From contig JBGSYZ010000011.1 of the NCBI GenBank assembly GCA_041750655.1, positions 1,794-65,793 on the forward strand: 64,000 nt of DNA, in the 5' to 3' direction. This stretch comes from Minisyncoccia bacterium (lineage in GTDB: Bacteria > Patescibacteriota > Minisyncoccia > Phycocordibacterales > UBA918). The notes under the pieces are model-generated. The model was not told the origin of the DNA. It saw only the letters and a list, made by a program, of their open reading frames with translations, and searched no databases. This document shows, piece by piece, positions 1 through 64,000 of the stretch. The position numbers and the translations under genes were made by a program. Numbering within the stretch: the first letter of the stretch is position 1; every line of letters begins with the position of its first letter.

Positions 1-1024
1 CATTCGTTTGCCACCAAAAAATTAAAATTGAGAAGTCAATAAGATCTACTCGTCCATCACGATTTAAATCAGAATTATTGGATGGTCTGCCTTCTACTCC
101 CACAAAAAGTTGGAGGGCCGTACTATAACTACTTTCGGTTTTAAGAGTACTACTACCCTTAACATAACGTGCTTTAACAATGTGTTCAGCTAATGAAAGA
201 CCAGCTGTATTAAGTGTCGCACTCCAAATCCCATCAGTAGCTGAAGTAACAGTAGTTGAAAGTTTGTTGTCAATGTACACCTCAACAGCAACATTAGGTG
301 GTACTTGACCCCTCACTGTAATGACGTCCCCAGGATCGACCGTAGCGTCGCTCAAGCTTATGGTTGGTGGCAACAGCACACCATTTACGTTAGTGATAGC
401 CCCTTGGGTAACATCGAAAGTGGTAGTTAGAGTTATTGAACGAGTCCCAATATTATCAACGGCCCAAAAACCTAAAGTAGTTGCCCCAGGATCAGCGGCT
501 ATTGTAAAACTAAATTCACCACTGCTATTAGCTCTTACTGTACCAATTGCGTCACCGTCAAGTAATATATTTACAGTTCGGTTTGGGTACGCATTACCAC
601 TAATACTTATTTTTGTATCACCTATGGGTTGAGAACTTCCGCCTCCGCCTCCGCCAGAAGAATTACCCCCACCAGTAGCTGCTGGTTCAATTTTGCAATC
701 TGCTGCACAAAAATCGTTGTCAATATTGTTACCATCATCACACTCCTCACCTTGCAGTGTCTGTAAAATTGAATCACCACAATACTGACCAAATTGACAC
801 TCTGTATCACACTGTCTACCAGCAATAGTTGTGCTGTACGTGCCTATTTCTCCGGGAACATCACACTCTTCCCCATCGTTAACGATTGAGTCACCACAAA
901 TACTTACCTTTAAAGTAGTAGTTGCAATTAATGACTGGCCGTAAGCACTACTAGGCACAAAAGAAAAAAACAACATCATTAAAATCAGATATGTTGTTTG
1001 TATTGAGTGAAGAAATCTTCTCAT
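1..1024 (-). CDS. Secreted Cys-rich-repeat / Ig-like / dockerin-domain protein (partial; C-terminal end runs off the window start)
   Basis: Absent from the ORF track because it is truncated. Reverse-complement translation from ATG at 1024..1022 gives MRRFLHSIQTTYLILMMLFFSFVPSSAYG (signal peptide), then ICGDSIVNDGEECD and YCGDSILQTLQGEECDDGNNIDNDFCAADC (a CxxCDDGN-type cysteine-rich repeat, Myxococcus-type pattern), a GGGNSSGGGGGGSS linker and a beta-rich region. At nt 1..100 it reads ...VEGRPSNNSDLNRDGRVDLIDFSILIFWWQTN, a dockerin-type Ca-binding repeat (D-x-N-x-D-G-x-V-x-x-x-D-F). The C-terminal half is clearly paralogous to the C-terminal half of 29617..31455. Confidence 0.6.
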   Translation of the reverse strand, partial: MRRFLHSIQTTYLILMMLFFSFVPSSAYGQSLIATTTLKVSICGDSIVNDGEECDVPGEIGTYSTTIAGRQCDTECQFGQYCGDSILQTLQGEECDDGNNIDNDFCAADCKIEPAATGGGNSSGGGGGGSSQPIGDTKISISGNAYPNRTVNILLDGDAIGTVRANSSGEFSFTIAADPGATTLGFWAVDNIGTRSITLTTTFDVTQGAITNVNGVLLPPTISLSDATVDPGDVITVRGQVPPNVAVEVYIDNKLSTTVTSATDGIWSATLNTAGLSLAEHIVKARYVKGSSTLKTESSYSTALQLFVGVEGRPSNNSDLNRDGRVDLIDFSILIFWWQTN

Positions 1025-1033
1025 ACACTCTAT

Positions 1034-1978
1034 CTATGACCTAAATCCTCTTCTTCGTGAACGACTATAGAAAATAATCAGTCCGATAATAATTAGTATA
1101 GTAAATATTGGGAACAAAACAGAAATCTTATGCGCAAGAGAAAGACCCATAAAACCATATCCTGCAATACCTGTAGATCCATACGGTAATATACTTAGCG
1201 TTACTTCCCCTTCTTGTTTTATATCTTCGCCATTCTTAATTTCGTATTTTGCTTTATAGCTTCCCGGAGGAAGTCGAGTAGGTAATTCTGCTACAACGTT
1301 ATCAGTAGCAAAGGGAGCGATTTTTTTAATTCTATTGGTGTGTGTAGTCTCTTCTAAAAGATTTGTTCCGTTAGCATTATAAATATCAAAATTAACCTCT
1401 GAAGGAGCAACTGGGACGTTCCCAGTATTTTCAAGCAGCATTGTTAATTTTATTTTTCCAGGAAAATACAACCACCAAAATTTATGACCTTCATCCAGAT
1501 CAGAGATACTTATACGTCGAACTCGGAAATCAAAAATCTCTTTATCAATAACATTCAAATCAATATCTACCTGCGCTCCCAAAGAAATATTTACTGCTCC
1601 GCGAGAAAGTTCTCCAGCAGGTGGAGCGGTCTTAATACGAATGTTTCCTTTATAGGCTTGAAAATCAGCATCATCAGGAACTCGCACCCGTACCGTCATA
1701 GGTACTTTATCTTCTCCTAAAGGTAAGGGAAACTCCGACCCTTCAACCACCTCAATCCAATCTTCAAAGCCTGGAGCATCAATAGAAATTGTAGCGTTGA
1801 GTTCAGAAGTTGGGTCACTGCGGACTAAAAGAATTTGTTGTTCGTAAACAGAATTTCGTGTCAGGCTTGAGTTGCGAACGTACGGAGGCGTGATACCAAA
1901 ACCGGCATCTGCTATACTCGGCAGCACAAAAAACAATAGTATAAAAAAACTAATACCTAATCTCTGAAAGTTCATCAC
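1034..1978 (-). CDS. Cell-surface protein, N-terminal signal peptide, C-terminal TM helix plus basic tail (paralog of 34421..35479)
   Basis: 314 aa. N-term MMNFQRLGISFFILLFFVLPSIADA (signal). C-term FPIFTILIIIGLIIFYSRSRRRGFRS (TM plus Arg-rich stop-transfer). Same architecture and size as the 352-aa protein at 34421..35479. The overall design resembles DUF916/CscA-type anchored surface proteins; I cannot verify that family without a search. Confidence 0.55.
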   Translation of the reverse strand: MMNFQRLGISFFILLFFVLPSIADAGFGITPPYVRNSSLTRNSVYEQQILLVRSDPTSELNATISIDAPGFEDWIEVVEGSEFPLPLGEDKVPMTVRVRVPDDADFQAYKGNIRIKTAPPAGELSRGAVNISLGAQVDIDLNVIDKEIFDFRVRRISISDLDEGHKFWWLYFPGKIKLTMLLENTGNVPVAPSEVNFDIYNANGTNLLEETTHTNRIKKIAPFATDNVVAELPTRLPPGSYKAKYEIKNGEDIKQEGEVTLSILPYGSTGIAGYGFMGLSLAHKISVLFPIFTILIIIGLIIFYSRSRRRGFRS

Positions 1979-2077
1979 AAAAAAGCGTTAACTGTCGCTT
2001 GTTACAATTATCCTTAATTATACTAATAAAATCAAGAATTTTTATTGGATAACAACTAATAATTATCAGTTAAAAAC

Positions 2078-2107
2078 AAAACTCTCGATAAATTAAGCGA
2101 GAGTTTT
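2078..2107 (-). terminator. Intrinsic terminator hairpin downstream of 2129..4036
   Basis: aaaactctcg-ataaattaag-cgagagtttt is a perfect 10-bp inverted repeat flanked by an A-run and a T-run (bidirectional). On the minus strand it sits about 22 nt after the stop at 2129 and is followed by GTTTTTAA. Confidence 0.5.
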
Positions 2108-2128
2108 ATAGAAGTTATAAATCTTAAA

Positions 2129-4036
2129 CTACCAATCAACTGATTCTCCAACAACAGCAATAAAGGTGTTTTGACCAGTGTAGTCTCCTGAGAGAGTAAT
2201 GGTACCCGGAATTTCAATACCCCAATACGTGATACCAGAAGCTGGAGTTGAGGTTGCCGTAGATTTAGCTACGTTAAGTTCAAGTTCTTTGGCAGTTGTA
2301 GAAGACAAATTATTACCAGATGTAGAAGCATTTAAGTACGTAGCAGTTGATGTTGGAGAGAAGACTTGGCGGAAATCTTCAACGGTAGAGGTGGCAGAAT
2401 TCGGACACTCAGTACCTGGTCCGGTATATGTGTTACACATTGACTCACCAGATAGAAGCTGATCCACCCCAACGTTACCAGTAGCTTGGATAGTTGTAGA
2501 AGCTTGCGATGCTCCAAGGTTGGCGTACACGTCATCGGAATCTTCACCTGGTGCCAATGATCCATACGGAATCAAGAAGCTAAGGAGATCAAAGGCCAAG
2601 AAACTATTTACTTCTACTCCAGAAGTTGACTCAGAAGCTGTTCCAGTGGCGTTATCATCATCTACAGCCCGTATTTGCGCTTTCCAGTCGTTAAGTGGGT
2701 ACTGGACAGCGGTAGTAGTAGCATCGGTCGGGTCAGCAATAAACCAAAGCGGAAATGTACATGAGAAAGCATCGCTAGTGTCTGTATTACCTGAACAAGC
2801 TGTCGTCGATGCAGTACATGAAAGATTCCATGTTGTGGTAGCGACAGCGCTGGTGTAGCAATCGTTTTCATCTTGATCACCAGCCACATCTACTCGACAG
2901 GTAGTAGAACTGTTACCGTCATAAATTGCCGTTGGGTCATCTCGATACAAGCTTAATTCATAATTTACAATTTCTGAAGTTGAGCCGATAGCCTGACAAC
3001 TGTTATTGTCAAATACATTGAAATCAAGAGTAAAGCCTTCTGTCGTACTGGCCTCTACCGTCAACACCATATCGGAGCCACCATTGATTGAGATGGTTGA
3101 ACCATCAACCGTTGGTGCAACGTTGTTGATATCAAAGGTGGTAGTAGCAGCGTGGGCTCCACCGGAAGCTTCATGACCATGTTCATCAACAATAAAAGGC
3201 ACAGCGTTATACGTAGTGTCTTGCCATGGTGGTGTCAAAGTCCACGCCGCAAAAGCGTCTGGATACATTAGACTTGAGGTAGCCAAGGTACTACCAGTAC
3301 AGGTATTAGTGGTAGTGTTGTAGCCACTATTTGAACACACAATTAATCTGATCTGATCTTGTCCTCCATCAGTGTCTGGGTCAGTAGAAGTAGAATAGAA
3401 AGTAATTGTTCCATCTGGATCAACTGGACCGTTGTTTGAGAATAATGTGAACGTCGGACGATCATTTACATTAAACGGTGATGTGACGGTGCCATATCCT
3501 TGTTGGGCTGGAGTCGTACCAGTACATCGTTGAGTAACCACATTATCATCACACACAAATCCAAACCACGCATTACTTTCATTAAATAAACTAGCAGCTG
3601 TTTCCAGAGTGGTTGTAGCCGCAGTTGCAGTCGCGTTAGAAGTCGTCAAAGACGACACGGCCCATTGCGTCCCCGCCGCACATGACGGCACTCCTCCTCC
3701 TGATGGAGTTGGTGTTGCATTAGTATCACAGATAAGTAGGTAGTAATCGTCTCCACTGGCATCAACTGCTAACACTTCCCACTGCATAACATCACCTGAA
3801 TTTGTTGGATAGGCAGTCGAAGACTCAAAACTTTCTTGAACTGGGCCGGTAATAACTGGCGGCAGGTTAATAACAGTAACAGAGGTAGTAGCACTATCGC
3901 TTTGAGCTACGGCTTGTTTAAATTCATTTGAACCAATATTAAAGACGAATATAAATGCAAAGCATAAAACGCCCAAAAGAATAGTGAGGACAGTGGCTCT
4001 ACCGGCTGTGCTTAAGTGCTGTATGTTGTACGACAT
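2129..4036 (-). CDS. N-terminally anchored Thr/Ser-rich surface protein whose C-terminal ~300 aa is homologous to the C-terminus of the giant protein
   Basis: 635 aa. N-term TM ATVLTILLGVLCFAFIFVF. C-terminal region (nt ~2132..3049) matches the giant protein's last ~300 aa: SCTFPLWFIADPTD vs SCTFDVYYFAEATD, and the terminal YWGIEIPG...GQNTFIAVV vs YWGIQIPFG...GSNTFYAVTD. Confidence 0.6.
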   Translation of the reverse strand: MSYNIQHLSTAGRATVLTILLGVLCFAFIFVFNIGSNEFKQAVAQSDSATTSVTVINLPPVITGPVQESFESSTAYPTNSGDVMQWEVLAVDASGDDYYLLICDTNATPTPSGGGVPSCAAGTQWAVSSLTTSNATATAATTTLETAASLFNESNAWFGFVCDDNVVTQRCTGTTPAQQGYGTVTSPFNVNDRPTFTLFSNNGPVDPDGTITFYSTSTDPDTDGGQDQIRLIVCSNSGYNTTTNTCTGSTLATSSLMYPDAFAAWTLTPPWQDTTYNAVPFIVDEHGHEASGGAHAATTTFDINNVAPTVDGSTISINGGSDMVLTVEASTTEGFTLDFNVFDNNSCQAIGSTSEIVNYELSLYRDDPTAIYDGNSSTTCRVDVAGDQDENDCYTSAVATTTWNLSCTASTTACSGNTDTSDAFSCTFPLWFIADPTDATTTAVQYPLNDWKAQIRAVDDDNATGTASESTSGVEVNSFLAFDLLSFLIPYGSLAPGEDSDDVYANLGASQASTTIQATGNVGVDQLLSGESMCNTYTGPGTECPNSATSTVEDFRQVFSPTSTATYLNASTSGNNLSSTTAKELELNVAKSTATSTPASGITYWGIEIPGTITLSGDYTGQNTFIAVVGESVDW

Positions 4037-4114
4037 AAAAATAACTATTTGTTTCCTCTATTTTAGCGAAACTTTTGCAGTTTGGGGAGTGTACTGGGGA
4101 AAAAACGGGGATAA

Positions 4115-5320
4115 CTATTCGTATCGAATAGCATCCAATGGATTCAGAGTTGAAGCGCGTTTGGCGGGGAAAATACCTGTTAGATAACCCACTGCTGCGG
4201 AGAAAATGGCAATGAACAACAAAAAATTTAACGGGAAAGAAAATAGTGACACTGATTGGCCACCAAATTGACTAGCCACAAAGTTAAGAAGTAGGTTGAT
4301 GGTTAAACCCAAAACTACACCCATAAATATACCGGTTATACCTCCCATAAATCCTACAACGACTGATTCGGATACGAACAACCATTTAATGTCTTTCGGA
4401 GAAGCCCCAATGGTCCGCATAATTCCAATTTCTTTCGTACGCTCTAACAAAGTTACTGTCATAGTATTAAACATACCGATGGCAGACACGAGAAGAGCGA
4501 TTCCGCCAAACACCGCCAAGACCGCTTGTACTCCTTGGAAAATCTTTGAGGCCTGCTCCACTGTTTTAGATAAGGCGGTTACTCGAAAGCCATCTTCGAT
4601 AAGAATTTCTTCTGTTGCATTTAAAAATTCATTTGAGGAGACACGAACTTGGGCCCGCTCGTATTCAGTAATACCAACATGCTGACGAAGTTCATTCATC
4701 ATCATTAGAGCGTTGAGCACTCCTTCTTCTTTGGTGATACCTCTCACGGTATACGTCTTATCAATATATACCTCTGTCACTTCGTCGATATTATCTTCTG
4801 ATTGAACTAACAATCTAAACGTTACCTGTTCGCCCACAAACTCTGCAACATCATCAATACCAAAAAGCTTAAGTACCGCTGGAGAGAGCATGACTGTGTT
4901 ACCATCATCGACATCTTCTTCAGTGAACACATCTCCTTCTGCAGCACTTACCCCTGAATACCGTAAATAGGCCGGTTCAGCACCTTGTAAGAACACATTG
5001 CCAGTCAACCCTTTATACGTAATCAAGGCCGGGAAACGCGCTAATGGAGCAGCGTCTAGTACATTATCAATTGATTCAATTTGAGAAATAGTTTCATCAG
5101 TGATTTTTATTGACTGTGAACCTGCAGAAACCCCGAGAGAGAGCAGTGTTTCACCAAACACAATTTGTTCAATAATAATTTTTTGCAGTCCAAAACCCAA
5201 TCCTACTAAAACCACTACCGCTCCAGTTCCCACACCCATACCAAGAATTGTAAGCCACGTACGAAGTGGGTTCGTAATAAACATTCGAGTCGATAATTGT
5301 GCTAAATCTTGTACACGCAT
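4115..5320 (-). CDS. ABC transporter permease, FtsX/MacB family
   Basis: 401 aa. N-terminal TM (LTILGMGVGTGAVVVLVGLGFGL), large extracytoplasmic domain, then three C-terminal TM helices (FtsX fold). Start ATG at 5320 lies 1 nt after the stop of the upstream ATPase, so the two are translationally coupled. Confidence 0.85.
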   Translation of the reverse strand: MRVQDLAQLSTRMFITNPLRTWLTILGMGVGTGAVVVLVGLGFGLQKIIIEQIVFGETLLSLGVSAGSQSIKITDETISQIESIDNVLDAAPLARFPALITYKGLTGNVFLQGAEPAYLRYSGVSAAEGDVFTEEDVDDGNTVMLSPAVLKLFGIDDVAEFVGEQVTFRLLVQSEDNIDEVTEVYIDKTYTVRGITKEEGVLNALMMMNELRQHVGITEYERAQVRVSSNEFLNATEEILIEDGFRVTALSKTVEQASKIFQGVQAVLAVFGGIALLVSAIGMFNTMTVTLLERTKEIGIMRTIGASPKDIKWLFVSESVVVGFMGGITGIFMGVVLGLTINLLLNFVASQFGGQSVSLFSFPLNFLLFIAIFSAAVGYLTGIFPAKRASTLNPLDAIRYE

Positions 5321-5321
5321 A

Positions 5322-6641
5322 TTACTTGTAACTTACATCTACTCCCTGAGCAATTAATTTTTCAAAATAGCGAGTAACCTCGTCAGCTAATGCTACCGGC
5401 ATACCCATGCCCCCAGTCCTTTTTGCTTCTTGTAGTTTTCGACCAAATTCGTCTGCATCACTCACTCCAGTCACCCGGTCGGCAATAAGTTCTGAAAATC
5501 GATTTTCCTCTTCCTTATTAAATTTTAAATTGTAGCTACCTTGCAGATATTCTTTAAGGCGTTCAGCAAATTTATGTTGTGAAAAGAAAGCACCGTCTGC
5601 TTCATGTTGAGCTCGAAAACGACGAATATCGTCGGCTTGAATTAGCATTTCTTCTGATTTATCTGCCATTCTTTGTGCGGATGAGCGTGAAATCTCCACT
5701 CCCCCATTTTCGTATTTTTTAGTAAGCGTTTTAATGAGGTTACTTTTATCAATCTTACCCATAATGTAAAACTTGATAGCTTTTTCCATACGTACTAACT
5801 GATCGAAAGTGTACTCTTGGGTCAAGTAATTAGTCAGACTTTTTACTCGCAATGTTTCAATCGAATCATATGGGAACAAGCGTGCCAACTGTTCAAGTTC
5901 AGTCACTATTGTCTCTCCTTCTTTCACTGGCTTGATTTGCTTGCGTTGTGGATTTACCACTTCACGCACGATGCGACCATCACGAAGGTAATACACTCGG
6001 TGGGCGTAGCTTAAATGAGCGGCATTGTGTGACACCATAATAATCGTCCGTTTATCAAACGTGTTAATCTCATCAATTTTATCCATCACTTGCTGAGTTG
6101 AAATAGAGTCAAGGTTACCGGTTGGTTCATCGGCTAAAAGAATCTGTGGATCATTCACCATCGACCGCGCTACCGATACACGTTGCTGCTGACCTCCAGA
6201 GAGCATAGCGGGAATTTTGTGGGATACATGTCCTACACCAAATCTGTCTAGGAGTGACTGAGCACGACGATCGCGAGATTTTTTATCGACGTCACAAAAA
6301 ATTTGTGGCAGAGCCACATTATCGAGTACAGACAATGATGGGATGAGATTGAACTGCTGAAAAATAATCCCCATCACGTAACGTTGAAAATACACCCGTT
6401 CTTGAGGAGGATATGAGTAGACGTCGTCACCCCGAATGAGCAATGTTCCTTCCCCTGGTGGAAGTGAGCCTTGAATCGAATACATCAAAGTAGACTTTCC
6501 ACAGCCCGAAGGCCCAAAGAGAATAATGTATTCCCCCTCGTAAATATCGGTGTTTACCCCCTGTAGTGCCTTAAATTCATTACTCTTCCCTTTGTTGTAA
6601 ATGATCGATAAGTCACGACAAACAATTAATGGTTTTGCCAT
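5322..6641 (-). CDS. ABC transporter ATP-binding protein (MacB/LolD-like) with ~200-aa C-terminal extension
   Basis: Walker A GPSGCGKST, ABC signature LSGGQQQRV, Walker B ILLADEPTGNLD, H-loop VSHN. An unusual long charged/coiled C-terminal tail (aa ~240-439). Confidence 0.9.
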   Translation of the reverse strand: MAKPLIVCRDLSIIYNKGKSNEFKALQGVNTDIYEGEYIILFGPSGCGKSTLMYSIQGSLPPGEGTLLIRGDDVYSYPPQERVYFQRYVMGIIFQQFNLIPSLSVLDNVALPQIFCDVDKKSRDRRAQSLLDRFGVGHVSHKIPAMLSGGQQQRVSVARSMVNDPQILLADEPTGNLDSISTQQVMDKIDEINTFDKRTIIMVSHNAAHLSYAHRVYYLRDGRIVREVVNPQRKQIKPVKEGETIVTELEQLARLFPYDSIETLRVKSLTNYLTQEYTFDQLVRMEKAIKFYIMGKIDKSNLIKTLTKKYENGGVEISRSSAQRMADKSEEMLIQADDIRRFRAQHEADGAFFSQHKFAERLKEYLQGSYNLKFNKEEENRFSELIADRVTGVSDADEFGRKLQEAKRTGGMGMPVALADEVTRYFEKLIAQGVDVSYK

Positions 6642-6698
6642 TTGTTTCTATTATGACATTAATACGAGACCAAAGAGGCGTGGTTGTCTACACATTTA

Positions 6699-8225
6699 TT
6701 AATTTGAAATGTTTTTGATCCAGCCGAATGATGACTGGAAGTTTTCGATGATAATATCGATGATACTTTTTTCTTTCACTGGTGTGAACAGTACAAAGTT
6801 TTCTGACTGTACAGCGTTACCAGCCTCATCCTCACAATTGAGCCAAAATTGATACACGGTCGCTCCAGCAAAATCAACAATTACTTCTACATGCTTCTCA
6901 GCGTAGTTCTTTTCTTCCTTTTCAATAGTAATTGGGTCAACTCCAGCCGCCACTCCTTCACGATACGTCACCAAACAAAATGCTGGTTCATCGGTCTTCC
7001 ATTCAATAATAGATTGGATGCGTACCTCATCACCAGGGAACAAAGTAGATTCGTTCGTTACATTAGAAATAATTGGCGGAGCGGTGTCTTTGACGGTAAT
7101 GAAGGTGATTGGATTACTTTTAACTCGATCACCACCAGCGTTCTCAGCAATCACGAACGCCACGTAGCGCGTACCGAGAGTCAAACCTTCTATCTCCATC
7201 TGGTTGTTAGTAGCGTACGTCGGGCGTCCTTTAGAATTTTGAACTCCTGTGGTGAGATCTTGGTACTCAATCAAAGCTTTGGCTGGAACCGTAGTGTCCC
7301 ACGCCAACGTAGCAGAGTTTTCTTGTACTTTTAAGATACGAAGGTTACGGATTTCTGGACGTGACGCTTTTGTCCGGAAAGTAAAGTCACGACTTTCACC
7401 AGTTATGCCGTATGAGTCGGTGGAGGCTACCTTGAAAGTATATTCAGTAAAAGGTTCAAGACCAATCAAACGCACTTCGTGGTCTTGAGTATCGCCATTT
7501 GTGCCCGACTGGGAGAAAGAATAATTCCCAACAGTATATCCATTGGTTGGCGAAAATGAAACATTTGAACTAGCCGGTCTATCTGTAGTCCACGATACGG
7601 TAGCTGATGTGGTTTCAACTACCACCGTTGGTGGACCAACAATGGTTAAATCTTCGGTAATACCCTGAATGGCTTTGACAGTTTCGTTAACAATTTCTTG
7701 CAGTTTTTGCGGATCGGTAATTTCCTGAATTTGTTCCTTGATTTGTTCAACGGTTTGTTGCTGTGTTTCAGTGGTGGTTTCCGAATTTTGACCCTGTCCC
7801 GCTTGCGAGCCTTGTCCTTGTCCATCGGCACTTGCTTGACCACTACCGTCAGCCGTTGGAGTACCACTAGTTACAACCTTATAGTCCGCTGAAATTCCCT
7901 GGTTGCCTTCCAAGTCAGCCGATACTACCCGAAAATAATACGTCCGGCCCGGTTCCAAATCATCGAGGGTAATTGAGTGCTGAGTTCTATCTACGGTCGG
8001 TATACGAACAATACCGTAATCCTCTTTCAGTCCATAGTTAACAATTGAGTCCGCGTTTTCATCAGTTTCCCAATTTATCGTTACACTGGTATCAGTGACT
8101 TCTGCAATCTCAACATTTTGAATAGTTGGAGCAGTGGTATCAAGCGCATTGATTGGTAGCGCAAAAACTGCACCGAATATAATGACTGGTAGTAACAAGT
8201 TTTTTGTACATTTCATCTTTGTCAT
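6699..8225 (-). CDS. Secreted protein with four fibronectin type III-like repeats
   Basis: ORF track starts at a GTG at 8240 that overlaps the giant gene's stop by 1 nt. A more likely start is ATG 8225 (MTKMKCTKNLLLPVIIFGAVFALPINA signal peptide). Contains repeated Fn3-like units (TAPTIQNVEIAEVTDTSVTINWETD...GRTYYFRVVS; PPTVVVETTSATVSWTTD...FTEYTFKVAS; RPEIRNLRILKVQENSATLAWDT...TRYVAFVIAE; APPIISNV...) separated by a Gln/Gly/Glu-rich linker. Confidence 0.7.
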   Translation of the reverse strand: MTKMKCTKNLLLPVIIFGAVFALPINALDTTAPTIQNVEIAEVTDTSVTINWETDENADSIVNYGLKEDYGIVRIPTVDRTQHSITLDDLEPGRTYYFRVVSADLEGNQGISADYKVVTSGTPTADGSGQASADGQGQGSQAGQGQNSETTTETQQQTVEQIKEQIQEITDPQKLQEIVNETVKAIQGITEDLTIVGPPTVVVETTSATVSWTTDRPASSNVSFSPTNGYTVGNYSFSQSGTNGDTQDHEVRLIGLEPFTEYTFKVASTDSYGITGESRDFTFRTKASRPEIRNLRILKVQENSATLAWDTTVPAKALIEYQDLTTGVQNSKGRPTYATNNQMEIEGLTLGTRYVAFVIAENAGGDRVKSNPITFITVKDTAPPIISNVTNESTLFPGDEVRIQSIIEWKTDEPAFCLVTYREGVAAGVDPITIEKEEKNYAEKHVEVIVDFAGATVYQFWLNCEDEAGNAVQSENFVLFTPVKEKSIIDIIIENFQSSFGWIKNISN

Positions 8226-8239
8226 AATCTTAGCACGCA

Positions 8240-11200
8240 CTAATCGGTCACTGCATAGAAGGTGTTGCTACCTTGGTGTGGCGCGGCGGCTGTACCAAAC
8301 GGAATTTGTATTCCCCAATATACATCAGCCACCACAGGGGTTGTTGTAGAAGTAGGCTTGAAAAGATCAACCTCTATTGCACTTGAGGTAGTAGCTAAAG
8401 TGGTACAAAACGCACACGCTGAATAATCAAAAGTAGTTGAAGCAAATTTCTGTTCTGATACCGGAATGGTAGATGCACCACCATCAGTTAAATCAGTACC
8501 ATCAATACTAATGTCGATATTTCCGTTTCCAATATTTTCTACAGTGGTAGTAGCGTTATAACTACCAGTATCTGCTGACGGTGTAAGCGAGCCGTAATTA
8601 ATTGAGTTTGTGGTCGATGCAAGAGTAATGGCATTTATAGTCAGAAGATCAACAGAAGGAGCAAAGGCGGAAGTAGTTGCACCGCTTTGATCAGACAATT
8701 CTATAAAACTTCGCCATGTTTCTCCTGAATACGGAGCCATGTCTGTCGCTTCCGCGAAGTAATACACATCAAACGTACATGAAAGCGTACAACTGTTCCC
8801 AGCACAGGCACTATATGCACACTGTGGAGCAGCGCTACGATAACAATTATTTTGATCTTCAGTACAGGTTTCTGTTACTCCACTTCTGAAGGTTGTCGAG
8901 GTGGCCCCAGCTAAATCAGTATAGCCGTTAAGGTCAGTGACCGTTCCACTCGCAGTAATCACAGTGGTAGTACCAGGTGACAATGTAATGTCTGCTCCCC
9001 CATTAAGACTCCACGCAGTGATAGTAGGATCGAAGGCTACCCCAAGCTCAGCTACACTCAAATAAGAATCAAGATCAGTGCCAGCATTAGTGACTCGCAA
9101 ACAATACGCGCTTGATGTTGCATTAACGGTTGGAGAGACAGCGTACTCAAGCTCAGTATACTCATTTTGATCAATATCTAATGAAGCTGTAATACTTGAA
9201 GGATCTTCTTTTATCTTACCGGAAGTAAAGGTTCCATTAGTTTCTAAGAGCAAATCTGTAGTATTATCTCCATCACTATAGTAGGTTGAGCTGACCATAC
9301 AAACTGGAGATGAGCCGCATGAAGACTGGACTGGAACTGAGTTATAGCTAGCGGCAGACACTGCTTCACAAGCCGGTGCTGCTCCCTTGGCTGCATATTC
9401 AATTTGGAACTGTTGACCAGTTATACCAAGGCCAGAATTCTCAACCGCAAAACGTACTCGTGCTACATCTCCAATCACAAAAGTATTGGCCGCGGTATCG
9501 AGCGCTGTGGCCCATGAAGCACCACCATCTGTTTGCTCTGCTCCAAAGATAACTGTTGGTTTAGTATTGGTACGGTATCTTGATGTGAAACTATCCCAGC
9601 CACCATTTTGACCCCAATAGGTAAATCCGAAACCACCACTGCTATGTGAAGAATCTGCAGCTGATGTGGTCGCTACTAATGTACCCCCAGAATTATATAA
9701 ATAAACATCTATAGTATTATCTGTTTGCCAATCAATCTCCACTTCATACCAACCAGTTGCATAAGTAAGAGTAGTGGAAGCTAGTATATTTACCGATCCA
9801 TAATTATCAGTACTTTCTACATTCTCAACCAGTGACATTCGCTCAATACCAAATTGTTCAAGACAAACTCCATAGTTAATATTACTAGTCACTGGTGACT
9901 GAACTCCAAACATAGCACAAGACTCATCACTAGAACCAGCGCCTGTATCTATGTACTGCATGTACCGAATAATTTGACCTTGACTTACAGTCCGATCAAA
10001 GCTAGCAATACCATCCGTCGCTCTAGATGACTCAAATCCGGTCGTATCAAGTCCTTTAGTACCACCAAAAGCAAATGATGAATCAACAGTAAAAAGCGAA
10101 GTGTCCCCGGAGTATGATCCAGACAAGCCTGACTCAAAATCATCAACCACAACAAACGTAGCGCTGGATGAACTAGTAGTGGTAGCGGTCACATTACTGT
10201 AGTACATGAATATATCCAGATTTCCTTGTGCTGGAAGTTCAAATACTTCAACCCAAACCGTAGCATCAGAACTAGCTGTATAACGTTCAATCCAATAATC
10301 TAGCTCTGTCACCCCATCACTTTTAGTAAACCGTAAATCCTCAAAGTCAGCTTGCATATCAGCATCGTACGTAACTGGAATTTTAATGGTAGTAGTTGCG
10401 TAAGTAGCGTTATCTGCATTAACAATTCGGACCCGTTGTCGAGCACCCCAATCAGTATCAAACCACTCTGAGGTAGGAACACCCTCTCCTCCGTCATCGT
10501 GTCGCCAACGATAATGAGTTTGTTCAACCAACAAACAAGCGCTGTCATCCCAACGAATTGAACCACAAGCATCAATACCATCAGCATCATAATCTTCACC
10601 GGAAAGATTACCGACGTGATCACGAAAAGTCCACGCATTTGTAGTCGTAGCATCAAGGTTCACGTTGAACGCGCTTATTGCTGTAGTGGTCGCAAAGCGC
10701 ACATTATCAATAAGTTTCGATGGGTTGGCATTTAGCGTCGTGGAAGCTAGCGTAATAGCACTACCTCCATCAACCGTAACTTCAAAGTCTCCATTGGAAA
10801 GTGAGGACACCGTTGGAATACCTGAGAAAGTCAAACCATTTACATCCAATCCGCGTAATTGATAATACCGAGCATTAAATGTCCCAGCATTTATATCAAA
10901 ACTGTAATTGGTACCACCTAAAGCTTGAATACTAGTACTCGCCGTAGCGGCCCCAATAATATTGAGATTACCAGCAGTTTGCGTAATCGAAGATGAAGCA
11001 GAGTCAACCACAAACACATTAACTGCTCGACTACCACCACCAAGAGCGGTGCCGTCAAAATCTGTGGCGTAGCTCCAGTACTCGGTACCAGTGGCGATAG
11101 TGTAGTTACCGTAGATATAGAGGTACCCCGGAGTATTAGCGTGGTCTTGTGAGTAGAGTGAACTAATAGAAGTACTGGCGAGCGTCGTGGTAGCGGCACT

Positions 11201-14200
11201 ACTGTCCCACATTCTGATATCCATTCCATCATAAATGTACAATGTACCGTAAGTGTCTCCACCAGCTGACTTAGTGTTGATACTGTAGTCACTTCCCGAA
11301 AGAAGTTTCAAAGTGCTATCTGTCCAGGTAGTTGCTGCTCCACCAACACTATTGCTAAATACCCCTTGTACAGCGAGTACAGTACCGGCTGTTTGCGTAT
11401 AACTAGCGGCGTTAGTGAGTAAGAAGTTTCCGGTAGTGGTCGCATTAGTGAGCATTGTCCAACCACCAGATGCACTCGCGATAGAAATGTTATTGAAATT
11501 ATTATTTCCAGGATTAATAGTTTCGCCAGCATCACTAGAATTAAACAAAATGGTACCAGAAGCGTGTGTAAATGTACCACCAGTTGCATCAAGCGAGCCG
11601 CCAATTGAAAGAGTACCAGAGGCGAGTGTTAGTGAGCCAGAATTTAAAATCAAATCATCAAGTAATGTTAGGCTATTGTCTTCCATGGTAAATGTTCCAC
11701 CACCGGTGAAAGTAACTCCATACAGGTCTGAACTGGAAGCCAGCAACGTAGCACTTGTTGAAGTTGAAATAACTAACAGTGAAGTGTTATCTACGACTGA
11801 ACCACCAGTATTTCGGAAACTACCACCGACTGATAAAACACCGGACGGCAAAGTTACTGCGCCTTTTTGTATAGTTATCGCTCCAGTCGCTGTAGCATTA
11901 GTATCGTTCATACTCCAACTACCAGTTCCATTAAATAGTAAACGATTGAAATCAGAATTATTGGCCACGACAGTCTCAGCAGTGGTAGAATCAAACACTA
12001 TTAGTCCGCCATTGGCCACAAAGTTACCACCAGTTACTGACAATGAACCAGTGATAGTGGTTGTGGCGTTCGGTAAAGTAAGAGTTCCGGCTGTTAGCGT
12101 CATATCATTGGCAACACGCAAAGATGTGTCAGAACTTGTAAAGGTGCCAGATCCATTAAGAATAAGGTTATAGAAACCGGTCTCGTTAGTGGCGATAGTG
12201 CGACCACTACCGGCTGAAGTAAATGTCACGGTAGATTGTGCTGGAGTGAAAACAGAACCAGTCCCCATTTCTAGGTTTCCACCAATAGCGTGGTTTTCAG
12301 TATTGGCCAGCGTTAATATCGCATTATCTCTCAATTCGACAGTTCCATCGAGAGCGTCAGATATTCCACCACCAGTAGTAATATTTCCTTGTGGTTCAAA
12401 CTCCTTGTTGGCCCAGACGATTAATTTGGTATTGGTGTTTAGCGTCAACGTATCAGAACCAGCATCAACTGCCGTAAACGGAATATCAGAATCGTTAACT
12501 GAGTCATAGACTGCCATATCGGCTATCAAAATCGGATCAGTACTTTCATGACGTAGAATCACATGGTCTTCGTAGATATCCATATCACCCACTGACGAGA
12601 TTGGGTCAATTGATACAGTAACTCCCTGATCACCGCCATTGCTATTTATAAACAGCGTCAACGTATCATTCGGACTGAAAGAAACACCGGAAATTGAGTA
12701 GGCACCGGTGGCAGAAGAACACGTCGAAGACGCCGCCGGGACCACTACTCCTGCTACTGCTAACACAATATTAGTAGTCACGTCATCACAGACACTAGAG
12801 ACAGACGAGGTATTGTTTTCATACACGTTTCCAGAAATTGTAATCACCGCCAACGAATCATCCCATACGATGTAGCCAGGATTACCATTATCAGCGTCAA
12901 AGTCTTCACCATCGACATCGCCGGTGTGGTTGGTAAAGCGCCATGAGCTCACCGTAGAACCAGAAGTAGTCACGTTGGTGGCGGCGGTCACACCGGTAGA
13001 AGTTGCGAAACGATTGTTAATAAAGTTTTTGGCTGGATTAGCATTTATTACTGAGCCAGCGACTGTCATTGCCGTAGCTCCAGTATTACCAATAATAAAT
13101 TCACCATTTGAAAGAGTGGTGACGGTTGGGGCACCTGAGAACGTCAAGCCATCATTATCTAGGTCTTGTAAGATGTAATATTGGGCATTAATACCACCAC
13201 CAGTAATATCAGCAGAATAGGTCCCGCTACCACCTTGCACCTGCACAGTAGTGGAAGCAGTAGTACTACCAATCATTTGTAATGAGCCTCCAGAGTATGT
13301 AAAGCTGCCACCATTCTCAACATACACATCTACCGCTCGACCGCTACCAAGCGTCGTACCATCGAAGTCTGTTGCGTAGCTCCAATAGTCAGTACCACTA
13401 CTCTTTATATAATCTCCAAATATATACAATTCACCAGTCACGTTTAGGTGGTCCATTGAGTAAACAGAACCGCCACTGGCAGTCAGGTAGGAGGTCGCAC
13501 TAGAATTCCACATCCGGATATGTGTACCAGCCGCTGCACTCAGATTTTCATACTGGTCTAATGTAGTGGAAGCATTAATAGTAAATTGTCCCGCACCAAA
13601 TAAATGTAACGTTGATCCAGTCCAGGTGGTAGCGGCTCCCCCAGCACCATTAGTAAACAGTCCGCCAACAGCCAAGCGGTTGCCAGAATTAAGAGTAAAG
13701 TTTGAAGTAGTACCGAGTGTCCAGGCACCGGTAGAAGTAGCATTTTCGATAACTGTTGCTGCTCCGGCCCCAGAAATATTCACTACCCCAAAACTAGAAG
13801 CCCCAGCGGCGATAGTAAAAGCATCGGTACTATTGAAGGTCACGGTACCACCGGAATTGGTAAACGTACCGTCATTATCCCAAGCACCACCAACAGTTAA
13901 AGTTGCACTGTTACTACCCACTAATGTTCCATTACTGGCTATATAGACGTCACCACCTATAGAACCGACCGGGTCATTGGTGTCCAACGTAAAGGTAGTT
14001 GGTGCCGTACCACCAACTCGCAGATTATTCAAAACAGGCAAACCAGTGGCAGCGGCAGTGAAAGTTGGTGTTCCCCCACTGGCTTCTACGGTAAGATTGT
14101 AGTACTGCGTATTACGAACAGTATTACCCAATACACCACCGTAGCGTACGGTACTGGTGTCTTCAAGGAAGGTTCCATTTTCTACAAAGACGCTACCGCT

Positions 14201-17200
14201 ACCAGTTAGGTTCCAAGCGGAGTTATTGGCATCAAGGAAGTGAGCGGCGTTTATAGTAAGGACTCCACTCACTGTATTGGTGGCCGTACCGCCCGGAGTA
14301 GTAGTACCAACAACCGTACCGTTTCCAAGAGTCAGGTTATTAACCGTCCAACTTTGAACACCCCCATACGTATTAGAGCGATAGATAGCGACTGTGCCAG
14401 CTCCGAATGATACCAATCCATCGCCATAAAATGAACCGTTGGTCACAGTAACATTGGCAGTACCGGTCAGGGTTCCGGTAGCAACATTAATGCCCGATGT
14501 TGCGGTAATATTTGTATTAAGATTCCAGCCGCCGCCAACGCCAGTAAATTGCAACGTGTTGAAAGCAAGGGTAGACGAAGCCGTAATAGTTTTACCAGTT
14601 GTAGTGGCTGTCATCACAAAAGTAGAAGATGCCGTCGTTAGTTTAGCGGCCGGCTCAACTATGATAGAGCCACCAACATTGTAGGTAGTAGTACCTACTC
14701 CCGTAAAGGTTGAAGTAGCTCCAAGGTGCAACGTACCATCATACACATTACCAGTGCCACCTGAGGTTAACGTTACTGGGCCACCAGGAGCAAAAGTGGT
14801 TGAAGCAAATATATAGAGCTCGTTGTCTGCCCGAACAGTCAAAGTATCGGTTGTACCAGTTGCTGCCACAAATCGAATATCAGTATCGTCACTTTCGTCG
14901 TATACAGCCATGTCTGCAATTGTGAGCGGGGCAAGGTCTTCGTGCCGAGTCATAACTCGGTTAGCATATATATCTAAATTAGTTATATTAGCGGTCGGGG
15001 TTTTGGTAATAACTGAACCTGTTGTGCCGCCATTGGTATCAAGATACACAATAATACTTGGGTCACCAACATAATTAACAGCTCCAAATGAATAGGATCC
15101 GTCTACTCCACTACATGGAGTTGAAGAGCTGTATACTCCACCATCAACCACAATCCGCACACTATTAGTCACACCGTCACAAGTTGGCCCACCCAGTGTG
15201 CTATTACCGTCATCTGCATACACTGTACCTGACACAACGATCGAATACGAACTATCGTCCCATCGAATCGATCCTGGGTTGCCGTCAGCGTTATCAAACG
15301 CTTCACCATAGCGATCGCCGGCACCATCACGAAACCACCAGTACGAAGTTGGACTGCCACTGAGAGTAACGTTTACGTTTCCACCAGCGGTCACAAAATC
15401 AGTGTCAAAGAACTGTTTGGCTGGAGTTGTATCAATAGTACTAGCGTCAACAGTAACTGCAGAAGAAGCAGCCGGAATTCGGAAATATGCATTATTAAAG
15501 GTGTTGACTGTACTTGAGCTGGTCAACTGGAAACCGCTAGCGTTTGTACCAGTAACTTCAAAGTATTGTGCTGTTACACTGGCCGTATTGGTACGCAGGG
15601 TAAAACTTCCACTTTGGGCATCTATGGTAGTAGAGGCGGTCGATGAACCAACAATACTAAGACCAGAAGATGAGGCGATGACGGTGGCGCCATTTTGAAT
15701 CCGCACGTCGACTTGCCGTGGTGTAGTGGTAGCCAGTGACACGCCATCAAAATCAGTCAGATAACTCCAGTGCTCTGTACCTGAGGTGCGGACGTAGTTA
15801 CCAAATATATACAAATCACCATCTACGCCAGTATGGTCTTGTGAGTACAAAGACGCGGTACTCAACATATTGTAAATTGTCGCACTGCTATTCCACAGAG
15901 ACACATCTCCATCACCAGTAACAGTTAACGTCGCATACACATCACTTGGAGCCGTCTTAGTGTTAATCACGTAGTCTGTACCTGAACCAAGAATTATATT
16001 AGAACCTGTCCAGGTGGTTGAAGCTCCGCCCACCGCGCTCGTAAATTCTCCACCAACATACAACGACAAACCGGAATTAAGAGTAAGTGTGCCAGCATTA
16101 GTAAGAGTGACGTTATTGGTCGATGTAGCGTTTTCTATTATTGTCCAGTCCCCACTAACGCTATTAAAGGATAGGTTATAGAACGAAGAACTGCCAGGAG
16201 CTATTGTTTCTGAACTAGAAGTTGAATTAAACAAAACAGTACCATCATTAGCATCGAATCCATCATTATTATCGAATGAACCACCTATGGATAGAACCCC
16301 GGTAGGTAAGATTACTTGACCGCTCTCAACTGTCATATTGCCCGTTACTGTAGTATTAATATCAGCCATGGTACGAACACTATCTTGCTGTGGCGAGCCC
16401 ACGGCATAAAAGTCGGTGGTTGTGCCTTGGTTGCGATAGGTAGCATCCTGCCAGGCAGTAGAACGAACTACATTTGAAATCTGGATCTCATCCAAAATAC
16501 CCTCAAACTCTATATCCCGATTTGGTCGTAAATCACCGATGGTTGAGCCTGAATTCCAAGTTCCTCCACCATCACTGGTGAAACTTAGTACGTTATTACC
16601 ATCAACGCGCACTGCGGCAGCCCCACCATCAATGGCTGTTGCCGACACATAATGCCATTCACCAGTGTTTATGTTTGAACCATTTGCCACATTACATGTA
16701 ACGCTGCTCGAAAACGCACAAAAACGGACTTCGTCAGTTGAACCTCCGCCTCCTGACCCACCAACAGTAAGCCAAGTGTAGGCACCGGCAGAATGGGCTG
16801 AGAAAATAGAATACCCATAGGTATTTGTATCTCCGCTTCCGGTAAGATTACTTGGATTAATCCAAGCCGATATTGTTATATTTGCTGCTCCTGATCCCAC
16901 ATTTCCGTAAGCAATATGTTCAGTTCCTGCAAAATTTTGTGCCTCATAAATTTGACCAAGGTTTGTCTGAGGTGGATTATTAGCTGATAGTTTAGTTCCG
17001 TCCAGACTTCCATTGGCACTATTAACAATAGTGCTGGTTGTCTCATCGTTCATATGTGAGACTAAAACGTATCCGTTGTTCCAGACATTTTGTGCTCCAT
17101 AGGTTGCAGTGACTGCGTAATCAGTTGCGGTTGCGTTTCCATAATAAATATAGAAAATTGTATCAGTAGTACTTGAAACACTCGATGCTTTAAAGTACAA

Positions 17201-20200
17201 CTCTCCAGTTTCTGCAGTAGTTGATGCTGACACAATTTCTCGAGGTACTTCGGTTATTCCGTCTGATTGTGTGATTCGTATATCACCGCCACCTGTGTTA
17301 ATTCCACTAAAGAACGCACTCGGTAAATCAGACAGATCGACATAGACTGGGAAATTAGACAAATCTCCGTCTATTACTGAAGATCGGATAGTAATTGGGA
17401 CACGTGAAGTCCACTGACTTCCGTACCAACTACCACTGCCGCCGCTTCCTTGTCTAATTCTAAGATTATTGAAAGAAGAACCATTAGTAGTAACGGTATC
17501 ATTTCCTTCTATTAAGAGTACTACTTCGCCATTGTTGTGACTAAATGATCCACTACCTGAAGTAATAAAATTACGGGCAACAGAAAGCTGTCCCGACGGA
17601 AGTACCACATTACCACTGGTAATGCGTAAAATATTACTGGTTGTTGCATTAATATCAGCAAAGGTATACGTTCCTGAGCCAGCAAATGTAACGTTATACA
17701 AATGGTTTAAGAAAGTTGTACCTCCTAAAGTAACTGACTTACTGCCTGAGCCAGTAAAGCGAACAGCACCATTGTTATGAGCAAAGGTACCACCGGTATT
17801 GAGGAATGAACCGCCAATTGTTGTGGTTGCGGTGGCTAAGGTGACTGTACCAGTAGCAATAGTGAGATTACCGAGCATCGACACACTTGATTCTGAGAAT
17901 GAAATTGATCCGCTACCGGTAGTAGAAGCAGTAACATTATATAGTGAAGAACCATTGGTCTTAATGATAGCGTTGGTGCTCGTACCCACTATCTGAATAG
18001 TTCCGGTTTGCGCAGAGAACACATTATCGTTAGTAAAATTACCAGCCAAGAAAAGGGTATTCGCACCACCAGCATTAAGCGTATCATTGGCTCCAATAGT
18101 AGTACTTGAGGCATAGACTGAACTACTAAGAGTTATGGTCTTAGCACCACCGTCTACTACTACTCGTCCGACGTTTTGTTTAACAGTATTACTATCAGAC
18201 CAGAACGATGTCCCACTGCCATCAAAGGTAGTGGTCGACACCCCGCTCCAGAAACCGTTGGCACCAGTAGTAAGGTTACCAGCCACAGTAATGGTTGAAG
18301 ACGCCCGATTGAGCGTACCGTACGTAACATTAAGGGCCCCGTTTACATCTACCGGATCATAGGTTTGCCAGGTGGCTGTCCCGGAAGTTTCACCAAAGGT
18401 AAGGTTTTGGAAATCAAGAATATTGTCAGCATCGTCAACTGTTTCCGAAGTAGAAGTAGCTGTAAAGATAATGGTCGAAGTTTCAGGCAAGAATGTAGCA
18501 TTATTCTTCCACGATCCCGAAACTCGAACAGTATTCGCATCAAGTTCAACTCGCCCACTATTAATGAAATCGTGCGTGGTGACATTTCCACTACTGGTTA
18601 CATCAGGAATATACACATCACCAGACCCTATATATAGACTGGCTTCACTACAGCCAGAAATAGCACACACTGATAAGTCATTTGACCCGTCAACATCGAA
18701 GAATATATCCTCATCCCCCGACACACTATTGTCGTAAGCTCCTAATAGTGCGTTAGTGGTTGTACCATTTTCATCTGAAGAAAGAGACAAGTGTTGTTCA
18801 AACATTTGTACTCCAGTTATGTCACCAGTTCCATCGTACACAAATACTGCTACTGCTTCGTTTGCCTCAGCCGCACCATCTACCCATACCGTCACCACAT
18901 CACCAGCAAAAGCGGTAACGTTACTGATCGACCACACTCCAGCCGATACAGTCCCGGTATTACCAAGAAGTGAGCCGTTGACTGCGGCCCGGACCGTACC
19001 GCTGGTAACATTGGTTGAACGATCGTATTGTTTCAATGTTCCCGACATTAACACTCCTTCCGACCATTCTATGGTCCAATCTTGCAAACTTGGACAATTG
19101 CCACTGGCACATGAGAAACTGCCCACGATACGAAGTGTATTGTAGGTGGACACATTAAGGCCGGTAAGGTCTATTGGCGAAGTAGTTGTCCCAATACTGT
19201 TGTTTGGTAAAGCTGCATCAGGAATATACGCCCACGATGAAGTGCTGGTTAGGTATTGGAGTCGGTACGTAATTGTACTGGTACCAGGCTCGGTGTCATT
19301 CCACAACAACTGTTCAAACTTAGGTCCAGCACCATCACTAAAGAGAATCGGTTCGCTGTAGATTTCACCGGTTAAATCTCCTCCGACTGTACTATCACGT
19401 AGTAGGACACCAGAAGCATTCTCAAACGCCAACGTAAGGATTGGTTCAGTGGTATGATTACGGTCACCAGACTCATCTACTACTGGATAATAATTCGAAG
19501 TAGTCGGAGGTGTAGCTGCATACAACGAAGCCCACGCTCCGTTACCTCCTTGCTCAGCTCCCTGCATAACAATCACCACTTCCGGTGCACTCGGTGAAAA
19601 AGCACTAGTAAACGCTTCAGCCGTTGGCGGGGCCTCGTCGTGAGAATCTGTACCAAAATCGGCATCGAATTCAGCACCATTATTAGTTCCGTGACCAGGT
19701 TCAAAAGCAATGTAATCTATGTCTTCAGGGCTATGGACAGCTGTTTCATTACTACGTCCAAGATACAGACCCATAGCTGAAGCAGTCGGTGGGTTATTTC
19801 GAGTATTTCCGTCATTAAGGTGAGCGATTACCCACGAACTATCATTCTCGGTAGAGACCGTGGCAATAACGGCTGGCGGAACACTAAATGGTGGTGAGAA
19901 GGTAACATCAGCACCGTAGCCACTGGCAGCATACCCACCCCCTCCTTGAACGTCTGACACATTTGCATAGGTACCAGCAATAACTTGAGTACCTCCGGCA
20001 CCATCTTGAAGTGTCCACACTCCAGTTTCCATTACTAAGTAGTCAACAGTAGTGGTACCGGTCAAGGTTCCAAACGGATCATCGACAATCATTTCAAAAG
20101 AATCGGCTGTTTTATTACGAACCCGCACCGAACGCTGTGCATCTCCTGTCATCGAATAGCGCAGCGAGGCCACAACCACCGGGTCATTGTACGAGACTTG

Positions 20201-23200
20201 AGTTGATATCTCTGTCCATGTACCAGCATCAAGAATAACCTTACCGTATTCCCCAACTTCGTTTGAAATAGTAACACTACCGGAAGTTGAGGCGGTCAAA
20301 CCGTTTAGTGTACCCTGTTGGAATTGTTCTCGTGTGGTTTGGAACCACGTCGAGACTGACACACTGGTATCAACAGTAAACGCATCTGGGGCTGACCATG
20401 GCGACCACGCATCTCCTCCATAAGGATCTTTAGCCCTAACTCTCCACCAATACGTCTGACCATTAGTCAGTGCTTCACCACTTTGAATGGTGTACGTAAC
20501 ACTGGCACCTGAGGCATATGGATTGCCAGAAGAAAAACCTGGTGACGTACTCGAGTTACGGGTAGTACTACTGACAAACGTGTAGTCAGTGCCCCACGAT
20601 ATTTCATACTCAAGTAAGTCACCCTGAGGGTCAGTCGTCGTAAAATCTAAGGCTGGTGTAGTGGTGGCTATTTTTTCATTATCAAATGGATCACCAAGAG
20701 TTGGTGTTTCTACACGCTGACCCCAAACAACTGTCCAGTCTTGTATAGATAAAGAGGTACCGGTGAAATTAGCAACGAGTCGAATTTGATTATACGTATC
20801 TGTATCTAGATCAAGTAAATTAATTGGCGACGTTCCGTTCCCAACACTGTTGTTTGCAATCGCACTGTCTGGAATAAGAGACCAAGAAGAACCGTTGAGA
20901 TATTCAATCTGGTACAAGATTGTGCCGCTTGTTTCAGTGTCCCCCCAGGACACTGAACCCCACGCGTTACCGACAGTCGCGTCATCAAAATCTATAGCCG
21001 TACTGGTCATAACTCCACTACTACCACTAACTGACACGGCGCCGGTTGAAGTAGAAAGACTGGTGAGAGCGTTGGTCGAGAATTGATCACCAGTTGTCTG
21101 ATGCCATTCACTAACTGTGACTGAGCCGTCAGTTGTAAAGCTATAGGCTGTTGACCAGTCGCCCCAAGTATTTGAACCACTAGGATCAAGACCACGAACT
21201 CGCCACCAGTAGGTGGTACTAGCTGTCAAACTGCCAGTACCGGTGAAACGAATCCTGGCTCCACTATCAAATGGTGTTTTATCTGACGGAGTATTTACGT
21301 TCTCAAATTGAGAAAGACTGGTCTGAGAATTTTTATCTATAACTGGTGAGCCGAACGCCACATCATCATCAACTTGTATTTGGTAACGAATATCATCTCC
21401 GGCAATATCAGTGGCCGCAAAATCTAATACTACCGGCGATGAACTAGCTGTGCGCTCATTGTTGAAAAATGAAATCAATGTTGGTGCCAGCGGCGGACCG
21501 GCTGTTTCCAATTCTGGATAACTAGTATAGGTCACCAACTCAATACCAGTTGAACGTACCATGCGGAAACAGTAGTTAGAGTTAACGCTAGCGTTATTGC
21601 TGGTTATCGTCCAATCCCATTCTCCGACTTCTCCTGGGTTAATAGTATTTTGCAAAAATTCAGAGAGGTTTTCTTCCTCGTACGTTTCAGATACTGTACT
21701 CGAAGCGAGTGTAGTAGAGGAAAGTATCGTTCCATCAATGAGGGAACCATTGTTATAACCGTTAAACGCTGCCGTGGTGCTACCAATCTCACCAACGTCT
21801 GACCAGGCAGTAGCTACCGAACATTGACCGGTATCAGCTTCTACATACTGTAACTTAAATGCAGTAGAACTGGCTGAGCCGGTAGCCACATTAGCTTGTA
21901 AGTTCATACGCAAACGCATGACATCACCATCATTGACAGCCCCTTGTCCAGTGATAGCTATACCTTCAGTAGCAAAACTTCCCTCTCCAAGTGGCCACGT
22001 ACTCGTCGGTGTTTGGTTAGTACTATTTTCATACCACCCAAACGACAGTTGTTCATACTCGGCATCAATGGTTACTTCTTGAGCTCCAAAACTATAACCA
22101 AAAAATCTATTGGCATATTTACGACCCTGCACACCACCGAGCATATTTGTTTCGTCATTGTCCTCTTCGTCATCTTCATAGATAGCATAAAAAGGTACGC
22201 CATTTGTGGACACTACTTTATACCCAGCAATAAAAGCTAAAGCTGAACCACCTTGTCCATTGTCAAAATATACTTTTCCAGGTGTGTTGGCTCCCGGAGT
22301 ACACGTAGCTCCTTCAACAAACGTGCCATCGTTTTGCTGCACTTCCAATGTAGTGGTTCCAAAGCGTGGTGAACAAGCGATGGCTACATAGGCTGAATCC
22401 GTCGGAATATAATACTGAGTTCCCATTTCATGTCGTGCCCAAAAAGCACTAGACTCGTTACCGTCTCCGTCAGCCTGTTGGATAGCAGTAATTGGATACA
22501 GAGCATTAGTCAAGCGAGCTGCCCCACCTGCCCCCTGTCCCGTAGAAGTACAGGTACCAATTGATTGTTGCTCACCACGAGTCACCCCTGAGACTGTAGC
22601 CGAACTACCGCCCGAACAATAGACAGTTGGATTAGGGTTATCAGTCACGGTCGAAATATACGCGCTACCAGTGTAAATACCAAAAATATCGCGAGTGGTT
22701 GGTGGATACGATACAAAACTATCTCTGCTACCAGTTTCCATGTGGTATACCAAAACTGGTTGCGTTGAAGTTATGACCACGCCGTTACTTCCACTACCAT
22801 CAGTAGTAGAACGGCCAGTAGTTCCAGTGGCTACACTAAAAGTTTGGCTTGGAGTACCGCTGTTACCTAAGTATGTATTAATAGTCGAACTAGCAAACGG
22901 TGAATGAATATAGTATGAACTAGTATTTCTCGTAGTAGGGACAGCAAATGTTGTCGTGGCAAATGAAATTGGAGCCAAAATATCTCCCCCCGCGGAATCA
23001 ATAGTCGCCGCAATTGGACCAAGAGAACTGATAACTGAGGTTGATGAATACGAGCTAAATGTAGTTGGTTCCCCACTATCAAGCGGTACTGGTGTGCCCC
23101 CGTCAATTGAAACTAAGTTGTTGTCTACATAACTATAAACACTTATAGTTCCCCCAGTTAATCCTTCTACTGCATAGTAAATAGGAGTAGTGGTGCTGTA

Positions 23201-26200
23201 GGTAAATGGTGCAAACTCATCACTAGCTGGTGTGGCCGCCGCGTTACCGTAATACATATAGATAGTAGTGGATGCCCCCGCTGGCAGACTGTCCACCTGC
23301 ACCCACACATCTGCCTCGTCAGTACTTGTACTAAAATGTTGCAACCAGTAATCAAGCTCGCTAAAGACTGTGTTAGTAAAGCTTTCTCGAGTGGAAGTAG
23401 CGTAAAAATCGGTTGTGGTGGACTGGTTTCGGTACGTGGCAGTAATCCAGTCATCGCCAGGCACTACATTTAAGAAGCGCATTTCGTCGATTGTGGCGTT
23501 TAGATGTTGTGAGGTATCGCCACTACTTAGACATGAGACATCTTGTTCTAATCCAAGAACGAGACAATTATCTGGAATAGAAAGTGTACTAAGTGACTGA
23601 GAAGAGGGACTGTTATCATCTTCTACTCCATCAATAAAAGCCTTCCACTCATTTCCCACAGTGTCTCGACTGATTAAGACGTGTCGCCAGTTTGGTGCAA
23701 TCGATAGATCATTAATACTAATCGTTGCTCCTGGGAAAAACTGAAGTGTTGTTCCACCACCAGTGTTATAGAGTAAATATTCATTGTTGGCACCTCCATT
23801 GATCAATGCTTGATTACCGGCTTCGGAAGAATTCATCCAGTACATAAACGTGAGCTCTGTTTCACCATTAACTATATCGCTCGGTAAAAGCATGTACTCA
23901 GACGCATCTCCTTGCGCATCTATTTCTTGACCTTGTCCGAGTAAGCCTGTTTTGCCACTTGAGTTAAGTTGATCATCTGCGTCATATTCATTACTGGTAC
24001 TATCTTGATAGAGACCAGCTGTGCCGCGACCAGCCGCCGCTTCTTCCAAGTGATAGACAGCAATAAATTCACTGTTCCATACATTTTGAGCACCATAAGT
24101 ATCTGTCTCTGCATACCCAACTGCGTCTGAATTACCAAAATACAGATAGAAGGTAGTGTCGACTGATGAGGATACATCTCCTTTGAAATGTAATTCTCCT
24201 GTATCAGCACCTGTGTTGATAGATACTAATTCATAAGGAACCTCGGTGGTTCCGTCACTTTCTGTGATTCGAATATCACCACCGTCACTTTTAACTGTAT
24301 TAAAGAAATCAGTTCCAAGGTCAGCTAGGTTTACGTATACAGGAAAATCAGTTTGATCACTATCGACTTGTGAAGATTGAATAGTTATCGGAATACGGTC
24401 AGACCAGCCAGTTCCGTACCACGCGTCTTCCGTACCAGTTGTGGTCTCTTGTACAAAGCGGATATCACTGCCATCATCGTTTACATTAGCCCAGAAGTTT
24501 GTGAGAGAACTATTAAGTTCAAGAAACACTTGTTGTTCAGTTAAATTAGAAGTGCCTGAAGTATTGTCAATAGTAATTGGCAGACGATAGTTCCACTGAC
24601 TAGCCCAGAATGGATCTAAAAGACCATATTCATCATCTCCAATTGCTTCAATCCAAAACTCACCGGTAGTTAATGGCGGGAAGGAAATTTCCATCTTAAA
24701 ATATTTTGTCTCGCCAGGAGCAATAGTATATTCATTGGGAGTATGAGCACGAACTTCAAAAGTATCTGGTTTTGGCTTAATGTCAGGCCCAAAACCAAGC
24801 CAATCTTTGGCTTTCTTAAATAAACTCCTCTTATCTTCAGGTGTTCCTTCAACTACTGTTTCTGGTTCCCAACCATCTACGTATTGAACGAGTTTGTGTT
24901 CTCGTACTTTTACATCGTTTATTCGACATGCTGTGTTGTCTCCATCAATCTCATCACATTCACGGACAATGTTAGTATTGCGACACACATATGTTGTCGC
25001 TAATACTTCATCAGACTCATCATCAGTCTCAGATGAACTAGTTGCCGTACTTAAATTATTTTGAATAGTTGATTGCAATAGTGGAGCTTCGTTATCAACC
25101 GATTTTAGTGTCTCATCATTTGTATCAGGTCCAGATTCTAAGTCTTCAGTTGGAGTTTCCACATCATTCACTGGTCCAGGCTGACTAGTCTCTTCTGGTG
25201 TGTCTTTAGATATGTCTACTTGATCACTGGTATCTGGCTCAGAATTACCATTATCAAAATTATTTTGTTCTGATTCAGGTATAACAGCCGGTTCTATTGT
25301 CGTAGTGTTGTCAGATGATGGTGCTAACAACTTGGATATATCTTCCAAATTACTATTAACCGGATTGTTGGTTAGTTCCCAACCAGCTTCGCAGTGATAC
25401 ACAAAAGGCTTGTACTCAGGTACCACAACATCTTTTGGTTTATTAGAATTCCATTCTTCAATGTTGGTAACTTGTCCAATACCATCAGGGAAATATGTCT
25501 GAAGCTTGAATGTATCTTCAGATTTACTAATGTTGGTAACATTAAAATATAGGGTGCTTTTACTCAATCCAGGATAATTAACTTTGTCTGATTTAATAAT
25601 TAATGTTTCATTAGTATTATCGTCAGTAAAGGTAAAATCTATGTTAGTACCGTCAGGTAATTTTAGCGTATCACCCTTAAGGATTTGATCGTCGTAACCA
25701 TTATCGGTTAGTAGAGTCAAGTTATCTTCTGTCACATCTGGTGATTCTAAGGCAAAGAGTTCAAGCCAAGCACTTTCTACAAAAAGACCGTCTAAAGCTC
25801 TCGGATCATCATCGTAGACTAACTCAATCATCAGGTTGTTTAAAGTGTCTGAATCACTTATTTCTGGCAACGCGAAAAGGAAATACCCTCCGTTAGTACC
25901 ATTAGTTACTTCTTCAGTTATAGTTATCTTACCGGCTTCGGACCAAGACGCTCCATTGTCAAACGAGTATCTAAGTTTAAATAATTGCGCTGCGTCACGA
26001 GTTTTCTTTAGCTTAGCCGCAAAAGAAACTTTTAGTTGAGCGCCGTGAACTGAGAATTTATCATTAAATATTGGCAACCCAAAGTCTGACAATTGGATAG
26101 TGTACTCAGCACACATTTCTCCACACGGATCACTTACCGATGGCACAACAACTGAATCAGGGTTGTCTACGGCTTTGAGAGTACCAGAAGGTAATTCAGT

Positions 26201-27103
26201 TGTAGTAGCTGCTGGTGTAGCAGTAATAATTGGAGGCGTGTTAGTGGCTGGTATAATCTCGTTCGGAACACTGGTCGTTGCAGTAACAGTCTCTTCGCCT
26301 GAGTTTGAAGTTGAAGGAATAACAGATTCTTCTAAGGTCGGTTCCGCAACGAGTGTACTATCACCAGCATCGTCATCAACAAGATCAACACTTTCATCTT
26401 GCGCCACTGGTGTAGTAGTGCTTTCGTTCATAAACGGCAGCCATTTAGTAACAGAGGATAGCACCCAGTTAAGGCCGCCTTTAGCCTTCTTAAATGAGGT
26501 TGTGGTTGGGAACTCTTCGTTATTTACATTGACCTCTGCTTCATACTCAATGTCAGTGTCTGCAGTTTCTACATCAGAATTGGTTTGAGTTTCAACTTCT
26601 TGAGTTGTGGTTGTTTCATCAACTTTATCAATTGTTGGTACTTTAGAGTCATCTATAACTTGTTGACTAGGCAAAGGTGTAAGTGAGCTTGCATCATTTA
26701 TTTTTTCTTCATTTCTATTTTTAATAATCTGCTCGATTGGAACCTCTTCTAAATTAAACCAAGCAGAATTTATCTGATTGAAATCTTGATACAGTGCTAC
26801 TTCACTAACATTTTGTTGGACGAGAGTTTCAGCATTGTTCCAGCCAGGTGCTGAAACTTTACTTGGAAACACATTAATTACTTGGATGTTATAAACGTCC
26901 GCATCATCTGCCGATACTATGTACCAACTAAGTGCTACGCCTGACAACATTAGTAATACAGTAGTAAGCAAATAGGTTTTTTTTCTGAAAATGAAAGATC
27001 TAGACAAGTAACTACTAACAAAAGCCCACGAATATGATTTTATCGCTTTAAATAAGGCTTTATGTAATTTTGCTACTCTTGAATTATGAGGAAAATCTCG
27101 CAT
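8240..27103 (-). CDS. Giant (6287 aa) membrane-anchored multidomain surface protein (adhesin-like): DUF2341+LamG modules, Fn3-like modules, beta-helix super-repeats, Cys-rich C-terminal domain
   Basis: Single uninterrupted 18.9-kb ORF. N-terminal TM at aa ~44-63 (nt 26915..26974). Acidic Ser/Thr/Asp-rich low-complexity stretches at aa 120-320 and 600-700. Three DUF2341-type modules, each with W..R.PITI..., DG.DIRF and Y.YYGN. Two of them (aa 837-995 with 1010-1250, and aa 3226-3330 with 3340-3570) are each followed by a LamG/ConA-like lectin-fold region; the third (aa 5545-5645) is followed by a lectin-fold-like region I did not classify. Two Fn3-like modules ending in TYWWRVR..DP.G...W..WS (aa ~1880-1995 and ~2140-2255). 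Long T/G/S/N-rich stretches typical of parallel beta-helix. Three ~780-aa super-repeats (aa 3596-5530). The aa-to-nt mapping was verified at the DLRFTK codons (nt 10322..10340). Confidence 0.85.
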   Translation of the reverse strand: MRDFPHNSRVAKLHKALFKAIKSYSWAFVSSYLSRSFIFRKKTYLLTTVLLMLSGVALSWYIVSADDADVYNIQVINVFPSKVSAPGWNNAETLVQQNVSEVALYQDFNQINSAWFNLEEVPIEQIIKNRNEEKINDASSLTPLPSQQVIDDSKVPTIDKVDETTTTQEVETQTNSDVETADTDIEYEAEVNVNNEEFPTTTSFKKAKGGLNWVLSSVTKWLPFMNESTTTPVAQDESVDLVDDDAGDSTLVAEPTLEESVIPSTSNSGEETVTATTSVPNEIIPATNTPPIITATPAATTTELPSGTLKAVDNPDSVVVPSVSDPCGEMCAEYTIQLSDFGLPIFNDKFSVHGAQLKVSFAAKLKKTRDAAQLFKLRYSFDNGASWSEAGKITITEEVTNGTNGGYFLFALPEISDSDTLNNLMIELVYDDDPRALDGLFVESAWLELFALESPDVTEDNLTLLTDNGYDDQILKGDTLKLPDGTNIDFTFTDDNTNETLIIKSDKVNYPGLSKSTLYFNVTNISKSEDTFKLQTYFPDGIGQVTNIEEWNSNKPKDVVVPEYKPFVYHCEAGWELTNNPVNSNLEDISKLLAPSSDNTTTIEPAVIPESEQNNFDNGNSEPDTSDQVDISKDTPEETSQPGPVNDVETPTEDLESGPDTNDETLKSVDNEAPLLQSTIQNNLSTATSSSETDDESDEVLATTYVCRNTNIVRECDEIDGDNTACRINDVKVREHKLVQYVDGWEPETVVEGTPEDKRSLFKKAKDWLGFGPDIKPKPDTFEVRAHTPNEYTIAPGETKYFKMEISFPPLTTGEFWIEAIGDDEYGLLDPFWASQWNYRLPITIDNTSGTSNLTEQQVFLELNSSLTNFWANVNDDGSDIRFVQETTTGTEDAWYGTGWSDRIPITIQSSQVDSDQTDFPVYVNLADLGTDFFNTVKSDGGDIRITESDGTTEVPYELVSINTGADTGELHFKGDVSSSVDTTFYLYFGNSDAVGYAETDTYGAQNVWNSEFIAVYHLEEAAAGRGTAGLYQDSTSNEYDADDQLNSSGKTGLLGQGQEIDAQGDASEYMLLPSDIVNGETELTFMYWMNSSEAGNQALINGGANNEYLLYNTGGGTTLQFFPGATISINDLSIAPNWRHVLISRDTVGNEWKAFIDGVEDDNSPSSQSLSTLSIPDNCLVLGLEQDVSCLSSGDTSQHLNATIDEMRFLNVVPGDDWITATYRNQSTTTDFYATSTRESFTNTVFSELDYWLQHFSTSTDEADVWVQVDSLPAGASTTIYMYYGNAAATPASDEFAPFTYSTTTPIYYAVEGLTGGTISVYSYVDNNLVSIDGGTPVPLDSGEPTTFSSYSSTSVISSLGPIAATIDSAGGDILAPISFATTTFAVPTTRNTSSYYIHSPFASSTINTYLGNSGTPSQTFSVATGTTGRSTTDGSGSNGVVITSTQPVLVYHMETGSRDSFVSYPPTTRDIFGIYTGSAYISTVTDNPNPTVYCSGGSSATVSGVTRGEQQSIGTCTSTGQGAGGAARLTNALYPITAIQQADGDGNESSAFWARHEMGTQYYIPTDSAYVAIACSPRFGTTTLEVQQNDGTFVEGATCTPGANTPGKVYFDNGQGGSALAFIAGYKVVSTNGVPFYAIYEDDEEDNDETNMLGGVQGRKYANRFFGYSFGAQEVTIDAEYEQLSFGWYENSTNQTPTSTWPLGEGSFATEGIAITGQGAVNDGDVMRLRMNLQANVATGSASSTAFKLQYVEADTGQCSVATAWSDVGEIGSTTAAFNGYNNGSLIDGTILSSTTLASSTVSETYEEENLSEFLQNTINPGEVGEWDWTITSNNASVNSNYCFRMVRSTGIELVTYTSYPELETAGPPLAPTLISFFNNERTASSSPVVLDFAATDIAGDDIRYQIQVDDDVAFGSPVIDKNSQTSLSQFENVNTPSDKTPFDSGARIRFTGTGSLTASTTYWWRVRGLDPSGSNTWGDWSTAYSFTTDGSVTVSEWHQTTGDQFSTNALTSLSTSTGAVSVSGSSGVMTSTAIDFDDATVGNAWGSVSWGDTETSGTILYQIEYLNGSSWSLIPDSAIANNSVGNGTSPINLLDLDTDTYNQIRLVANFTGTSLSIQDWTVVWGQRVETPTLGDPFDNEKIATTTPALDFTTTDPQGDLLEYEISWGTDYTFVSSTTRNSSTSPGFSSGNPYASGASVTYTIQSGEALTNGQTYWWRVRAKDPYGGDAWSPWSAPDAFTVDTSVSVSTWFQTTREQFQQGTLNGLTASTSGSVTISNEVGEYGKVILDAGTWTEISTQVSYNDPVVVASLRYSMTGDAQRSVRVRNKTADSFEMIVDDPFGTLTGTTTVDYLVMETGVWTLQDGAGGTQVIAGTYANVSDVQGGGGYAASGYGADVTFSPPFSVPPAVIATVSTENDSSWVIAHLNDGNTRNNPPTASAMGLYLGRSNETAVHSPEDIDYIAFEPGHGTNNGAEFDADFGTDSHDEAPPTAEAFTSAFSPSAPEVVIVMQGAEQGGNGAWASLYAATPPTTSNYYPVVDESGDRNHTTEPILTLAFENASGVLLRDSTVGGDLTGEIYSEPILFSDGAGPKFEQLLWNDTEPGTSTITYRLQYLTSTSSWAYIPDAALPNNSIGTTTSPIDLTGLNVSTYNTLRIVGSFSCASGNCPSLQDWTIEWSEGVLMSGTLKQYDRSTNVTSGTVRAAVNGSLLGNTGTVSAGVWSISNVTAFAGDVVTVWVDGAAEANEAVAVFVYDGTGDITGVQMFEQHLSLSSDENGTTTNALLGAYDNSVSGDEDIFFDVDGSNDLSVCAISGCSEASLYIGSGDVYIPDVTSSGNVTTHDFINSGRVELDANTVRVSGSWKNNATFLPETSTIIFTATSTSETVDDADNILDFQNLTFGETSGTATWQTYDPVDVNGALNVTYGTLNRASSTITVAGNLTTGANGFWSGVSTTTFDGSGTSFWSDSNTVKQNVGRVVVDGGAKTITLSSSVYASSTTIGANDTLNAGGANTLFLAGNFTNDNVFSAQTGTIQIVGTSTNAIIKTNGSSLYNVTASTTGSGSISFSESSVSMLGNLTIATGTVTLATATTTIGGSFLNTGGTFAHNNGAVRFTGSGSKSVTLGGTTFLNHLYNVTFAGSGTYTFADINATTSNILRITSGNVVLPSGQLSVARNFITSGSGSFSHNNGEVVLLIEGNDTVTTNGSSFNNLRIRQGSGGSGSWYGSQWTSRVPITIRSSVIDGDLSNFPVYVDLSDLPSAFFSGINTGGGDIRITQSDGITEVPREIVSASTTAETGELYFKASSVSSTTDTIFYIYYGNATATDYAVTATYGAQNVWNNGYVLVSHMNDETTSTIVNSANGSLDGTKLSANNPPQTNLGQIYEAQNFAGTEHIAYGNVGSGAANITISAWINPSNLTGSGDTNTYGYSIFSAHSAGAYTWLTVGGSGGGGSTDEVRFCAFSSSVTCNVANGSNINTGEWHYVSATAIDGGAAAVRVDGNNVLSFTSDGGGTWNSGSTIGDLRPNRDIEFEGILDEIQISNVVRSTAWQDATYRNQGTTTDFYAVGSPQQDSVRTMADINTTVTGNMTVESGQVILPTGVLSIGGSFDNNDGFDANDGTVLFNSTSSSETIAPGSSSFYNLSFNSVSGDWTIIENATSTNNVTLTNAGTLTLNSGLSLYVGGEFTSAVGGASTTWTGSNIILGSGTDYVINTKTAPSDVYATLTVTGDGDVSLWNSSATIYNMLSTASLYSQDHTGVDGDLYIFGNYVRTSGTEHWSYLTDFDGVSLATTTPRQVDVRIQNGATVIASSSGLSIVGSSTASTTIDAQSGSFTLRTNTASVTAQYFEVTGTNASGFQLTSSSTVNTFNNAYFRIPAASSAVTVDASTIDTTPAKQFFDTDFVTAGGNVNVTLSGSPTSYWWFRDGAGDRYGEAFDNADGNPGSIRWDDSSYSIVVSGTVYADDGNSTLGGPTCDGVTNSVRIVVDGGVYSSSTPCSGVDGSYSFGAVNYVGDPSIIVYLDTNGGTTGSVITKTPTANITNLDIYANRVMTRHEDLAPLTIADMAVYDESDDTDIRFVAATGTTDTLTVRADNELYIFASTTFAPGGPVTLTSGGTGNVYDGTLHLGATSTFTGVGTTTYNVGGSIIVEPAAKLTTASSTFVMTATTTGKTITASSTLAFNTLQFTGVGGGWNLNTNITATSGINVATGTLTGTANVTVTNGSFYGDGLVSFGAGTVAIYRSNTYGGVQSWTVNNLTLGNGTVVGTTTPGGTATNTVSGVLTINAAHFLDANNSAWNLTGSGSVFVENGTFLEDTSTVRYGGVLGNTVRNTQYYNLTVEASGGTPTFTAAATGLPVLNNLRVGGTAPTTFTLDTNDPVGSIGGDVYIASNGTLVGSNSATLTVGGAWDNDGTFTNSGGTVTFNSTDAFTIAAGASSFGVVNISGAGAATVIENATSTGAWTLGTTSNFTLNSGNRLAVGGLFTNGAGGAATTWTGSTLHLFGAGQFTINASTTLDQYENLSAAAGTHIRMWNSSATSYLTASGGSVYSMDHLNVTGELYIFGDYIKSSGTDYWSYATDFDGTTLGSGRAVDVYVENGGSFTYSGGSLQMIGSTTASTTVQVQGGSGTYSADITGGGINAQYYILQDLDNDGLTFSGAPTVTTLSNGEFIIGNTGATAMTVAGSVINANPAKNFINNRFATSTGVTAATNVTTSGSTVSSWRFTNHTGDVDGEDFDADNGNPGYIVWDDSLAVITISGNVYENNTSSVSSVCDDVTTNIVLAVAGVVVPAASSTCSSATGAYSISGVSFSPNDTLTLFINSNGGDQGVTVSIDPISSVGDMDIYEDHVILRHESTDPILIADMAVYDSVNDSDIPFTAVDAGSDTLTLNTNTKLIVWANKEFEPQGNITTGGGISDALDGTVELRDNAILTLANTENHAIGGNLEMGTGSVFTPAQSTVTFTSAGSGRTIATNETGFYNLILNGSGTFTSSDTSLRVANDMTLTAGTLTLPNATTTITGSLSVTGGNFVANGGLIVFDSTTAETVVANNSDFNRLLFNGTGSWSMNDTNATATGAITIQKGAVTLPSGVLSVGGSFRNTGGSVVDNTSLLVISTSTSATLLASSSDLYGVTFTGGGTFTMEDNSLTLLDDLILNSGSLTLASGTLSIGGSLDATGGTFTHASGTILFNSSDAGETINPGNNNFNNISIASASGGWTMLTNATTTGNFLLTNAASYTQTAGTVLAVQGVFSNSVGGAATTWTDSTLKLLSGSDYSINTKSAGGDTYGTLYIYDGMDIRMWDSSAATTTLASTSISSLYSQDHANTPGYLYIYGNYTIATGTEYWSYATDFDGTALGGGSRAVNVFVVDSASSSITQTAGNLNIIGAATASTSIQALGGTNYSFDINAGTFNARYYQLRGLDVNGLTFSGIPTVSSLSNGDFEVTVDGGSAITLASTTLNANPSKLIDNVRFATTTAISAFNVNLDATTTNAWTFRDHVGNLSGEDYDADGIDACGSIRWDDSACLLVEQTHYRWRHDDGGEGVPTSEWFDTDWGARQRVRIVNADNATYATTTIKIPVTYDADMQADFEDLRFTKSDGVTELDYWIERYTASSDATVWVEVFELPAQGNLDIFMYYSNVTATTTSSSSATFVVVDDFESGLSGSYSGDTSLFTVDSSFAFGGTKGLDTTGFESSRATDGIASFDRTVSQGQIIRYMQYIDTGAGSSDESCAMFGVQSPVTSNINYGVCLEQFGIERMSLVENVESTDNYGSVNILASTTLTYATGWYEVEIDWQTDNTIDVYLYNSGGTLVATTSAADSSHSSGGFGFTYWGQNGGWDSFTSRYRTNTKPTVIFGAEQTDGGASWATALDTAANTFVIGDVARVRFAVENSGLGITGQQFQIEYAAKGAAPACEAVSAASYNSVPVQSSCGSSPVCMVSSTYYSDGDNTTDLLLETNGTFTSGKIKEDPSSITASLDIDQNEYTELEYAVSPTVNATSSAYCLRVTNAGTDLDSYLSVAELGVAFDPTITAWSLNGGADITLSPGTTTVITASGTVTDLNGYTDLAGATSTTFRSGVTETCTEDQNNCYRSAAPQCAYSACAGNSCTLSCTFDVYYFAEATDMAPYSGETWRSFIELSDQSGATTSAFAPSVDLLTINAITLASTTNSINYGSLTPSADTGSYNATTTVENIGNGNIDISIDGTDLTDGGASTIPVSEQKFASTTFDYSACAFCTTLATTSSAIEVDLFKPTSTTTPVVADVYWGIQIPFGTAAAPHQGSNTFYAVTD
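10516..16318 (-). repeat. Protein-level tandem super-repeats (about 780 aa each, three copies, the third truncated) inside the giant gene
   Basis: Units begin at aa ~3596, ~4397 and ~5163. Each has a beta-helix-like block ending ...TTWTGS.L.L.....Y.IN, then (I/L)(R)MW(N/D)SSA..., YSQDH/YSMDH, LYI(F/Y)G(N/D)Y, WSY.TDFDG, GNPG(S/Y)I(R/V)WDDS, and in units 1 and 2 also ADMAVYD. Copies are diverged at roughly 40-50% identity, so this is not a DNA-identical repeat. Confidence 0.65.
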
Positions 27104-27117
27104 TCAATAACAAGCCA

Positions 27118-27140
27118 CCGATTCTAAAATTAGAATCGGG
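27118..27140. promoter_or_regulatory. Perfect 10-bp inverted repeat 15 nt upstream of the giant-gene start codon (candidate operator or 5'-UTR hairpin)
   Basis: ccgattctaa-aat-tagaatcgg at 27118..27140; the giant gene's ATG is at 27103..27101. Confidence 0.35.
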
Positions 27141-27154
27141 CTTAAGTATAAGTA

Positions 27155-27187
27155 TAGCGCGCCAACCCTTAAAGTTGGCGCGCTTAC
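27155..27187. terminator. GC-rich hairpin between the cohesin-like gene and the giant gene (candidate terminator or attenuator)
   Basis: tagcgcgccaac-ccttaaa-gttggcgcgct, a 10-11-bp GC-rich stem in an otherwise AT-rich intergenic region. The flanking T-run in minus-strand orientation is weak. Confidence 0.35.
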
Positions 27188-27229
27188 TGTGGAGTAGTGA
27201 GGATTGTTTTAACCTCCCAGGTCTATATA

Positions 27230-28765
27230 CTACTTCAAAATTTTCTTTACGTCATTAATTTCTTTCCCAATTAAAGTTTCCGAAACCTCCAGAGCGTTGT
27301 TAAGTCCTTCAACTGCTTCTCGTTCTTTCTTAGAAAGTCGTGGTCGTTTGGTTATTAGATTGATTTGATCGTAGATCTCGTCACGAAGGGCTGAGAATAT
27401 TTTTTCCATTTGATCTTGTATCTCACGGGTCTCCTTGCTTAATTTTTCTTCCCGTTTAGCATTTTGTCGCTTTTCATAGATATGATAAGCAAACTGTAAG
27501 ATATTAAGAAGTATCAACAAGAAGATAAAAATATTGCCAGGAGTTAAGAATGACCAGAAAGATTTTTCTTCATCTGTTTGACTTGGTGTAATCCAACCAG
27601 CTGTAATCAAAACCGGAGTTGAAGCTTCATACTTATTACCAGCCTTATCAAAAGCGGTCACTTTAACGGTATACGTACCATCCTCAAGTTCACCCAGCAG
27701 ATAACCTAATGCTGCTTCATCAGGGGTCACTATAACTGGTTCCCCGCCAGCAATCGTCATTTCATAACGCTCAATACCGGAAGTGCTATCTTCTGCTTTA
27801 AAGGTAAGAAGTGGAAAAGCTGTTTTAGCATTACCTGTTTGTACTTTGATATCAAACGGTAATGGGGCTTTCGTATCCACCATTATTTTACGATTCAACA
27901 CCGCCCCCCAACCAACTTGGTTTTTAAATCTAATACTCAAATACTGGACACCATCTTGTAAGTCTTCAGCAGTAAGAAGTAACTCTTCTATTGGCGGGGT
28001 GTACGTTTTTTCTGGAACGTGATCACTGGATGTAGACATTTCTACTGCTACTTCGTCGATATCAAAAGGTAAATCCCAAGCAAAGAGAGCGGTGTTAGTC
28101 GCGTACCAAGTTTCAGGGTCAATAAAAGTTTGTGAACCTACAACGGGAGCACGTGGAGGTTCACCGAAGGCAATAGTAGCGTCAGTCGGTTCGTTGTTAT
28201 TTGGAGTTTCAGTTGGGGTAGGAGTTGGTGTCTCTGGTTGCGGTTGTGGTGTGGTGGCAGCAGTAATAGTGTAGTTAGCAGTTACAGCGGCACCGATAAT
28301 ATCAGTCCCCTTTCCATCCGCTGCTAAAGCTGAGGCTGTATCAAATTTTACTTGAGCCGTACCCTCGGTTACAGCTCTAAAGGTAACCACGGCTAAATTA
28401 GAGCGAGAAGAAAAGGGTGAAGGGCTTCCACCTCCAAATTCAATGGTTCCGGCACTATTGGAAAAAGTTGGTTCAGTGGTCCAGAGTGAAAAAACCGAAC
28501 CGGTTTTTGAGACACTGACCACAGAAAGAATTGCCGGGTTAAAAGAAATTTTGGCCTCTACAGCATTGACACTTGCTCCTTTGGGATCAACCTGAATAGT
28601 CGCCGTAAAAGTTTGCCCTGAACTATAAGAACCAGTGGATGGACTGAAAAGAACGTCGGCCGCCAATACTGACTGCTGGAAACCAAACAGTAACAAACCA
28701 AAAAGAAAAACTTTAAAAACAAGTTTTAATACTATCTGAAAATAAATGTGTCTCTCAAGGTTCAT
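27230..28765 (-). CDS. Membrane-anchored protein with N-terminal cohesin-like domain, Pro/Thr linker, extracellular domain, TM helix and cytoplasmic coiled-coil tail
   Basis: 511 aa. Signal peptide (LFGLLLFGFQQSVLAADV). aa ~35-165 (nt ~28270..28663) reads VLFSPSTGSYSSGQTFTATIQVDPKGASVNAVEAKISFNPAILSVVSVSKTGSVF...AGTIEFGGG...LAVVTFRAVTEGTAQVKFD, which fits the cohesin (type I) beta-sandwich pattern. Linker TPQPQPETPTPTPTETP. TM IFIFLLILLNILQFAY at aa ~400-420. Lys/Glu-rich C-terminal tail. Confidence 0.6.
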   Translation of the reverse strand: MNLERHIYFQIVLKLVFKVFLFGLLLFGFQQSVLAADVLFSPSTGSYSSGQTFTATIQVDPKGASVNAVEAKISFNPAILSVVSVSKTGSVFSLWTTEPTFSNSAGTIEFGGGSPSPFSSRSNLAVVTFRAVTEGTAQVKFDTASALAADGKGTDIIGAAVTANYTITAATTPQPQPETPTPTPTETPNNNEPTDATIAFGEPPRAPVVGSQTFIDPETWYATNTALFAWDLPFDIDEVAVEMSTSSDHVPEKTYTPPIEELLLTAEDLQDGVQYLSIRFKNQVGWGAVLNRKIMVDTKAPLPFDIKVQTGNAKTAFPLLTFKAEDSTSGIERYEMTIAGGEPVIVTPDEAALGYLLGELEDGTYTVKVTAFDKAGNKYEASTPVLITAGWITPSQTDEEKSFWSFLTPGNIFIFLLILLNILQFAYHIYEKRQNAKREEKLSKETREIQDQMEKIFSALRDEIYDQINLITKRPRLSKKEREAVEGLNNALEVSETLIGKEINDVKKILK

Positions 28766-28771
28766 AAAGAT

Positions 28772-29233
28772 CTATTTCTTGGTCGGTTTGGCTTGTTTAA
28801 TTTTAAGTTGAACCTTTGCTTTTTCTTCTGGTGCAAGCATTGGCAAAATTAAAATTAACACTCCATTTTTTATTTTAGCCTCAGCGTGGGTGATATCAAC
28901 ACTTTCAGGCAAAATGATTCTTCTATAAAAGTCCCCCCAAATACATTCTTCAGTGAAGAAAGCCCCGTCCACTTTTTTTCTGGGAAACGCAATATATTCA
29001 GGACGCAATCGCTTACCTTCAATCAACACAATGTCCGCATCACCCTCAATCGAAACATGCACATCTGATAGGTCGGCTCCCGACGCTTGGGCATACACCA
29101 CAATCAGATTATCTGACTGGAATACATCCACGTCGAGTTGCACGATTTTATCGAGAGCTGTTTCTTCCTCACTGGATTGCAGACGTTGATTTGCTCGAAC
29201 ACCCCGCCCCTTGAGTCTCTGTAAAAAGGACAT
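28772..29233 (-). CDS. Hsp20/alpha-crystallin family small heat-shock protein
   Basis: 153 aa. Alpha-crystallin domain features (...FPRKKVDGAFFTEECIWGDFYRRIILPESVDITHAEAKIKNGVLILILP...). Size and motif order are typical of bacterial sHSPs. Only 6 nt upstream of the cohesin-like gene, so probably co-transcribed. Confidence 0.7.
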   Translation of the reverse strand: MSFLQRLKGRGVRANQRLQSSEEETALDKIVQLDVDVFQSDNLIVVYAQASGADLSDVHVSIEGDADIVLIEGKRLRPEYIAFPRKKVDGAFFTEECIWGDFYRRIILPESVDITHAEAKIKNGVLILILPMLAPEEKAKVQLKIKQAKPTKK

Positions 29234-29590
29234 ATGACTATATTCTACTTCATTTTTATTTAAATCACTGGGATTTTATTAACAAGCTGTGGGTAAGGAT
29301 AAGTGTAAATTTTCTTAATAAAGACAGCAAAGAAAGATTTGTCAACTATAATCTCTATAACATTTAGTAGTAATGGGTAGTTAGCGCTCTCGAAATAAAT
29401 ATTTGGTTGAACATTTGTGCTTTTTTCACCTATCACCTCATATATCGGTGATTTCAGTCTGGAGACAGGAGCGGATGACTTGTAGTTTCAAAATATACTG
29501 AAATCTTAATGTAAAGTTCCTTTCCACCTCGGCCTGGTCGTACTCGCTATCGCTGCGTGCGACATCGGCCGCCCAGTCTAGGGACTGGAG

Positions 29591-29624
29591 CGGGTTAAAA
29601 AGTCCGCCAGGACTTTTTAACCCG
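29591..29624. other. Perfect 15-bp palindromic hairpin overlapping the stop codon of 29617..31455
   Basis: cgggttaaaaagtcc-gcca-ggactttttaacccg; the stop codon TAA (rc of 29617..29619) lies inside the 3' arm. No adjoining U-tract on either strand. Confidence 0.4.
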
Positions 29625-31455
29625 TCCATTGGAATAGAAGAATTGAGAAGTCGGTGAGTGAAGTGTTGCCATCGCGGTTTATGTCAGCCGGTGGGTTTGA
29701 ATCTCCACCATTAGTCCCCCACCAGAAAAGTAAAATCGAGAAGTCTATCAAGTTTACTTTTCCATCACGATTGAGGTCAGCATTAAGCACTGAAGCTGTT
29801 TCACCAACTCCGTAAAAGGTATAGTCAGAAAATCCAGTTGACACGCCTCCTGCCTGAGTGGCTCTGGCTCTAATTTTGTAGGTACCTTTAATAAAACCAT
29901 CAGTAGGAATACTTAACGTCCACTTACCATCATTACCAGAATTGGCAGTAAATGTCTTCTTTGAGGCAGTTGTTTTATCATGTTCGTTTTCGATAGTGAC
30001 GGTAGCGTTTGGTATGGAGTATCCAGAAACCGTCAGAGTCTGTCCGGGGTCAACCGGATTCGGGTTTACCGAAATTGAGGGCATGATATTAATATTGGAA
30101 AGTGTGGAGGTACGACCACCAGTCACTGTGAAGGTAGTGGTGAACGTTGTTGAGCGAACATTATTTCCATCGATAGCATAAATACCAAAGCTATATACGC
30201 CACGAGCAATAGCATCAAGGGTGACCGCAAACTTACCGTCACTGCCGGCTGTGCCTATTTGAGCAGAGGCACCATCAACCATAACGACCACTTTTTTATT
30301 AGGGAAAGCGTATCCATTAATAATCACTTTTGCGTCACCACTTGGATACGCATCATCAGTAGTTTCCAACCCACCACCTCCTTGATTACCTGTATCGCCT
30401 CCTGTTCCGCCGCCGGACCCGCCGCCGGAGCCTCCAGAACCACCGCCGCCGGTATTTCCGCCACTACTCCCAGAACCGGAACCAGAACCGCCGGTACCAG
30501 AACCGCTTCCATCATCGCTACCTTGAGTAGAAGTGCCGTTGTCACCCGGATTACCAGTCGGCGGCGCATCAATTGAAAACGAAATCAAATAATCATCAAT
30601 ATTTTGGTTACCCTCATCATCCTCACAACGAACAAAGTAATTATACGAAGTACTGGTAGCCACCGGTGTTTCAAAGCTATGAATAATTGAGCCAGTCACT
30701 GAAAACACACCGCCCATAGAAGCATAGGGTGTGCCGGAAGCAGTCGAGTAACGACAAACAGCAAACTCGTCAGTATTTAGTGACACAATTACATTTAGGG
30801 TCGTACCAGAAAGCAACCCATTGGGGGCACCGTTAAAACGTAATGGGGGCACTGTTTCAGTTGTGTCCACTGGACCAAGTGTAATTTGATCAACAATAGC
30901 AATCCAACCACGAACACTTATATCATTGGAGCCTCCCTTTTCAATAAAAATCGGATGCGAAGAAGTGGCGGTAGGATTAATTATACTGGCATCGGTGGTC
31001 GTTGAATTTGAAGTATGATTACCAACCAACATTCGTATATAAGAACCGGCTGGTATACCCGATGTACTGTTTAGAGTGACCGTTACATTTCCCGAAGTTC
31101 CAGTTGTGATACTCACTCCATCTGTTGAGGTGCTGGTGGTCGTACCGGTATCTCTTTGTATATAGCCACCACCTGAATCAACAAAAAGTTCAACCTGATT
31201 GATACCAAAGTTAGTAGCCGGGATAGTAAACGTGCCTGGTTCGGGTCTAAATCGCACATAATCACCTGGCTGTAAAGCAGTCGTGGTTTTAAATTGGATG
31301 GTATGTGTCGAGGTAGCCGCCGGTGCTGAAGTACCCAAAGTATCTTTATATTCAACAATATTAGCATCAACACTGTACGGAAAAACAGAAAAAATCATTA
31401 GCAGGGAAAAAGCCAACCATACATACCCAAAAAGACTGCGGACCATTGCGCTCAT
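29617..31455 (-). CDS. Secreted Ig-like-repeat protein with Gly/Ser-rich linker and C-terminal double dockerin repeat
   Basis: 612 aa. Signal peptide (LAFSLLMIFSVFPYSVDA). GS-rich linker (GSGSGTGGSGSGSGSSGGNTGGGGSGGSGGGSGGGTGG; GC-rich DNA at ~30360..30550). C-terminus ADLNRDGKVNLIDFSILLFWWG...ADINRDGNTSLTDFSILLFQWTG is two canonical dockerin Ca-binding segments (nt ~29617..29800). Confidence 0.65.
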   Translation of the reverse strand: MSAMVRSLFGYVWLAFSLLMIFSVFPYSVDANIVEYKDTLGTSAPAATSTHTIQFKTTTALQPGDYVRFRPEPGTFTIPATNFGINQVELFVDSGGGYIQRDTGTTTSTSTDGVSITTGTSGNVTVTLNSTSGIPAGSYIRMLVGNHTSNSTTTDASIINPTATSSHPIFIEKGGSNDISVRGWIAIVDQITLGPVDTTETVPPLRFNGAPNGLLSGTTLNVIVSLNTDEFAVCRYSTASGTPYASMGGVFSVTGSIIHSFETPVATSTSYNYFVRCEDDEGNQNIDDYLISFSIDAPPTGNPGDNGTSTQGSDDGSGSGTGGSGSGSGSSGGNTGGGGSGGSGGGSGGGTGGDTGNQGGGGLETTDDAYPSGDAKVIINGYAFPNKKVVVMVDGASAQIGTAGSDGKFAVTLDAIARGVYSFGIYAIDGNNVRSTTFTTTFTVTGGRTSTLSNINIMPSISVNPNPVDPGQTLTVSGYSIPNATVTIENEHDKTTASKKTFTANSGNDGKWTLSIPTDGFIKGTYKIRARATQAGGVSTGFSDYTFYGVGETASVLNADLNRDGKVNLIDFSILLFWWGTNGGDSNPPADINRDGNTSLTDFSILLFQWTG

Positions 31456-31508
31456 TACCCATATTATGACACGTTAAAAACTGTCTTTTATAGGATGTTC
31501 ACGGGTGG

Positions 31509-32315
31509 CTATTTCACACAACGAAAACCGATGGCGTCGCCAATCATATCTCCAGGGACATCGGCATGAACAGCATACACACCAGCATCATCACCACTTC
31601 CATAAAAACCACCTCTCATAATAGCCCATACTGAATTCTGATTGGTCCAAATGTAGTCATTGCCGTATTGCTCACTGCGAGTGGTAGTACTGGTCACAAT
31701 TGCAATACCTGAGGTATCAGCCGAAATAACATATCCTGTTTCAGGTAAATTTCTATCTTTCAACTTACCAGATACAACTTCATCACTGGTCCACTCCCAT
31801 ACATTACCTACTGTATCAAATACGCCGACAGCGGATTTACATTCCAAATTTTTTCCTGTTTCTGTTACCCCAGCTGTATCTATATTACACAAATCATTGT
31901 CCGGAGTACCAAGTGCTATCATGTGCCACTCTTCAGAGGTTGGCAGTCTCTTATCAGATTTAAGACACAAGGCAGCCGCTTGATCTCTTGTGACTGAGCG
32001 CCACGGCTTGGAACCTACTTTTGAAATTGCTTCACAACTTGAATTTTGAATATTTTCTAAAGTTGTTTTGGCATTATTTGGATTTGCATACAGGCAATTA
32101 GCAGAAGGGGAAGCTTCATACTCGTCAACACAGGTAAAACTAGCAGCGGTGGAAACCTCAATCATCCCCGCTGGACAGGTACCACCTGGGGCACCAATCA
32201 GTTGACCAAGCAACGTTGTGCGAGATCCAGAAAGTGTATCGGCCGCATCAATGCCGAGCGCAGTAATGACCGTAGCTCCAACCAAAACTAGAATTATTTT
32301 AAAAATTGATTTCAT
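31509..32315 (-). CDS. Secreted FGE-sulfatase/SUMF1-type (formylglycine-generating-enzyme fold) domain protein, tandem paralog 1 of 3
   Basis: 268 aa. N-terminal TM/signal. GNVWEWTSD motif, RGGFYGSG, C-terminal GFRCVK: the hallmark motifs of the FGE-sulfatase (C-type-lectin-like) domain. Confidence 0.75.
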   Translation of the reverse strand: MKSIFKIILVLVGATVITALGIDAADTLSGSRTTLLGQLIGAPGGTCPAGMIEVSTAASFTCVDEYEASPSANCLYANPNNAKTTLENIQNSSCEAISKVGSKPWRSVTRDQAAALCLKSDKRLPTSEEWHMIALGTPDNDLCNIDTAGVTETGKNLECKSAVGVFDTVGNVWEWTSDEVVSGKLKDRNLPETGYVISADTSGIAIVTSTTTRSEQYGNDYIWTNQNSVWAIMRGGFYGSGDDAGVYAVHADVPGDMIGDAIGFRCVK

Positions 32316-32324
32316 AAACCATTA

Positions 32325-33146
32325 CTACGTGTCAGCGACACAGCGAAAACCAACCGCCGAACCAGAAAAATTAAGTTCGACATCAGCATGAATACTATAT
32401 ATTCCCGCATCAGAACCACTTCCGTAGTAACCACCACGCATTGTTGCCATTATTCCATCTGGTCGTGACCAGAAATAGTCATCATGGAACATGACTTGTG
32501 CATCTTCTGATGTTTCAGTAGCTACTCCAGCACTGTCAGCATTAAGTACGTATCCAGATACAGGTAGTGGTCGATTATTATATACACCATCAACTACATC
32601 TCCAGAAACCCACTCCCACACATTGCCAATCATATTAATTGCCTGCGCTGCTGATTTACAATCTGAGTTTTTGTCAGCCGGTAGTACTGAATTGCCGTTG
32701 ACTGAACACTTTGATTCATCAGTTCCTAACGAGGCTTTATACCACTCTGTCTGATTAGGTAATCGTTTCCCTGCTTTGGCGCATAGTTCAACCGCCTGAT
32801 GATACGTAACATACGTCCATGGTAGTGCGTCCTCTACACTCTCTGGTAGACAACTAGCTTGTTGAATATTTTCTGCACTTTGTGAAGCATGACCAGGATT
32901 TTTTACAGGACAGTCTCGACCTACTGCTACTTCATACGTATCAATACAATAATCATCAACTCCATTTTCAACAAAAGCCATCCCGACTGGGCAACCACCT
33001 TCAGTCGCTCTATCAGCCAATAGTCCAAGAGCCGACTGAGAACCAGTAAGATACTGAGAGGCATCAATACCAAAACTGGTTAGTACCACAATACCAACCG
33101 TCACCATCAAAAAGCGAGCGCCGTTTTTAAACCACCTCATATACAT
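32325..33146 (-). CDS. Secreted FGE-sulfatase/SUMF1-type domain protein, tandem paralog 2 of 3
   Basis: 273 aa. GNVWEWVSGD, RGGYYGSGSDAG, GFRCVADT. Same architecture as its neighbours. Confidence 0.75.
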   Translation of the reverse strand: MYMRWFKNGARFLMVTVGIVVLTSFGIDASQYLTGSQSALGLLADRATEGGCPVGMAFVENGVDDYCIDTYEVAVGRDCPVKNPGHASQSAENIQQASCLPESVEDALPWTYVTYHQAVELCAKAGKRLPNQTEWYKASLGTDESKCSVNGNSVLPADKNSDCKSAAQAINMIGNVWEWVSGDVVDGVYNNRPLPVSGYVLNADSAGVATETSEDAQVMFHDDYFWSRPDGIMATMRGGYYGSGSDAGIYSIHADVELNFSGSAVGFRCVADT

Positions 33147-33196
33147 TTATTGTAGCACTCAACTAACCAAACCAGCTGTATTTATAAAGAAAAATT

Positions 33197-34000
33197 CTAT
33201 ATATCTTTTACACACCTAAAACCAAGTCCGTTAGTACGCAAATCAAACGGTACCGCTAGATTTTGAGCAAAAATACCAGCATCCTCTTCTCCGTCATAAA
33301 AACCACCTCGAATCATCCCGAACACACCATTTTTATTAATCCATGCATAATCGTTACCAAAATTAGATTGTGGACTAGAATCTGTTTCCACTACCACGCC
33401 ACTATTATCTACAACCTTAACGTAACCGGCTTCAGGTAAGTTTCTATCCTCGTATTTGCCGTCAGTCACAGATTCGTCTACCCATTCCCACACATTACCG
33501 ACTAAGTCATATAGACCAGCTTCTGTCTTACAATTGGTTGAAGCAGTCTTTTGTGGTTGTTTCTGATTTACCACACAAGAATCTTGATTTTGTAGGGTTA
33601 AGCTAAGTTTGTACCATTCTGATCCAGTCGGTATACGCTTCCCCACCCGAGCGCACAATTGCTGGGCTTCAGTTAATGACACAAAGCGCCACGGCACAAC
33701 ACCTGAACGAGATTCTGGTACGCAACTTTTTTCCAAAAGATTTCCAGCCGTATCAGCAGCCGTGTTGGTCTCAGGGTACGGACACGCAGCGGAGACACTA
33801 GCTTCAAAATTATCTACACATAAGCTATTGCCAGACATTTGCATAAGGGTTGCACCTGTTCCACAAATATTTACTTGTTCAGAGACCAATCCTGGTAAAG
33901 AACCTTCTATACCTCGGAGGATATCGCTCGCTTGAATTGCTAAGGTCGAAAGAACCAGTGCTCCCACACCAATGGCGGTTCCCTTAATTACCCTTCGCAT
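33197..34000 (-). CDS. Secreted FGE-sulfatase/SUMF1-type domain protein, tandem paralog 3 of 3
   Basis: 267 aa. GNVWEWVDESV, RGGFYDGEEDAG, GFRCVKDI. Confidence 0.75.
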   Translation of the reverse strand: MRRVIKGTAIGVGALVLSTLAIQASDILRGIEGSLPGLVSEQVNICGTGATLMQMSGNSLCVDNFEASVSAACPYPETNTAADTAGNLLEKSCVPESRSGVVPWRFVSLTEAQQLCARVGKRIPTGSEWYKLSLTLQNQDSCVVNQKQPQKTASTNCKTEAGLYDLVGNVWEWVDESVTDGKYEDRNLPEAGYVKVVDNSGVVVETDSSPQSNFGNDYAWINKNGVFGMIRGGFYDGEEDAGIFAQNLAVPFDLRTNGLGFRCVKDI

Positions 34001-34400
34001 AGGTCACCTGATTTTTATTTTTGTTGTCTCGGACAAAATCCAGAGCGTAGTTAAGGATGATAAGTGTCAGCAGGATAAAAAGAATAATACTTAAGATAAA
34101 GGTGGAGGTGTCGGGAGATTGAGTGGCGAGAGGATTTGAATTCAATGTAATCTCTCGTTCTTTTACTTCTTGTTCACGCACATTTAGTTCTTGCTCTTTT
34201 TTGGTAAGCTCGGCGGTCATTAAGCTAAGCTCGGTTGCTTCCACACCAGCTGAAACCCCGATCACGTTACCTAAATACAATTGGGTATTGTGGGAGAGTT
34301 CTTTAGTTATTGGTAGTACAAAACCGCTATCAAACAATAAAACCAAAGCCACTGCGGCGCTCGCTACACGTAACAAGCTGTGATACAGAGAATGCTGCAT
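33984..34400 (-). CDS. Small membrane protein with coiled-coil segment (hypothetical)
   Basis: 138 aa. TM near the N-terminus (AAVALVLLFDSGFVL), central KKEQELNVREQEVKEREI coiled-coil, C-terminal TM (FILSIILFILLTLIILNYAL). Overlaps the upstream gene by 17 nt. No recognisable family. Confidence 0.4.
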   Translation of the reverse strand: MQHSLYHSLLRVASAAVALVLLFDSGFVLPITKELSHNTQLYLGNVIGVSAGVEATELSLMTAELTKKEQELNVREQEVKEREITLNSNPLATQSPDTSTFILSIILFILLTLIILNYALDFVRDNKNKNQVTYAKGN

Positions 34401-34420
34401 ATTATCTATATGATAACAGG

Positions 34421-35479
34421 TTATGCAAAGAGTATCAGCAATAAGATGAGGAATAGTGCTGTGACAGTGAGTAGTACAATAGACACAAGCATAAGCATAG
34501 ATAGTTGTTTGCTCTTGCGCTGTCGGCGCACAAGCTGTCTACGGGCACCAGAAATTTGTTGTACAGCCCTGCGAACGTACAAACGAACTGCAAAGTAACT
34601 TACTAATAGCAGTACAACTAATATAATCAGCGCCGGACCAATAATTTTCATTGGTAATATCCAAAATGAGACCGTAGCATCAATGGTACGATTGCCGCCG
34701 TCTGCCTCGTATACGAGCGCGAGGACAGCCTGGTATCGCCCAAAACCTGGATTCTCATCAGCCCAACTTTGAGTAAAGTCGCGAATGGTGCCCGGGAAAA
34801 CACCAGCCTCAGTGTCATTAAAGGTAGCGGTATGAACACGACGTCCAAACATATTAAACACCTCTAACGGACCAGTAGGGCGCACCAACACTGTACCGGT
34901 ATTCTGGATACGAACATTAAACTTTACATCAGTACTGCCGTGAATTATCTTTTCTGTTGAAAACTCTCGTATCTGAGCACTCACCGTTGCATCACCAGAA
35001 ATTCTGATACTAACAATACTGGCTACATCATAACCAACACTGGCCCCAATTTCCCTAAATTTTGGTGGTTCAACAGAAACAAAGACGCCACCAAAGTGAC
35101 TACCTGGGGTCGCATTATCTGGTATGTTGATAGTAAATTGTAAATTCTTTTTTCCACCAGCTGGAAGCGTAATCGGTTCAGATGGTAAATCTAGCCAAGT
35201 ACTCAATTCAAAGCCAGTTAATTCTTGACCGGGTTTGGCGAACTCAGGAGCGTTGCCATCACGTACTCCGACAATGTCACGCGCGAAAATATAATATAGT
35301 TGCTCCTTATCACTAAGGTTAGTAATTTCAATCTCTTCATTAATTACTTCTCCAGGATCAGCCGCTGCCTCAATGGTGGCTCGGTTAATACTAATTCCAG
35401 CTGAGCTCTGCGCTAGGGTTACATTTGGTATCAGTAAGACAAAAAAAAGAACCAGTGAAGTTGCTTTAAATAAGTTCAT
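34421..35479 (-). CDS. Cell-surface protein, signal peptide plus C-terminal TM/basic tail (paralog of 1034..1978)
   Basis: 352 aa. Signal MNLFKATSLVLFFVLLIPNVTLAQS. C-terminal PALIILVVLLLVSYFAVRLYVRRAV followed by a second hydrophobic segment. Same design as 1034..1978 (DUF916/CscA-like architecture; inference only). Confidence 0.55.
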   Translation of the reverse strand: MNLFKATSLVLFFVLLIPNVTLAQSSAGISINRATIEAAADPGEVINEEIEITNLSDKEQLYYIFARDIVGVRDGNAPEFAKPGQELTGFELSTWLDLPSEPITLPAGGKKNLQFTINIPDNATPGSHFGGVFVSVEPPKFREIGASVGYDVASIVSIRISGDATVSAQIREFSTEKIIHGSTDVKFNVRIQNTGTVLVRPTGPLEVFNMFGRRVHTATFNDTEAGVFPGTIRDFTQSWADENPGFGRYQAVLALVYEADGGNRTIDATVSFWILPMKIIGPALIILVVLLLVSYFAVRLYVRRAVQQISGARRQLVRRQRKSKQLSMLMLVSIVLLTVTALFLILLLILFA

Positions 35480-35557
35480 AAATAGGTTCTGCTATTTTAG
35501 CATTAATGGCTATAGTTTCGACTTAACACCTGTATATAAGAGAGGGTGTCTACAAAA

Positions 35558-35585
35558 CAAAAAGACCCCGAAGGGTCATTTTGTT
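35558..35585 (-). terminator. Intrinsic terminator downstream of 35615..36748
   Basis: acaaaacaaaaa-GACCCC-gaa-GGGTC-attttgtttgg: stem-loop with an A-run before and a T-run after (bidirectional), located between convergent or co-directional genes. Confidence 0.5.
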
Positions 35586-35614
35586 TGGCATTACTATCCT
35601 TAAACTAACTTAGA

Positions 35615-36748
35615 TTAGAAGGTCGGTGTAGCAATGTAAGTAAGTGTCGTGTTGTAGTCATTTCCAGCTTCCTGGAGTGGAGAGATTTGGATTTGGTAAC
35701 CAATAGTGGTTGAACCAATATCGTTGGTCACTCCGTCAGTAGCACTCGCATGAGTAAAGATAATTCGGGGAGTGGTACTGGCAGCGACCCAACGGTCGTT
35801 AACTCCAGCATTGTATCCATCGTCATCTGAGGTAAGCCCCCAGTGACCCCATGTATTATCTTGTGCGATGTTGTTACCCGGCGCAGTCCATGCAGTTGGC
35901 GTATCCAGGTATGAACCGTTAGTGAAACTGTCAATAACTGCTCCCGTTGATGACTGTAGGTCCTGACTTTGCTCAACCGTTACCACGAAGCCGTTGGCGG
36001 CGTTGGTATCAACGTTTAGCTGGTGAGCTAAAGTTTTTGATACGTTTGAGGTTAGGACCCCAAATGGTAACGAAGTCGAGTCAGTACTAGCAGTAGTGGT
36101 AGTGGCCACTCCCGGAATGACAAATCCAGATGGAGTACCGTTAACTACGAAGTCAAATCGAGTTGGTACTGAAGCTGTAACTAAGACTGAGTCAGTGATA
36201 GCAATTCGAGTTTGACCTGAATCTGGAATTGTACCGGCAATATCTACTGTGTATGAAGTTGTCGCAGTAGGATTCACAATCTGATTTACACCAGCTAATG
36301 TGTGGTCACCAATTCTGACTGTGAGTCGAGAACTAGAGGCTACGTTGTCAGTTGGAGAAGTAAGACGCAAACTTTGGGCATCTGGAGTTACAAGAGTTAG
36401 ACCAAACACTCCTGCTCCGGCAGCTGCTGCTGTTGCTGTTGCTGCTCCATTTATAGCAACGTCAACATCTCCTGCTGCTAGTGCTGAGAGATCAATCCCA
36501 GCTTCGAAAGTAATATCAAGTGTTTGACCTGATACCATTCCGTTAGGAAGAATAAAGTCGAGTGTATGGTTGGCTGGTTGATCGGAAACAGAGTCGCTAA
36601 TGAGATCACTGAATTCAATGACGTTAGCAGCTTTGGCTTGTTTACCGATGAACTGAGCTCCAACCATCCACAACAATAACGCAGTGGCTAAAAGCATCGC
36701 GATTGCTTTAGAGCCGGCGTCATTGTGAGATGAATAAGAAACGAACAT
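35615..36748 (-). CDS. N-terminally anchored Thr/Ala-rich surface protein, possibly with WxL-like C-terminal domain
   Basis: 377 aa. TM AIAMLLATALLLWMVGAQF. C-terminal ...NTWGHWGLT...NDRWVAAS...YNTTLTYIATPTF weakly resembles the two-motif WxL surface-anchoring domain that co-occurs with DUF916-type proteins in Firmicutes csc clusters. Low confidence. Confidence 0.45.
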   Translation of the reverse strand: MFVSYSSHNDAGSKAIAMLLATALLLWMVGAQFIGKQAKAANVIEFSDLISDSVSDQPANHTLDFILPNGMVSGQTLDITFEAGIDLSALAAGDVDVAINGAATATAAAAGAGVFGLTLVTPDAQSLRLTSPTDNVASSSRLTVRIGDHTLAGVNQIVNPTATTSYTVDIAGTIPDSGQTRIAITDSVLVTASVPTRFDFVVNGTPSGFVIPGVATTTTASTDSTSLPFGVLTSNVSKTLAHQLNVDTNAANGFVVTVEQSQDLQSSTGAVIDSFTNGSYLDTPTAWTAPGNNIAQDNTWGHWGLTSDDDGYNAGVNDRWVAASTTPRIIFTHASATDGVTNDIGSTTIGYQIQISPLQEAGNDYNTTLTYIATPTF

Positions 36749-37067
36749 GTTCTTTGTATTTTAATTACTAAATAACTTTCTCTACACTGTACCTCGCGGT
36801 CAGATGTATCGATGATGTGACGTTGTGGAGATGTAGTTCACTTACTTTATAAAACGTCAGCCGCTTTATATAAGTTCACTACCGCCCAATCATCTTCTAC
36901 CCTTAATTATACCGGACATTTATAAGACTTGTCCGTAATTACTGTTGATAACGGTCATTATATAAATATTTTACGTAAACTAGATTACAGCTGTATTTTA
37001 AATTATATTACGTGTCTTTGATTTCAATATTTTGACCTATAGAGACACCCACTAAAGTACATTTCCT

Positions 37068-38306
37068 TTAGCTGGCTTTTACGGTGGGGATATCGCTCCA
37101 GCGTGTGGTTTTATGGCCAGAATTCCAAGCGTTTTTGGTCAGCGCATGCTGTTTATTATTTCCAAAAAACGATACCCCTTCTGAACCAAACTTCTTATTT
37201 ATATTGTCGACTACAGACATAAGTCCACTATCTAATACCGTACCAAACAATGAGCTGGTTGTAGCCGCCGCATCGGTAATATCAAAAATAATAATGCCGG
37301 CTTTTTTGTACGGAATACCGGTGCGGTGTTTGCTTCGCAAACACCGCATTGCTTCAGTTAAAAACACCCGTGTGTCATTGGTTGGCTCACTAAGCAAGAC
37401 ATCTTCATATATACCCTGCATAGCAAAATCACTAAACCGAGATGGTCGTACCAGTACTTTAAACGACCGCGCAACCGCACCCATTTCCCGAAGTTCTTTA
37501 GTAGCGTGCTCAACGTGATGCGCCAGGGCTTTTTCTAAGGAAGATAAATCATCCGTGGCTTCACCGAAGGAACGAGTGCTCATGATGCTGTGTTGGAGAC
37601 CAATTTTGGAATGTAATGGCTCGGCCGGCTTCCCAAGGAGCTCACTTTGTAGTCTGACGCCTACCACCCCGAATACTCTGGCAATCTGGGCAGAATCAGC
37701 CTGCATTAAGTCAGCCGGGGTCGATATACCTGTATCGATACACTTGCGGCTTAAACCGCCTCCTACACCCCACAGCGTCCCTATAGGCACTGACTTTGAT
37801 TCCTTTTGCCACATATCATCACTGAGAATACATACCCCCGGACCCTTCTTAGCGCGGTGATTGGCCACTTTGGCTAAAGTCTTGGTTTTAGCCACGCCGA
37901 TGGAGACTGGTACACCGACTTTTCTTTCAACAGTAGTTTTTATGTGACGGATTGTAGCTTCGCGTACATCCGCCTCCTCCACACTAAAAAATGCTTCATC
38001 TACTGAATATTGCTGCATATTCTCTACTTCTTCTCTCAATACCCGCATTACTCGGGCTGATATATCACGATATAAGGTAAAATTAGAGGAAAATACCACT
38101 ACACCTGCTGCTTCAAACTCCTGCTTAACCTTAAAGTAAGGCACTCCCATGGGAATCCCCATATCTTTGACTTCCTGACTGCGAGCTACCACACAACCGT
38201 CGTTACTCGACAGCACCACTACTGGCTGCTTAGCTAAATCTGGCCGAAAAAGCCGTTCACACGACACAAAAAAATTATTACAATCCAAGAGCCCAACCCA
38301 TTTCAT
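37068..38306 (-). CDS. umuC: Y-family translesion DNA polymerase, UmuC-like (Pol V catalytic subunit type)
   Basis: The ORF track gives 37068..38414. The likely true start is the internal ATG at 38306, giving MKWVGLLDCNNFFVSCERLF... (canonical UmuC/DinB N-terminus). SVDEAF motif present. C-terminal ...TTRWSDIPTVKAS resembles the UmuC tail. Using the internal start removes the 62-nt overlap with the upstream gene. Confidence 0.8.
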   Translation of the reverse strand: MKWVGLLDCNNFFVSCERLFRPDLAKQPVVVLSSNDGCVVARSQEVKDMGIPMGVPYFKVKQEFEAAGVVVFSSNFTLYRDISARVMRVLREEVENMQQYSVDEAFFSVEEADVREATIRHIKTTVERKVGVPVSIGVAKTKTLAKVANHRAKKGPGVCILSDDMWQKESKSVPIGTLWGVGGGLSRKCIDTGISTPADLMQADSAQIARVFGVVGVRLQSELLGKPAEPLHSKIGLQHSIMSTRSFGEATDDLSSLEKALAHHVEHATKELREMGAVARSFKVLVRPSRFSDFAMQGIYEDVLLSEPTNDTRVFLTEAMRCLRSKHRTGIPYKKAGIIIFDITDAAATTSSLFGTVLDSGLMSVVDNINKKFGSEGVSFFGNNKQHALTKNAWNSGHKTTRWSDIPTVKAS

Positions 38307-38352
38307 TAATTTATTATACAAAAAATTGTACTGTTTTATCTCTTTTGAGAGA

Positions 38353-39789
38353 TCAGCGATTTTTAATCGCGTTGTACACTGGTTTATGGCTATCGTCATA
38401 GCGAATGAGACCAAAGAAATTTTCGATGGTATTAGTTGTAGTGCCTAAATCCTTATAACTATACAAAAATAGCGGCCCATCCCAGGTATAGTTTTGAGTA
38501 TCATAAATAGCGTCCATAATTATTTCAGTTTGCAGACTTTCCGTTACATGGTTTGGATACACCCCCATCTTTATGTTGCCGACATCAGAAACCACATTTG
38601 AGCCATTAGTTGGTGCCCCAAATTCAGTGAGCCAAATTTGCTTGGTACTGTCCCCATGGCTAGTCATAATACTGCGCACGCTTTGTTTGGTGTTAGCCAT
38701 TTGTTGCCACGCATTCCAGCTCTTATCATAACTTGGTGAAACCGGGAAAGTGTACGGATGAAAACCAACAGCATCAAAATACGCATTACCTCCTTGATTA
38801 TAGAGTTCATCTATAAAATCAACTGCTGCTATATTTCCGTTTCCGTTAGCAATTGGACCGACTCCACCAGAAATAACAACAGCATGGCTGTCACGGGACT
38901 TAATAGCTCGGTGAGCCGCTTTAAGCACAGCAATATAATCCTCAACATCAGCCCCAGAATTCCAAAATATCTTAATATTTGGCTCATTCCAAATTTCCCA
39001 AGCATATATACCTTGAGGTGAATATCTCTCAACAGCTTTACCAATAAATGCAGCAAACGCTTCTGGATCAGCTGGCGGGCAATGAAGGTCCCATGAACAC
39101 ACTGGGCTACGAGCATATTCGGGTACTAATGACATTACAGGGAGTAATTTTATACCCCTAGCATTTGCCGCTTTTACCAATCTATCTACGTTAGCCCAAT
39201 GATAATTACCATTCTCGTTCCATTGTACTGACCGCCAGCTTAAATCAAAACGTAGCCAAGCAAGCTTCATATCAACAAAATCATCTAGCACAGCATTCAG
39301 TTCTGCATCACTAAGATTAAAAAGTGTTTCGCCCAAAGAGATGCCTAGACCTTGGCTACTAACTACTGGAATAGAAGAAACTAAGGCAGGTGGTACCACC
39401 GTAACTGGTACTATCTTATCTATGCTAACTGGTGGATTTTTAGTACCAGAATTCTTTACTACTTCTGACGGTTTGACTTTTTTTTCAATCTGGCTACTTG
39501 GAATCGAGCTTTCTACCACAGAAGCTGGCTGAGTATCAGAATCAGAAGTCGTAGCCTGTTCTAAAATTACTGTGTGACTCTCATTACTTGACGTAACTAC
39601 AGATGTTCCTGGAGTATCAATATTAGTCCTCTCGTCCACTACAACTGTTTTTGACGTGTTTTCATACACAACTGAGTTAGTAGTCACTACCATTTTGAGC
39701 ACCATAACCGAGACAATAAAAAACACCGCTACAATGAGCAGAAAAACCTTAAACGAATTAAAAAAAATGGCTAATTTTCGGCTTTGCAT
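38353..39789 (-). CDS. Membrane-anchored glycoside hydrolase, clan GH-A TIM-barrel (GH5-like)
   Basis: 478 aa. N-terminal TM (LLIVAVFFIVSVMVL), Ser/Thr/Val-rich stalk, then a catalytic domain with the WEIWNEPN (acid/base NEP) and WLTEFG (nucleophile Glu) motifs characteristic of GH5/GH-A enzymes. Confidence 0.7.
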   Translation of the reverse strand: MQSRKLAIFFNSFKVFLLIVAVFFIVSVMVLKMVVTTNSVVYENTSKTVVVDERTNIDTPGTSVVTSSNESHTVILEQATTSDSDTQPASVVESSIPSSQIEKKVKPSEVVKNSGTKNPPVSIDKIVPVTVVPPALVSSIPVVSSQGLGISLGETLFNLSDAELNAVLDDFVDMKLAWLRFDLSWRSVQWNENGNYHWANVDRLVKAANARGIKLLPVMSLVPEYARSPVCSWDLHCPPADPEAFAAFIGKAVERYSPQGIYAWEIWNEPNIKIFWNSGADVEDYIAVLKAAHRAIKSRDSHAVVISGGVGPIANGNGNIAAVDFIDELYNQGGNAYFDAVGFHPYTFPVSPSYDKSWNAWQQMANTKQSVRSIMTSHGDSTKQIWLTEFGAPTNGSNVVSDVGNIKMGVYPNHVTESLQTEIIMDAIYDTQNYTWDGPLFLYSYKDLGTTTNTIENFFGLIRYDDSHKPVYNAIKNR

Positions 39790-39849
39790 AATATGTGTGA
39801 CTCAAGTATAGTGACCATATTAAAGCATATCAATGTACAATATTAACGT

Positions 39850-41106
39850 ATGATTGACAGAATAATAGGCCTGTACCAGGATAAACTCCTGCAAAATTCC
39901 TTATATTTAATACTCAATTATGGAGCCATGGCTGGCTTTGGTTTTTTCTTTTGGCTAGCTTGTTCTCACTTGTTTACTCCTGAAGAAGTTGGGATTGCAA
40001 CTACTCTCATCTCGGCCATGACACTCATTACGTACATAAGTCTCTTGGGGTTTAATTATACCTTTATTTACACTTTACCCAACTCAGTAAACAGGGATCG
40101 AGAAATCAACAGCGGATTAACATTGTCTTTGTTTATGGCCATTTTTGTGGCTACGTTATACGTAGTATTTGTTCCATATCTTGCTCCAGACCTAAGACTA
40201 ATTAATGAGAATATTTTTTATGCAATTTTGTTTGTTTTGATGGTCACCACAGCATCACTTAATTTACTCATTGATAGCGTGTACGTTGCTTATAGAGCGG
40301 CCAAATATAACTTCTTTATTGACGGAATTATCATGAGTGCCGTCAAACTGGCCCTACCTTTTGCTCTTTTGGGTTTGGGGGCGTTTGGTATTTTTTCTTC
40401 TGCTGGTGGAGCGACTGTGGTAGCTTTTTTATTAAGTATTTACTTTTTAGCTCGAAACTTTAACTATTCCCCACGTTTTTACATACATTTCCCTACTATT
40501 AAAAAACTTTTCACGTATTCATTTTCAAACTATATTTCTCATATTCTTAACATAGCCCCCACTTTAGTGCTTCCTTTAATAGTGATTGATTACCAAGGAG
40601 CTGCTGCAGCCGGATACTTTTATGTGGCTTTCATGATTGCAACTCTACTTTATGCGGTTTCTTATTCAGTGTGCCAAGCTCTTTTTGCGGAAGGTTCTTA
40701 TGCCGAAGAAGAATTTTCGCTTTTAATAAAGAAAACCCTGGCAGTCTTTGCTGCCCTTCTCATTCCAGGAACGATTGTCTTATACTTCTTAGCAAATTTC
40801 GGGTTGAGCATTTTTGGGGCTACCTATGCCAATGAGGCCACCAATCTTTTACAAATATTTGGCCTAGCTTCGATTCCAGTTGCTTTATTTACTCTCACAA
40901 CTGTACTATTACGTATTAATGAGCAAATAAAAGGTTTGATTTTTATTAACATTGTTTATTTTATTTCAATTTCTGGACTAGCTTACCATTGGGGGGATTT
41001 AGACCTAGAGTGGATTGGCTACGCCTGGTTAATTGGTAATACTCTTTCTTTTCTTATCGGTGTTTTGTTTATTTATTTTAATACAAACAAAAAGATCTCC
41101 GCTTAG
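39850..41106 (+). CDS. Polysaccharide/oligosaccharide flippase (Wzx-like, MOP superfamily)
   Basis: 418 aa, about 12-14 predicted TM helices, the LILNYGAMAGFGFFFWLACSHLFTPEEVG N-terminal pattern typical of Wzx/polysaccharide biosynthesis proteins. One of only two plus-strand genes; convergent with the glycan operon. Confidence 0.7.
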   Translation: MIDRIIGLYQDKLLQNSLYLILNYGAMAGFGFFFWLACSHLFTPEEVGIATTLISAMTLITYISLLGFNYTFIYTLPNSVNRDREINSGLTLSLFMAIFVATLYVVFVPYLAPDLRLINENIFYAILFVLMVTTASLNLLIDSVYVAYRAAKYNFFIDGIIMSAVKLALPFALLGLGAFGIFSSAGGATVVAFLLSIYFLARNFNYSPRFYIHFPTIKKLFTYSFSNYISHILNIAPTLVLPLIVIDYQGAAAAGYFYVAFMIATLLYAVSYSVCQALFAEGSYAEEEFSLLIKKTLAVFAALLIPGTIVLYFLANFGLSIFGATYANEATNLLQIFGLASIPVALFTLTTVLLRINEQIKGLIFINIVYFISISGLAYHWGDLDLEWIGYAWLIGNTLSFLIGVLFIYFNTNKKISA

Positions 41107-41112
41107 ACGAGT

Positions 41113-44100
41113 TTATCTGTATATTTTTGCGACACCGTTATCATAAAGAAGCTCCTTTTGATTATCAAAGAAATTAATTGGCAATTCAAAGGTCAGTGGA
41201 TTGGACTTGTACAAGACTGTCGACTGACCTTTAATTGAGTTTGTCTCATCCAAAAACACATAGGCGTCATTACGAATAAGCGGTGGGTAAAGAGTTTTAA
41301 TGACCTGATAGTCATTTAATTCAGGAATACTATCAACTAAGAACGAATCAGCTTGAATTATTGGGTGTTCACCTCGCTCAGCCTGTGGCAAAAGCTCTTC
41401 ACTAAGCCACTTATAGCCAGCTAATTCACCTTGGTGGGTATAATAGCGGTCATAGTAAAAACCAGCATTATTCAAATGAAGCTGTGCCCCGTAACCACCA
41501 AGAGCTTCGGTAGCTACTCCGCTGAGCACCACAAAGAACAACACCGCAATGAAAGTGGCGCATGGAATTTGATACCTCGACTTAACCACTAATCTTGAAG
41601 CTACTAGACTACCAATAACTATAAATACTGACAGGAAAATGAGGGCCTGCAAAAAAGCTCGTAGCAACCCATACTCAACTGATAATATAGGCAAAACAAC
41701 AATCGCAAAAACAAGGATAGCACTCCCGCCAGCCAGGGCCACATACTCAGTCTCAAACCTTTTTTGCAAAGGATTAAATCTAAAGAAATACGCCATTAAA
41801 CCAATTGCTAAAAGAAGTTGAAGTATTTTGGCGGAAGTCTGCTTAAAAAGAAAGTTTAAAGATTCAATATCTACTCCAAAATGTGTTAATGCTCTCCCTA
41901 ATGGACGTGGGGGAATAACATCACCTGGAAAAACTAGTTTAGTTTCATAAAGCGAGTAGACTGATTCATCGTAGTATATTCCTTGATCATTGGTATTTAT
42001 GGTAGGAATAACTACTTTTTCGTTATATTCTTTAAAAAGTTTTACATCATCTGGCTTATCCCATGAAAAAAAGCTATATAAAACATCTCCAGACTGTGTC
42101 ACTTCACCGGCGTTGTTTAAAATTACTTCAATAGTAGAGCTAATTACTCTATACAGGCTATTTGAGGAAGTATCAGTCAAAACACTACTCCACGCAAAAC
42201 TAACTACCGCCAAGATACCAACCATGGTTATTGTTATTCGGTGAGTACTTGGTAAAAGCTCTTTACTAAAAAGTACTTCGGCAATTTTTTCAATAAAAGT
42301 ACCCTCAAAAAACTTAGAGCGAAATAACATTAACGAGTAAGCCACAAAAACTACAAAACTAAGAATGGCAATAACAGTGTAGGTGGTCGAGTAATGAGAA
42401 AACACCATACCAATACCTAAGACTACAAATATTGATTGGCGTACTCGTAAAGAAATCTCGCTACTAAAAATAATATATGTCATTAAAACTAAAAATAGAA
42501 AAGCGATTTCTTGTCGGTTCAGAAATGGCATATCAGCAAAGAAGGTCGGGAATGCCAAAAAATATATAACTGACAGAAAAGCAATAGCAGTGCTGGCGTA
42601 CTTACGAACAATCAAGAAAATAAAAACTGGAACAAGCGCAAAAATTAGCTGAAACAAAATCTTATAAACATAAGGATCTTCAATAGCTAAAAGATTGTCA
42701 AATATAGTGGGGAGAATGGTAATACTTAAACACGCGTTGTAGGCATCCTGGTACACATCAAGTGACCACAATCCAGCATTCTTAGCTAGTTGAAACACTT
42801 TGAATTCTAGTTGAATATCATGCCCAGTTATCGACCAACCTCGCAAAGAAGTCATCAATAGAAGTGCTAGTGAAGTTAGATATATTCCGGCTCCTGTGAT
42901 GAAGTTCGATGCTTTAGTACCAAAGAACAAAAATACCAAAAAATATAGAGCTATTAATATCAACATCACAAAAGTAAGGACTCCTGATTCACCGTTGTTA
43001 AGTCTGATGGCACCCAAAATACTCATGACCACGAATATAATTGGAACTACCGCTGGCCATATCGGACTATTTTTATAGACTGCCTTAAGGCTCTTAAGTG
43101 GTGAAAACGAGAACGTAGCCATTTGTTTATAGGCTGCTATAAACAATACCAGTGTAAAGACTGAAAGAATCCAAAACATAACTTTTCCATCCAACGGTTT
43201 AGCCACCCCAAATAACGGAACAAAAACATTACTAATCAGTCCAACAAACATTAATTCCAACAAACTAAAGCCGGCTGACAAGCCGATAAGTGCCCACGCC
43301 TCAAGTTTTTCTATCTTTAAAATTAAAATGGTTAAGAAACCAGGGATAAGCAAAAGACAAGCGAAACCGACTATGTTTAACACGTTATAACTAGTAACTC
43401 CAAAATTAAACAAAAATCCAAAAACAACCCAACTTATTAGCAGAAAAGCTGCTAGTTTGTTTGAATCGGCCTTAGTCTGTATTTTATTTTTTGCTAAAAC
43501 CACATCATAAACATAAGTAGTTTTCTTGACTATTTCACTCCAGTTATATTTCTGGATATCAATTGATTGATTTTTGCTTATAGTCGCATATAAATTATTA
43601 TCAGATACCATTCTCATCACTTGATGTGCGAATGAAGAAACTGAAAGTTCTGAAAGTAAACCATTATATTCATGGACTAGCACATCTTTAGTTCCCAACA
43701 CATCAGAGGCCACAATCGGCAGACCTTTGGACATAGCTTCCAAAAAAGCCGTGCTGAACCCTTCCATAAATGAAGTATGGATGAAAATATCGGCCGATTC
43801 ATACTCAGCTTCTAACTCAGCTCCCAATTTAGGACCTACAAAAACAACCTCGTTTTCTAAACCGAGACTGAGTGCTAAATTCTCAAGACTTTCTCTTTGT
43901 GAACCTTCCCCAACAATCCTCAGCTGAAAATTAAGTTTCTTAACATTTTTTAGTTCAGCCATCACCTCTAACATGAAAGGATAATTTTTTTGATATTCAG
44001 GGCGACCAACTGCCAAGAATTTTATTGGCTCTGAGATATTGTTTACTCTTAAATTTTGAAGTGAAAAAGTGGTGGCGTTGGGTATAACTTCGATTTTATC

Positions 44101-45750
44101 CTTCTTTATACCGAACTCTTTCTTCATTATGTCGACATAGCCAGGAGTTAACACAATAACTTTTTCTGCACCACTGATGACTGACTTAAGTATAAATCGG
44201 TTATACATTGGTAATAATAATCGCCCTACCTTAGTCGACGGAGCAACAAGCATGCGTATATGAACTATATACTTAAGACCACGTAACCTAGCAATTATAA
44301 ATAAAATCTCTGGAAAATAAGCGTTGGCCACATGGAGATGAATCACACCATCCTTGGGACATGTAAATAAATAAGAAATCAAACCTAAGGCAATTGGGGT
44401 TCTAAATAGAGAAAACGACTTTAAATATGTAACTGCTACTCCAGCTTGTATTTCTTTGCTACACACTCCACCATTATCAGTGGTAACAACTCGAACATCG
44501 TAGCCTTCAGCGGCTGTTTTAGTGGCTAGTTCTTTCACTCTCTGTTCCATTCCTCCATGATGTGGTGGATAGTATGAAACTAAGTGAGTAATAATTTTTT
44601 TTGGTTTGAGTAGTTCATTAAAATTTTTGGAAAAAAGTTCCCCTCTCTTTTTCCATGTGTAACTTTTTTTAGCAGTGGTAAGACCAGCTTGGCTAAAATT
44701 ATCAGCCTTGTTTTTGTCTGTGAGTAACAATGATACCGTAGCAGTTAAGCCTTCAATACTACCAGGCTCCACTAAAAGTCCATTTGCGTTATTTTTAACT
44801 AACGTGGAAACACCCGGAATATTTAGAGCCACTACCGGCGTACCACAGGCCATGGCTTCAAGAAGAACTATACCGAAGGTTTCATTGCTTGAGGGTAAGG
44901 TAAATACCCAGGCTTCTTGATAGATAGCCGCCAAATCTGGACCTGAAAGACGTCCTAGAAACTGAACGTTTTCTCCCAAACCTAACTTTTCAACCTGTTC
45001 TTTATATTCAAGCACCATATTCCCCTCTCCAACTACGTTAAGTTTTATGTTAGGAATCGATGTTTTAATTCCAGCTACAGCTTGGAGGAGAAGTGACAAA
45101 CCTTTATATTGATCGGCTTTATTTAAAGAAGCTACAAAAGCAATAGTTGGTGTTTTGGCTCTTTTGCTTGGTTCAGGAAAAAATATTTCACCATCAACAC
45201 CAGGAGTCGTGATAATTGTTTTTTCTGGGTAATCCTTAATGAAAGATGAGGCAATAAAATCCGAAGTACAAGTTATGAGTTTTGCTCGTTTAAGTAAAAA
45301 TTGTAGAAAAAAGGATTCATATACTCCCACTATTGACCGAGTCATAAGGTTACCTTTTTTCATACTTACTCCGTGGTAAGAAACAACCAGTGGTATACCT
45401 TTTGACATACGCGCGACAATATCACTTAACCCAGGCACTGGTAGATGAACATTTACTATGTCAGGATTTTCATCCTTCAATATCTTCCGCACCTTAAAGA
45501 ACCACGAAAACGCCAATGGTGTATTTGAAACAACTAAGCTTGGTGCTAACCGATAAATAACTTTACCGTCATCTACTTCCTTTGAGTCACTACTTCCTTT
45601 AGTGCCGGTAGTTACAATCACAACCTCCCAATCAAAATGTCCTGATAATTGTTTTGATAACTCTTCCACATAACGTTCAACTCCACCAGTATGTGGAGCG
45701 TAATACGGAGTAGTGATGAGCACTTTTCTTTTTTGTTTTAAGTTACTCAT
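41113..45750 (-). CDS. Fusion protein: two tandem GT4 glycosyltransferase domains plus a ~780-aa polytopic membrane domain (GT-C/ligase-like?)
   Basis: 1545 aa. GT4 domain 1 aa ~8-375 (EAMACGTPVVALNIPG). GT4 domain 2 aa ~388-745 (EAMSKGLPIVASDVLGT). From aa ~765 there are at least 12 hydrophobic helices with large loops (YYDRYYTHQGELAGYKWLSE...). Start overlaps the upstream gene by 4 nt (ATGA). Confidence 0.75.
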   Translation of the reverse strand: MSNLKQKRKVLITTPYYAPHTGGVERYVEELSKQLSGHFDWEVVIVTTGTKGSSDSKEVDDGKVIYRLAPSLVVSNTPLAFSWFFKVRKILKDENPDIVNVHLPVPGLSDIVARMSKGIPLVVSYHGVSMKKGNLMTRSIVGVYESFFLQFLLKRAKLITCTSDFIASSFIKDYPEKTIITTPGVDGEIFFPEPSKRAKTPTIAFVASLNKADQYKGLSLLLQAVAGIKTSIPNIKLNVVGEGNMVLEYKEQVEKLGLGENVQFLGRLSGPDLAAIYQEAWVFTLPSSNETFGIVLLEAMACGTPVVALNIPGVSTLVKNNANGLLVEPGSIEGLTATVSLLLTDKNKADNFSQAGLTTAKKSYTWKKRGELFSKNFNELLKPKKIITHLVSYYPPHHGGMEQRVKELATKTAAEGYDVRVVTTDNGGVCSKEIQAGVAVTYLKSFSLFRTPIALGLISYLFTCPKDGVIHLHVANAYFPEILFIIARLRGLKYIVHIRMLVAPSTKVGRLLLPMYNRFILKSVISGAEKVIVLTPGYVDIMKKEFGIKKDKIEVIPNATTFSLQNLRVNNISEPIKFLAVGRPEYQKNYPFMLEVMAELKNVKKLNFQLRIVGEGSQRESLENLALSLGLENEVVFVGPKLGAELEAEYESADIFIHTSFMEGFSTAFLEAMSKGLPIVASDVLGTKDVLVHEYNGLLSELSVSSFAHQVMRMVSDNNLYATISKNQSIDIQKYNWSEIVKKTTYVYDVVLAKNKIQTKADSNKLAAFLLISWVVFGFLFNFGVTSYNVLNIVGFACLLLIPGFLTILILKIEKLEAWALIGLSAGFSLLELMFVGLISNVFVPLFGVAKPLDGKVMFWILSVFTLVLFIAAYKQMATFSFSPLKSLKAVYKNSPIWPAVVPIIFVVMSILGAIRLNNGESGVLTFVMLILIALYFLVFLFFGTKASNFITGAGIYLTSLALLLMTSLRGWSITGHDIQLEFKVFQLAKNAGLWSLDVYQDAYNACLSITILPTIFDNLLAIEDPYVYKILFQLIFALVPVFIFLIVRKYASTAIAFLSVIYFLAFPTFFADMPFLNRQEIAFLFLVLMTYIIFSSEISLRVRQSIFVVLGIGMVFSHYSTTYTVIAILSFVVFVAYSLMLFRSKFFEGTFIEKIAEVLFSKELLPSTHRITITMVGILAVVSFAWSSVLTDTSSNSLYRVISSTIEVILNNAGEVTQSGDVLYSFFSWDKPDDVKLFKEYNEKVVIPTINTNDQGIYYDESVYSLYETKLVFPGDVIPPRPLGRALTHFGVDIESLNFLFKQTSAKILQLLLAIGLMAYFFRFNPLQKRFETEYVALAGGSAILVFAIVVLPILSVEYGLLRAFLQALIFLSVFIVIGSLVASRLVVKSRYQIPCATFIAVLFFVVLSGVATEALGGYGAQLHLNNAGFYYDRYYTHQGELAGYKWLSEELLPQAERGEHPIIQADSFLVDSIPELNDYQVIKTLYPPLIRNDAYVFLDETNSIKGQSTVLYKSNPLTFELPINFFDNQKELLYDNGVAKIYR

Positions 45751-46451
45751 ACTAGTTGTGAATTAACCACGTATTCAACACCAGGTCGATTGGCAATGTA
45801 TGCCAAGACTTTTTCTAATCTCTCCCAATCGTTATGTCCTTCGACCTCCCAGCTATGTCCCCACAAGTGAAAAACTCCACCGTTTTTTAGAACTTGATCA
45901 AACATAGCGATTGCTTGTCTGTCCCAGTGCAAAAAATAATTCAGGAACTTAAAGGGATTAAATTTTGCAAATTTCATCACCTGAAATATATCAGAGTAAT
46001 GATCATACGTATGAATACTAGTCTTCATTTCAAAGGGTTTTGAAACTGGTGAAAGTGAGAAGCGGCTGACGGTTCGAGCAACTTTAAAACCAAGTTCTTC
46101 AGCCAAGAGCGAGTGTTCTTTTTGGTAAGCACCGCAAGGATAACAAAAACTATATACCGGTTTACCGGTAATTTTTTCAAGATACTCTTTTGATTCTTTA
46201 ACTTCTCGGCGAGCCTCATCGAGTGAAACTTCTGGTAAACGCGGGTGGGTCATGGTATGAGCACCGATTTCAAACGATTCGCTGAGTTTTTTAATTTGCT
46301 CGTCGTTTAACATATTTTCATAAGAAATTTCTCTATCTCGTGGAGAAATATAAATAGTGGCTTTAATTCCGTATTTGTTCAACAAACCACCAAGCTTCAT
46401 ATCAAGCACGTGGCCATCATCCCAACTAGTTGTTACAAACACTTTTTTCAT
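45747..46451 (-). CDS. Polysaccharide deacetylase, CE4/NodB-homology family
   Basis: 234 aa. TTSWDDGHVLD (the TFDDG-type Asp-Asp motif) and HTMTHPRL (His motif) of the NodB homology domain. 4-nt overlaps on both sides. Confidence 0.7.
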   Translation of the reverse strand: MKKVFVTTSWDDGHVLDMKLGGLLNKYGIKATIYISPRDREISYENMLNDEQIKKLSESFEIGAHTMTHPRLPEVSLDEARREVKESKEYLEKITGKPVYSFCYPCGAYQKEHSLLAEELGFKVARTVSRFSLSPVSKPFEMKTSIHTYDHYSDIFQVMKFAKFNPFKFLNYFLHWDRQAIAMFDQVLKNGGVFHLWGHSWEVEGHNDWERLEKVLAYIANRPGVEYVVNSQLV

Positions 46452-47578
46452 ACTATTTTCGTTTTTAACAAACCTTCGTAAATTTCTACAAGATTAGTCA
46501 CTACGTGTTCCCAATCAAAATGTGACGCTGCATAATTCTTTGAGTAATCAGACATGTGCTGTAATTTTTCATCGTTGTGTATTAAAGATGTAATTACCTC
46601 ACGCACAGAATCGGCTGTAGGATTATCAAGTAAGCATACGTTATTCGGATCCAGGTTATAACGCTTATAACCTTCGTCATTGGTAGTTACAATTGGTAAA
46701 CCAACAGACATAGCCTCTTGAACAGATAATGGAAAACCTTCATCTTCTGATGGTAAAACAAAAATATCGGCAGCCTGGTACGCTTGCGCAACCTCGTGTA
46801 CTGGCCGTTCTCCTAAGAAAATAACATTTCTATTAGTTTCTTCGGCAATAGTTCCTCCGCAAAAAACGATTTGGTAAAAGTCACTTTGGGCCTTTAAAAG
46901 TTTTTTATAACCTTTTTTTGGAACCAGTCTCCCTACAAACAAAACTATTTTACGAGTTTCATCTAGACCAAACTTTTTTCGTAAGGCAGCTTTTTCACTA
47001 GCTGAAACTGTACAAAATTGTTCTACATCAACTCCGTTTACAAGTTGTACTAGTTTTTTTGTAGACACTCCGCTATTTAGAATAAACTTTTCAACACGGT
47101 CATTAATCGTGATAATTTTTCCAGCGGTATTAAAAATAAACTTCCCAGATGTAAGATACACTAATTTTTGAACAACCATTACTAATGTACTAGGATGTTC
47201 TATCATCGCTACATGTTGCATAACCACTACTGGTTTTTTATGCCAACGAGCACATACAGCCGCTGCAAACGAACTCATATAAAAAACATCGTGGATATGG
47301 ACCACGTCAGCTGATTTTATGGCCCGATGTAGAGACACACATAAACTGGGAAAAAATATTGGAAACGGTATCCCCCATTTTTCAAAAAAATTAAATACTT
47401 TTACACGGACTACTTTTACCCCGTCTTCATTAGAAAGGCTATCAGACTTTCCAACCGCACTAGTAACAACAATTACATTGTGACCACGTTTAGCCAGTAG
47501 CGTTGCTTGGTAATATGCCACCCTTTCTAGACCACCAAGATGTGGTGGGTAGTAATGAGAAACAACAGTTATGTTCAT
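46448..47578 (-). CDS. Glycosyltransferase family 4
   Basis: 376 aa. N-terminal MNITVVSHYYPPHLGGLERV, C-terminal EGFPLSVQEAMSVGLPIVTT (GT4 E-x7-E region). Confidence 0.8.
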   Translation of the reverse strand: MNITVVSHYYPPHLGGLERVAYYQATLLAKRGHNVIVVTSAVGKSDSLSNEDGVKVVRVKVFNFFEKWGIPFPIFFPSLCVSLHRAIKSADVVHIHDVFYMSSFAAAVCARWHKKPVVVMQHVAMIEHPSTLVMVVQKLVYLTSGKFIFNTAGKIITINDRVEKFILNSGVSTKKLVQLVNGVDVEQFCTVSASEKAALRKKFGLDETRKIVLFVGRLVPKKGYKKLLKAQSDFYQIVFCGGTIAEETNRNVIFLGERPVHEVAQAYQAADIFVLPSEDEGFPLSVQEAMSVGLPIVTTNDEGYKRYNLDPNNVCLLDNPTADSVREVITSLIHNDEKLQHMSDYSKNYAASHFDWEHVVTNLVEIYEGLLKTKIV

Positions 47579-48366
47579 ATCCCAACAGAATTTACACCAA
47601 TTTTTTGTTCGGCCACTACATTATCTATATAACGTTGTTTTTCAGTTGGATTCCAAAACAAATTCTTGATTAGAGTGATCATTATTTTGGCACCATCAAC
47701 AAACGGACGTAAGTTTGATTCTCCGGCTCGAGAGTGATAACTAATAGGCACAGAGTAAATGACTTCATCTAGTTTGGCCATTTTAGTCATCATTTCCATT
47801 TCAATTGCAAAACCCTCAGAAACAAGATGTGATCTGAGATTAACAATTGCTTTGCGATTCCAAGCGTAGTAGCCAGTCAATACATCAGTAATATTCACTC
47901 CAAACAGTACGCGCACCAAGAAAGTGTATAAATAATTAGCCATCAAATTAAATCTTTTCATTGAACCCTCACTCATTTTCCCGTACAGCCGTGAACCAAC
48001 AACAACTGTACAAAAATTTGATTGCAGTGGCTCAATCAACCTTAGAATCTCCTCCGGACGATACGTATCATCACCATCAAGCATTACCACAAAGTCAGTG
48101 TCATCAGAGATACTATAAAAACCCGTCTTGATAGCGTTGCCTTTACCTTTTTTAAGCTCAGACACAACCAATGCTCCGTGAGCAGCAGCCACTTTTGCCG
48201 TATCATCTTTAGAATTGTTATCAATAACAATAACTTCCAACTCAAGACCCCGTTTACGCAGTTCTTCTCTTGGGAAACCATCAATAACACTGCCAATACC
48301 GGCCTCTTCGTTGTAGCACGGTACTAACACCGTAACTTTTTTTAAAATTTTACTCATAATTTTCAA
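47575..48366 (-). CDS. Glycosyltransferase family 2 (polyprenyl-phosphate sugar transferase/DPM1-like, soluble)
   Basis: 263 aa. VLVPCYNEE, VIVIDNNSKDDT, MLDGDDTY (DxD) motifs of GT2. Confidence 0.8.
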   Translation of the reverse strand: MKIMSKILKKVTVLVPCYNEEAGIGSVIDGFPREELRKRGLELEVIVIDNNSKDDTAKVAAAHGALVVSELKKGKGNAIKTGFYSISDDTDFVVMLDGDDTYRPEEILRLIEPLQSNFCTVVVGSRLYGKMSEGSMKRFNLMANYLYTFLVRVLFGVNITDVLTGYYAWNRKAIVNLRSHLVSEGFAIEMEMMTKMAKLDEVIYSVPISYHSRAGESNLRPFVDGAKIMITLIKNLFWNPTEKQRYIDNVVAEQKIGVNSVGI

Positions 48367-48823
48367 TTACTTTAAAGTGAATAGACTGATCAAGTTCTGG
48401 TAAGTCAATTAGAAGCATGGAAGATGATGTAATGTTTGGAGATAACAAAAGACGGACATCAATAACTTTACGAGTACCCTTAACTACAAAAATGGTACCC
48501 TCAGCAATACTGACGTTTCCAAGCTCAGGTGTCTGTAAGTAGACGACATACTTGTAACTTTTATTTGCACTCTCATTATTGGCAATAACAAATGATATTG
48601 GCAATACTTCACCTACTTGAACTTCACGCAAAGAACTTGGCCGGTTATTCAAATATAATTCTGTAAAATATTCATCCTGCGGTAAAATTTTATATTTTTC
48701 TACAGCTGCTGATATTTTTCCTGTCGTTAGAAAAAAAACACTTAATACAATGACTGCAACAAAAAAGCCTGCGAGGATCGCTTTCTTTTTAACTGCAATA
48801 ATTTGTAAAAGATTCTTATTCAC
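48350..48823 (-). CDS. Small N-terminally anchored protein (hypothetical)
   Basis: 157 aa. TM LAGFFVAVIVLSVFFL. No recognisable motif. First gene of the glycan operon, overlapping the GT2 start by 17 nt. Confidence 0.4.
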   Translation of the reverse strand: MNKNLLQIIAVKKKAILAGFFVAVIVLSVFFLTTGKISAAVEKYKILPQDEYFTELYLNNRPSSLREVQVGEVLPISFVIANNESANKSYKYVVYLQTPELGNVSIAEGTIFVVKGTRKVIDVRLLLSPNITSSSMLLIDLPELDQSIHFKVIENYE

Positions 48824-49103
48824 AAAACAATTTATCGTTTATCAACATCAAGAAATACTGCGTTAGGTAACGCTTTTTTCAACATATTTTTAAACGAACA
48901 ACCTCCTTTAACTCACCTAGCATGTTGGTGAAAGTTATGTAAACATCCACAAAACTCTAAGTGCCGAAACTCTAGCACACTTTTATAAATTTGTCACTAC
49001 TTAGCCTCTTGATAGTATTTTGATTAGTACAATTAAAAAACTATATTTAGAGCCATATTATTAACATCTTTATAACCATTTTTGAATACCCATTTTTGAT
49101 TAA

Positions 49104-49128
49104 ATAAGGAAATGAGCTCAAATATCTC
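49104..49128 (-). terminator. Candidate terminator hairpin just downstream of 49134..50393
   Basis: gaaatgag-ctcaaatat-ctcatttt, a 7-8-bp stem. Confidence 0.3.
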
Positions 49129-49133
49129 ATTTT

Positions 49134-50393
49134 CTAGAACAAATCCCAAATATCTGGATCTTCTTCCCCGTCAAACTTAAAGAATACTACCCCCTTGAGA
49201 TCTAGATCTTCGGTCAAATTAAGCTTATCTTCAGCCGCTTTGGCATCACCCCACGTCAGCATGCGGACCGGAATTTCTACCTTAGCTAGTGTTGCCACTA
49301 ACAGAGCTTTGGCCGCCGCTTCATAACCCTTTGGTGTGCCCTCAGGCGTTGGGAGGGCATTAAAGATTTTCCAGACTGAGTCTTCTGGGAAATAGGTGAT
49401 GATGGCTTCTCCGCCAGCAGTCCGACCAATTGGAACATTATAAATTTTAGATAACTCAACTGCTCGAGAATGATCTACTGAAGCTACGCGAGTGTAATCT
49501 TTGTACCATTCTGAAGCCACTGTTACATCGTAGGCTCGGCCATAGGTTGGAATACCTAACATTACCTTATCTTCATCAATGTCTTCTAGAGCAAAATCTA
49601 CAACGTGTTCAACCCAATCAATATCAGCGACCGGATTATACGGCAAACCCTTACGTAAATCATTGAAGTATAAATCAGCGCGTTGTTGGTCGTAGGCCAT
49701 GATTTCTACCCAATCACAATACTTATTCATCTCCTTGTAATCATTGGCGTACGTTATTTTGGCGGGGATTTGGTCTGGTCGCCAACGGTGATCTGGCTCC
49801 ATACGAGCCTCAATAGTGCAGCTAAGCGTATTGCGACCAAGCTTCTTTTTTAACTCCTTCAAGAAAAGTGAATAATCATCTTTTGTTTCCGACCATTTTT
49901 CTTCAAAGTCGATGTTAATACCATCAAAGTCATTATCATCCACCAAATTATCAATGTTATTGATGAGTTTTTTGCGTTGTTTTTTGTCTGACAAAACGGC
50001 ATGGATTCCCTCACCATTAAACCAGGCAATGGTAGGGATAATATCAACTCGTTCATCACGTGCCTTATCTAGTAAGTCTTCCCACACTCCATTTTCAATA
50101 TCCACTTTAGCTTTAATGGTGCCGCCGCCTTCAATTTCGTAAATAAATGGATACAATGTATCTATATTTTGTACTTTAGTAGTCACCTCTTTTACACCAC
50201 TATCTTCGGTCCACCACGGCACCCAACCAGCTATATCGGGACTAGCAGCTTTAACACCAACTGGAAATAGTATCCATAATAAAAAGCCGAGAATGAGAAG
50301 CATCACGGCTACATCAGCCAATTTTTTAACCCAACCTTTATTACCAGCGTTCATGCTGTCTATGACGGATGAAACGATAAATTCTTTCTGCAT
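49134..50393 (-). CDS. Glycoside hydrolase family 18-like protein (chitinase/peptidoglycan hydrolase fold), N-terminally anchored
   Basis: 419 aa. TM VAVMLLILGFLLWILF. DGINIDFEE (GH18 DxxDxDxE catalytic motif), MAYDQQ (MxYD), GIPTYGRAYD. Confidence 0.75.
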   Translation of the reverse strand: MQKEFIVSSVIDSMNAGNKGWVKKLADVAVMLLILGFLLWILFPVGVKAASPDIAGWVPWWTEDSGVKEVTTKVQNIDTLYPFIYEIEGGGTIKAKVDIENGVWEDLLDKARDERVDIIPTIAWFNGEGIHAVLSDKKQRKKLINNIDNLVDDNDFDGINIDFEEKWSETKDDYSLFLKELKKKLGRNTLSCTIEARMEPDHRWRPDQIPAKITYANDYKEMNKYCDWVEIMAYDQQRADLYFNDLRKGLPYNPVADIDWVEHVVDFALEDIDEDKVMLGIPTYGRAYDVTVASEWYKDYTRVASVDHSRAVELSKIYNVPIGRTAGGEAIITYFPEDSVWKIFNALPTPEGTPKGYEAAAKALLVATLAKVEIPVRMLTWGDAKAAEDKLNLTEDLDLKGVVFFKFDGEEDPDIWDLF

Positions 50394-50401
50394 AGAAAAA
50401 A

Positions 50402-50854
50402 TTATTTATTAAAAACTCTTACGCTTCCAACAACCTGTCCCCAAACCCAACAATCATCATGATCAGCAATATGTATTGGCTCGTAGTCTTCATTGGCCGA
50501 AATAAGTCTAGTGTGAGAACCAATCTTCTCTAAAAACTTCACCACCATTTCACCAAACACTGCAGCTACCACAATCGAGCCATTTTTCGGCTCGAGCGAA
50601 CGATCAACCACTAGAACATCATTGTCAAAAATACCTGCCCCTTCCATCGAGTCTCCTTGGACCCTCACATAAAACGTAGAAGCTGGATTTTCAACCACCA
50701 AATCATTAATATCGAGCATTTTCTCGATCTGGTCGTCACCAGGCGCTGGGAAACCGGCCGCTGGCTGCGAGGAAAAAAGCGGTGCTTTTTTCCTCCCGCT
50801 TTTACCTCTGCCACTCATCTTGGCCATTTCTTTAACTGTAGTTTCAGTTTTCAT
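50402..50854 (-). CDS. umuD: UmuD-like S24 peptidase (LexA C-terminal-domain homolog without DNA-binding domain)
   Basis: 150 aa. GDSMEGAGIFDNDVLVVD (Ser nucleophile region) and downstream Lys region. The N-terminal 60 aa is Gly/Lys/Pro-rich, not a winged HTH. Located 12 kb from umuC. Confidence 0.65.
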   Translation of the reverse strand: MKTETTVKEMAKMSGRGKSGRKKAPLFSSQPAAGFPAPGDDQIEKMLDINDLVVENPASTFYVRVQGDSMEGAGIFDNDVLVVDRSLEPKNGSIVVAAVFGEMVVKFLEKIGSHTRLISANEDYEPIHIADHDDCWVWGQVVGSVRVFNK

Positions 50855-51143
50855 TTAGCCCTATTATAGCAACCAAACCAAAGGCCGACCATAAGTAACA
50901 AAAAACTCCTAAAACTGAGTGCGGTTCGAGGTGAGAAGCAATTCATTTTGCTTCGCAAGACCTAATCTAATATTCTAAAACATTTAAGAATATTGATTAG
51001 GTGTACAGCCTCTGTAAGAGGTCTAGAGGTTTTAAAACTAGATGAAATTCGAGGAATTTAGGATTTGGTTAAATGAGCCCTAGTAATTCTACGGTAATTG
51101 AAAATAAATCCATAACGATAAATACATTCCAGTTTTAGGAGTT

Positions 51144-52229
51144 TTACATGATTACAGCACCACCCGCTATAGTCAGATGCACATAGGCGAGTAAAGCCAT
51201 CATTGCTAATAGCCCAGTACCATATGCAATCTGAATCGGATGTTGTTTGCGGATTTCAATCAAAATAGAGGCTAACAGAATAGACAACACGAACATTGCT
51301 GTCACGCCGTAGACCATATTTAAGATTGTCTGAGGCTGGGTAGCAATACGGGCAACAGTAGAAATCGGTTGGTTAGGAATTGAAGCTGGTTGGACAAACT
51401 CTGCACCAGCAACTGTTTGTGAAGTCTCAGCAGTATCACTCACTAATAATACCGGTTCGTTACTAGCATTAACAACTTCAGTGACCTCAGTTTCCGGAAG
51501 AGGAGCTGGTTCTGGTTCAAATTTAGAATCAACTGCGGCTACCGGCACTGGGGCTGGAGTCCGAGCAGTTTCTACTGCTACAGCTGTTTCAGTAGGGGTT
51601 GGTTTAGCTAAGGCTAGGGTACCAGCAGATTTAACTGGTGTACCAAATAATTGAACAACGAACACCGTCTCATAGCCTTGATACTCACCTTTAGCAGTTC
51701 CAACTCCAATTTCAGTATAATTACCATTTAAAATATTATCCCGGTGCGACGGAGAATTCATCCAGGCATCTACCACCTCATCCGAATCAGTAAAATGCAC
51801 CGCTAGGTTTTCACCAGCATGAATATAATTGTACCCAGCCATATCAAACCAGTGCCAGGGCGAAGTACCATCAGGGGCGTAGTGAGCAAAGTAGCTGTTC
51901 TGTGCCATATTTTCAGCCTTAAGCTGGGCAGCACGATCCAGCACCTCATTTCTTATTAAATCACCAAGAGCAACGTCTTCTCGAGATTTGTTAGTCAAAT
52001 CAACTACTACGGCTGGCAACACAGTCGAAACCAACCAAGAAGAATTCATCCACAAGAGAGCTTGTAAATTAGCAAAAGTAAAGGTCAACATAACCAAAAT
52101 ACTCATGCACACAACCGCTGTTTTTTGTAGTGAGTGCGGCTTATAATCGTTCCCTTGATACGGAACAAAATAATTTTTTAACCGTTTTTTCATTTCTAAC
52201 ATTATACCATATATTATGATATATATCAA
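51144..52229 (-). CDS. CAP/SCP/PR-1-like domain membrane protein
   Basis: 361 aa. N-terminal TM; YFAHYAPDGTSPWHW...GENLAVHF...WMNSPSHRDNILNGNYTEIGVG (CAP domain signature); Ala/Pro/Thr-rich linker; two C-terminal TM helices. Confidence 0.6.
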   Translation of the reverse strand: MIYIIIYGIMLEMKKRLKNYFVPYQGNDYKPHSLQKTAVVCMSILVMLTFTFANLQALLWMNSSWLVSTVLPAVVVDLTNKSREDVALGDLIRNEVLDRAAQLKAENMAQNSYFAHYAPDGTSPWHWFDMAGYNYIHAGENLAVHFTDSDEVVDAWMNSPSHRDNILNGNYTEIGVGTAKGEYQGYETVFVVQLFGTPVKSAGTLALAKPTPTETAVAVETARTPAPVPVAAVDSKFEPEPAPLPETEVTEVVNASNEPVLLVSDTAETSQTVAGAEFVQPASIPNQPISTVARIATQPQTILNMVYGVTAMFVLSILLASILIEIRKQHPIQIAYGTGLLAMMALLAYVHLTIAGGAVIM

Positions 52230-52246
52230 TACTATCTATAGTACCA

Positions 52247-52879
52247 CTACTCGCCTTTCAATTCTGCAAAAACTATCAAATTATGTGAATATCTCTGTGC
52301 ACCTTTGTTAAAGATACCAGAACACGTAATCAGTCTTAAACCTGCATAGTTTATGTTTCCGTATACCTCCTCAGTTGGAAAACCAGACTGAGGATGCCGT
52401 TCCAAGTTGGTAACAATAAAAGTAGCCGTAGTGCCATCTTCTCTATCAATATCTATTTCGTCACCAACGTCTAGCTGTCCGAGGGAATAAAAAATAGCCG
52501 GGCCATGTATCGAATCAACATGTCCAAGTATCACGGCTGGACCAAGTTCACCTGGTGTCGGGCCATATTTGTAATACCCAACGGTATCGTAGGCATCAGG
52601 CACGGCCACCTCGCCGTCTTTATTTAAGCCCAGTGGTGCTTCAAAATCCGCCACTACATTAATTTTTGGAATTCGTATTTGTAGCGGTTTAGATTTAGGT
52701 AGTATGGGTCCAGAAATAGTGTTTTCACTAATAGTATTTACTTCTGGAACAACAACTTCTTGTGGTTGTGAATACACAACAATGACTGAAGTAACAAAAA
52801 ATAAAACAGCAAACGCCACCATCAAATGATGGGGGCGTACTGTTTTTTGTGTAAAGAGTGAAGTTACCTTATCGTACAT
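52247..52879 (-). CDS. Sortase (class E/F-like transpeptidase)
   Basis: The ORF track starts at a TTG (52897). ATG at 52879 (MYDKVTS...) is more plausible. N-terminal TM; catalytic His (ILGHVDS), TLXTC motif (LRLITCSG), conserved Arg (RYSHNLIVFA). Confidence 0.8.
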   Translation of the reverse strand: MYDKVTSLFTQKTVRPHHLMVAFAVLFFVTSVIVVYSQPQEVVVPEVNTISENTISGPILPKSKPLQIRIPKINVVADFEAPLGLNKDGEVAVPDAYDTVGYYKYGPTPGELGPAVILGHVDSIHGPAIFYSLGQLDVGDEIDIDREDGTTATFIVTNLERHPQSGFPTEEVYGNINYAGLRLITCSGIFNKGAQRYSHNLIVFAELKGE

Positions 52880-55670
52880 ATCGCTTGCTGCTAGCAATCG
52901 CTACCATACCAAGCCATGCTGTAGGAATAGACACTGGAGATGTTGGAGAAGCTCCACCTGCACCAGCGTTTGGTGCACCAAAAGGTACTACTGATACTTG
53001 TTCACCTAACACTTGTGGAATCGGACCAGCATCACCAGTGCCATCGCTGCTATCACCTGAGCCACCGCCACTCGTTAGTTCAATTTTACGACCACCGCCA
53101 CCTCCGCCACCACTCGTAGTAGTAATGGTAGTTGTGCTGTTAAGACCAAAGTGAGCCACTAGGTCAATATTGCTGTTCATAGTTACCTGACATGGAGTGG
53201 TGTTACCAGTACAGGTGCCAGCACCTGTTGTCCAACTGCTGTCAAAATTTGAACCCTCATCTGCCACAGCTTGAAGATCAACCACTGTTCCAGCCTCATA
53301 AGTCATTTCACAAATATTTTCTTCACCACCATTGGTAGAGCAAGAAATACCATCTTGTTCTGAAGTCACACTACCAGAACCATCACCGGTAATCTCAACA
53401 GTAAGTGTGTATTCATCATCTGAACCTTCTGGTTCACACACCAATGAAACATTATCTAAGAACGTTCCGATTGAACCTAACTCGCCATCGTCAGCAAATG
53501 CAATTGGAGTTTCCTCACCAGTAGCTACAAAACTATACGTGTATGAATTCCAATCTGTGTCGTCAGAAGTCATAGCACTTTGTTCGTCAACAACAGTGTC
53601 GTCAACAAATACCTGTAGCCGATTTTCGTTTTCATCCGTGTCTGGTCGAGCTGAAAAGTCCCAAGTAAGAGTATATGTTTTGCCTGGAATTGTTGGAATT
53701 ACTTGACTAATATGTGTTTGAGCTACCTCGCCAGAACCATCATTAGAACCTGGACCTCCCCAATCAGAATCCAGTTCTGCATACTGGTTACCTTCTGATG
53801 GAGTCCATAGTTCGCTAGTTTGCACTTCTAGATTAGCAATGGCTGGAGCCCCCAAAGAGAACACCCAATCAATCATCCAACCGAGACCAGCCATGCCACT
53901 TTGGAAAATATCCCAACCAGCTTCGTTATCAACTACCACATCCTCGAAACCACCATTAGTAAGAAGATTTACATCAGCTTCACAGGTAAGTGGTTCTTCA
54001 CTATTGTCATCATCGCCAACATAGATGTTAATAATATGACAAACAACTTCATCATCTTCATCACTAAGTTTTATAATGTTTGAATCTCCTTTCTTCCAAG
54101 AAAAACCTCCTCGGAAATCATTCCAAGATTGTGCTTCTTTCCAGTCATGTTCTTTTTCATCTTCCTTACCTTTTCCGCGATAAAAATCTTTGTCGTGACT
54201 GTATTCCTTGTCCCAATCCTTATCATCTGACTCAACCTTACAATAGGTAGCTACATGCTCGTATCCAGCTGGAATATCTACTTCATTAATTTCATATTCT
54301 TGCCCAACATATACGTCACTCCAACCAAGTCCAGACTCGTTGAAGTTCTGTGGATCAAGATCACCAACTTGGAAACTAAAATCAGAAAGATCAGCCGGGC
54401 CTTTATTTTCACCCTTAATCCATTTTACAATCTTAATTTCTCCTTCTGGCTCGACGTCAAATTCACAAACCTTTTCTGACGCATCAACTGCGTCTAAATC
54501 AAATCCATCTGCATCAGCGTCGTGAAGTGAAGCATCTGAAGTGTCAGTTACTCGCACAAACTTAATCCAAGCAAGACCAGTACCACTGAAGTCAAAATAA
54601 CTTACGCGAGTAGCGGTGTCATCTAGGTTACTAGCGGTACCAACTTCGTACCAACTGCTTCCATTTTGACTTACTTCAATCAGGGCTGATTCTTCTGGAT
54701 ATGAGTTTCCGTTAGTAGCTTCGTGGATTGAGATATCGTCACCGTCTACATCGATTACATGACCGTCAAATTCAGTCACAATAGAACCACCAAAACCAAG
54801 AGAGAAGAACCCATCTGAGCCACCATTTGACCAATCAGCTTCACCAAGGACATCATCAGTATTAGAACGGTTGTCATCTACGTCTGCACCGCTTTTTTTT
54901 GTTCCTTGTTCATAATCAGCCACTGAAGAAGCCCAGGCTGGCTCCTGATCTACACAAATGGTCACCTCGTTGTCATCAACTGGATCACCGCAATTTTGTG
55001 TTTCTTCATCGCACTCCTCAAAATCTCCTTCGTTTATATCTATTTCACAAGAACCATCATCTTCTGTTGCTTCCGCGTTGTAATTAGTTGCTTCCGCATC
55101 CATACATCCGTAAACAGGTTCTGCGTCTGGGAAAGTACACGAGTCATCTTCTATAGTCGCTTCAGGATTATAGTTTGAAGCAGAATCATCAGTACAACCC
55201 GTCACTTCTACCACTTCTGGAGTATTTACATGGACATCAATCTGATACGGAGAACCGATTGGTGAGTCCTCACCATCATAAAGCTGAACAGAAACAGTGT
55301 AATCACCGGGAGTACTGTTGCTATAACAAACTCCTTTATTGCCAGTAATAGCAAACTGGTTGTCTCCATCAGGTGTATCTGAGTTGCAGGCACCACCGGT
55401 TGTACCATTGTAAAAACTACCACCGCCATCATCAGATACCACAATATAGGTACTGTCAGTACTTGATGCATCATCAAGTACTGTCGAGACTACAAAGTTA
55501 CCTTTTTCATCAACCTCTAGCGTCAAGTCAGATGGAGTAGCCGTTATGCCAGTAGTAGCCGCATGGGCTACAGACGCCGAAAACGGCAAAAAGCTGAGCA
55601 ACATCGAAACCGCCGTTAGAAAAGCGAGCGCTTGTCCACTAAGACGATTTTGGGTAGTAAAAATATTCAT
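52869..55670 (-). CDS. Secreted 933-aa surface protein with Cys-bracketed NYN..DDGSC repeats, Gly-rich segment and hydrophobic/basic C-terminal tail (candidate sortase substrate)
   Basis: Signal peptide (ALAFLTAVSMLLSFLPFSASVAHA). Three repeats of the form GCTDDSASNYNPEATIEDDSCTF / YGCMDAEATNYNAEATEDDGSCE. A GGGGGGG run. C-terminus ...SPVSIPTAWLGMVAIASSKRYVR (short polar motif, then hydrophobic stretch, then KRYVR). The stop codon is overlapped by the sortase gene. Confidence 0.65.
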   Translation of the reverse strand: MNIFTTQNRLSGQALAFLTAVSMLLSFLPFSASVAHAATTGITATPSDLTLEVDEKGNFVVSTVLDDASSTDSTYIVVSDDGGGSFYNGTTGGACNSDTPDGDNQFAITGNKGVCYSNSTPGDYTVSVQLYDGEDSPIGSPYQIDVHVNTPEVVEVTGCTDDSASNYNPEATIEDDSCTFPDAEPVYGCMDAEATNYNAEATEDDGSCEIDINEGDFEECDEETQNCGDPVDDNEVTICVDQEPAWASSVADYEQGTKKSGADVDDNRSNTDDVLGEADWSNGGSDGFFSLGFGGSIVTEFDGHVIDVDGDDISIHEATNGNSYPEESALIEVSQNGSSWYEVGTASNLDDTATRVSYFDFSGTGLAWIKFVRVTDTSDASLHDADADGFDLDAVDASEKVCEFDVEPEGEIKIVKWIKGENKGPADLSDFSFQVGDLDPQNFNESGLGWSDVYVGQEYEINEVDIPAGYEHVATYCKVESDDKDWDKEYSHDKDFYRGKGKEDEKEHDWKEAQSWNDFRGGFSWKKGDSNIIKLSDEDDEVVCHIINIYVGDDDNSEEPLTCEADVNLLTNGGFEDVVVDNEAGWDIFQSGMAGLGWMIDWVFSLGAPAIANLEVQTSELWTPSEGNQYAELDSDWGGPGSNDGSGEVAQTHISQVIPTIPGKTYTLTWDFSARPDTDENENRLQVFVDDTVVDEQSAMTSDDTDWNSYTYSFVATGEETPIAFADDGELGSIGTFLDNVSLVCEPEGSDDEYTLTVEITGDGSGSVTSEQDGISCSTNGGEENICEMTYEAGTVVDLQAVADEGSNFDSSWTTGAGTCTGNTTPCQVTMNSNIDLVAHFGLNSTTTITTTSGGGGGGGRKIELTSGGGSGDSSDGTGDAGPIPQVLGEQVSVVPFGAPNAGAGGASPTSPVSIPTAWLGMVAIASSKRYVR

Positions 55671-55911
55671 GTTTTTTAAAGTAAATAGTTAATTAACAAA
55701 AATAACACCGTATTCGAATTTCCCCATTCAAATACCGCTATCTTTCTTAATTGTTTTGTTAATATCCCACACCTAGCTAATTCGCTATATGTTGGACACA
55801 CACTACACCTTTTGTAAAAAAAGCGCAAGTCACACCACTGTTTTTATTTTTTGCAAGTTTAGGCTAAAAAACACTATGGACTTTGGCCATTAAATAGCGC
55901 ACAATGCGGCC

Positions 55912-56628
55912 ATGAATGAACCAGTACGTATAAACAAATACCTGGCTGAACGTGGTTTAGCTTCCCGTCGTGAAGCCGATACGCTTATTGCTGCTGGGCA
56001 GGTTCTAATTAATGGCAAACCAGCTCTACTTGGGCAAAAAGTGACTTTGGCAGACAAAGTCGAAATAGTGGGTAAACAAAAAGAGAAAATTTACCTAGCC
56101 TATTACAAAGCTCGAGGCATCATTACCCATTCACCGGCTGAACACGAAATTGATATTGAAACCCAAATTAAAAATGATCATGGTATAGATAATGTACATC
56201 CCGTCGGTCGGCTCGATAAAGATTCGGAGGGTTTGATTATTCTTTCCAACGACGGCCTTATCACGGGTCCACTCTTGGATCCTGAAGCAAGACACGAAAA
56301 AGAGTATGAAGTGGTTGTCGACAAGGATATTAATTCCCCGTTTTTAAAAAGAATGACCACTGGTGTAGAGATTGAAGGCTATCTCACCAAACCAGCGCAT
56401 GCAGAACTTAAAAAAGGGTCTGATAAAAAACGTTTCCTGCTCACCATTACTGAAGGAAAGAAACACCAAATCCGACGCATGTGCGCCGCCTTGGGTTACC
56501 AAGTCCAGTCTTTAAAACGTATACGTGTAGCCAACATAAAAATAGACAGATTAAAACCACATCAGTATCGTAAAATAATTGGTGATGAACTTAAAGATTT
56601 TTTAGACGAACTTAATCTAAATAACTAA
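55912..56628 (+). CDS. rRNA pseudouridine synthase, RsuA/RluB/RluF family
   Basis: 238 aa. N-terminal S4 RNA-binding domain (RINKYLAERGLASRREADTLIAAGQVLINGK), catalytic GRLDKDSEGLIILSNDG, and KKHQIRRM motif. Confidence 0.85.
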   Translation: MNEPVRINKYLAERGLASRREADTLIAAGQVLINGKPALLGQKVTLADKVEIVGKQKEKIYLAYYKARGIITHSPAEHEIDIETQIKNDHGIDNVHPVGRLDKDSEGLIILSNDGLITGPLLDPEARHEKEYEVVVDKDINSPFLKRMTTGVEIEGYLTKPAHAELKKGSDKKRFLLTITEGKKHQIRRMCAALGYQVQSLKRIRVANIKIDRLKPHQYRKIIGDELKDFLDELNLNN

Positions 56629-57266
56629 GCACTAGTTATTTTGCGACGATACCAAAACCAAGCGAAGAAAATTAGAGTCAATAAGGCAAACAACGGTACG
56701 TACACGTACTTGTTACCTATCATTCCGATAGTCCCTAGACCAAGTCCATTGCGAAGTGTTTTGATGTCTTTAAGAGTATTAAGGTAACTTCCATTATCAT
56801 CTTCGTATCCTAACTTGAGAACATACCTACCAATATTATTAGGGTTGCTCACTTCTAGTCGATACACTCCTGGCTCCAGCCGATCATTAAACGTAGGGTT
56901 TTCATTAAAACTAAGCCCGGAGATAGGATCGGTGAAAGCAGTCCACTCGACCTTATCAGCTGTCCTCCGCATGACCTCGGTCACCCCCCGCTCTGCTTTT
57001 TTTACTAAAAGAACCGAAATCTTTTCGGGGTCTAAAGCACCCTCTGGGTACATTACCTGAACATTGAGAGTAGTCCCTTCTGTTAAGAGAAATTCAAAGG
57101 TGTGCGGAAAGTTATCAAGTTCTCCAACAAACCACTGCTCAGTGGTAACATCTTTTAATTCAGATATTTTAAACGGTGACGGTTGATCAACGGCAACTGT
57201 TTCATAGGCAAAAACCCCGACTGGAAATAAAAATAAGATGAAAGTAAAAATGACGGTGTATTTCAT
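56625..57266 (-). CDS. Secreted/anchored hypothetical protein
   Basis: 213 aa. Signal peptide (FILFLFPVGVFA), C-terminal TM (VPLFALLTLIFFAWFWYRRK). Confidence 0.4.
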   Translation of the reverse strand: MKYTVIFTFILFLFPVGVFAYETVAVDQPSPFKISELKDVTTEQWFVGELDNFPHTFEFLLTEGTTLNVQVMYPEGALDPEKISVLLVKKAERGVTEVMRRTADKVEWTAFTDPISGLSFNENPTFNDRLEPGVYRLEVSNPNNIGRYVLKLGYEDDNGSYLNTLKDIKTLRNGLGLGTIGMIGNKYVYVPLFALLTLIFFAWFWYRRKITSA

Positions 57267-57284
57267 ACCACAATATTACCAGAG

Positions 57285-57776
57285 TTAAGTCACATCTCTA
57301 AACTGAACCCACAGCCAATCGAGGAGCTCTATTAGATCACTATCAACATCAATGTTCGTACCGCACGTATCAAGCTCATAGTTGTTTTTATCTCGAGTAA
57401 TAGAATACGTAGTGTCTACACCATCAACCCACGATTCACAAAAATCTGGATCCACTGGTACCGACTGCGTCTCTAAATCTGAATCGAACAACGTTTGTTT
57501 GAGCGACGTTAGTTGATCAGGTGTAATATCACCGCCAGTGGTAGCGCCATTACCAGCTATAACTACATATGAACCATCGCTCAATATCCGATACGACTCA
57601 CAGCCACCGCGAGCACAACCACCATACTGCGTCACTACAATTTCAAAGTTACTAATACGTGAAGGTTCAATCGGGTCAATATCATACTCACGTAATCCGT
57701 TTAAATACACGAACGAACCGGCGGCTACGCCAGTAATAAAGGTTAGTAAAAACACCATCCAGTCTCCGATTTTCAT
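57285..57776 (-). CDS. N-terminally anchored hypothetical protein
   Basis: 163 aa. TM DWMVFLLTFITGVAAGSFVYL. Four Cys residues. No family recognised. Confidence 0.4.
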   Translation of the reverse strand: MKIGDWMVFLLTFITGVAAGSFVYLNGLREYDIDPIEPSRISNFEIVVTQYGGCARGGCESYRILSDGSYVVIAGNGATTGGDITPDQLTSLKQTLFDSDLETQSVPVDPDFCESWVDGVDTTYSITRDKNNYELDTCGTNIDVDSDLIELLDWLWVQFRDVT

Positions 57777-57794
57777 AGGTACAGTATAGCAAGC

Positions 57795-58421
57795 TTACGC
57801 TAATTTTTGAGCTACCAGCATAACCAGCATATTTTTCATTCTTTCACCATTTTTGTTACGAGCATACGACAACTCTTCTCTCGTCGACAAATATTTTATA
57901 TCCCAGTCAGCATAAAGTTCTCGCAAGGTATCCTTGCTCGGATAAAAACGACCGGAGATTTCGTTTCGTTCATACAGCTCTCCTTCCGGCATAAAGGTTT
58001 CAATTGTGTGAACCCCGCCGATAGTGGTGTGCGCTTGGGCGTCTTTGATCACCTTCTGTGCGTCTTCGCTACTCATATGATGCAAGATAAAAGACATAAC
58101 TACCACTTCGTATTCTCCTTCTATACCATCCTCGATCACATCACCGACTTTAGTCGTTATAGAAATTTCCTTTTCTAGTACCGCTTTTTTCAGTTTTTCT
58201 AAACCAACCACCGACAAGTCCACTACTTCAACTTCAAAACCTTGCTCAGCCAAGTACAAAGCATCGCGGCCTTCTCCGCCGCCGATATCGAGCACTTGGC
58301 CAGTTTGAATATACTCTTTTATTTTACACACCGACTCGTTTGGCTTTCCATCTCCCAACACCCGCTCTTGCGAGCCATACCAGCTATCATACTGAGCTGT
58401 TAATTGTTCTCGTTTGACCAT
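57795..58421 (-). CDS. Class I SAM-dependent methyltransferase (TehB-like)
   Basis: Motif I VLDIGGGEGRDALYLAEQG, then EVEVVDLS (motif II acidic residue). The ORF track start at 58445 overlaps DUF1653; the internal ATG at 58421 (MVKREQL) avoids the overlap. Confidence 0.65.
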   Translation of the reverse strand: MVKREQLTAQYDSWYGSQERVLGDGKPNESVCKIKEYIQTGQVLDIGGGEGRDALYLAEQGFEVEVVDLSVVGLEKLKKAVLEKEISITTKVGDVIEDGIEGEYEVVVMSFILHHMSSEDAQKVIKDAQAHTTIGGVHTIETFMPEGELYERNEISGRFYPSKDTLRELYADWDIKYLSTREELSYARNKNGERMKNMLVMLVAQKLA

Positions 58422-58423
58422 GT

Positions 58424-58651
58424 TTAGGTTGATTCTTTGATACACTCAAAACGAGGAACCGCAACTCCATCTACTTCCACAGTTTCCATAAACATACTGA
58501 GAGGGCGGACCCACAGCGCTCTTTCTCCAAATTCTTTAGAATCATACAGAGCAAGGTAAACTACCAACTCCTCCAAGGTTTCGCTATGACGGGCTACTCC
58601 TATCACTTCATAGTCTTGCCCTTTGTAATGTCTGTATGTTCCGAGTTTCAT
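58424..58651 (-). CDS. DUF1653-family small protein
   Basis: 75 aa. MKLGTYRHYKGQDYEVIGVARHSETLEELVVYLALY matches the DUF1653 signature (YRHYKG...Y.V...A.HSET.E..VVY). Confidence 0.55.
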   Translation of the reverse strand: MKLGTYRHYKGQDYEVIGVARHSETLEELVVYLALYDSKEFGERALWVRPLSMFMETVEVDGVAVPRFECIKEST

Positions 58652-58657
58652 ATGTGT

Positions 58658-59194
58658 CTATACTTTCATTAATTCTGCTAATTTTCTCAGAGTATTTATG
58701 TTGCGAGCGGTCATATGTGTATACACTTCCGTACCGATAAATTTATTCATGCCACTTTTAGGGTAGTTTTTCTTTTCTAGGTGCCACACTATTGCTCCAT
58801 CTATATACTTCAGTGTATCAACATTTGGATTAGTGGTGATTAGTTCTAAACTTTTTGTATTACAATACTCGTCCCAGAGAAAAAGCACGTCGGTTTTTTG
58901 CTCAGCGTTATTGTGCCAGTCAGCGGGAGTGGCTTGTAAAAGTTTGGCAATATTTTTATTATCACGCACTACCACCCGGACCGCAAAACCAAATTCCTTT
59001 TTAATAGCTTTTTCTATCTTCGAGACAATTTTAGGTTCACTTTTATCACTGGTCTCAAATATCACATTTCCAGAGTTAATGTACGTAGAGACATTTTCAA
59101 ACCCCAACGCCTCAAAGCACGCTTTGAGGCGTTGCATCTCAATTTTATTATTCCCTCCCACATTAATTCCTCGTAGTAAGGCGACGTATTTCAT
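58658..59194 (-). CDS. DUF1697-family protein
   Basis: Probable start at the internal ATG (MKYVALLRGINVGGNNKIEMQRLKACFEALGFENVSTYINSGNVIFE), the DUF1697 signature. The 43-aa N-terminal extension in the ORF track is unlikely to be real. Confidence 0.6.
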   Translation of the reverse strand: MKYVALLRGINVGGNNKIEMQRLKACFEALGFENVSTYINSGNVIFETSDKSEPKIVSKIEKAIKKEFGFAVRVVVRDNKNIAKLLQATPADWHNNAEQKTDVLFLWDEYCNTKSLELITTNPNVDTLKYIDGAIVWHLEKKNYPKSGMNKFIGTEVYTHMTARNINTLRKLAELMKV

Positions 59195-59328
59195 GACTTG
59201 AGTATAGCAATTTTTTGTGTAGAGCGGTCTCGAGTTAGAACCGTGGTCGGTCAGGGTGGGCTTGGCGGATTTAGTTATTATTAGATTCTGGTTTGATAGT
59301 GTCTCGGGCGCATAAAAATACATTTGCT

Positions 59329-60444
59329 TTACTTATTGATATGACTCATAAATTCTCCATTAATGTCAAAAAGAAAATTTAGTTCATTCTTTTCTATCAA
59401 TTTAATTTCTTCTGGAGAAAGATTCAAATTCAAGTCAGGTCTACTTTCAATATGATACTTTAAAAAATTACCCGGTGTAGCTATACAGTCTTTTAGATCA
59501 TGAAGCTTAGCTTCCCCATTGAATTCAACGTCAATTTTGTATTTACTCTGATGAATATCTATGAAGGATTTGAAAAGGGGTCGATTAGTGATATTCACAT
59601 TTACCGCCTCCATTCTTGAAACAACTTCTCTAAGTTGTATGAACGACAACTGTTTACCTTTTATCTTATCTATAAAGTCCTCGTAGACCGAGCTGAAGAA
59701 TTTTGCATCATCCAATACAGCCACTACCGCATAGTCACCAACCTTAACTGCAATGACACGAGCTGAATGACTATCCATATAATCAAAATCGCAGTTACCA
59801 TCTTCTTCAACGATAGGAATAGCTATCATTGTTCCATACACCAACTCACCTATATCTGCCTGTGAGTAATGACTTCTGGCTACACACCATATGTGATGCA
59901 TTGGTCCCCAATCATAAGTGTCAGCAATCATTGGACTTTCAATTCTACGATCTAACTCAAACCGCCTTTCCTTATCCTTAAGATGATTTTTAATGAAAAT
60001 TAAGGAGAGCCACTTAAATATAAGTTTTCCATCATCTTGGGTAACACTAGCCTTAAAATCCTTGTACTCAGGTTTAAGGATATTTCTTAATGGGGTTTCA
60101 TACACCCTAGATAATTCACCATTACACTCCTCACAACAAGGCAGTGTTTGAGATGCGTATTGGATAAAATAATTATTAGGTAATCTAATTTTTTCATTAT
60201 ATAAATTGAATCGACGTAAAAGCCATCGCGGAATTATGTGCTCGTCACTGAACTTCTTGTCACAGGAATCTATAAGGACACCACATATAAAACAACTATC
60301 GGCATTGACTATTTCATCAACAAAATCATCCAATGGATAATAAATAACCTTCTCATGGTTGTTAAATACTTTTATTATTTTGTTAGTACTGGTGACAACA
60401 TGCGCATGCATCCATAAATTATATAGAAAACTAGCACGAAACAT
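59329..60444 (-). CDS. Hypothetical protein with HNH-like Cys/His motif
   Basis: The ORF track gives 59329..60510, whose N-terminus overlaps the tRNA-like element; the internal start at ~60444 (MFRASFLYNLW...) is more plausible. CFICGVLIDSCDKKFSDEHIIPRW resembles an HNH nuclease core (C-x-x-C...H-I-I-P); further Cys pair CCEECNG. Confidence 0.4.
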   Translation of the reverse strand: MFRASFLYNLWMHAHVVTSTNKIIKVFNNHEKVIYYPLDDFVDEIVNADSCFICGVLIDSCDKKFSDEHIIPRWLLRRFNLYNEKIRLPNNYFIQYASQTLPCCEECNGELSRVYETPLRNILKPEYKDFKASVTQDDGKLIFKWLSLIFIKNHLKDKERRFELDRRIESPMIADTYDWGPMHHIWCVARSHYSQADIGELVYGTMIAIPIVEEDGNCDFDYMDSHSARVIAVKVGDYAVVAVLDDAKFFSSVYEDFIDKIKGKQLSFIQLREVVSRMEAVNVNITNRPLFKSFIDIHQSKYKIDVEFNGEAKLHDLKDCIATPGNFLKYHIESRPDLNLNLSPEEIKLIEKNELNFLFDINGEFMSHINK

Positions 60445-60465
60445 AGTGTCTCGTGCTAGCTCTAA

Positions 60466-60602
60466 ACGGCGGAGAGGGGGGATTCGGTCACGAATAATTT
60501 TGCTAGACAAAATTTTCTCGACCCCAGCTCACTAGTCTTCGACATCGCTCCGCCTTTCGAACCCCCACGCAAGCAAAGCAGTTTGCTTGCCCTCTCTCCG
60601 CG
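60466..60602 (-). ncRNA. tRNA-like element with 8-bp acceptor-type helix and a T-arm split by a 71-nt insertion (function unknown)
   Basis: rc = GCGGAGAG-AGG-[GCAAGCAAA-CTGC-TTTGCTTGC]-GT-GGGGGTTCGA|AGGCGG...(71 nt)...GTGACCGA|ATCCCCC-TCTCCGC-C. Removing the insert recreates GGGGGTTCGAATCCCCC, identical to the T-arm of the neighbouring tRNA-Ser. The 5' and 3' ends pair as in a tRNA acceptor stem. There is no D-arm and no 7-nt anticodon loop. Confidence 0.35.
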
Positions 60603-60604
60603 AA

Positions 60605-60632
60605 CAAAATATGCGCCATAAGGCGCTATTTT
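60605..60632 (-). terminator. Hairpin plus T-run immediately downstream of tRNA-Ser
   Basis: aaaata(t)gcgcc-ataa-ggcgctatttt: a GC-cored stem flanked by an A-run and a T-run (bidirectional intrinsic-terminator shape). Confidence 0.45.
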
Positions 60633-60639
60633 GTACTCG

Positions 60640-60726
60640 CGGAGAGAGGGGGATTCGAACCCCCGATACGGTTTCCCGTATACATCCTTTCCAAGGATGC
60701 GCATTCGACCACTCTGCCATCTCTCC
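60640..60726 (-). tRNA. tRNA-Ser (anticodon GGA), class II with 17-nt variable arm
   Basis: rc = GGAGAGA-TG-GCA-GAGTGGTCGAA-TGC-G-CATCC-TTGGAAA-GGATG-TATACGGGAAACCGTATC-GGGGG-TTCGAAT-CCCCC-TCTCTCC-G. All stems pair perfectly. U33, anticodon GGA, A37, G73 discriminator. 87 nt. CCA is not encoded. Confidence 0.85.
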
Positions 60727-60749
60727 ACTATATTCAATATTAGAACGTT

Positions 60750-60934
60750 CAGTTTTTATATGAGCGTTCGAATCAGCTCCCTCCTTTACTCTGTTCGGCA
60801 CAGCCTCACAACGAGTAATCTGCTCACTTCGTTCGCAGACCGGATGAAAAGTGAAGCTGTTCACTTTTCGTCCACCGCCTTTCAGTCGGATGAAACTTGC
60901 TCCCAGCAACTTTCATCCACTCTGCCATCTCTCC
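60750..60934 (-). ncRNA. tRNA-Ser 5'-segment-derived element (copy 2) with own promoter-like upstream and long hairpins; pseudo-tRNA or novel sRNA
   Basis: rc starts with the identical 18 nt GGAGAGATGGCAGAGTGG and continues with a 13-bp hairpin GGATGAAAGTTGC-TGGGA-GCAAGTTTCATCC, further stems, an AAGGAGG motif and a T-loop-like GAGCTGATTCGAACGCTC. The upstream sequence AACGTTCTTGCTCATATGAATAT resembles that upstream of the real tRNA (AACGTTCTAATATTGAATATAG). Confidence 0.3.
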
Positions 60935-60940
60935 ATATTC

Positions 60941-61099
60941 ATATGAGCAAGAACGTTTATTTTACAGCATGCGTTGGGCTTTGTTTCCACTTTTGGTCTG
61001 TTCACGTTCGTTCACAACGACCAATCCGCTGCTCTGGCGAGACAGCGGACCAGAGAAAATATAAAGCATTTTATATTTTCTCCACTCTGCCATCTCTCC
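60941..61099 (-). ncRNA. tRNA-Ser 5'-segment-derived element (copy 3) with 12-bp AT hairpin and pseudoknot-like a-b-a'-b' arrangement
   Basis: rc = GGAGAGATGGCAGAGTGG + AGAAAATATAAA-ATGC-TTTATATTTTCT hairpin + CTCTGG-TCCGCTG-TCTCG-CCAGAG-CAGCGGA (interleaved complementary segments, H-type pseudoknot topology). Upstream TTGACC ... TATAAAT looks promoter-like. Confidence 0.3.
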
Positions 61100-61120
61100 A
61101 TGGTCAATATTTATATCACA

Positions 61121-61148
61121 AAACCGACCTTAAAGGTCGGTTTTGTCT
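61121..61148 (-). terminator. Intrinsic terminator downstream of 61165..61401
   Basis: aaaaccgacc-ttaaa-ggtcggtttt: perfect 10-bp stem with an A-run and a T-run (bidirectional). Confidence 0.55.
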
Positions 61149-61164
61149 CTGCAAAATGAGTTGA

Positions 61165-61347
61165 TTATTTGCAGGTAGCGCAGTGGTGTTTATGGGTCAC
61201 CAACTCAACAATAGTAGCCAAACCTACTAGAATATAGACTACGTCAGCCAACTTACCACCCAGAAGATTGTAAACTAAGTCATAGTTGAAGGCTCCGACC
61301 AAGAGCCAGTTAAGACCTCCGGCAGCCATTAATAGAAAAGCCACCAT
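61165..61347 (-). CDS. DUF378-family small membrane protein
   Basis: Probable start at the internal ATG (MVAFLLMAAGGLNWLLVGAFNYDLVYNLLGG...VYILVGLATIVEL); matches the DUF378 pattern (GGLNWGLVG...VYILVGLSA). Confidence 0.6.
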   Translation of the reverse strand: MVAFLLMAAGGLNWLLVGAFNYDLVYNLLGGKLADVVYILVGLATIVELVTHKHHCATCK

Positions 61348-61483
61348 GTGCACAGTTTTATTATGCATAGAAAATTGGATTAAATAAATAATTCCCGTCA
61401 CTTCTACAATTATTATACCCTTATTTTTAATAAGGTTATATGTGGTAGTCGAATAAATAACGAATTGTTAATTTTAAAAAAAT

Positions 61484-62389
61484 TTATTTATTAATATCTA
61501 AGTCGCGCAGAATACGAATTCTTTCAGCAGCTGGCGGGTGTGTTTGGAATAGGTTGGAAATTTTTTGCCGAAAATTTTGCTTATTGTTACCAAAGGGATC
61601 AGCAATGAACAAATGGGCTGTGGCGTTATTAGCCCGACGCATTGGCTGACTGTGAGTGGATATTTTTTCTAAGGCTGAAGCCAAACCTTCGGGATACCGT
61701 GTCAGCATGGCTCCGGACACATCGGCCAAGTATTCACGCTTTCGTGAGATGGCCATTTGAATCATCTGCGCCGCAATCGGTGCGAGAATGATACCCACGA
61801 TACCGAGCACCAAGAAAATAACCCCAGCTTTGTTGTCTCTATCTCCCCCACCCCACATCATAGAACGCATTAACATATCAGCGACAATGGCTACAAAACC
61901 TGCCAGCACCACTGCTACGGTCGACACCAACATATCGCGATTACCAACATGTGAAAGTTCGTGAGCCATAACGCCTTCGAGTTCGGCGCGGTTGAGAATA
62001 CTCAAAAGACCAGTAGTAGCGCACACGACGGCGTGTTCTGGATCTCGACCAGTTGCAAAGGCATTGGGCGCTGCATCATTGACCACATACACTTTTGGCA
62101 TCGGCAAACCAGCCGTAATAGAAAGATTTTCAACCACGTTGATGAGCTCGCGATGTTCAGTCATGCTGGCCGGTACAGCTCCTGTCATCTTAAGAACCAA
62201 TTTATCCGAGTACCAGTAACTATAAAAGTTCATGCCAATGGAAAAGATAACGGCAATATACAGTATTGCTGGGTTACCATAGAGCACACTTACAAAGTAA
62301 CCAATGGCAATAATGATGACAAAAAACCACATCATCAAAAACCACGTTTTTCGAATATTTTTTCCTTGCTGAGTATATAGTGTAGCCAT
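61484..62389 (-). CDS. htpX: Protease HtpX (M48 zinc metallopeptidase)
   Basis: 301 aa. Two N-terminal TM helices; HEXXH motif in GVMAHELSHVGNRD; downstream TM pair; C-terminal FQTHPPAAERI (third zinc-ligand region). Confidence 0.85.
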   Translation of the reverse strand: MATLYTQQGKNIRKTWFLMMWFFVIIIAIGYFVSVLYGNPAILYIAVIFSIGMNFYSYWYSDKLVLKMTGAVPASMTEHRELINVVENLSITAGLPMPKVYVVNDAAPNAFATGRDPEHAVVCATTGLLSILNRAELEGVMAHELSHVGNRDMLVSTVAVVLAGFVAIVADMLMRSMMWGGGDRDNKAGVIFLVLGIVGIILAPIAAQMIQMAISRKREYLADVSGAMLTRYPEGLASALEKISTHSQPMRRANNATAHLFIADPFGNNKQNFRQKISNLFQTHPPAAERIRILRDLDINK

Positions 62390-62394
62390 AGTTG

Positions 62395-62724
62395 TTAGAT
62401 ATTAGTCTCTGTTTTTTCCAAATAAATTTGTTTTTCAAATCCGCCTCGCTTTTCAAACTTTTCTTGCCGCACATCTTCAACGGCTTGAGGAGTAATACTT
62501 TGCACTCGTAAAATTGCTAAAATTACTTCTTCCAAATCGGCCAACTCTTCGGTGAGTTCAGTGACACTAGTAGAAGCAGCACATTCATTAGCTTCCTCGA
62601 GTAACTTCTTTTTTAGTTCAATTAAAAACTCACCATCATTAAGAATACGAGTCACAGGAATTTCACCATTTTTGGTAATTTTTTCTGGAATTTTATCTCT
62701 CACCAGTTTTTTATACATTCCCAT
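62395..62724 (-). CDS. MazG-like nucleotide pyrophosphohydrolase (small all-alpha NTP-PPase)
   Basis: 109 aa. MYKKLVRDKIPE...EELADLEEVI pattern of the MazG/HisE-like NTP pyrophosphohydrolase fold. Confidence 0.5.
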   Translation of the reverse strand: MGMYKKLVRDKIPEKITKNGEIPVTRILNDGEFLIELKKKLLEEANECAASTSVTELTEELADLEEVILAILRVQSITPQAVEDVRQEKFEKRGGFEKQIYLEKTETNI

Positions 62725-62752
62725 AAGTACAGTATACGAAAATAGCCCTCAA

Positions 62753-64000
62753 CTACCAACTCCCGCCGCCGCCGCCGCCCGAGCCGCCGCCAACTGACCC
62801 GCCACCAGAAGAACCGGTACTACCTGAGGAACCGGAGGAGCTTACAAAAGCAGTGGAAAAAGCCCCGAGATTATTGGTCAAAGCTACGGCAGAAAATGTG
62901 CCGTTATTGCCACTATCATACCAAGACGGGGTTGGAATAGTGACGTCTTTAAACACTTCTGCCCACTGTTTCTCCACGCCGAGTGCTACCGCGTACGGTA
63001 AATACTCTAGGAATTTTTCCGGATTCTTTTCTGGAGAATCATGAAACTTAAAACGTTCTTCTCCAGTAACCGAAAGAAAATCTTTAAAACCTTTGAGGTG
63101 ACTGAGCACTTCATAACCTTTTCTAGTACGTCGGCGGTAGACAACCGCAAGCATGATTGCAAATAGAGCAAAAATTCCAACAGCTACTAACGCAATACCC
63201 TCATTGATCAATGTACTTAACACAAAAGTTACTAGTACCAAAATAGCAGCAAAAGGCAGAATAAATTTTAATTTGATAACTTGTTCATAAAAACCACGTT
63301 CCTCTACATCTTCAGCTATAGCTGTCTTTAGCTTCATGAGTATTTTTTGGTTACTTCGCTGTTTTGAAGTATCGACCTTTAGTGAACTCAATAACACTTT
63401 TTGACCTGGCTCAAATGAACTAAAGAGTAAACTAAGAATTTCATCATGAAAAGTAGTGGGAGTTTCTTCAATTGCTTTCAGTAATTCAATTTCATAATCG
63501 TCTGCTTCAAAAAAATACAAAACTTTCTTTTCAGTTTTTCGTATTTTTATGAAACCCTGTTCAGCTAGATACAGCAGGCCAGCGGTTATGTCTCTAGGAT
63601 CCAAACGACCATCCAATAACACTCCGGAGTACATCGGCAGGGCTTCTGGGTATGGTTCGTATTCAGCAATTACTGGTGCGCTTATTTTATGCTTGGTTTT
63701 TAAACGATATGACCACGTAACCATACTTACTAACAAAGCAAATAAGACTGGTGCCCACACAAAAACCATTTTAGTTGATTCAACAATATTTTCAGTCACC
63801 TTTGTTTTATCAATCGATTCAGCTATGGTAAGACCTTCACCAGGTGCCAGCTCTGAAGTACTGAAGAGAGCCAGACTAGAAGTAGCCGACTGCATATCAC
63901 ACGATAACGAACCGCCCTCACTGCCACGGTAACACGCTCGTTCATCAGTAGTTATGAGGTCAGGGTCATTGACTGTCGCTTTAGCAGCCAGTATTGGTAC
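62753..64000 (-). CDS. DUF2207-family membrane protein with Gly-rich C-terminus (partial; N-terminus beyond window end)
   Basis: The reading frame stays open from 63895 to the window end (no stop in 35 upstream codons), so the 380-aa track ORF is N-terminally truncated. Two TM clusters and a C-terminal SSSGSSGSTGSSGGGSVGGGSGGGGGGSW tail, typical of DUF2207 proteins. Confidence 0.5.
   Translation of the reverse strand, partial: VPILAAKATVNDPDLITTDERACYRGSEGGSLSCDMQSATSSLALFSTSELAPGEGLTIAESIDKTKVTENIVESTKMVFVWAPVLFALLVSMVTWSYRLKTKHKISAPVIAEYEPYPEALPMYSGVLLDGRLDPRDITAGLLYLAEQGFIKIRKTEKKVLYFFEADDYEIELLKAIEETPTTFHDEILSLLFSSFEPGQKVLLSSLKVDTSKQRSNQKILMKLKTAIAEDVEERGFYEQVIKLKFILPFAAILVLVTFVLSTLINEGIALVAVGIFALFAIMLAVVYRRRTRKGYEVLSHLKGFKDFLSVTGEERFKFHDSPEKNPEKFLEYLPYAVALGVEKQWAEVFKDVTIPTPSWYDSGNNGTFSAVALTNNLGAFSTAFVSSSGSSGSTGSSGGGSVGGGSGGGGGGSW

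What the first reader, a model, noticed from the sequence alone, without database searches (positions are those of the whole stretch)
2132..9136. Shared C-terminal domain between the giant protein and the 635-aa protein four genes downstream
The last ~300 aa of the giant protein (nt ~8243..9136) and of the 635-aa protein (nt ~2132..3049) align: ...SCTFDVYYFAEATD... vs ...SCTFPLWFIADPTD...; GSLTPSADTGS vs GSLAPGEDSDD; and both end with YWGI(Q/E)IP...G(S/Q)NTF(Y/I)AV. A conserved C-terminal module on two proteins of the same operon could be a secretion/sorting signal or a co-assembly domain. The motif is not a known LPXTG, PEP-CTERM or T9SS tag.
Basis: seen in the sequence. Interest (0 to 1): 0.55.

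Follow-up and report, generated by a model that had tools for sequence, protein, structure and literature searches.

The report
Shared pilin-like tail on two surface proteins
A 6287-residue surface protein and a 635-residue protein in the same operon of an ultrasmall (Patescibacteria) bacterium end in the same, previously unnamed two-domain module. The pairing is conserved in dozens of related species, so the module is probably a shared docking or assembly unit of an undescribed cell-surface apparatus.

Summary
The last ~263 aa of the giant protein (nt 8243-9031) and the last ~329 aa of the 635-aa protein (nt 2132-3118) are homologous (BLASTP E 4e-17; family profile against family profile, probability 99.9%, E 6e-35).

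The module has no Pfam, NCBIfam or PDB sequence match. It defines a large family: 1993 cluster representatives, almost always at the extreme C-terminus. The family has two ancient subtypes, one on ~600-aa proteins and one on 2000-7500-aa giants.

In 80 Patescibacteria genomes the gene order is conserved: giant, fn3 protein, ABC ATPase, MacB/FtsX permease, 635-aa-type protein, a 314-aa membrane-anchored protein, then dockerin and cohesin proteins. A giant-type module lies upstream in 55 of 57 testable loci.

AlphaFold2 (pLDDT 91) predicts an Ig-like domain followed by a terminal beta-sandwich. The best PDB matches of that terminal domain are donor-strand-exchange pilins, but the scores are weak (TM 0.38-0.54).

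It is not a short sorting tag. My best reading (confidence ~0.4) is a shared docking or co-assembly domain that holds both proteins on a common partner of the apparatus. This resembles the Firmicutes small-WxL/large-WxL/WxLIP clusters in logic, but membership in that family failed the sequence tests. The function is inferred, not shown.

The parts
8243..9031 (-). C-terminal shared module of the giant protein (aa 6025-6287), G-type. It ends ...VYWGIQIPFGTAAAPHQGSNTFYAVTD.
   Evidence: BLASTP; hhalign extent; HMM match
2132..3118 (-). C-terminal shared module of the 635-aa protein (aa 307-635), P-type. It ends ...TYWGIEIPGTITLSGDYTGQNTFIAVVGESVDW.
   Evidence: AF2 model of aa 300-635, pLDDT 91.2, pTM 0.86
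2132..2632 (-). Terminal beta-sandwich domain of p635 (aa 469-635), the family-specific pilin-like part of the module. It holds most of the residues conserved across both subtypes (IPYG, GN, Q..F, K, YWGI..P, G.N).
   Evidence: AF2 on the domain alone, pLDDT 91.4; Foldseek PDB hits dominated by donor-strand-exchange pilins; conservation
8243..8671 (-). Terminal beta-sandwich domain of the giant (aa ~6145-6287), the counterpart of p635 aa 469-635.
   Evidence: Mapping from the hhalign alignment
8240..27103 (-). Giant protein gene (6287 aa). It has an N-terminal hydrophobic segment followed by VSA|DD, DUF2341, beta-rich repeats, and the C-terminal module.
   Evidence: conservation profile against 22 other giants
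2129..4036 (-). 635-aa protein gene. It has a conserved N-terminal signal-like segment (..TAGrATV..h-region..AVA|QS), two Ig/cadherin-like domains, then the module.
6699..8240 (-). Secreted protein with fibronectin type III domains (three fn3 stretches matched by Pfam), a conserved cluster member.
   Evidence: Pfam fn3; present in 60/62 loci
5322..6641 (-). ABC ATPase (MacB/LolD/FtsE-like) with a ~200-aa C-terminal extension.
   Evidence: present in 66/68 loci
4115..5320 (-). MacB/FtsX-type permease with an extracytoplasmic MacB_PCD domain.
   Evidence: present in 73/74 loci
1034..1978 (-). 314-aa protein: signal peptide, strictly conserved N-terminus (GFGITPPYVRN), beta-rich ectodomain, C-terminal TM helix. 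It always lies immediately downstream of the p635-type gene and is my candidate docking partner (inferred).
   Evidence: present in 77/77 loci
1..1024 (-). Start of the next conserved cluster gene (Cys-rich repeats, Ig-like domains, dockerin-like DLNRDGRVD). It is cut by the window edge.
   Evidence: homologues follow p314 in the other loci
34421..35479 (-). 352-aa protein: signal peptide, a DUF916/WxLIP_PGBD-like domain, C-terminal TM helices. It is peripheral, and it is the only sequence link to WxL clusters.
   Evidence: PF06030, 28.4 bits against a cutoff of 27.3, E 1.9e-6

Best explanation
The two proteins carry paralogous copies of one C-terminal two-domain module: an Ig/cadherin-like domain followed by a pilin-like beta-sandwich ending in YWGI..P...G.NTF.A. 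The copies arose by an ancient duplication and have been kept on a small and a giant protein of one operon across class Paceibacteria (Patescibacteria).

I propose that the module is the shared docking or co-assembly unit of a dedicated surface apparatus. Both proteins are exported by Sec through N-terminal signal-like segments that are probably cleaved. Their C-terminal module then holds them on the cell by binding a conserved, membrane-anchored partner encoded in the same cluster. The most likely partner is the 314-aa protein that always follows the small protein, possibly through beta-strand complementation. The variable N-proximal part of the giant would then project outward. The MacB/FtsX-type ABC complex encoded between the two genes would supply mechanical energy on the outer face of the membrane for assembly or release.

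Shown: the homology, the C-terminal position, the fold, and the conserved gene neighbourhood. Inferred: signal-peptide cleavage, the docking function, the identity of the partner, and the role of the ABC complex.
For: The homology is significant. The module sits within 12 residues of the C-terminus in 102 of 106 analysed representatives and in all intact first-round hits.

The family has two stable subtypes, small proteins and giants, which are ~30-34% identical to each other. Within each subtype, mean pairwise identity among 46 genomes is about 53%. This points to an old duplication kept under selection rather than recent shuffling.

The gene order giant-fn3-ABC-FtsX-small-p314-dockerin-cohesin is conserved in 80 species-level genomes. 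A giant-type module lies upstream in 55/57 loci, FtsX in 73/74, and p314 in 77/77. It also holds in a more distant lineage (L002).

Both protein types have an N-terminal hydrophobic segment followed by conserved A-x-A-like sites. The mature proteins may therefore lack an N-terminal anchor and need another one.

The cluster's C-terminally TM-anchored proteins are p314 and the cohesin proteins. Cohesins have dockerin partners in the cluster, which leaves p314 as the unassigned receptor.

Eight invariant Cys in the P-type module are consistent with an extracytoplasmic, disulfide-bonded domain (inference). The module is the best-conserved part of the giant, while the N-terminal ~1600 aa are the most variable.

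The terminal domain resembles domains that work by strand complementation. In Firmicutes WxL clusters the same logic is documented: a small and a large protein share a C-terminal domain, and a TM-anchored Ig protein is predicted to insert a strand into it (PMC9772566, PMC10599100).
Against: No interaction was tested. Signal-peptide cleavage is only inferred, and the candidate site lies ~10-12 residues after the hydrophobic core, which is long for a signal peptide. If the N-termini remain anchored, the module would be distal.

Among close relatives the modules diverge as fast as the rest of their proteins (mean distance 0.47) and faster than p314 (0.38). This is not what a strictly conserved docking interface predicts. 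Distance-matrix correlations do not single out p314: partial r for modP-p314 is 0.52, against 0.42 for fn3 and 0.39 for the dockerin protein.

p314 has no reliable sequence link to WxLIP; 1 of 47 members hits WxLIP_HBD, at E 0.036. The structural matches to pilins are weak (TM 0.38-0.54, best E 9e-4).
Confidence: 0.4

Rival explanations
1. The module is a recognition or sorting domain for the MacB/FtsX-type ABC complex encoded between the two genes. After Sec export, the transporter's extracytoplasmic domain would grasp the folded C-terminal domain and use ATP-driven mechanotransmission to extract, push through the wall, or hand over both substrates. This would be a folded-domain signal comparable in principle to the T9SS CTD.
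For: The ABC ATPase and FtsX genes sit between the two module-bearing genes in nearly all loci (66/68 and 73/74). The permease has a MacB periplasmic core domain. The module is obligatorily C-terminal. The P-type always ends in an invariant Trp at the very C-terminus, as expected for a recognised terminus.
Against: MacB-type transporters are not known to recognise folded ~300-aa domains (established knowledge). FtsX shows the lowest residual co-variation with the modules: partial r is 0.09 with modP and 0.15 with modG. This is a weak test because FtsX is very conserved. No cleavage site or linker precedes the module.
Confidence: 0.15
2. The module is the distal, ligand- or host-binding tip. 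Both proteins would stay anchored by their N-terminal helices and present the same binding domain at two very different distances from the cell: long-range capture by the giant, close docking by the small protein.
For: N-terminal hydrophobic segments are present. In the giant this segment is followed by a small conserved domain and a long acidic, low-complexity stretch that looks like a wall-spanning spacer. The residues conserved across both subtypes are W, Y, Q, N, K and D, typical of glycan-binding sites. Foldseek also matches tip adhesins such as CupB6. The modules evolve fairly fast.
Against: The module is nevertheless the best-conserved part of the giant across distant giants, whereas the N-terminal third is the variable part. 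Conserved A-x-A-like sites after the hydrophobic segments suggest cleavage. In known systems, C-terminal domains shared by proteins of one cluster are usually anchoring or sorting devices (established knowledge).
Confidence: 0.15
3. The terminal domain is a true polymerising pilin-type unit. The module-bearing proteins would join each other (or further subunits) by donor-strand exchange, without a chaperone or usher. The result would be a filament or tether with the giant as its adhesive element, possibly energised by the ABC complex.
For: Nearly all of the top 35 PDB matches of the terminal domain are donor-strand-exchange subunits: CS17, CfaB, CS20, FimA/F/G/I, PapA/E, the PapG pilin domain, Caf1, SafA, and the environmental TLP-1a/b fibrils (PMC11494351). 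The whole module matches a CfaB-CfaB tandem best (E 4e-6). Chaperone-free donor-strand-exchange fibres exist in monoderms and archaea (TasA, ABP; PMC9245690).
Against: TM-scores are low (0.34-0.54). AlphaFold2 folds the domain confidently as a monomer (pLDDT 91), so no missing strand is evident. No abundant small 'major subunit' with the module was found: only two copies per locus. No donor-strand extension was identified. Model coordinates could not be inspected.
Confidence: 0.12
4. There is no specific shared function. The similarity would simply reflect reuse of common Ig-like building blocks in two paralogous surface proteins.
For: The first half of the module is an Ig/cadherin-like domain related to repeats elsewhere in p635 and, in some lineages, in the giant.
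Against: The terminal domain is unique to the C-terminus and is never repeated internally in the window. Its position, the two subtypes and the gene pairing are conserved in 55/57 genomes. About 20 residues are invariant or nearly invariant across both subtypes.
Confidence: 0.08

Closest known systems
WxL clusters of Firmicutes (small WxL protein, large WxL protein and WxLIP = DUF916-DUF3324-TM helix; PMC9772566, PMC10599100)
   Same: One small and one large secreted protein of the same cluster share a domain that is always C-terminal. The large protein carries many beta-rich or adhesin-like domains N-terminal to it. The cluster includes signal-peptide-bearing Ig-like proteins with a C-terminal TM helix (p314, p352), and p352 passes the Pfam WxLIP_PGBD threshold. 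The organism is presumably a monoderm (established knowledge of Patescibacteria). WxLIP is predicted to insert a strand into the WxL domain, which parallels the pilin-like fold found here.
   Different: None of 69 module sequences matches Pfam WxL, even at E<=10. The dual WxL motif on adjacent strands is absent: there is only one W-G-[ILV] motif. The module is larger (two domains, 260-330 aa against ~180 or fewer). The phylum is Patescibacteria, not Bacilli. The large protein is about 10 times larger. The cluster contains a MacB/FtsX ABC transporter and cohesin and dockerin proteins, which WxL clusters lack. p314 does not match WxLIP.
Chaperone-usher pilins and tip adhesins (CfaB/CS17 class 5, FimA/FimH, PapA/PapG) and other donor-strand-exchange fibres (TasA/ABP, TLP-1)
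   Same: The terminal domain's best structural matches are these pilin domains. In chaperone-usher pili, a tip adhesin and the shorter subunits share a C-terminal pilin domain through which they are joined.
   Different: There is no sequence similarity. No PapD-like chaperone or usher is encoded in the operon. CPR bacteria are not thought to have an outer membrane (established knowledge). No donor-strand extension was identified. TM-scores are only 0.38-0.54.
Folded C-terminal sorting or anchoring domains (T9SS CTD, LPXTG, SLH, PEP-CTERM)
   Same: A domain or signal shared at the C-terminus of several surface proteins that directs a common fate.
   Different: There were no hits to any of these families. 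There is no LPXTG motif and no C-terminal TM helix with a basic tail. The module is far larger than a tag. In the window, and in the relatives I examined, it occurs on just two protein types.
Giant DUF2341/FhaB-domain proteins of Patescibacteria (PMC11809585)
   Same: The giant here is one of these: more than 4000 aa and DUF2341-positive. Such proteins are thought to mediate adhesion or host interaction.
   Different: The passages of that paper I searched report domain counts only. They do not mention the C-terminal module, the small paralogue or the conserved ABC/FtsX cluster.

Membership tests
WxL domain / WxL cluster | Sequence match to the WxL domain model (Pfam PF13731) | tested here: not met
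   0 of 69 module sequences hit it at E<=10. p635 and the giant C-terminus gave no hit.
WxL domain / WxL cluster | Two conserved Trp-x-Leu motifs on adjacent strands, ~68-106 residues apart (PMC9772566) | tested here: not met
   Only one comparable motif is present: invariant W306 in YWG[ILV]. The other conserved Trp (W152) lies 154 residues upstream in the other domain, in the context W-[KR]-[AS].
WxL domain / WxL cluster | [quoted passage not shown] | tested here: met
WxL domain / WxL cluster | The cluster contains a WxLIP (signal peptide, DUF916, DUF3324, TM helix; 337-365 aa) | tested here: inconclusive
   p352 (352 aa; signal peptide and C-terminal TM helices) hits WxLIP_PGBD at 28.4 bits against a cutoff of 27.3. 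However, its gene begins about 7 kb upstream of the giant's start (about 30 kb from p635) and it is not part of the conserved cluster. p314 has the right architecture, but only 1 of 47 members hits WxLIP_HBD, at E 0.036.
WxL domain / WxL cluster | Non-covalent binding to peptidoglycan | not testable with these tools
   Needs a binding assay.
Chaperone-usher / donor-strand-exchange pilins | Pilin-type Ig-like fold | tested here: inconclusive
   The top Foldseek hits are almost all such pilins, but TM is 0.38-0.54 and the best E is 9e-4. There is no sequence relation.
Chaperone-usher / donor-strand-exchange pilins | Incomplete fold completed by a donor strand from another subunit | not testable with these tools
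The monomer folds with pLDDT 91.
Chaperone-usher / donor-strand-exchange pilins | PapD-like chaperone and usher genes in the operon | tested here: not met
   No such Pfam or NCBIfam hits among the operon proteins.
LPXTG / PEP-CTERM / T9SS CTD sorting signals | Match to the signal models; LPXTG motif or C-terminal TM helix plus basic tail | tested here: not met
   No NCBIfam or Pfam hits at E<=0.1. The C-termini ...VGESVDW and ...FYAVTD have no hydrophobic tail.
Type I secretion (RTX adhesin) C-terminal signal | HlyB-type ABC exporter with a membrane-fusion protein; RTX repeats | tested here: not met
   The ABC system is of the MacB/FtsX type. No RTX hits were found in the C-terminal 699 aa of the giant or in p635, the only parts scanned. 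Both proteins have N-terminal Sec-type segments.
Patescibacterial giant DUF2341 proteins | More than 4000 aa with DUF2341 domain(s) | tested here: met
   6287 aa; PF10102, E 7e-17; compare PMC11809585.

The most novel reading that the evidence does not exclude
The module is the joining unit of a new kind of surface filament or tether in Patescibacteria. A giant adhesin and a short subunit would be linked through pilin-like C-terminal domains by beta-strand complementation, to each other or to the membrane-anchored p314. This would happen without chaperone, usher, sortase or outer membrane, and with assembly or tension driven by a MacB/FtsX-type mechanotransmission ABC complex. It would be an ABC-powered, donor-strand-type attachment organelle of episymbiotic ultrasmall bacteria.
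Probability: 0.12. Interest if true: 0.85.

Novelty: new variant of a known kind. Interest (0 to 1): 0.58.

Why it matters
How Patescibacteria (CPR) cells, which make up a large share of bacterial diversity and are mostly obligate epibionts, attach to and interact with hosts is largely unknown outside Saccharibacteria. This finding does three things.

- It defines an unannotated domain family: about 2000 cluster representatives and no Pfam or NCBIfam model.
- It shows that the giant DUF2341 proteins noticed in these genomes are not isolated genes. They belong to a strongly conserved cluster of roughly 11 genes, with a MacB/FtsX ABC complex, a small paralogue sharing the same C-terminal module, a dedicated membrane-anchored Ig-like protein, and cohesin and dockerin proteins.
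- It gives concrete, testable interaction hypotheses (module with p314, with FtsX, or with another module), and a sequence handle for finding the apparatus in metagenomes and in cryo-ET or proteomic data.

Tried and rejected
**Known-family searches**
- Pfam, NCBIfam and PDB sequence searches of the module, both single sequences and a 69-member profile, found nothing.
- I tested the WxL-domain idea, prompted by YWGI resembling WxL and by a WxLIP_PGBD hit nearby. It failed on the sequence model and on the dual-motif criterion. I keep it only as an analogy.
- p314 as a WxLIP homologue: a profile scan of 47 orthologues gave 1 weak hit. A PDB profile search found no WxLIP. A homologue search found only unannotated Paceibacteria proteins. 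Rejected as a member, kept as a candidate partner.

**Searches that gave no useful signal**
- The search for related loci with the broad alignment A2 failed because it had no conserved stretch. It succeeded with the narrower A3.
- Mirror-tree co-evolution among cluster proteins across 46 genomes showed no partner standing out.
- The promoter and terminator scan of the operon found nothing above the shuffled expectation.
- Literature searches for this cluster (DUF2341, Patescibacteria, cohesin, dockerin, FtsX, donor strand) found only general remarks on giant DUF2341 proteins.

**Readings I rejected**
- Homology between the regions upstream of the modules is rejected: hhalign gave probability 0.2%. 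An apparent extension of the match in the A2 HMM was an artefact of forced alignment columns.
- A T1SS-type C-terminal signal is rejected because the ABC transporter is of the MacB type.

Full report
**1.

All genes discussed lie on the minus strand:
- giant ORF, 8240-27103 (6287 aa)
- fn3 protein, 6699-8240
- ABC ATPase, 5322-6641
- MacB/FtsX permease, 4115-5320
- 635-aa protein (p635), 2129-4036
- 314-aa protein (p314), 1034-1978

BLASTP of p635 against the giant's last 699 residues gives 30% identity over 259 columns, E 4e-17.

To define the extent, I aligned 80 p635 orthologues and 52 giant C-termini taken from related genomes and compared the two profiles. The result was probability 99.9%, E 6.3e-35, aligning p635 aa 307-629 with giant aa 6025-6286. 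The regions upstream are not related (second-best hit, probability 0.2%).

The shared module is therefore nt 2132-3118 and nt 8243-9031. A six-frame HMM search finds no third copy in the 64-kb window.

**2. It is an unnamed but very large family, always C-terminal, with two subtypes**

The module has no match in Pfam, in NCBIfam (which contains the LPXTG, PEP-CTERM and T9SS CTD models), or among PDB sequences. This holds for single sequences and for a 69-member profile.

A word-indexed search found 73 relatives, all 'hypothetical', from Candidatus Giovannonibacteria and Paceibacterota. An exhaustive profile search of 1.84 billion cluster representatives found 1993 hits at E<=1e-3 and 1130 at E<=1e-30.

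The match ends within 12 residues of the C-terminus in 102 of 106 analysed representatives and in all intact first-round hits.

Two subtypes are evident:
- Proteins of ~550-650 aa ending ...YWGI.VP..IT.AG.YTG.NTF.A...E...W.
- Giants of 2000-7500 aa ending ...YWGI.IPFG....H.G.NTFYA..D.

The subtypes are ~30-34% identical to each other. Within each subtype, mean pairwise identity among 46 genomes is about 53%. This indicates an ancient duplication that has been maintained.

Across both subtypes G221, N222, Q258, W306 and G322 are invariant. C127, T138, W152, D160, I190, Y192, G193, G231, Y268, K292, G307, I308, P311 and N324 are conserved in at least 90% of sequences.

**3. The pairing is part of a conserved gene cluster**

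Two homologue contexts showed the same order first. One of them is a distant lineage on a 638-kb contig.

A scan of one genome per GTDB species returned 115 relatives, of which I kept 80 loci. The records are titled Paceibacteria, Paceibacterota, Kaiserbacteria, Nomurabacteria, Parcubacteria, Patescibacteria group, 'uncultured Candidatus Saccharibacteria' or simply 'bacterium', apart from one labelled Acidimicrobiales.

Labelling the six-frame ORFs with the window's proteins gave the same order nearly everywhere:
1. giant (G-type module)
2. fn3 protein
3. ABC ATPase (~443 aa)
4. FtsX/MacB permease
5. p635-type protein (P-type module)
6. p314-type protein
7. dockerin-like protein (~380 aa)
8. 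p377-type protein
9. three cohesin-like proteins

Where enough flank was available, the counts were: giant-type module upstream in 55/57 loci, FtsX 73/74, ABC 66/68, fn3 60/62, p314 77/77. In the window, the gene after p314 is the same dockerin-like protein, cut by the window edge. Additional cohesin, dockerin, p377 and p352 genes lie upstream of the giant.

**4. Structure**

AlphaFold2 with the 69-sequence alignment gives a confident model of p635 aa 300-635 (pLDDT 91.2, pTM 0.86). It has two beta-sandwich domains.

The first domain begins with the N.(A/D)PT(V/I) linker typical of cadherin-like Ig repeats. It is related to repeats elsewhere in p635 and, in some lineages, in the giant. The family-specific part is the terminal domain (aa 469-635), which folds on its own with pLDDT 91.4.

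Foldseek against the PDB matches the whole module best to a CfaB-CfaB pilin tandem (E 4e-6). After that come the CupB6 tip adhesin, RbmA, integrin alpha and Fabs, at TM 0.34-0.39 or lower.

The terminal domain alone matches almost exclusively subunits that assemble by donor-strand exchange:
- CS17 (E 9e-4), CfaB and CS20
- FimA, FimF, FimG and FimI
- PapA, PapE and the PapG pilin domain
- Caf1 and SafA
- the environmental fibrils TLP-1a/b (PMC11494351)

TM-scores are only 0.38-0.54. This supports a pilin-like Ig fold but does not support homology. The E. faecium WxLIP structure 9i1y appears only at rank 42.

**5. Topology clues**

p635 orthologues share a strikingly conserved N-terminus: M.YN....TAGKITV, then a hydrophobic core, FN(I/L)G, and A.A|QS.ATT.VTVLNTPP. 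Giants have a hydrophobic segment followed by A-x-A-like sites and a conserved V.VFP...GW.N...QD domain.

These look like Sec signal peptides with signal peptidase I sites, although the c-region is long. If they are cleaved, the mature proteins have no N-terminal anchor.

Eight invariant Cys in the P-type module are consistent with an extracytoplasmic, disulfide-bonded domain; this is my inference. Against 22 other giants, the window's giant is most variable in its first ~1600 residues (6-18% of positions identical). It is conserved over the C-terminal two-thirds (37-46%), and the module is best conserved (49-52%, aligned in all subjects).

**6. Mechanism**

Cases where several surface proteins of one cluster share a C-terminal domain are, in known biology, usually shared anchoring or sorting devices. 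The closest documented case is the Firmicutes WxL cluster. It has a small and a large protein with the same C-terminal WxL domain, plus WxLIP. WxLIP consists of a signal peptide, two Ig-like domains and a TM helix, and it is predicted to insert a beta-strand into WxL (PMC9772566, PMC10599100).

The logic here is the same, and one nearby protein (p352) passes the Pfam WxLIP_PGBD threshold (28.4 against 27.3 bits). Membership fails, however:
- There is no WxL model hit in 69 sequences.
- There is no dual WxL motif.
- p314 does not match WxLIP.
- The cluster contains an ABC/FtsX system and cohesin and dockerin proteins, which WxL clusters lack.

I therefore propose, at confidence ~0.4, a docking or co-assembly module that attaches both proteins to a conserved partner of the apparatus. 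p314 is the leading candidate. It is always adjacent and is TM-anchored. It has a nearly invariant mature N-terminus, GFGITPPYVRN. It is also the only C-terminally TM-anchored protein of the cluster, other than the cohesin proteins, without an obvious ligand.

The rivals are:
- a recognition domain for the MacB-type transporter (0.15)
- a distal host-binding tip (0.15)
- a true polymerising pilin unit (0.12)
- no specific shared function (0.08)

A distance-matrix co-variation test over 46 genomes did not discriminate between them. It also showed that the modules evolve as fast as the rest of their proteins, which tempers the docking argument.

**7. Novelty**

Searches of the held literature found only general remarks that Patescibacteria encode giant FhaB/DUF2341 proteins of presumed adhesive function (PMC11809585). 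I found nothing on this module, the small paralogue or the conserved cluster. The library is incomplete, so an existing description cannot be excluded.

I rate it a new variant of a known kind: a C-terminal anchoring or assembly module shared by a small and a large surface protein. It is carried by a new domain family in an apparently undescribed, ABC-associated surface-apparatus cluster.

Noticed in passing
window 1-8240 and 27230-36748; loci L004-L083: A conserved cluster of roughly 11 genes in Paceibacteria combines a giant protein, an fn3 protein, a MacB/FtsX ABC system, Ig-like TM-anchored proteins and several cohesin- and dockerin-domain proteins. It looks like a cellulosome-style scaffold with no evident enzymes. 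In the window, extra cohesin (27230-28765), dockerin (29617-31455), p377 and p352 genes lie upstream of the giant as a second set.
   Followed up: partly
window 5322-6641 (-): The ABC ATPase is ~440 aa instead of ~230. It has a ~200-aa charged C-terminal extension (by eye it looks helical; not tested) that is conserved in length in nearly all related loci (~440-460 aa). Its function is unknown.
   Followed up: no
window 2132-2134 (last codon of p635); alignment A3: P-type proteins end in an invariant Trp at the very C-terminus (...E...W-COOH). Giant-type modules do not. This suggests that the free C-terminus of the small protein is itself recognised.
   Followed up: no
window 3900-4036 (-) and p635 orthologues in L004-L083: The N-terminal segment of p635 orthologues is unusually conserved for a signal peptide (M.YN...TAGKITV...FN[IL]G...A.AQS), including the n-region. 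It may be a specialised signal or a retained anchor that contacts the machinery.
   Followed up: partly
window 31509-34000 (-): There are three tandem paralogous genes (267-273 aa) with FGE-sulfatase (formylglycine-generating-enzyme-like) domains, next to the dockerin gene.
   Followed up: no
window 41113-45750 (-): A 1545-aa fusion protein carries two GT4 glycosyltransferase units plus PMT_2- and DUF2206-like membrane domains. It lies next to a polysaccharide-synthesis (flippase-type) gene and a GH5/GH39-like gene, possibly for surface glycan or protein glycosylation.
   Followed up: no
window 22300-27103 (giant aa 1-1600): The N-terminal ~1600 residues of the giant, including an acidic low-complexity stretch at aa ~110-330, are far more variable between species than the C-terminal two-thirds.
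   Followed up: partly
L001 3-4771: In this relative the giant gene is split: the terminal part of the module lies in a separate overlapping ORF (4295-4771). This indicates a frameshift or an assembly error.
   Followed up: no
L029: One locus with the complete cluster comes from a MAG labelled Acidimicrobiales. It is probably a mis-binned Patescibacteria contig.
   Followed up: no
PDB 9ikj/9ikk against model mcf6ac336523a: The freshwater fibrils TLP-1a/b, whose source organism is unknown, are among the better structural matches of the terminal domain (TMq 0.45-0.48, prob 0.96-0.99). There is no sequence relation.
   Followed up: partly

Follow-up and report, generated by a model that had tools for sequence, protein, structure and literature searches.

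A predicted giant surface protein of Minisyncoccia with a split DUF2341 domain, encoded in a conserved six-gene locus with a type VII-like ABC transporter

What might a bacterium of the Minisyncoccia do with a single reading frame of 18.9 kb, and with which neighbouring genes might its product work? The gene was found in a stretch of 64,000 nt (GCA_041750655.1, JBGSYZ010000011.1:1794-65793), hereafter the window.

8240..27103, minus strand: giant gene, 6287 aa, 18.9 kb, an intact ORF without long DNA repeats inside
26915..26971, minus strand: N-terminal hydrophobic segment, aa 45-63 (Kyte-Doolittle mean 2.0)

The giant ORF is real and intact, and repeat mis-assembly is excluded. It starts with ATG and runs for 6287 sense codons without an internal stop, as the initial annotation of the window had stated. 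Within the gene, DNA repeats of more than 30 nt were not found, and the internal repeats of the protein, mapped with 250-aa fragments, share just 33-57% of their residues. The single hydrophobic segment of the giant (aa 45-63) is a predicted Sec signal-anchor or signal peptide, and a C-terminal transmembrane or hydrophobic segment is absent, which agrees with the N-terminal anchoring proposed initially. Of the 27 giants of the family, 24 have a corresponding segment, and the other three appear N-terminally truncated. The sortase-substrate motif [LIV]Px[TSA]G (LPXTG-like) does not occur in the giant, so the protein was not placed among sortase substrates. Raw-sequence searches of the giant against the PDB gave no matches, and NCBIfam contained no model for it.

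The DUF2341 domains and the lectin-like domains that follow them are placed as follows:

24443..24610, minus strand: N-terminal half of DUF2341-A, aa 832-887 (local HMM positions 3-58, 35.1 bits)
24122..24424, minus strand: complete DUF2341-B, aa 894-994, inside domain A (local HMM 2-103, 149.9 bits; PF10102)
23396..24103, minus strand: LamG/ConA-like domain 1, aa 1001-1236, likewise part of the insertion
23216..23377, minus strand: C-terminal half of DUF2341-A, aa 1243-1296 (Pfam profile 8-61; local HMM 66-104)
17123..17431, minus strand: DUF2341-C, aa 3225-3327 (local HMM 145.2 bits; Pfam 24.5-24.9 bits)
16397..17107, minus strand: LamG/ConA-like domain 2, aa 3333-3569 (local LamG HMM; Laminin_G_2 sub-threshold)
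10184..10468, minus strand: DUF2341-D, aa 5546-5640 (Pfam 65.5 bits; hhalign 98.9%)
9569..10165, minus strand: predicted ConA-like lectin/glucanase-fold domain d2, aa 5647-5845

Pfam PF10102 (DUF2341; gathering cut-off 23.4 bits) was recovered above its cut-off in aa 651-1400 (68.5 bits in two stretches, the best being 1243-1296), at aa 3272-3329 (24.5-24.9 bits) and at aa 5586-5658 (65.5 bits). A local DUF2341 HMM of 104 positions, built on 86 stand-alone homologues, delimited complete domains at aa 894-994, 3225-3327 and 5546-5640, together with two halves at aa 832-887 (HMM 3-58) and 1253-1291 (HMM 66-104). When the two halves were joined, they scored as one domain with 68.8 bits, against 35.1 and 11.0 bits apart. 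In the AlphaFold2 (AF2) model, the N-terminal half forms strands b1-b3 (pLDDT 93-96), and the order of secondary structures in the split domain is that of a complete one (pLDDT >90, pTM 0.81). Profiles and predicted structure together show DUF2341-A as interrupted between strands 3 and 4 by a complete DUF2341-LamG cassette. The same nesting was seen in the giants P0138 and P0171 and in fragment P0001, while fragment P0019 retains the junction from LamG to the C-terminal half; in P0150 and P0160 the nested insertion holds two cassettes. The three complete DUF2341 modules reported initially therefore become four domains, three full and one split. Their nucleotide positions agree with those of the local HMM, except that 24119..24595, taken as one complete module, consists of the N-terminal half of the split domain and a separate complete domain; the additional partial match (aa 1243-1296) is genuine, and is the C-terminal half of that same split domain. 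DUF2341-D is invariant, being found in all 27 family giants.

That two of the DUF2341 modules are followed by LamG was borne out. The LamG family profile matched LamG-type chains of the PDB, 4qvs at 1.2e-18 and 5hon at 2.7e-15, and homologues of these regions carry PF13385, while Pfam Laminin_G_2 on the window's own sequence stayed below threshold (17.4 bits versus a cut-off of 22.9). By profile or structure, these regions have the LamG/ConA-like lectin-glucanase fold. The region after the last DUF2341 had been described as lectin-fold-like and unclassified. The fold stands, and the predicted structure of this domain, d2, is now classified as a ConA-like lectin fold, similar to CBM66 and L-type lectins; hhalign of d2 (aa 5647-5845) with the LamG cassette gave no signal, so that this fold was seen from the structure alone. 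The structural neighbours of the lectin folds are carbohydrate-binding modules, including AbnA domain 4, CBM40, CBM66 and L-type lectins. The same folds also serve in protein binding and in enzymes, for example GH16 and DUF1080.

The remainder of the protein is made up of the following elements:

21554..21940, minus strand: beta-sandwich distantly like d3, aa 1722-1850 (d3 profile, E 3e-4)
21209..21484, minus strand: Fn3-like module 1, aa ~1874-1965 (Ig_Rha78A_N sub-threshold; internal repeat)
20375..20704, minus strand: Fn3-like module 2, aa ~2134-2243 (Ig_Rha78A_N 36.7 bits, cut-off 27.4)
17435..18604, minus strand: array of ~80-aa predicted beta-solenoid sub-repeats, aa 2834-3223 (solenoid profile matches; internal repeats)
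15290..16372, minus strand: predicted beta-solenoid module 1, aa 3578-3938 (361 bits with the profile from the modelled copy)
12890..13966, minus strand: predicted beta-solenoid module 2, aa 4380-4738 (355 bits; three-unit alignment)
10577..11698, minus strand: predicted beta-solenoid module 3, the modelled copy, aa 5136-5509 (AF2 pLDDT ~90)
9077..9562, minus strand: C-terminal beta-sandwich d3, aa 5848-6009 (AF2 model; family profile)
8246..9064, minus strand: terminal domains d4 and d5, aa 6014-6286, common to the product of the 635-aa downstream gene

Both Fn3-like modules proposed initially repeat each other (aa 1874-2038 versus 2134-2292, 38% identity); module 2 exceeds the Ig_Rha78A_N cut-off over aa ~2148-2243, whereas module 1 reaches only 19.6 bits, and only E 0.039 with the fn3 model itself. 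As for the long beta-helix tracts, the one AF2 model of aa 5136-5509 displays regular strands of 3-5 residues every 7-10 residues and the module, of ~370 aa, is present in three copies, but no Pfam beta-helix family matched the giant, and hydrophobic autocorrelation revealed no clear beta-helix period. The C-terminal module of 750 aa is invariant in the family and consists of DUF2341, the ConA-like d2 and three beta-sandwiches. Its family profile matched nothing in the PDB, and Foldseek with the five-domain model returned only low-TM matches of the "string of beta domains" kind. The last two domains recur in p635, the 635-aa protein (BLASTP 7e-18), where the d4 and d5 profiles match residues 385-468 and 488-628.

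The giant is one orthologue of a family of 5300-7700-aa proteins from Paceibacteria (Patescibacteria/CPR). Its C-terminal 748 aa were matched by 7982 representative proteins, of which about 45 are giants bearing this module at their own C-terminus; a word-indexed protein search gave matches up to 1986 aa, full-length giants being recovered only from the representative search. Relatives are encoded at 413 places in GTDB species genomes, and the best 80 of these 413 loci carry the label Patescibacteria, except for one labelled Acidimicrobiales and three records with the generic name "bacterium". The comparison with giant genes of other genomes, advised at the outset, found the protein collinear with about 27 independently assembled giants. 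Aa 1700-2300, 2600-3200 and 3600-6287 form a core covered by 27 of 27 giants; it begins at the beta-sandwich of aa 1722-1850, with full coverage from aa ~1700, and comprises Fn3/jelly-roll domains and the three predicted solenoid modules; the N-terminal third, which holds the split DUF2341 unit, is variable. The DUF2341-LamG syntax, considered unusual at first, proved common: it is a standard cassette in hundreds of Patescibacteria proteins, occurs in 0 to 5 copies among the orthologues, and is repeated 21 times in tandem in the unrelated protein P0191.

Downstream of the giant gene, five genes follow on the same strand:

6699..8225, minus strand: gene 2, secreted Fn3 protein, 508 aa (55/55 loci, median identity 65%)
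5322..6641, minus strand: gene 3, ABC ATPase, MacB/LolD/FtsE-like nucleotide-binding domain (NBD) (55/55 loci, median identity 75%)
4115..5320, minus strand: gene 4, MacB_PCD and FtsX permease, type VII ABC (55/55 loci, median identity 76%)
2129..4036, minus strand: gene 5, p635, N-terminal hydrophobic segment, d4-d5 at the C-terminus (54/55 loci)
1034..1978, minus strand: gene 6, p314, signal peptide, two beta-sandwich domains, C-terminal transmembrane anchor (53/55 loci)

The canonical order (giant, secreted protein with four Fn3 domains, ABC ATPase, permease, p635, p314) is kept on one strand at 53 of 55 loci. An ABC/FtsX pair had been noted as following the giant gene; it does lie downstream, but the Fn3 gene is in between. 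This adjacency is part of a conserved six-gene locus and is not incidental. Gene 2 starts 15 nt past the stop codon of the giant, its likely start being the ATG at 8225 and not the listed GTG; about four Fn3-like domains were counted in its product by eye, with three Pfam fn3 stretches. The NBD of gene 3 (ABC_tran, 119 bits) carries an additional C-terminal extension of ~200 aa, and the permease matches MacB_PCD (67.3 bits) and FtsX (65.7 bits). Both proteins have the sequence features of type VII (MacB/LolCDE/FtsEX) ABC transporters. Their best NCBIfam matches are LolCE/MacB for the permease and LolD/MacB/FtsE for the NBD, although the scores lie under the cut-off of every named equivalog. 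The product of gene 6 is a weak WxLIP-like relative (E 0.036 in the Pfam search).

Elsewhere in the window, many glycosyltransferase and wall-related genes surround the giant gene, and GH5/GH39-like and GH18 genes as well as a WxLIP_PGBD protein are also encoded. The upstream neighbour, syntenic in one relative, is

27230..28765, minus strand: cohesin-domain protein with a C-terminal transmembrane segment and a coiled tail.

In agreement with the initial annotation, MotA_ExbB was absent from the 38 ORFs scanned of the 39 of at least 150 aa in the window.

Giant DUF2341 proteins (>4000 aa) of Patescibacteria, and their suspected role in adhesion, are already in print (PMC11809585). Such proteins (PF10102 with PF13385 Laminin_G_3; COG5306) have the same cassette as the giant, at 31-44% identity across its full length and as much as about 60% in shorter parts; they come from the same phylum, and orthologues of the giant bear the same annotation. 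That literature counts domains only, without the orthologous family, the nested split domain, the C-terminal module or the ABC locus, and no description of the orthologous family or of the six-gene locus was found in the literature. The giant protein alone is ordinary for its phylum. What is new is its conserved ABC-containing six-gene neighbourhood, the link between giant gene and ABC locus being previously undescribed.

In MotA/TolQ/ExbB-fused DUF2341 proteins ("generic ion transporters", PMC12505986), the domain likewise projects outside the cytoplasm from a membrane machine that is energised. In the giant, however, it is part of a separate 6287-aa protein, and the co-conserved energiser is a MacB/LolCDE-type ABC transporter; the locus was not assigned to that system, as the scanned ORFs lack MotA_ExbB and the five downstream genes differ. 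RTX/T1SS adhesins such as LapA, SiiE and MpIBP resemble the giant in being giant, repetitive and ABC-linked surface adhesins with lectin-type ligand-binding modules. In these diderm systems the secretion signal is C-terminal and export runs through an HlyB-type ABC protein, an MFP and TolC, whereas the giant has an N-terminal hydrophobic (Sec) signal and a MacB-type (type VII) ABC; neither RTX/HemolysinCabind repeats in the giant nor an MFP gene were detected, and a T1SS was not assigned. With MacB, LolCDE and FtsEX the locus shares a MacB_PCD and FtsX permease and a separate NBD, but its NBD has the extra ~200-aa extension, and the transporter scores under the cut-off of every named family. 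Type VII ABC transporters are not known to be dedicated to a giant surface protein.

What the giant and its locus do can be inferred from these features. With moderate confidence, we regard the giant as a surface fibre that is exported by Sec, binds glycans and is put together or driven with the help of a mechanotransmission ABC machine. Sec would carry it across the single membrane, and the beta-solenoids would provide a rigid stalk of roughly 100 nm displaying three or four lectin-type units. These may bind glycans on the surface of a partner or host cell, or environmental polymers, and swappable DUF2341-LamG cassettes might adjust specificity. Through their common d4-d5 domains, the giant and p635 would join a single complex that includes the other products of the locus. 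The type VII ABC would not transport the giant; it may use ATP to act mechanically at the external membrane surface, for example to release the N-terminal anchor or to build or reshape the fibre, and would stand in for MotA/ExbB, which energises other DUF2341 systems. From the domain content, an adhesin-like role is reasonable. Conserved synteny suggests a link between the giant and the ABC transporter; in genomes of ~1 Mb, gene order may stay conserved for other reasons. The N-terminal segment may also be cleaved, in which case the conserved C-terminus might be the end nearer the cell.

A more specific proposal, which we regard as tentative, is that the six genes form an undescribed surface-fibre system of ultrasmall monoderms, with a MacB/LolCDE-type ABC transporter dedicated to the giant fibre and with the split DUF2341 as a socket for one or two swapped cassettes. 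The ABC transporter might extract the N-terminal anchor of the giant or, alternatively, place the giant and p635 on the membrane anchor p314, and would replace the sortase, WxL, T1SS or MotA/ExbB machines used elsewhere, and swapping of cassettes in the conserved socket would change partner specificity.

Among the alternatives, a structural coat is a rather unlikely one. Here the giant, p635, the Fn3 protein and p314 would form an S-layer-like or fibrous envelope required by every cell, its lectin folds attaching to wall polysaccharide of the same cell. Within the class, the locus is almost universal and its gene order strict, as would be expected of a housekeeping envelope structure; 4qvs, the PDB chain that the LamG cassette matches best by sequence, bears the name "S-layer domain-containing protein"; and glycosyltransferases and wall-related genes are abundant around the giant gene. 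However, the strong variation among species in the N-terminal third and in cassette number is more typical of ligand-facing adhesins, and neither SLH nor another known wall-binding domain was found in the giant.

It is unlikely that the locus encodes a WxL/Csc-type complex in reverse orientation, with d4-d5 as a cell-proximal anchor, comparable to the WxL domain at the C-terminus of "large" and "small" WxL proteins, held by p314 as a WxLIP analogue, and with the N-terminal segment as a cleaved signal peptide. This idea follows the logic of WxL clusters (PMC10599100, PMC9772566). The Firmicutes WxL/Csc clusters (large WxL, small WxL and WxLIP; PMC10599100, PMC9772566, PMC1534035) and the giant locus are both from monoderms, and in both the C-terminal part of a large protein with many domains recurs in a smaller protein (here the giant and p635). 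Both also have beta-helix/Ig-like stalk domains and a partner built like p314, which has the WxLIP architecture of signal peptide, two Ig-like domains and C-terminal transmembrane helix. Moreover, the p314 family profile aligned with the window's WxLIP_PGBD protein (hhalign 71.5%, E 3.6e-5, 166 columns; BLASTP 5e-4). On the other hand, Pfam WxL (PF13731) matched neither p635 nor, even with the limit relaxed to E <= 1, the C-terminus of the giant or those of 10 diverse family members, and WxLIP matched none of nine p314 orthologues. Such clusters lack an ABC transporter, whereas the giant locus has one as well as an Fn3 protein, and the giant is ~10 times larger, with a conserved N-terminal hydrophobic anchor. 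With WxL undetected in the Pfam tests and WxLIP only weakly suggested, the locus was not classed as a WxL surface-protein cluster.

A giant polysaccharide-degrading enzyme, in which the solenoids would be catalytic (tailspike depolymerase- or pectate lyase-like), the lectins would act as carbohydrate-binding modules and the target would be a host capsule or wall, is very unlikely. The solenoid gave weak Foldseek matches to a tailspike (CBA120 TSP2, 5w6p; E 1.7e-4), the neighbours of the lectin domains include binding modules of glycoside hydrolases, and glycoside hydrolase genes of the GH5/GH39-like and GH18 types are present in the window. But the TM-scores are very low (0.12-0.18 for 5w6p, 0.1-0.18 overall), no catalytic family was detected in the giant by Pfam, NCBIfam or PDB sequence searches, and the solenoid repeats resemble generic stalk repeats.

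The DUF2341 annotation (COG5306/MJ1470) could point to a PilY-like tip adhesin associated with a type IV pilus, which is highly improbable given that the N-terminus of the giant lacks a class III (pilin) signal and that no pilus-related Pfam family was recognised in the 38 scanned ORFs or the five conserved downstream genes. Finally, a pseudogene or collapsed-repeat assembly artefact, as might be supposed from the orthologue in GCA_041389005.1, which is broken into at least 10 ORFs, has practically no probability left in view of the stop-free frame, the lack of long DNA repeats, the collinear giants and a reading frame unbroken across all available 13 kb or more at 51 of 56 loci.

We return to the surface fibre, the reading that we prefer, and to what it would mean. 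Complete genomes of relatives are about 1 Mb in size (CP064968.1, 1,054,716 bp; CP060229.1, 994,774 bp), so that one gene of 18.9 kb accounts for close to 2% of the genome. Almost all species sampled have it in intact form, along with its five fixed partners. That organisms which have lost most of their metabolism bear this cost suggests a role at the centre of how they live, for which contact with other cells or surfaces is a plausible candidate. The split DUF2341 offers a clean natural case of nested domain insertion with copy-number variation, and type VII ABC transporters gain a candidate new job. The family is a phylum-wide, defined target for metaproteomics, cryo-ET and recombinant glycan-binding tests.

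The giant gene (8240..27103, minus strand) runs from an ATG start through 6287 codons without a stop, in agreement with the uninterrupted 18.9-kb gene of the initial annotation. Its product is rich in Thr, Ser and Gly and has a single strongly hydrophobic segment (aa 45-63); neither a hydrophobic segment at the C-terminus nor an LPXTG motif was found. The internal repeats are old, with 33-57% protein identity, and direct DNA repeats inside the gene are at most 30 nt long. Repeat collapse or mis-joining, against which a check had been advised, is therefore very unlikely. Comparison with the giants of related genomes, also advised, showed that the frame is open over all the available sequence (at least 13 kb) in 51 of 56 loci. 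A pseudogene or artefact was rejected on the open frame, the diverged repeats and the intact frames of the orthologues.

In GCA_041389005.1 (JAWKSR010000001.1, loci L002, L003 and L024), frame changes cut the orthologue into at least 10 called ORFs, still collinear with the window giant at 36-58% identity; either the gene is decaying or the assembly is error-prone. The MacB permease gene is likewise split in this genome. In the complete Ca. Kaiserbacteria genome CP064968.1 (locus L005), the giant is called as an ORF of more than 5626 aa overlapping a 994-aa ORF with the C-terminal module, which reflects a frameshift or else a genuine split into two genes.

Pfam PF10102 scored above gathering in three regions of the giant protein (best stretches aa 1243-1296, 3272-3329 and 5586-5658), and a second stretch was also matched in the first of these. 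Because this model spans only the C-terminal two-thirds of the DUF2341 domain, a local HMM of 104 positions was built from 86 stand-alone homologues. It located the following domains.

DUF2341 domains of the giant protein (local HMM)
aa 832-887: N-terminal half of DUF2341-A (HMM positions 3-58)
aa 894-994: DUF2341-B, full (150 bits)
aa 1253-1291: C-terminal half of DUF2341-A (HMM positions 66-104)
aa 3225-3327: DUF2341-C, full (145 bits)
aa 5546-5640: DUF2341-D, full

The three complete modules initially described are thus present, but a fourth domain exists in two halves. When aa 830-886 were spliced to aa 1243-1300, a single full-length DUF2341 match of 68.8 bits was obtained, more than the two halves summed. 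The split domain reads DGSDIRFVQ...(insert)...ELDYWLQHF, and the unbroken domain D reads EDLRFTKSDGVTELDYWIERY. From the spliced match and the sequence order, what had been taken for an extra partial DUF2341 is therefore the C-terminal half of one domain into which a complete DUF2341-LamG cassette is inserted. In a confident AlphaFold2 model of aa 830-1300 (pLDDT 88.4, pTM 0.81), strand order is the same in the split domain as in the intact one: the insert is preceded by three strands and a short helix and followed by three more strands, and the two halves of the split domain would be in physical contact.

The LamG family profile matched LamG-type PDB chains (4qvs, 1.2e-18; 5hon, 2.7e-15), so that domain searches recovered both DUF2341 and LamG. 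The remaining architecture was outlined with a solenoid profile and a second AlphaFold2 model (aa 5135-6287, pLDDT 89.8).

Other predicted structural units of the giant protein
aa 2845-3223, 4134-4213 and 4933-5135: ~80-aa solenoid sub-repeats (solenoid profile)
aa 3578-3938: full beta-solenoid copy (solenoid profile)
aa 4380-4738: full beta-solenoid copy (solenoid profile)
aa 5136-5509: solenoid of short regular strands (model)
aa 5647-5845: ~200-aa sandwich after DUF2341-D (model)
aa 5848-6009: C-terminal sandwich d3 (model)
aa 6014-6148: C-terminal sandwich d4 (model)
aa 6155-6286: C-terminal sandwich d5 (model)

The region behind the third module had been described as lectin-fold-like and unclassified. 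It is lectin-like but can be classified, as the model gives aa 5647-5845 a ConA-like fold; no profile similarity between it and the LamG cassettes was detectable. The closest structural neighbours of the giant's three ConA-like domains are carbohydrate-binding-module in character. Both Fn3-like modules reported earlier are probably present, one scoring above the Pfam threshold and the other below. A weak H-type-lectin match (E 0.012) lies at aa ~2300-2600 (window ~19300-20200), a region found in 6-13 of 27 family giants that may be a further optional lectin insert.

A DUF2341-LamG query matched 373 proteins from Paceibacterota, Parcubacteria, Wolfebacteria and relatives, most of them stand-alone (350-420 aa) or tandem (700-790 aa) "DUF2341 domain-containing proteins". 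Among 1.84 billion cluster representatives, 7982 matched the last 748 aa of the giant; in about 45 of them, which are 5300-7700 aa long, the entire region is found at the protein's own C-terminal end, with 36-57% identity. When one genome per GTDB species was scanned, relatives were encoded at 413 places. The best 80 of these loci bear Patescibacteria labels (Kaiser-, Nomura-, Adler-, Lloydbacteria, Paceibacteria and relatives), the exceptions being three records with the generic name "bacterium" and one with an Acidimicrobiales label. Identity was at most 59% in the species-genome loci and reached 82% in a metagenome fragment. FhaB and/or DUF2341 domains are carried by 82 of 149 Patescibacteria proteins of more than 4000 aa, for which adhesion was suggested (PMC11809585). 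The supposedly unusual domain syntax does not hold: among the Paceibacteria the giant is an ordinary and widespread type of protein, one that has been reported before (PMC11809585).

Domain variation was scored with local HMMs in 27 family giants. DUF2341-D is invariant among them, while the internal DUF2341-LamG cassettes number from 0 to 5. Coverage mapping delimited a core common to 27/27 (aa ~1700-2300, 2600-3200 and 3600-6287); outside this core, the cassettes, aa 2300-2600 and the first third of the protein are variable. The giants P0138 and P0171 show the same nesting, two cassettes lie within the split domain of P0150 and P0160, and the insert of P0133 is non-LamG. An unrelated 7264-aa protein, P0191, has 21 head-to-tail cassettes, which shows that purely tandem arrays of the unit can arise by amplification.

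The giant gene belongs to a conserved locus. Occurrence was counted in the 55 loci of species representatives whose downstream sequence extends for 8.5 kb or more.

Genes following the giant gene, with occurrence and median identity
First (start 15 nt past the giant's stop codon): secreted protein, about four Fn3-like domains; 55/55, 65%
Second: ABC ATPase, extended by ~200 aa at its C-terminus; 55/55, 75%
Third: MacB_PCD+FtsX permease; 55/55, 76%
Fourth: p635 (635 aa); 54/55, 46%
Fifth: p314 (314 aa); 53/55, 61%
Giant C-terminus: query, 52%

The five downstream genes are on the same strand and in canonical order in 53 of the 55 loci, and three NCBI genomes, among them the complete 1.05-Mb Kaiserbacteria chromosome CP064968.1, have the identical series behind the orthologue. 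The ABC/FtsX pair said to follow the giant gene does lie downstream, but the Fn3 protein gene intervenes. The reported lack of MotA/ExbB was borne out in the 38 window ORFs scanned (of 39 ORFs of at least 150 aa). Matches of the ATPase were to LolD, MacB and FtsE, those of the permease to LolCE and MacB, all below every curated cut-off; division FtsEX was ruled out because the periplasmic domain is MacB-type. The extension of the ATPase (5322-6641, minus strand; aa ~240-439) is charged, probably helical, without a family match, and unusual compared with MacB/LolD-type NBDs. The C-terminus of p635 corresponds to the giant's two last domains (BLASTP 7e-18; profile matches at 385-468 and 488-628), and both proteins have the terminal motif YWGIxIP...NTF.AV. 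In p314, a signal peptide precedes two beta-sandwich domains, and a TM helix lies at the C-terminus.

Other window genes (all minus strand)
27230-28765: cohesin-domain protein encoded immediately upstream of the giant; has a C-terminal TM helix plus a charged coiled tail
29617-31455: 612-aa dockerin-ended protein, two genes beyond the cohesin gene
31509-34000: three tandem ~270-aa paralogues with FGE-sulfatase (formylglycine-generating enzyme-like) domains
34421-35479: 352-aa WxLIP_PGBD protein (Pfam, 28.4 vs threshold 27.3 bits) with a C-terminal TM helix
37068-38414: Y-family (ImpB/MucB) polymerase
41113-45750: 1545-aa fusion of two GT4 glycosyltransferase units and a C-terminal polytopic membrane part (DUF2206/PMT_2-like)
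50402-50854: separate 150-aa Peptidase_S24 (LexA/UmuD-like) protein
52247-55670: sortase gene and the gene of a 933-aa DUF642/InlB-B-repeat protein, whose end it overlaps

At ~27170-27197 (minus strand), between the cohesin and giant genes, GCGCGCCAAC-N7-GTTGGCGCGC makes a perfect GC-rich hairpin with a T-rich stretch behind it. This looks like a terminator, so the giant gene may have its own promoter. The cohesin, dockerin and WxLIP_PGBD proteins are syntenic with GCA_041389005.1, and the first two may form a surface tether of cohesin-dockerin type in this CPR bacterium. The FGE-sulfatase paralogues have no counterpart among the called genes of the corresponding L002 stretch. No WxL-domain protein was identified beside the WxLIP_PGBD protein, whose occurrence in Patescibacteria is notable since, to our knowledge, components of WxL clusters have hardly been described outside Firmicutes. 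The GT4 fusion is surrounded by genes for GT2/GT4 glycosyltransferases, polysaccharide deacetylase and flippase-like proteins. The 933-aa protein ends in a sorting-signal-like C-terminus (…SIPTAWLGMVAIASSKRYVR) without a canonical LPXTG. The polymerase and the Peptidase_S24 protein are putative SOS-type functions in a reduced genome.

We propose that the giant would be exported by Sec via its N-terminal signal-anchor, and that some 2000-2500 solenoid residues and about 20 sandwich domains would build a rigid stalk, on the order of 100 nm long as estimated from standard rise values rather than computed. The displayed lectin units would bind glycans of another cell or surface, with a specificity changed by cassette gain or loss, including swapping into the split-domain "socket". 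The giant and p635 may dock via their common terminal domains. MacB, LolCDE and FtsEX, type VII ABC transporters, act by relaying motion powered by ATP to the membrane's outer face; by superfamily membership, the transporter of the window is taken to work likewise and would transmit such motion there.

The giant could instead be a structural coat component, which near-universal conservation fits better than it fits an adhesin; the ligand-type modules are nevertheless variable, and we consider a coat unlikely. Somewhat less probable still is a WxL/Csc-like complex with the giant's C-terminus at the wall. It would account for a large and a small protein with common terminal domains and for a weak p314-WxLIP relationship, but no WxL domain was detectable in 12 sequences tested and nine p314 orthologues had no WxLIP match. 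A depolymerase, suggested by weak tailspike similarity, is very doubtful, and a pilus-tip adhesin was rejected from the domain, family and neighbour evidence, the last of it from the 38 window ORFs scanned and the five conserved downstream genes.

The observation of the giant is real, and its first description was good apart from two anatomical corrections. Judged by the searchable literature, three elements are new: an orthologous family defined by an invariant C-terminal module, the nested DUF2341 "socket", and the strict conservation of the giant gene's link to a MacB-type ABC transporter and to three other exported proteins. In our view the neighbour genes are the interesting part of the finding, which would gain in interest if the proposed coupling between the ABC transporter and the fibre is functional.

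What the first reader, a model, noticed from the sequence alone, without database searches (positions are those of the whole stretch)
27230..31455. Cohesin-like anchor protein and dockerin-bearing secreted proteins: a candidate cellulosome-style cohesin-dockerin surface-assembly system outside a cellulolytic context
The protein at 27230..28765 has an N-terminal domain whose sequence (VLFSPSTGSYSSGQTFTATIQVDPKGASVNAVEAKISFNPAILSVVSV...AGTIEFGGG...AVVTFRAVTEGTAQVKFD) fits the cohesin beta-sandwich pattern. It is followed by a Pro/Thr linker, an extracellular domain, one TM helix and a cytoplasmic coiled-coil tail, which is the layout of an anchoring scaffoldin. The protein at 29617..31455, two genes upstream in the same orientation, ends in two textbook dockerin segments (DLNRDGKVNLIDFSILLFWWG / DINRDGNTSLTDFSILLFQWTG). 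A second dockerin protein lies at 1..1024. Cohesin-dockerin pairs are established high-affinity protein-protein modules of cellulosomes. Here they sit in a locus of giant and other surface proteins with no cellulases attached, which suggests a general cell-surface docking system, possibly for attachment to a host cell. Only one cohesin and two dockerin proteins are visible in this window.
Basis: partly seen in the sequence, partly recalled or inferred. Interest (0 to 1): 0.8.

Follow-up and report, generated by a model that had tools for sequence, protein, structure and literature searches.

The report
Cohesin-dockerin surface tether in Paceibacteria
A tiny uncultured (CPR/Patescibacteria) bacterium carries a real cohesin module on a membrane protein and matching dockerin modules on two secreted proteins. 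This gene set is conserved in over 100 related species and sits among pilus-like and giant surface-protein genes, so the 'cellulosome glue' is probably used here to tether surface structures, though binding is untested.

Summary
The 511-aa protein (27230..28765, -) passes Pfam Cohesin. Its aa 36-180 fold with pLDDT 95.5 into a beta-sandwich, and the 50 best PDB matches are all cohesins, type I first. The 612-aa protein (29617..31455, -) ends in a Pfam-passing dockerin with intact Ca2+ loops. The cut ORF at 1..1024 shows one dockerin segment, and its 89%-identical 373-aa orthologue has the whole module.

New here:
- The order dockerin protein, HSP20, cohesin protein, giant protein is conserved in Paceibacteria. 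A dockerin ORF lies upstream in 102 of 105 readable loci, HSP20 in 141 of 141, and a giant ORF downstream in 91 of 92.
- The dockerin is the best-conserved part of its protein.
- The anchor's best-conserved part is its 79-aa cytoplasmic tail. Cohesin-less relatives keep the core and usually the HSP20, but have no adjacent dockerin or giant gene.
- The dockerin protein's N-terminal ~270 aa are paralogous to a neighbouring, weakly Pam-pilin-like protein.

Most likely mechanism: Ca2+-dependent docking of secreted, pilin-related proteins onto a single-cohesin membrane anchor. AlphaFold did not fold the dockerin, and covariation was uninformative. Non-cellulosomal cohesin-dockerin pairs are already known, so this is a new variant.

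The parts
27230..28765 (-). Cohesin-bearing type I membrane protein (511 aa): signal peptide, cohesin, Pro/Thr linker, two beta-domains, TM helix, cytoplasmic tail
   Evidence: ORF; Pfam Cohesin. The family has 987 hits, and the top 120 are 60-89% identical over the full length. Topology.
28265..28660 (-). Cohesin module (aa 36-167)
   Evidence: Pfam PF00963 at 29.4 bits against a cut-off of 24.1. AF2 pLDDT 95.5. The top 50 Foldseek PDB hits are all cohesins, with type I best.
28172..28264 (-). Pro/Thr-rich linker (aa 168-198)
   Evidence: Read from the sequence. Conservation is low, 0.58.
27590..28171 (-). Two extracellular beta-domains (aa 199-300 with the 'DPExWY' motif; aa 301-392 Ig/FnIII-like). 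This is the conserved core shared with cohesin-less relatives.
   Evidence: Weak Pfam Big_13/fn3 hits. PDB profile hits to SiiE Ig and chitinase FnIII domains. The cohesin-less relatives start here.
27476..27553 (-). Transmembrane helix (aa ~405-430)
   Evidence: Kyte-Doolittle window at aa 402-431, maximum 2.05.
27233..27469 (-). 79-aa cytoplasmic tail, nearly invariant across the family
   Evidence: Alignment A1. It is the most conserved region of the protein, 0.87. Of 178 representative proteins carrying this tail, the 150 listed all have it at or near the C-terminus.
28772..29233 (-). HSP20/alpha-crystallin protein (153 aa, no signal peptide). Its stop codon lies 7 nt before the anchor gene's start.
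   Evidence: Pfam HSP20, E 4.9e-10. It lies directly upstream of the anchor gene in 141 of 141 cohesin-positive loci and in 5 of 7 cohesin-less loci.
29617..31455 (-). Secreted dockerin protein (612 aa): signal peptide, pilin-like N-terminal region, Gly/Ser linker, two Ig-like domains, C-terminal dockerin
   Evidence: The family has 579 hits of ~600-625 aa.
29620..29790 (-). Dockerin module (aa 556-612): two 22-residue Ca2+-loop/helix segments. The protein ends directly after it.
   Evidence: Pfam PF00404 at 32.1 bits against a cut-off of 22.9. Positions D1, N3, D5 and D12 of both segments are invariant in alignment A3. It is the most conserved region of the protein, 0.84. PDB sequence hits are all dockerins.
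30556..31356 (-). N-terminal ~270 aa of the dockerin protein, paralogous to the pilin-like protein at 35615..36748
   Evidence: hhalign of the two families gives probability 99.3%, E 6.8e-21, over 237 columns. Pairwise BLASTP gives 25% identity, E 2e-4. AF2 pLDDT is ~90 for aa 33-190.
1..1024 (-). Second dockerin protein, cut by the window edge (341 of ~373 aa): signal peptide, Cys-rich DUF4215 repeats, Ig-like domains, and the first dockerin segment at 32..70
   Evidence: The orthologue P0241 (89% identical, 373 aa) has Pfam Dockerin_1 at 30.7 bits.
35615..36748 (-). Pilin-like protein (377 aa), first gene of the conserved upstream block. Its C-terminal 155 aa weakly match the CPR Pam pilin C-terminal domain.
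   Evidence: NCBIfam NF058581, E 2.4e-7, 30.9 bits against a cut-off of 55, covering profile positions 2-148 of 148. 6 of 8 orthologues also hit, all below threshold.
34421..35479 (-). WxL-interacting-protein-like membrane-anchored protein (352 aa)
   Evidence: Pfam WxLIP_PGBD in 22 of 24 family members. PDB profile hit to EfmWxLIP1, E 1.7e-5. TM segments.
8240..27103 (-). Giant surface protein (6287 aa, N-terminal TM, three DUF2341 hits) immediately downstream of the anchor gene
   Evidence: A giant ORF lies downstream in 91 of 92 cohesin-positive loci.
31509..34000 (-). Three paralogous membrane-anchored FGE-sulfatase-like proteins, a variable part of the conserved block
   Evidence: Pfam PF03781. 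They are present in 35 of 80 loci, with varying copy number.
1034..1978 (-). Second membrane-anchored protein (314 aa) with weak similarity to the WxLIP-like protein at 34421..35479, next to the second dockerin gene
   Evidence: Signal region plus a C-terminal TM. In two of the 80 loci p314 gives 26-29% identical tblastn matches at the locus position of the WxLIP-like gene. No Pfam hit.

Best explanation
This is a minimal, non-cellulosomal cohesin-dockerin tether in a Paceibacteria (Parcubacteria, CPR) bacterium.

The anchor. The 511-aa protein is exported by a signal peptide and held in the cytoplasmic membrane by one C-terminal TM helix. It holds a single type-I-like cohesin away from the membrane on a Pro/Thr linker and two beta-domains.

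The docked proteins. At least two Sec-secreted proteins end in a dockerin made of two Ca2+-binding segments. One is the 612-aa pilin-paralogue two genes upstream. The other is the ~373-aa Cys-rich repeat protein at the window edge.

The proposed mechanism. The dockerins bind the cohesin in a Ca2+-dependent way, one at a time, so that these proteins are retained on a cell that has no outer membrane. The two dockerin segments are near-duplicates, so binding in either orientation, as in type I dockerins, is plausible.

The wider block. The genes are part of a conserved, co-directional block of surface genes: pilin-like protein, WxLIP-like membrane protein, small TM protein, FGE-like proteins, dockerin protein, HSP20, cohesin anchor, giant protein. 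The tether therefore probably fixes part of a larger surface structure, not enzymes.

Shown here: the identity of both modules, the topology, the conservation and the synteny.

Inferred: that these two modules bind each other, the Ca2+ dependence, the stoichiometry, and the biological role.
For: Module identity:
- Pfam hits for both modules are above the gathering thresholds.
- The cohesin model is of high confidence and matches only cohesins among the top 50 PDB hits.
- The dockerin hits only dockerins in the PDB by sequence.
- The canonical loop positions D1, N3, D5 and D12 are invariant in both segments across 22 aligned orthologues.

Topology: a signal region, one TM and a K/R-rich stretch after the TM in the anchor. 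The dockerin proteins have signal peptides and no TM.

Linkage:
- A dockerin ORF lies on the same strand upstream of the cohesin gene in 102 of 105 related loci with at least 3 kb of upstream sequence. The loci come from 110 species-level genomes, all labelled Patescibacteria or a sublineage, plus metagenomes.
- There is exactly one cohesin and one dockerin module within +/-10 kb in these loci.
- The dockerin is the most conserved region of its protein, 0.84 against 0.56-0.71 for the other domains.
- Relatives of the anchor that lack the cohesin have no dockerin gene at the syntenic position in the three loci where that can be read (L082, L084, L167) and no giant gene.
- The second dockerin has nearly the same segment-1 sequence, DLNRDGRVDLIDFSILIFWW. 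This fits two ligands for one receptor.
Against: - No binding evidence of any kind was obtained.
- AlphaFold2 gave the dockerin pLDDT ~33 with no helices. The alignment was shallow (22 sequences) and no Ca2+ was modelled.
- Mutual information between dockerin and anchor columns shows no enrichment for the cohesin: 13 of the top 60 pairs against 16.8 expected.
- Three cohesin-positive loci (L004, L049, L107) lack an upstream dockerin ORF.
- The related loci share ancestry, so the conserved synteny is not a set of independent co-occurrence events. Only three informative cohesin-less loci were available.
- A whole-genome census of cohesins and dockerins was not possible, so other partners may exist.
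- The Pfam scores are only 5-9 bits above threshold.
Confidence: 0.62

Rival explanations
1. Both modules are genuine, but they are not each other's partner. The dockerin proteins bind cohesins encoded elsewhere in the genome or on a host or partner cell. The membrane cohesin receives other dockerin proteins. The adjacency reflects shared regulation of surface genes or inherited gene order.
For: Only 64 kb of the genome was seen, and only +/-10 kb around homologues. No co-evolution signal was found. Three cohesin-positive loci lack the adjacent dockerin gene. The synteny is within one clade.
Against: There is exactly one cohesin and one dockerin per +/-10 kb locus. The pairing is kept in 102 of 105 loci. 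Both modules are strongly conserved. The second dockerin protein carries nearly the same dockerin sequence. The cohesin-less relatives lack the neighbouring dockerin gene.
Confidence: 0.15
2. The modules have the cohesin and dockerin folds but do not act as a cohesin-dockerin pair. The dockerin would be a Ca2+-stabilised C-terminal cap or a glycan or cell-wall binding module. The cohesin would be a spacer or a ligand-binding beta-sandwich on a membrane protein whose real function lies in its conserved core and cytoplasmic tail.
For: The cytoplasmic tail, not the cohesin, is the best-conserved part of the anchor. Cohesin-less members exist, so the cohesin is dispensable for the family's core role. 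AF2 did not fold the dockerin. An essential dockerin-domain protein in a Saccharibacterium was discussed as glycan-targeting with no cohesin mentioned (PMC10633639).
Against: The closest structural matches are dockerin-binding type I cohesins, many solved in complex. The Ca2+-loop and helix residues of both dockerin segments are nearly invariant, as expected for a protein-protein interface. The cohesin and the adjacent dockerin gene appear together and are absent together in the loci that could be read.
Confidence: 0.15
3. The similarity is a chance or compositional artefact and there is no cohesin or dockerin.
For: The Pfam scores are modest (29 and 32 bits). A PDB sequence-profile search with the anchor family found no cohesin at E<=1.
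Against: The fold prediction and fold search are independent of Pfam and give only cohesins. The dockerin has two canonical 12-residue Ca2+ loops with the right spacing. Hundreds of orthologues carry the same Pfam assignments.
Confidence: 0.01

Closest known systems
Single-cohesin anchoring proteins of Clostridium (Acetivibrio) thermocellum (OlpA, OlpC), which bind type I dockerins directly at the cell surface (PDB 3ul4, 4dh2)
   Same: One type-I-like cohesin on a cell-bound protein is separated from the anchor by a linker. The ligands are secreted proteins ending in a two-segment Ca2+ dockerin. The cohesin model aligns to 4dh2_A at TM 0.76 and to 3ul4_A at TM 0.72.
   Different: Anchoring here is by a TM helix plus a conserved cytoplasmic tail, not by SLH repeats (the SLH anchoring of OlpA/OlpC is from my own knowledge). 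The ligands are a pilin-paralogue and a Cys-rich repeat protein, not glycoside hydrolases. The organism is a CPR bacterium with no cellulosome. Sequence identity is only 9-13%.
Type I cohesin-dockerin pairs of mesophilic clostridia (C. acetobutylicum CohA2-Doc0917, PDB 6kgf; C. cellulolyticum, PDB 2vn5)
   Same: These are the best structural matches (E 9e-11 to 5e-10, TM 0.68-0.75, ~20% identity). Both dockerin segments are near-duplicates, which suits dual binding. The 2vn5 entry title describes a dual binding mode.
   Different: Those cohesins sit in multi-cohesin scaffoldins that assemble enzymes. Here there is a single cohesin and no enzymes. Binding was not tested.
Non-cellulosomal cohesin-dockerin modules: Archaeoglobus fulgidus (PDB 2xdh), Clostridium perfringens glycoside hydrolases (PDB 2vo8, 2w1n, 2jh2), and the survey by Peer et al. 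2009, FEMS Microbiol Lett 291:1 (cited from memory; not held in the library)
   Same: The modules are used outside cellulose degradation. The cohesin model matches 2xdh at TM 0.71 and the C. perfringens cohesins at TM 0.62-0.67.
   Different: The lineage is different (CPR). The modules are embedded in a conserved surface-gene block. The cohesin sits on a TM protein with an invariant cytoplasmic tail that is paired with HSP20.
Pam pilus system of CPR bacteria (Troman et al., bioRxiv 2026, 10.64898/2026.03.03.709456). It comprises donor-strand-exchange pilins PamA/B/E/T, membrane-anchored chaperones PamC/D and the membrane anchor/terminator PamR.
   Same: The first gene of the block (35615..36748) has the pilin layout: N-terminal beta-domain, linker, and a C-terminal domain matching NF058581 over its full length. 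The dockerin protein shares that N-terminal region. The anchor core has the same layout as that described for PamR, two beta-domains plus a C-terminal TM.
   Different: All NF058581 matches are below NCBI's cut-off, at 19-31 bits against 55. No homology of the anchor to PamR, or of the WxLIP-like proteins to PamC/D, was shown. The paper does not mention cohesin, dockerin or HSP20. It reports Pam pilins mainly in Saccharimonadia and Microgenomatia.

Membership tests
Cohesin (Pfam PF00963) | Sequence match to the family HMM above the curated gathering score | tested here: met
   29.4 bits against a cut-off of 24.1, E 1.1e-6, aa 48-167 over profile positions 11-137 of 139. PF00963 is precomputed for nearly all of the 120 listed homologues.
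Cohesin (Pfam PF00963) | Nine-stranded beta-sandwich (jelly-roll) fold superimposable on solved cohesins | tested here: met
   AF2 pLDDT 95.5 and all-beta. The top 50 Foldseek PDB hits are all cohesins, with TM up to 0.76 and E down to 8.9e-11.
Cohesin (Pfam PF00963) | Binds a dockerin in a Ca2+-dependent manner | not testable with these tools
No experiment was possible.
Dockerin type I (Pfam PF00404) | Sequence match to the family HMM above the gathering score | tested here: met
   The 612-aa protein scores 32.1 bits against a cut-off of 22.9. The orthologue of the truncated ORF (P0241) scores 30.7 bits. The truncated ORF itself gets no hit at E<=1e-3.
Dockerin type I (Pfam PF00404) | Two duplicated ~22-residue segments, each with a 12-residue EF-hand-like Ca2+ loop (D/N at positions 1, 3, 5, 9 and 12) followed by a helix, joined by a short linker | tested here: met
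   The segments are DLNRDGKVNLID-FSILLFWW and DINRDGNTSLTD-FSILLFQW, separated by 10 residues. D1, N3, D5 and D12 are invariant in 22 orthologues.
Dockerin type I (Pfam PF00404) | Folds into the paired-helix dockerin structure | tested here: inconclusive
   AF2 on the full-length protein with 22 sequences gave pLDDT ~33 and no helices for aa 557-612. Dockerins need Ca2+ to fold (my own knowledge), and the alignment was shallow and nearly invariant there.
Cellulosome / anchoring scaffoldin system | Dockerins carried by plant-cell-wall-degrading enzymes, and cohesins arrayed on a scaffoldin | tested here: not met
   There is a single cohesin. The dockerin proteins carry pilin-like, Ig-like and Cys-rich repeat domains. 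The GH5-like (38353..39789) and GH18 (49134..50393) proteins have no dockerin.
Cellulosome / anchoring scaffoldin system | Cell-wall anchoring by SLH repeats or a sortase signal | tested here: not met
   No SLH or LPXTG hit in Pfam. The anchor is a TM helix plus a cytoplasmic tail.
Pam pilus system (CPR donor-strand-exchange pilus) | Pilin with N-terminal beta-sandwich, linker strand and C-terminal truncated Ig domain matching NF058581 above the cut-off | tested here: inconclusive
   The protein at 35615..36748 matches at E 2.4e-7 and 30.9 bits (cut-off 55) over the full profile. 6 of 8 orthologues score 19-28 bits. The layout is consistent, but the score is below threshold.
Pam pilus system (CPR donor-strand-exchange pilus) | PapD/FimC-like membrane-anchored chaperones and a PamR-like anchor encoded in the same operon | not tested
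   The WxLIP-like proteins and the anchor core have compatible layouts (beta-domains plus a C-terminal TM).
Small heat-shock protein (HSP20, PF00011) | Alpha-crystallin domain HMM match above the cut-off | tested here: met
   39.9 bits against a cut-off of 20.8 for 28772..29233. NCBIfam equivalog models for Hsp20, Hsp14 and Hsp18 match only below threshold.

The most novel reading that the evidence does not exclude
In Paceibacteria the cohesin-dockerin pair may be the membrane tether of a divergent Pam-like, donor-strand-exchange surface filament.

- The dockerin protein keeps the pilin N-terminal domain and linker region. It replaces the acceptor end with Ig domains and a dockerin.
- It could therefore cap the base of the filament and plug it into the cohesin of a PamR-like membrane anchor.
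- The anchor's invariant cytoplasmic tail, always encoded next to a cytoplasmic HSP20, would couple the structure to a cytoplasmic partner.

If true, this would be a use of cohesin-dockerin that has not been described, and a new way of anchoring a pilus in bacteria without an outer membrane.
Probability: 0.2. Interest if true: 0.8.

Novelty: new variant of a known kind. Interest (0 to 1): 0.55.

Why it matters
CPR/Patescibacteria make up a large share of bacterial diversity. Most are thought to live attached to other cells, and how their surface structures are built and anchored is largely unknown.

This work points to a conserved, single-cohesin membrane anchor with two matched dockerin ligands. 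One ligand is related to a pilin-like protein. That gives a concrete hypothesis for surface assembly in Paceibacteria, and it can be tested with three small recombinant domains.

It also extends the known uses of cohesin-dockerin modules, and it could supply a new orthogonal pair for protein engineering.

The invariant cytoplasmic tail and its constant HSP20 neighbour suggest that the anchor does more than hold a protein in place. That part is new as far as the searched literature shows: no paper in the held library links cohesin or dockerin to Parcubacteria or Paceibacteria. Automatic annotation already labels these proteins 'cohesin domain-containing' and 'dockerin type I domain-containing'.

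Tried and rejected
1. Co-folding the cohesin with the dockerin as a linker-fused chain.

2. Structural confirmation of the dockerin. The AF2 model of the full 612-aa protein left aa 557-612 unfolded. Foldseek of the whole model gave only generic Ig-chain matches. The top hit was the S-layer protein 7ptp_A, at TM 0.14, which is not informative.

3. Inter-protein covariation between dockerin and anchor columns, using 117 non-identical pairs. There was no enrichment for cohesin columns. The signal was dominated by clade-defining substitutions, and a control with an Ig domain looked similar.

4. The idea that the giant protein and the 635-aa protein end in a Pam-pilin-like C-terminal domain, based on an eyeballed 'YWGIxIP...NTF.AV' motif. 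This is rejected: hhalign probability is below 2%.

5. PDB sequence-profile search with the anchor family. It found no cohesin at E<=1 and only Ig/FnIII hits for the second beta-domain.

6. Recovering the missing C-terminus of the 1..1024 ORF and the source record through exact-protein look-ups. They failed or returned only a short contig. The question was solved through orthologues instead.

7. Promoter and terminator scan of 26900..31700. It did no better than shuffled sequence, so there is no evidence for or against a separate HSP20-anchor transcript.

8. A metagenome scan seeded with cohesin-less relatives. It returned mostly cohesin-bearing loci, so the presence/absence test rests on few cohesin-less loci.

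9. NCBIfam models for the anchor, the dockerin protein and the WxLIP-like proteins. Nothing useful came back, even at E<=10.

10. The Peer et al. 2009 survey of non-cellulosomal cohesins and dockerins could not be read.

Full report
OBSERVATION

The whole window is a run of co-directional genes at about 42% G+C.

The 511-aa protein (27230..28765):
- It scores 29.4 bits on Pfam Cohesin, against a gathering cut-off of 24.1, with E 1.1e-6 over aa 48-167.
- An AlphaFold2 model of aa 36-180, built on a 30-sequence alignment, has mean pLDDT 95.5 and pTM 0.86 and is all-beta.
- Foldseek against the PDB returns only cohesins among the best 50 hits. Type I cohesins come first: 6kgf_C (E 8.9e-11, TM 0.75), then 4ums, 2vn5, 1g1k, 4dh2 and 1ohz.
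- Non-cellulosomal cohesins also appear: A. fulgidus 2xdh, and C. perfringens 2vo8, 2w1n and 2jh2.
- Hydropathy shows a signal-type N-terminus, one TM segment at aa ~402-431, and a 79-aa highly charged tail after a K/R-rich stretch. This places the cohesin outside and the tail inside.

The 612-aa protein (29617..31455):
- It scores 32.1 bits on Pfam Dockerin_1, against a cut-off of 22.9.
- Its last 57 residues contain two 12-residue Ca2+ loops (DLNRDGKVNLID and DINRDGNTSLTD). Each is followed by FSILLF(W/Q)W, and 10 residues separate the two segments.
- The best PDB sequence matches are all dockerins.

The ORF at 1..1024 is cut by the window edge. It shows only one dockerin segment and has no Pfam dockerin hit of its own. 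Its orthologues are about 373 aa and carry a complete dockerin. P0241 is 89% identical and scores 30.7 bits.

A six-frame motif scan and family-specific HMMs find no further cohesin or dockerin in the 64 kb. The 6287-aa protein has only DUF2341 and Ig hits.

WHERE IT COMES FROM AND HOW CONSERVED IT IS

The cohesin protein belongs to a tight family:
- It has 987 hits. The top 120 cluster representatives are 60-89% identical over the full length.
- Two are named 'cohesin domain-containing protein [Candidatus Pacebacteria bacterium]'.
- A scan of one genome per species found 110 genomes. The 80 loci kept are nearly all labelled Patescibacteria or a sublineage such as Paceibacteria, Paceibacterota, Kaiserbacteria, Nomurabacteria or Parcubacteria, or generically 'uncultured Saccharibacteria'. 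A few titles say only 'bacterium', and one says 'Legionellaceae bacterium'.

I searched those 80 loci with the window's proteins. They show a conserved, co-directional gene order:

pilin-like 377-aa protein, WxLIP-like protein, small TM protein, a variable set of FGE-sulfatase-like proteins and/or an ABC ATPase, dockerin protein, HSP20, cohesin protein, giant protein.

I then reclassified all 166 loci, including 80 metagenome loci, in one uniform way:

| Feature | Cohesin-positive loci |
|---|---|
| Same-strand dockerin ORF upstream (loci with at least 3 kb upstream) | 102 of 105 |
| HSP20 directly upstream | 141 of 141 |
| ORF of at least 1500 aa downstream | 91 of 92 |

These loci share ancestry. 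The numbers describe conserved synteny within a clade, not independent events.

Within the proteins, the dockerin is the best-conserved region of the dockerin protein, at 0.84 mean majority fraction against 0.56-0.71 for the other domains. In the anchor the cohesin scores 0.74, and the cytoplasmic tail is highest at 0.87.

THE ANCHOR IS MORE THAN A SCAFFOLDIN

I searched the 82-aa tail alone against 1.84 billion representative proteins. It found 178 proteins, and in the 150 listed the tail lies at or near the C-terminus. They fall into two length classes:
- Proteins of about 470-590 aa have the N-terminal cohesin.
- Proteins of about 320-390 aa go from the signal peptide straight to the 'DPExWY' domain, the Ig-like domain, the TM helix and the tail.

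So the cohesin is an accessory module on a wider membrane-protein family.

The cohesin-less members usually keep the HSP20 gene directly upstream (5 of 7 loci). In the three loci where the syntenic upstream position can be read, there is no dockerin gene. In the two loci with long downstream flanks, there is no giant gene:
- L082: DinB C-terminus, HSP20, core protein.
- L084: DUF642 protein, CAP, GH18, HSP20, core protein, AI-2E transporter and housekeeping genes.
- L167: DinB C-terminus, core protein, AI-2E transporter and housekeeping genes.

In the window, DinB (37068..38414) lies just outside the surface-gene block. The simplest reading is that one lineage gained the cohesin together with the surrounding block of surface genes, including the dockerin protein. 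This supports a functional link, but the sample of cohesin-less loci is small.

WHAT IS DOCKED

The second dockerin protein carries Cys-rich DUF4215/myxo_disulf repeats and Ig-like domains.

The 612-aa protein has the following parts:
- a confidently modelled beta-domain at aa 33-190 (pLDDT ~90);
- a second beta-domain at aa ~205-300;
- a disordered Gly/Ser linker;
- two Ig-like domains;
- the dockerin.

NCBIfam gave an unexpected lead. The 377-aa protein at 35615..36748, the first gene of the conserved block, matches NF058581 'CPR_Pam_pilin_C'. The match covers the whole profile at E 2.4e-7 but is below the curated cut-off, at 30.9 bits against 55. Six of eight orthologues do the same, at 19-28 bits.

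Pam pili are donor-strand-exchange filaments of CPR bacteria, described in a 2026 preprint (10.64898/2026.03.03.709456):
- The chaperones PamC and PamD are membrane-anchored.
- PamR, with two FnIII domains plus a TM helix, terminates the filament and anchors it.

That paper does not mention cohesin, dockerin or HSP20. It reports the pilins mainly in Saccharimonadia and Microgenomatia, while noting that they may be more widespread.

A profile-profile comparison shows that the first ~270 aa of the dockerin protein are homologous to the 377-aa pilin-like protein. hhalign gives probability 99.3% and E 6.8e-21, aligning residues 19-263 with 12-282. The match includes the mature N-terminus and the 'RF.NG.P.G' linker region. 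The docked protein is therefore a pilin paralogue, not an enzyme.

The WxLIP-like protein family matches Enterococcus WxLIP1 (PDB 9i25, E 1.7e-5) and Pfam WxLIP_PGBD in 22 of 24 members. A relationship to PamC/D could not be examined.

MECHANISM AND RIVALS

The best-supported explanation, at confidence ~0.6, is a minimal cohesin-dockerin tether. A single type-I-like cohesin is held on a TM-anchored stalk. It captures the C-terminal dockerins of at least two Sec-secreted proteins in a Ca2+-dependent manner and keeps them on a cell that lacks an outer membrane.

Shown here: module identity, topology, conservation and synteny. Inferred: binding between these partners, Ca2+ dependence, stoichiometry and biological role.

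The main weaknesses are these:
- AlphaFold2 did not fold the dockerin.
- Covariation between dockerin and cohesin columns is no stronger than with other domains. That is expected when the interface hardly varies, but it gives no support.

The rivals are as follows:
- The modules are real but have other partners (~0.15).
- The modules do not act as a cohesin-dockerin pair at all, and the anchor's real job lies in its conserved core and tail (~0.15).
- The similarity is a chance artefact (~0.01, effectively excluded).

COMPARISON WITH WHAT IS KNOWN

In how it would work, the system is closest to the single-cohesin surface anchors OlpA and OlpC of C. thermocellum and to the type I pairs of mesophilic clostridia.

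It meets the tested membership criteria for the cohesin and dockerin families: HMM thresholds, the cohesin fold and the Ca2+-loop residues. It fails the criteria for a cellulosome, because there are no dockerin-bearing enzymes, no multi-cohesin scaffoldin, and no SLH or sortase anchor.

Non-cellulosomal cohesin-dockerin modules are an established phenomenon. Examples are the A. fulgidus and C. perfringens structures, and Peer et al. 2009, cited from memory. Annotation pipelines already name these CPR proteins.

A dockerin-domain protein was found to be essential in a Saccharibacterium, but it was discussed only as possibly glycan-targeting (PMC10633639). No paper in the held library links cohesin or dockerin to Parcubacteria or Paceibacteria.

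I therefore rate this as a new variant of a known kind. The anchor type, the cargo type and the lineage are new, and the operon conservation, the tail and the HSP20 link are new observations.

VERDICT

Interest is 0.55. The finding is ordinary as yet another non-cellulosomal cohesin-dockerin pair. It is more interesting as a conserved, testable surface-anchoring device in CPR bacteria, with a possible link to the newly described Pam pili and to a conserved cytoplasmic partner.

Noticed in passing
window 27233..27469 (-) and 28772..29233 (-): The 79-aa cytoplasmic tail of the cohesin protein is nearly invariant across the family and is better conserved than any extracellular domain. A cytoplasmic HSP20 gene always sits directly upstream: 141 of 141 cohesin-positive loci and 5 of 7 cohesin-less relatives. 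This suggests that the sHSP-like protein and the tail work together. No known family matched the tail.
   Followed up: partly
window 35615..36748 (-): The 377-aa secreted protein has a sub-threshold but full-length match of its C-terminal 155 aa to NCBIfam NF058581 (Pam pilus pilin, CPR). Six of eight orthologues behave the same way. This could be a divergent Pam-like pilin in Paceibacteria, a class outside the two (Saccharimonadia, Microgenomatia) where the 2026 preprint found Pam pilins most prevalent.
   Followed up: partly
window 8240..8990 (-) and 2129..2900 (-): The C-terminal ~220 aa of the 6287-aa giant protein and of the 635-aa protein are homologous (hhalign probability 97.3%, E 1.7e-11). 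Both are Cys-rich and end in 'YWGI(Q/E)IP...NTF.AV'. No Pfam or NCBIfam family matches this domain.
   Followed up: partly
window 8240..27103 (-): The giant 6287-aa protein has an N-terminal TM segment and three DUF2341 hits. A giant ORF follows the cohesin gene in 91 of 92 related loci. It carries no cohesin or dockerin.
   Followed up: partly
window 31509..34000 (-): Three tandem paralogues of membrane-anchored FGE-sulfatase-like (formylglycine-generating enzyme fold) proteins lie between the WxLIP-like gene and the dockerin gene. Their copy number varies among related loci, and in some an ABC ATPase replaces or joins them.
   Followed up: no
window 34421..35479 (-) and 1034..1978 (-): Two membrane-anchored proteins with signal peptides and C-terminal TM segments each lie near one of the two dockerin genes. 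The first is a clear WxL-interacting-protein homologue (PDB 9i25, E 1.7e-5), a family otherwise known from Firmicutes surface-protein clusters.
   Followed up: partly
window 4115..6641 (-): A MacB/FtsX-type ABC transporter lies downstream of the giant gene. Its ATPase (439 aa) has a long C-terminal extension beyond the ABC domain. Pfam MacB_PCD and FtsX are on record for the permease (L081).
   Followed up: no
window 38353..55670 (-): A further block of envelope and glycan genes, none with a dockerin: a GH5/GH39-like protein, a 1545-aa fusion of two GT4 glycosyltransferases with a DUF2206 membrane domain, a polysaccharide deacetylase, GT4, GT2, GH18, a CAP-domain protein, and a 933-aa DUF642 protein. 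GH18, CAP and DUF642 also neighbour the cohesin-less anchor in L084.
   Followed up: no
loci L004, L049, L107: Three cohesin-positive loci lack a recognisable dockerin ORF upstream. L004 keeps only a fragment of the dockerin protein gene. In L049 the FGE-like gene abuts HSP20. These could be losses, relocations or assembly problems.
   Followed up: no
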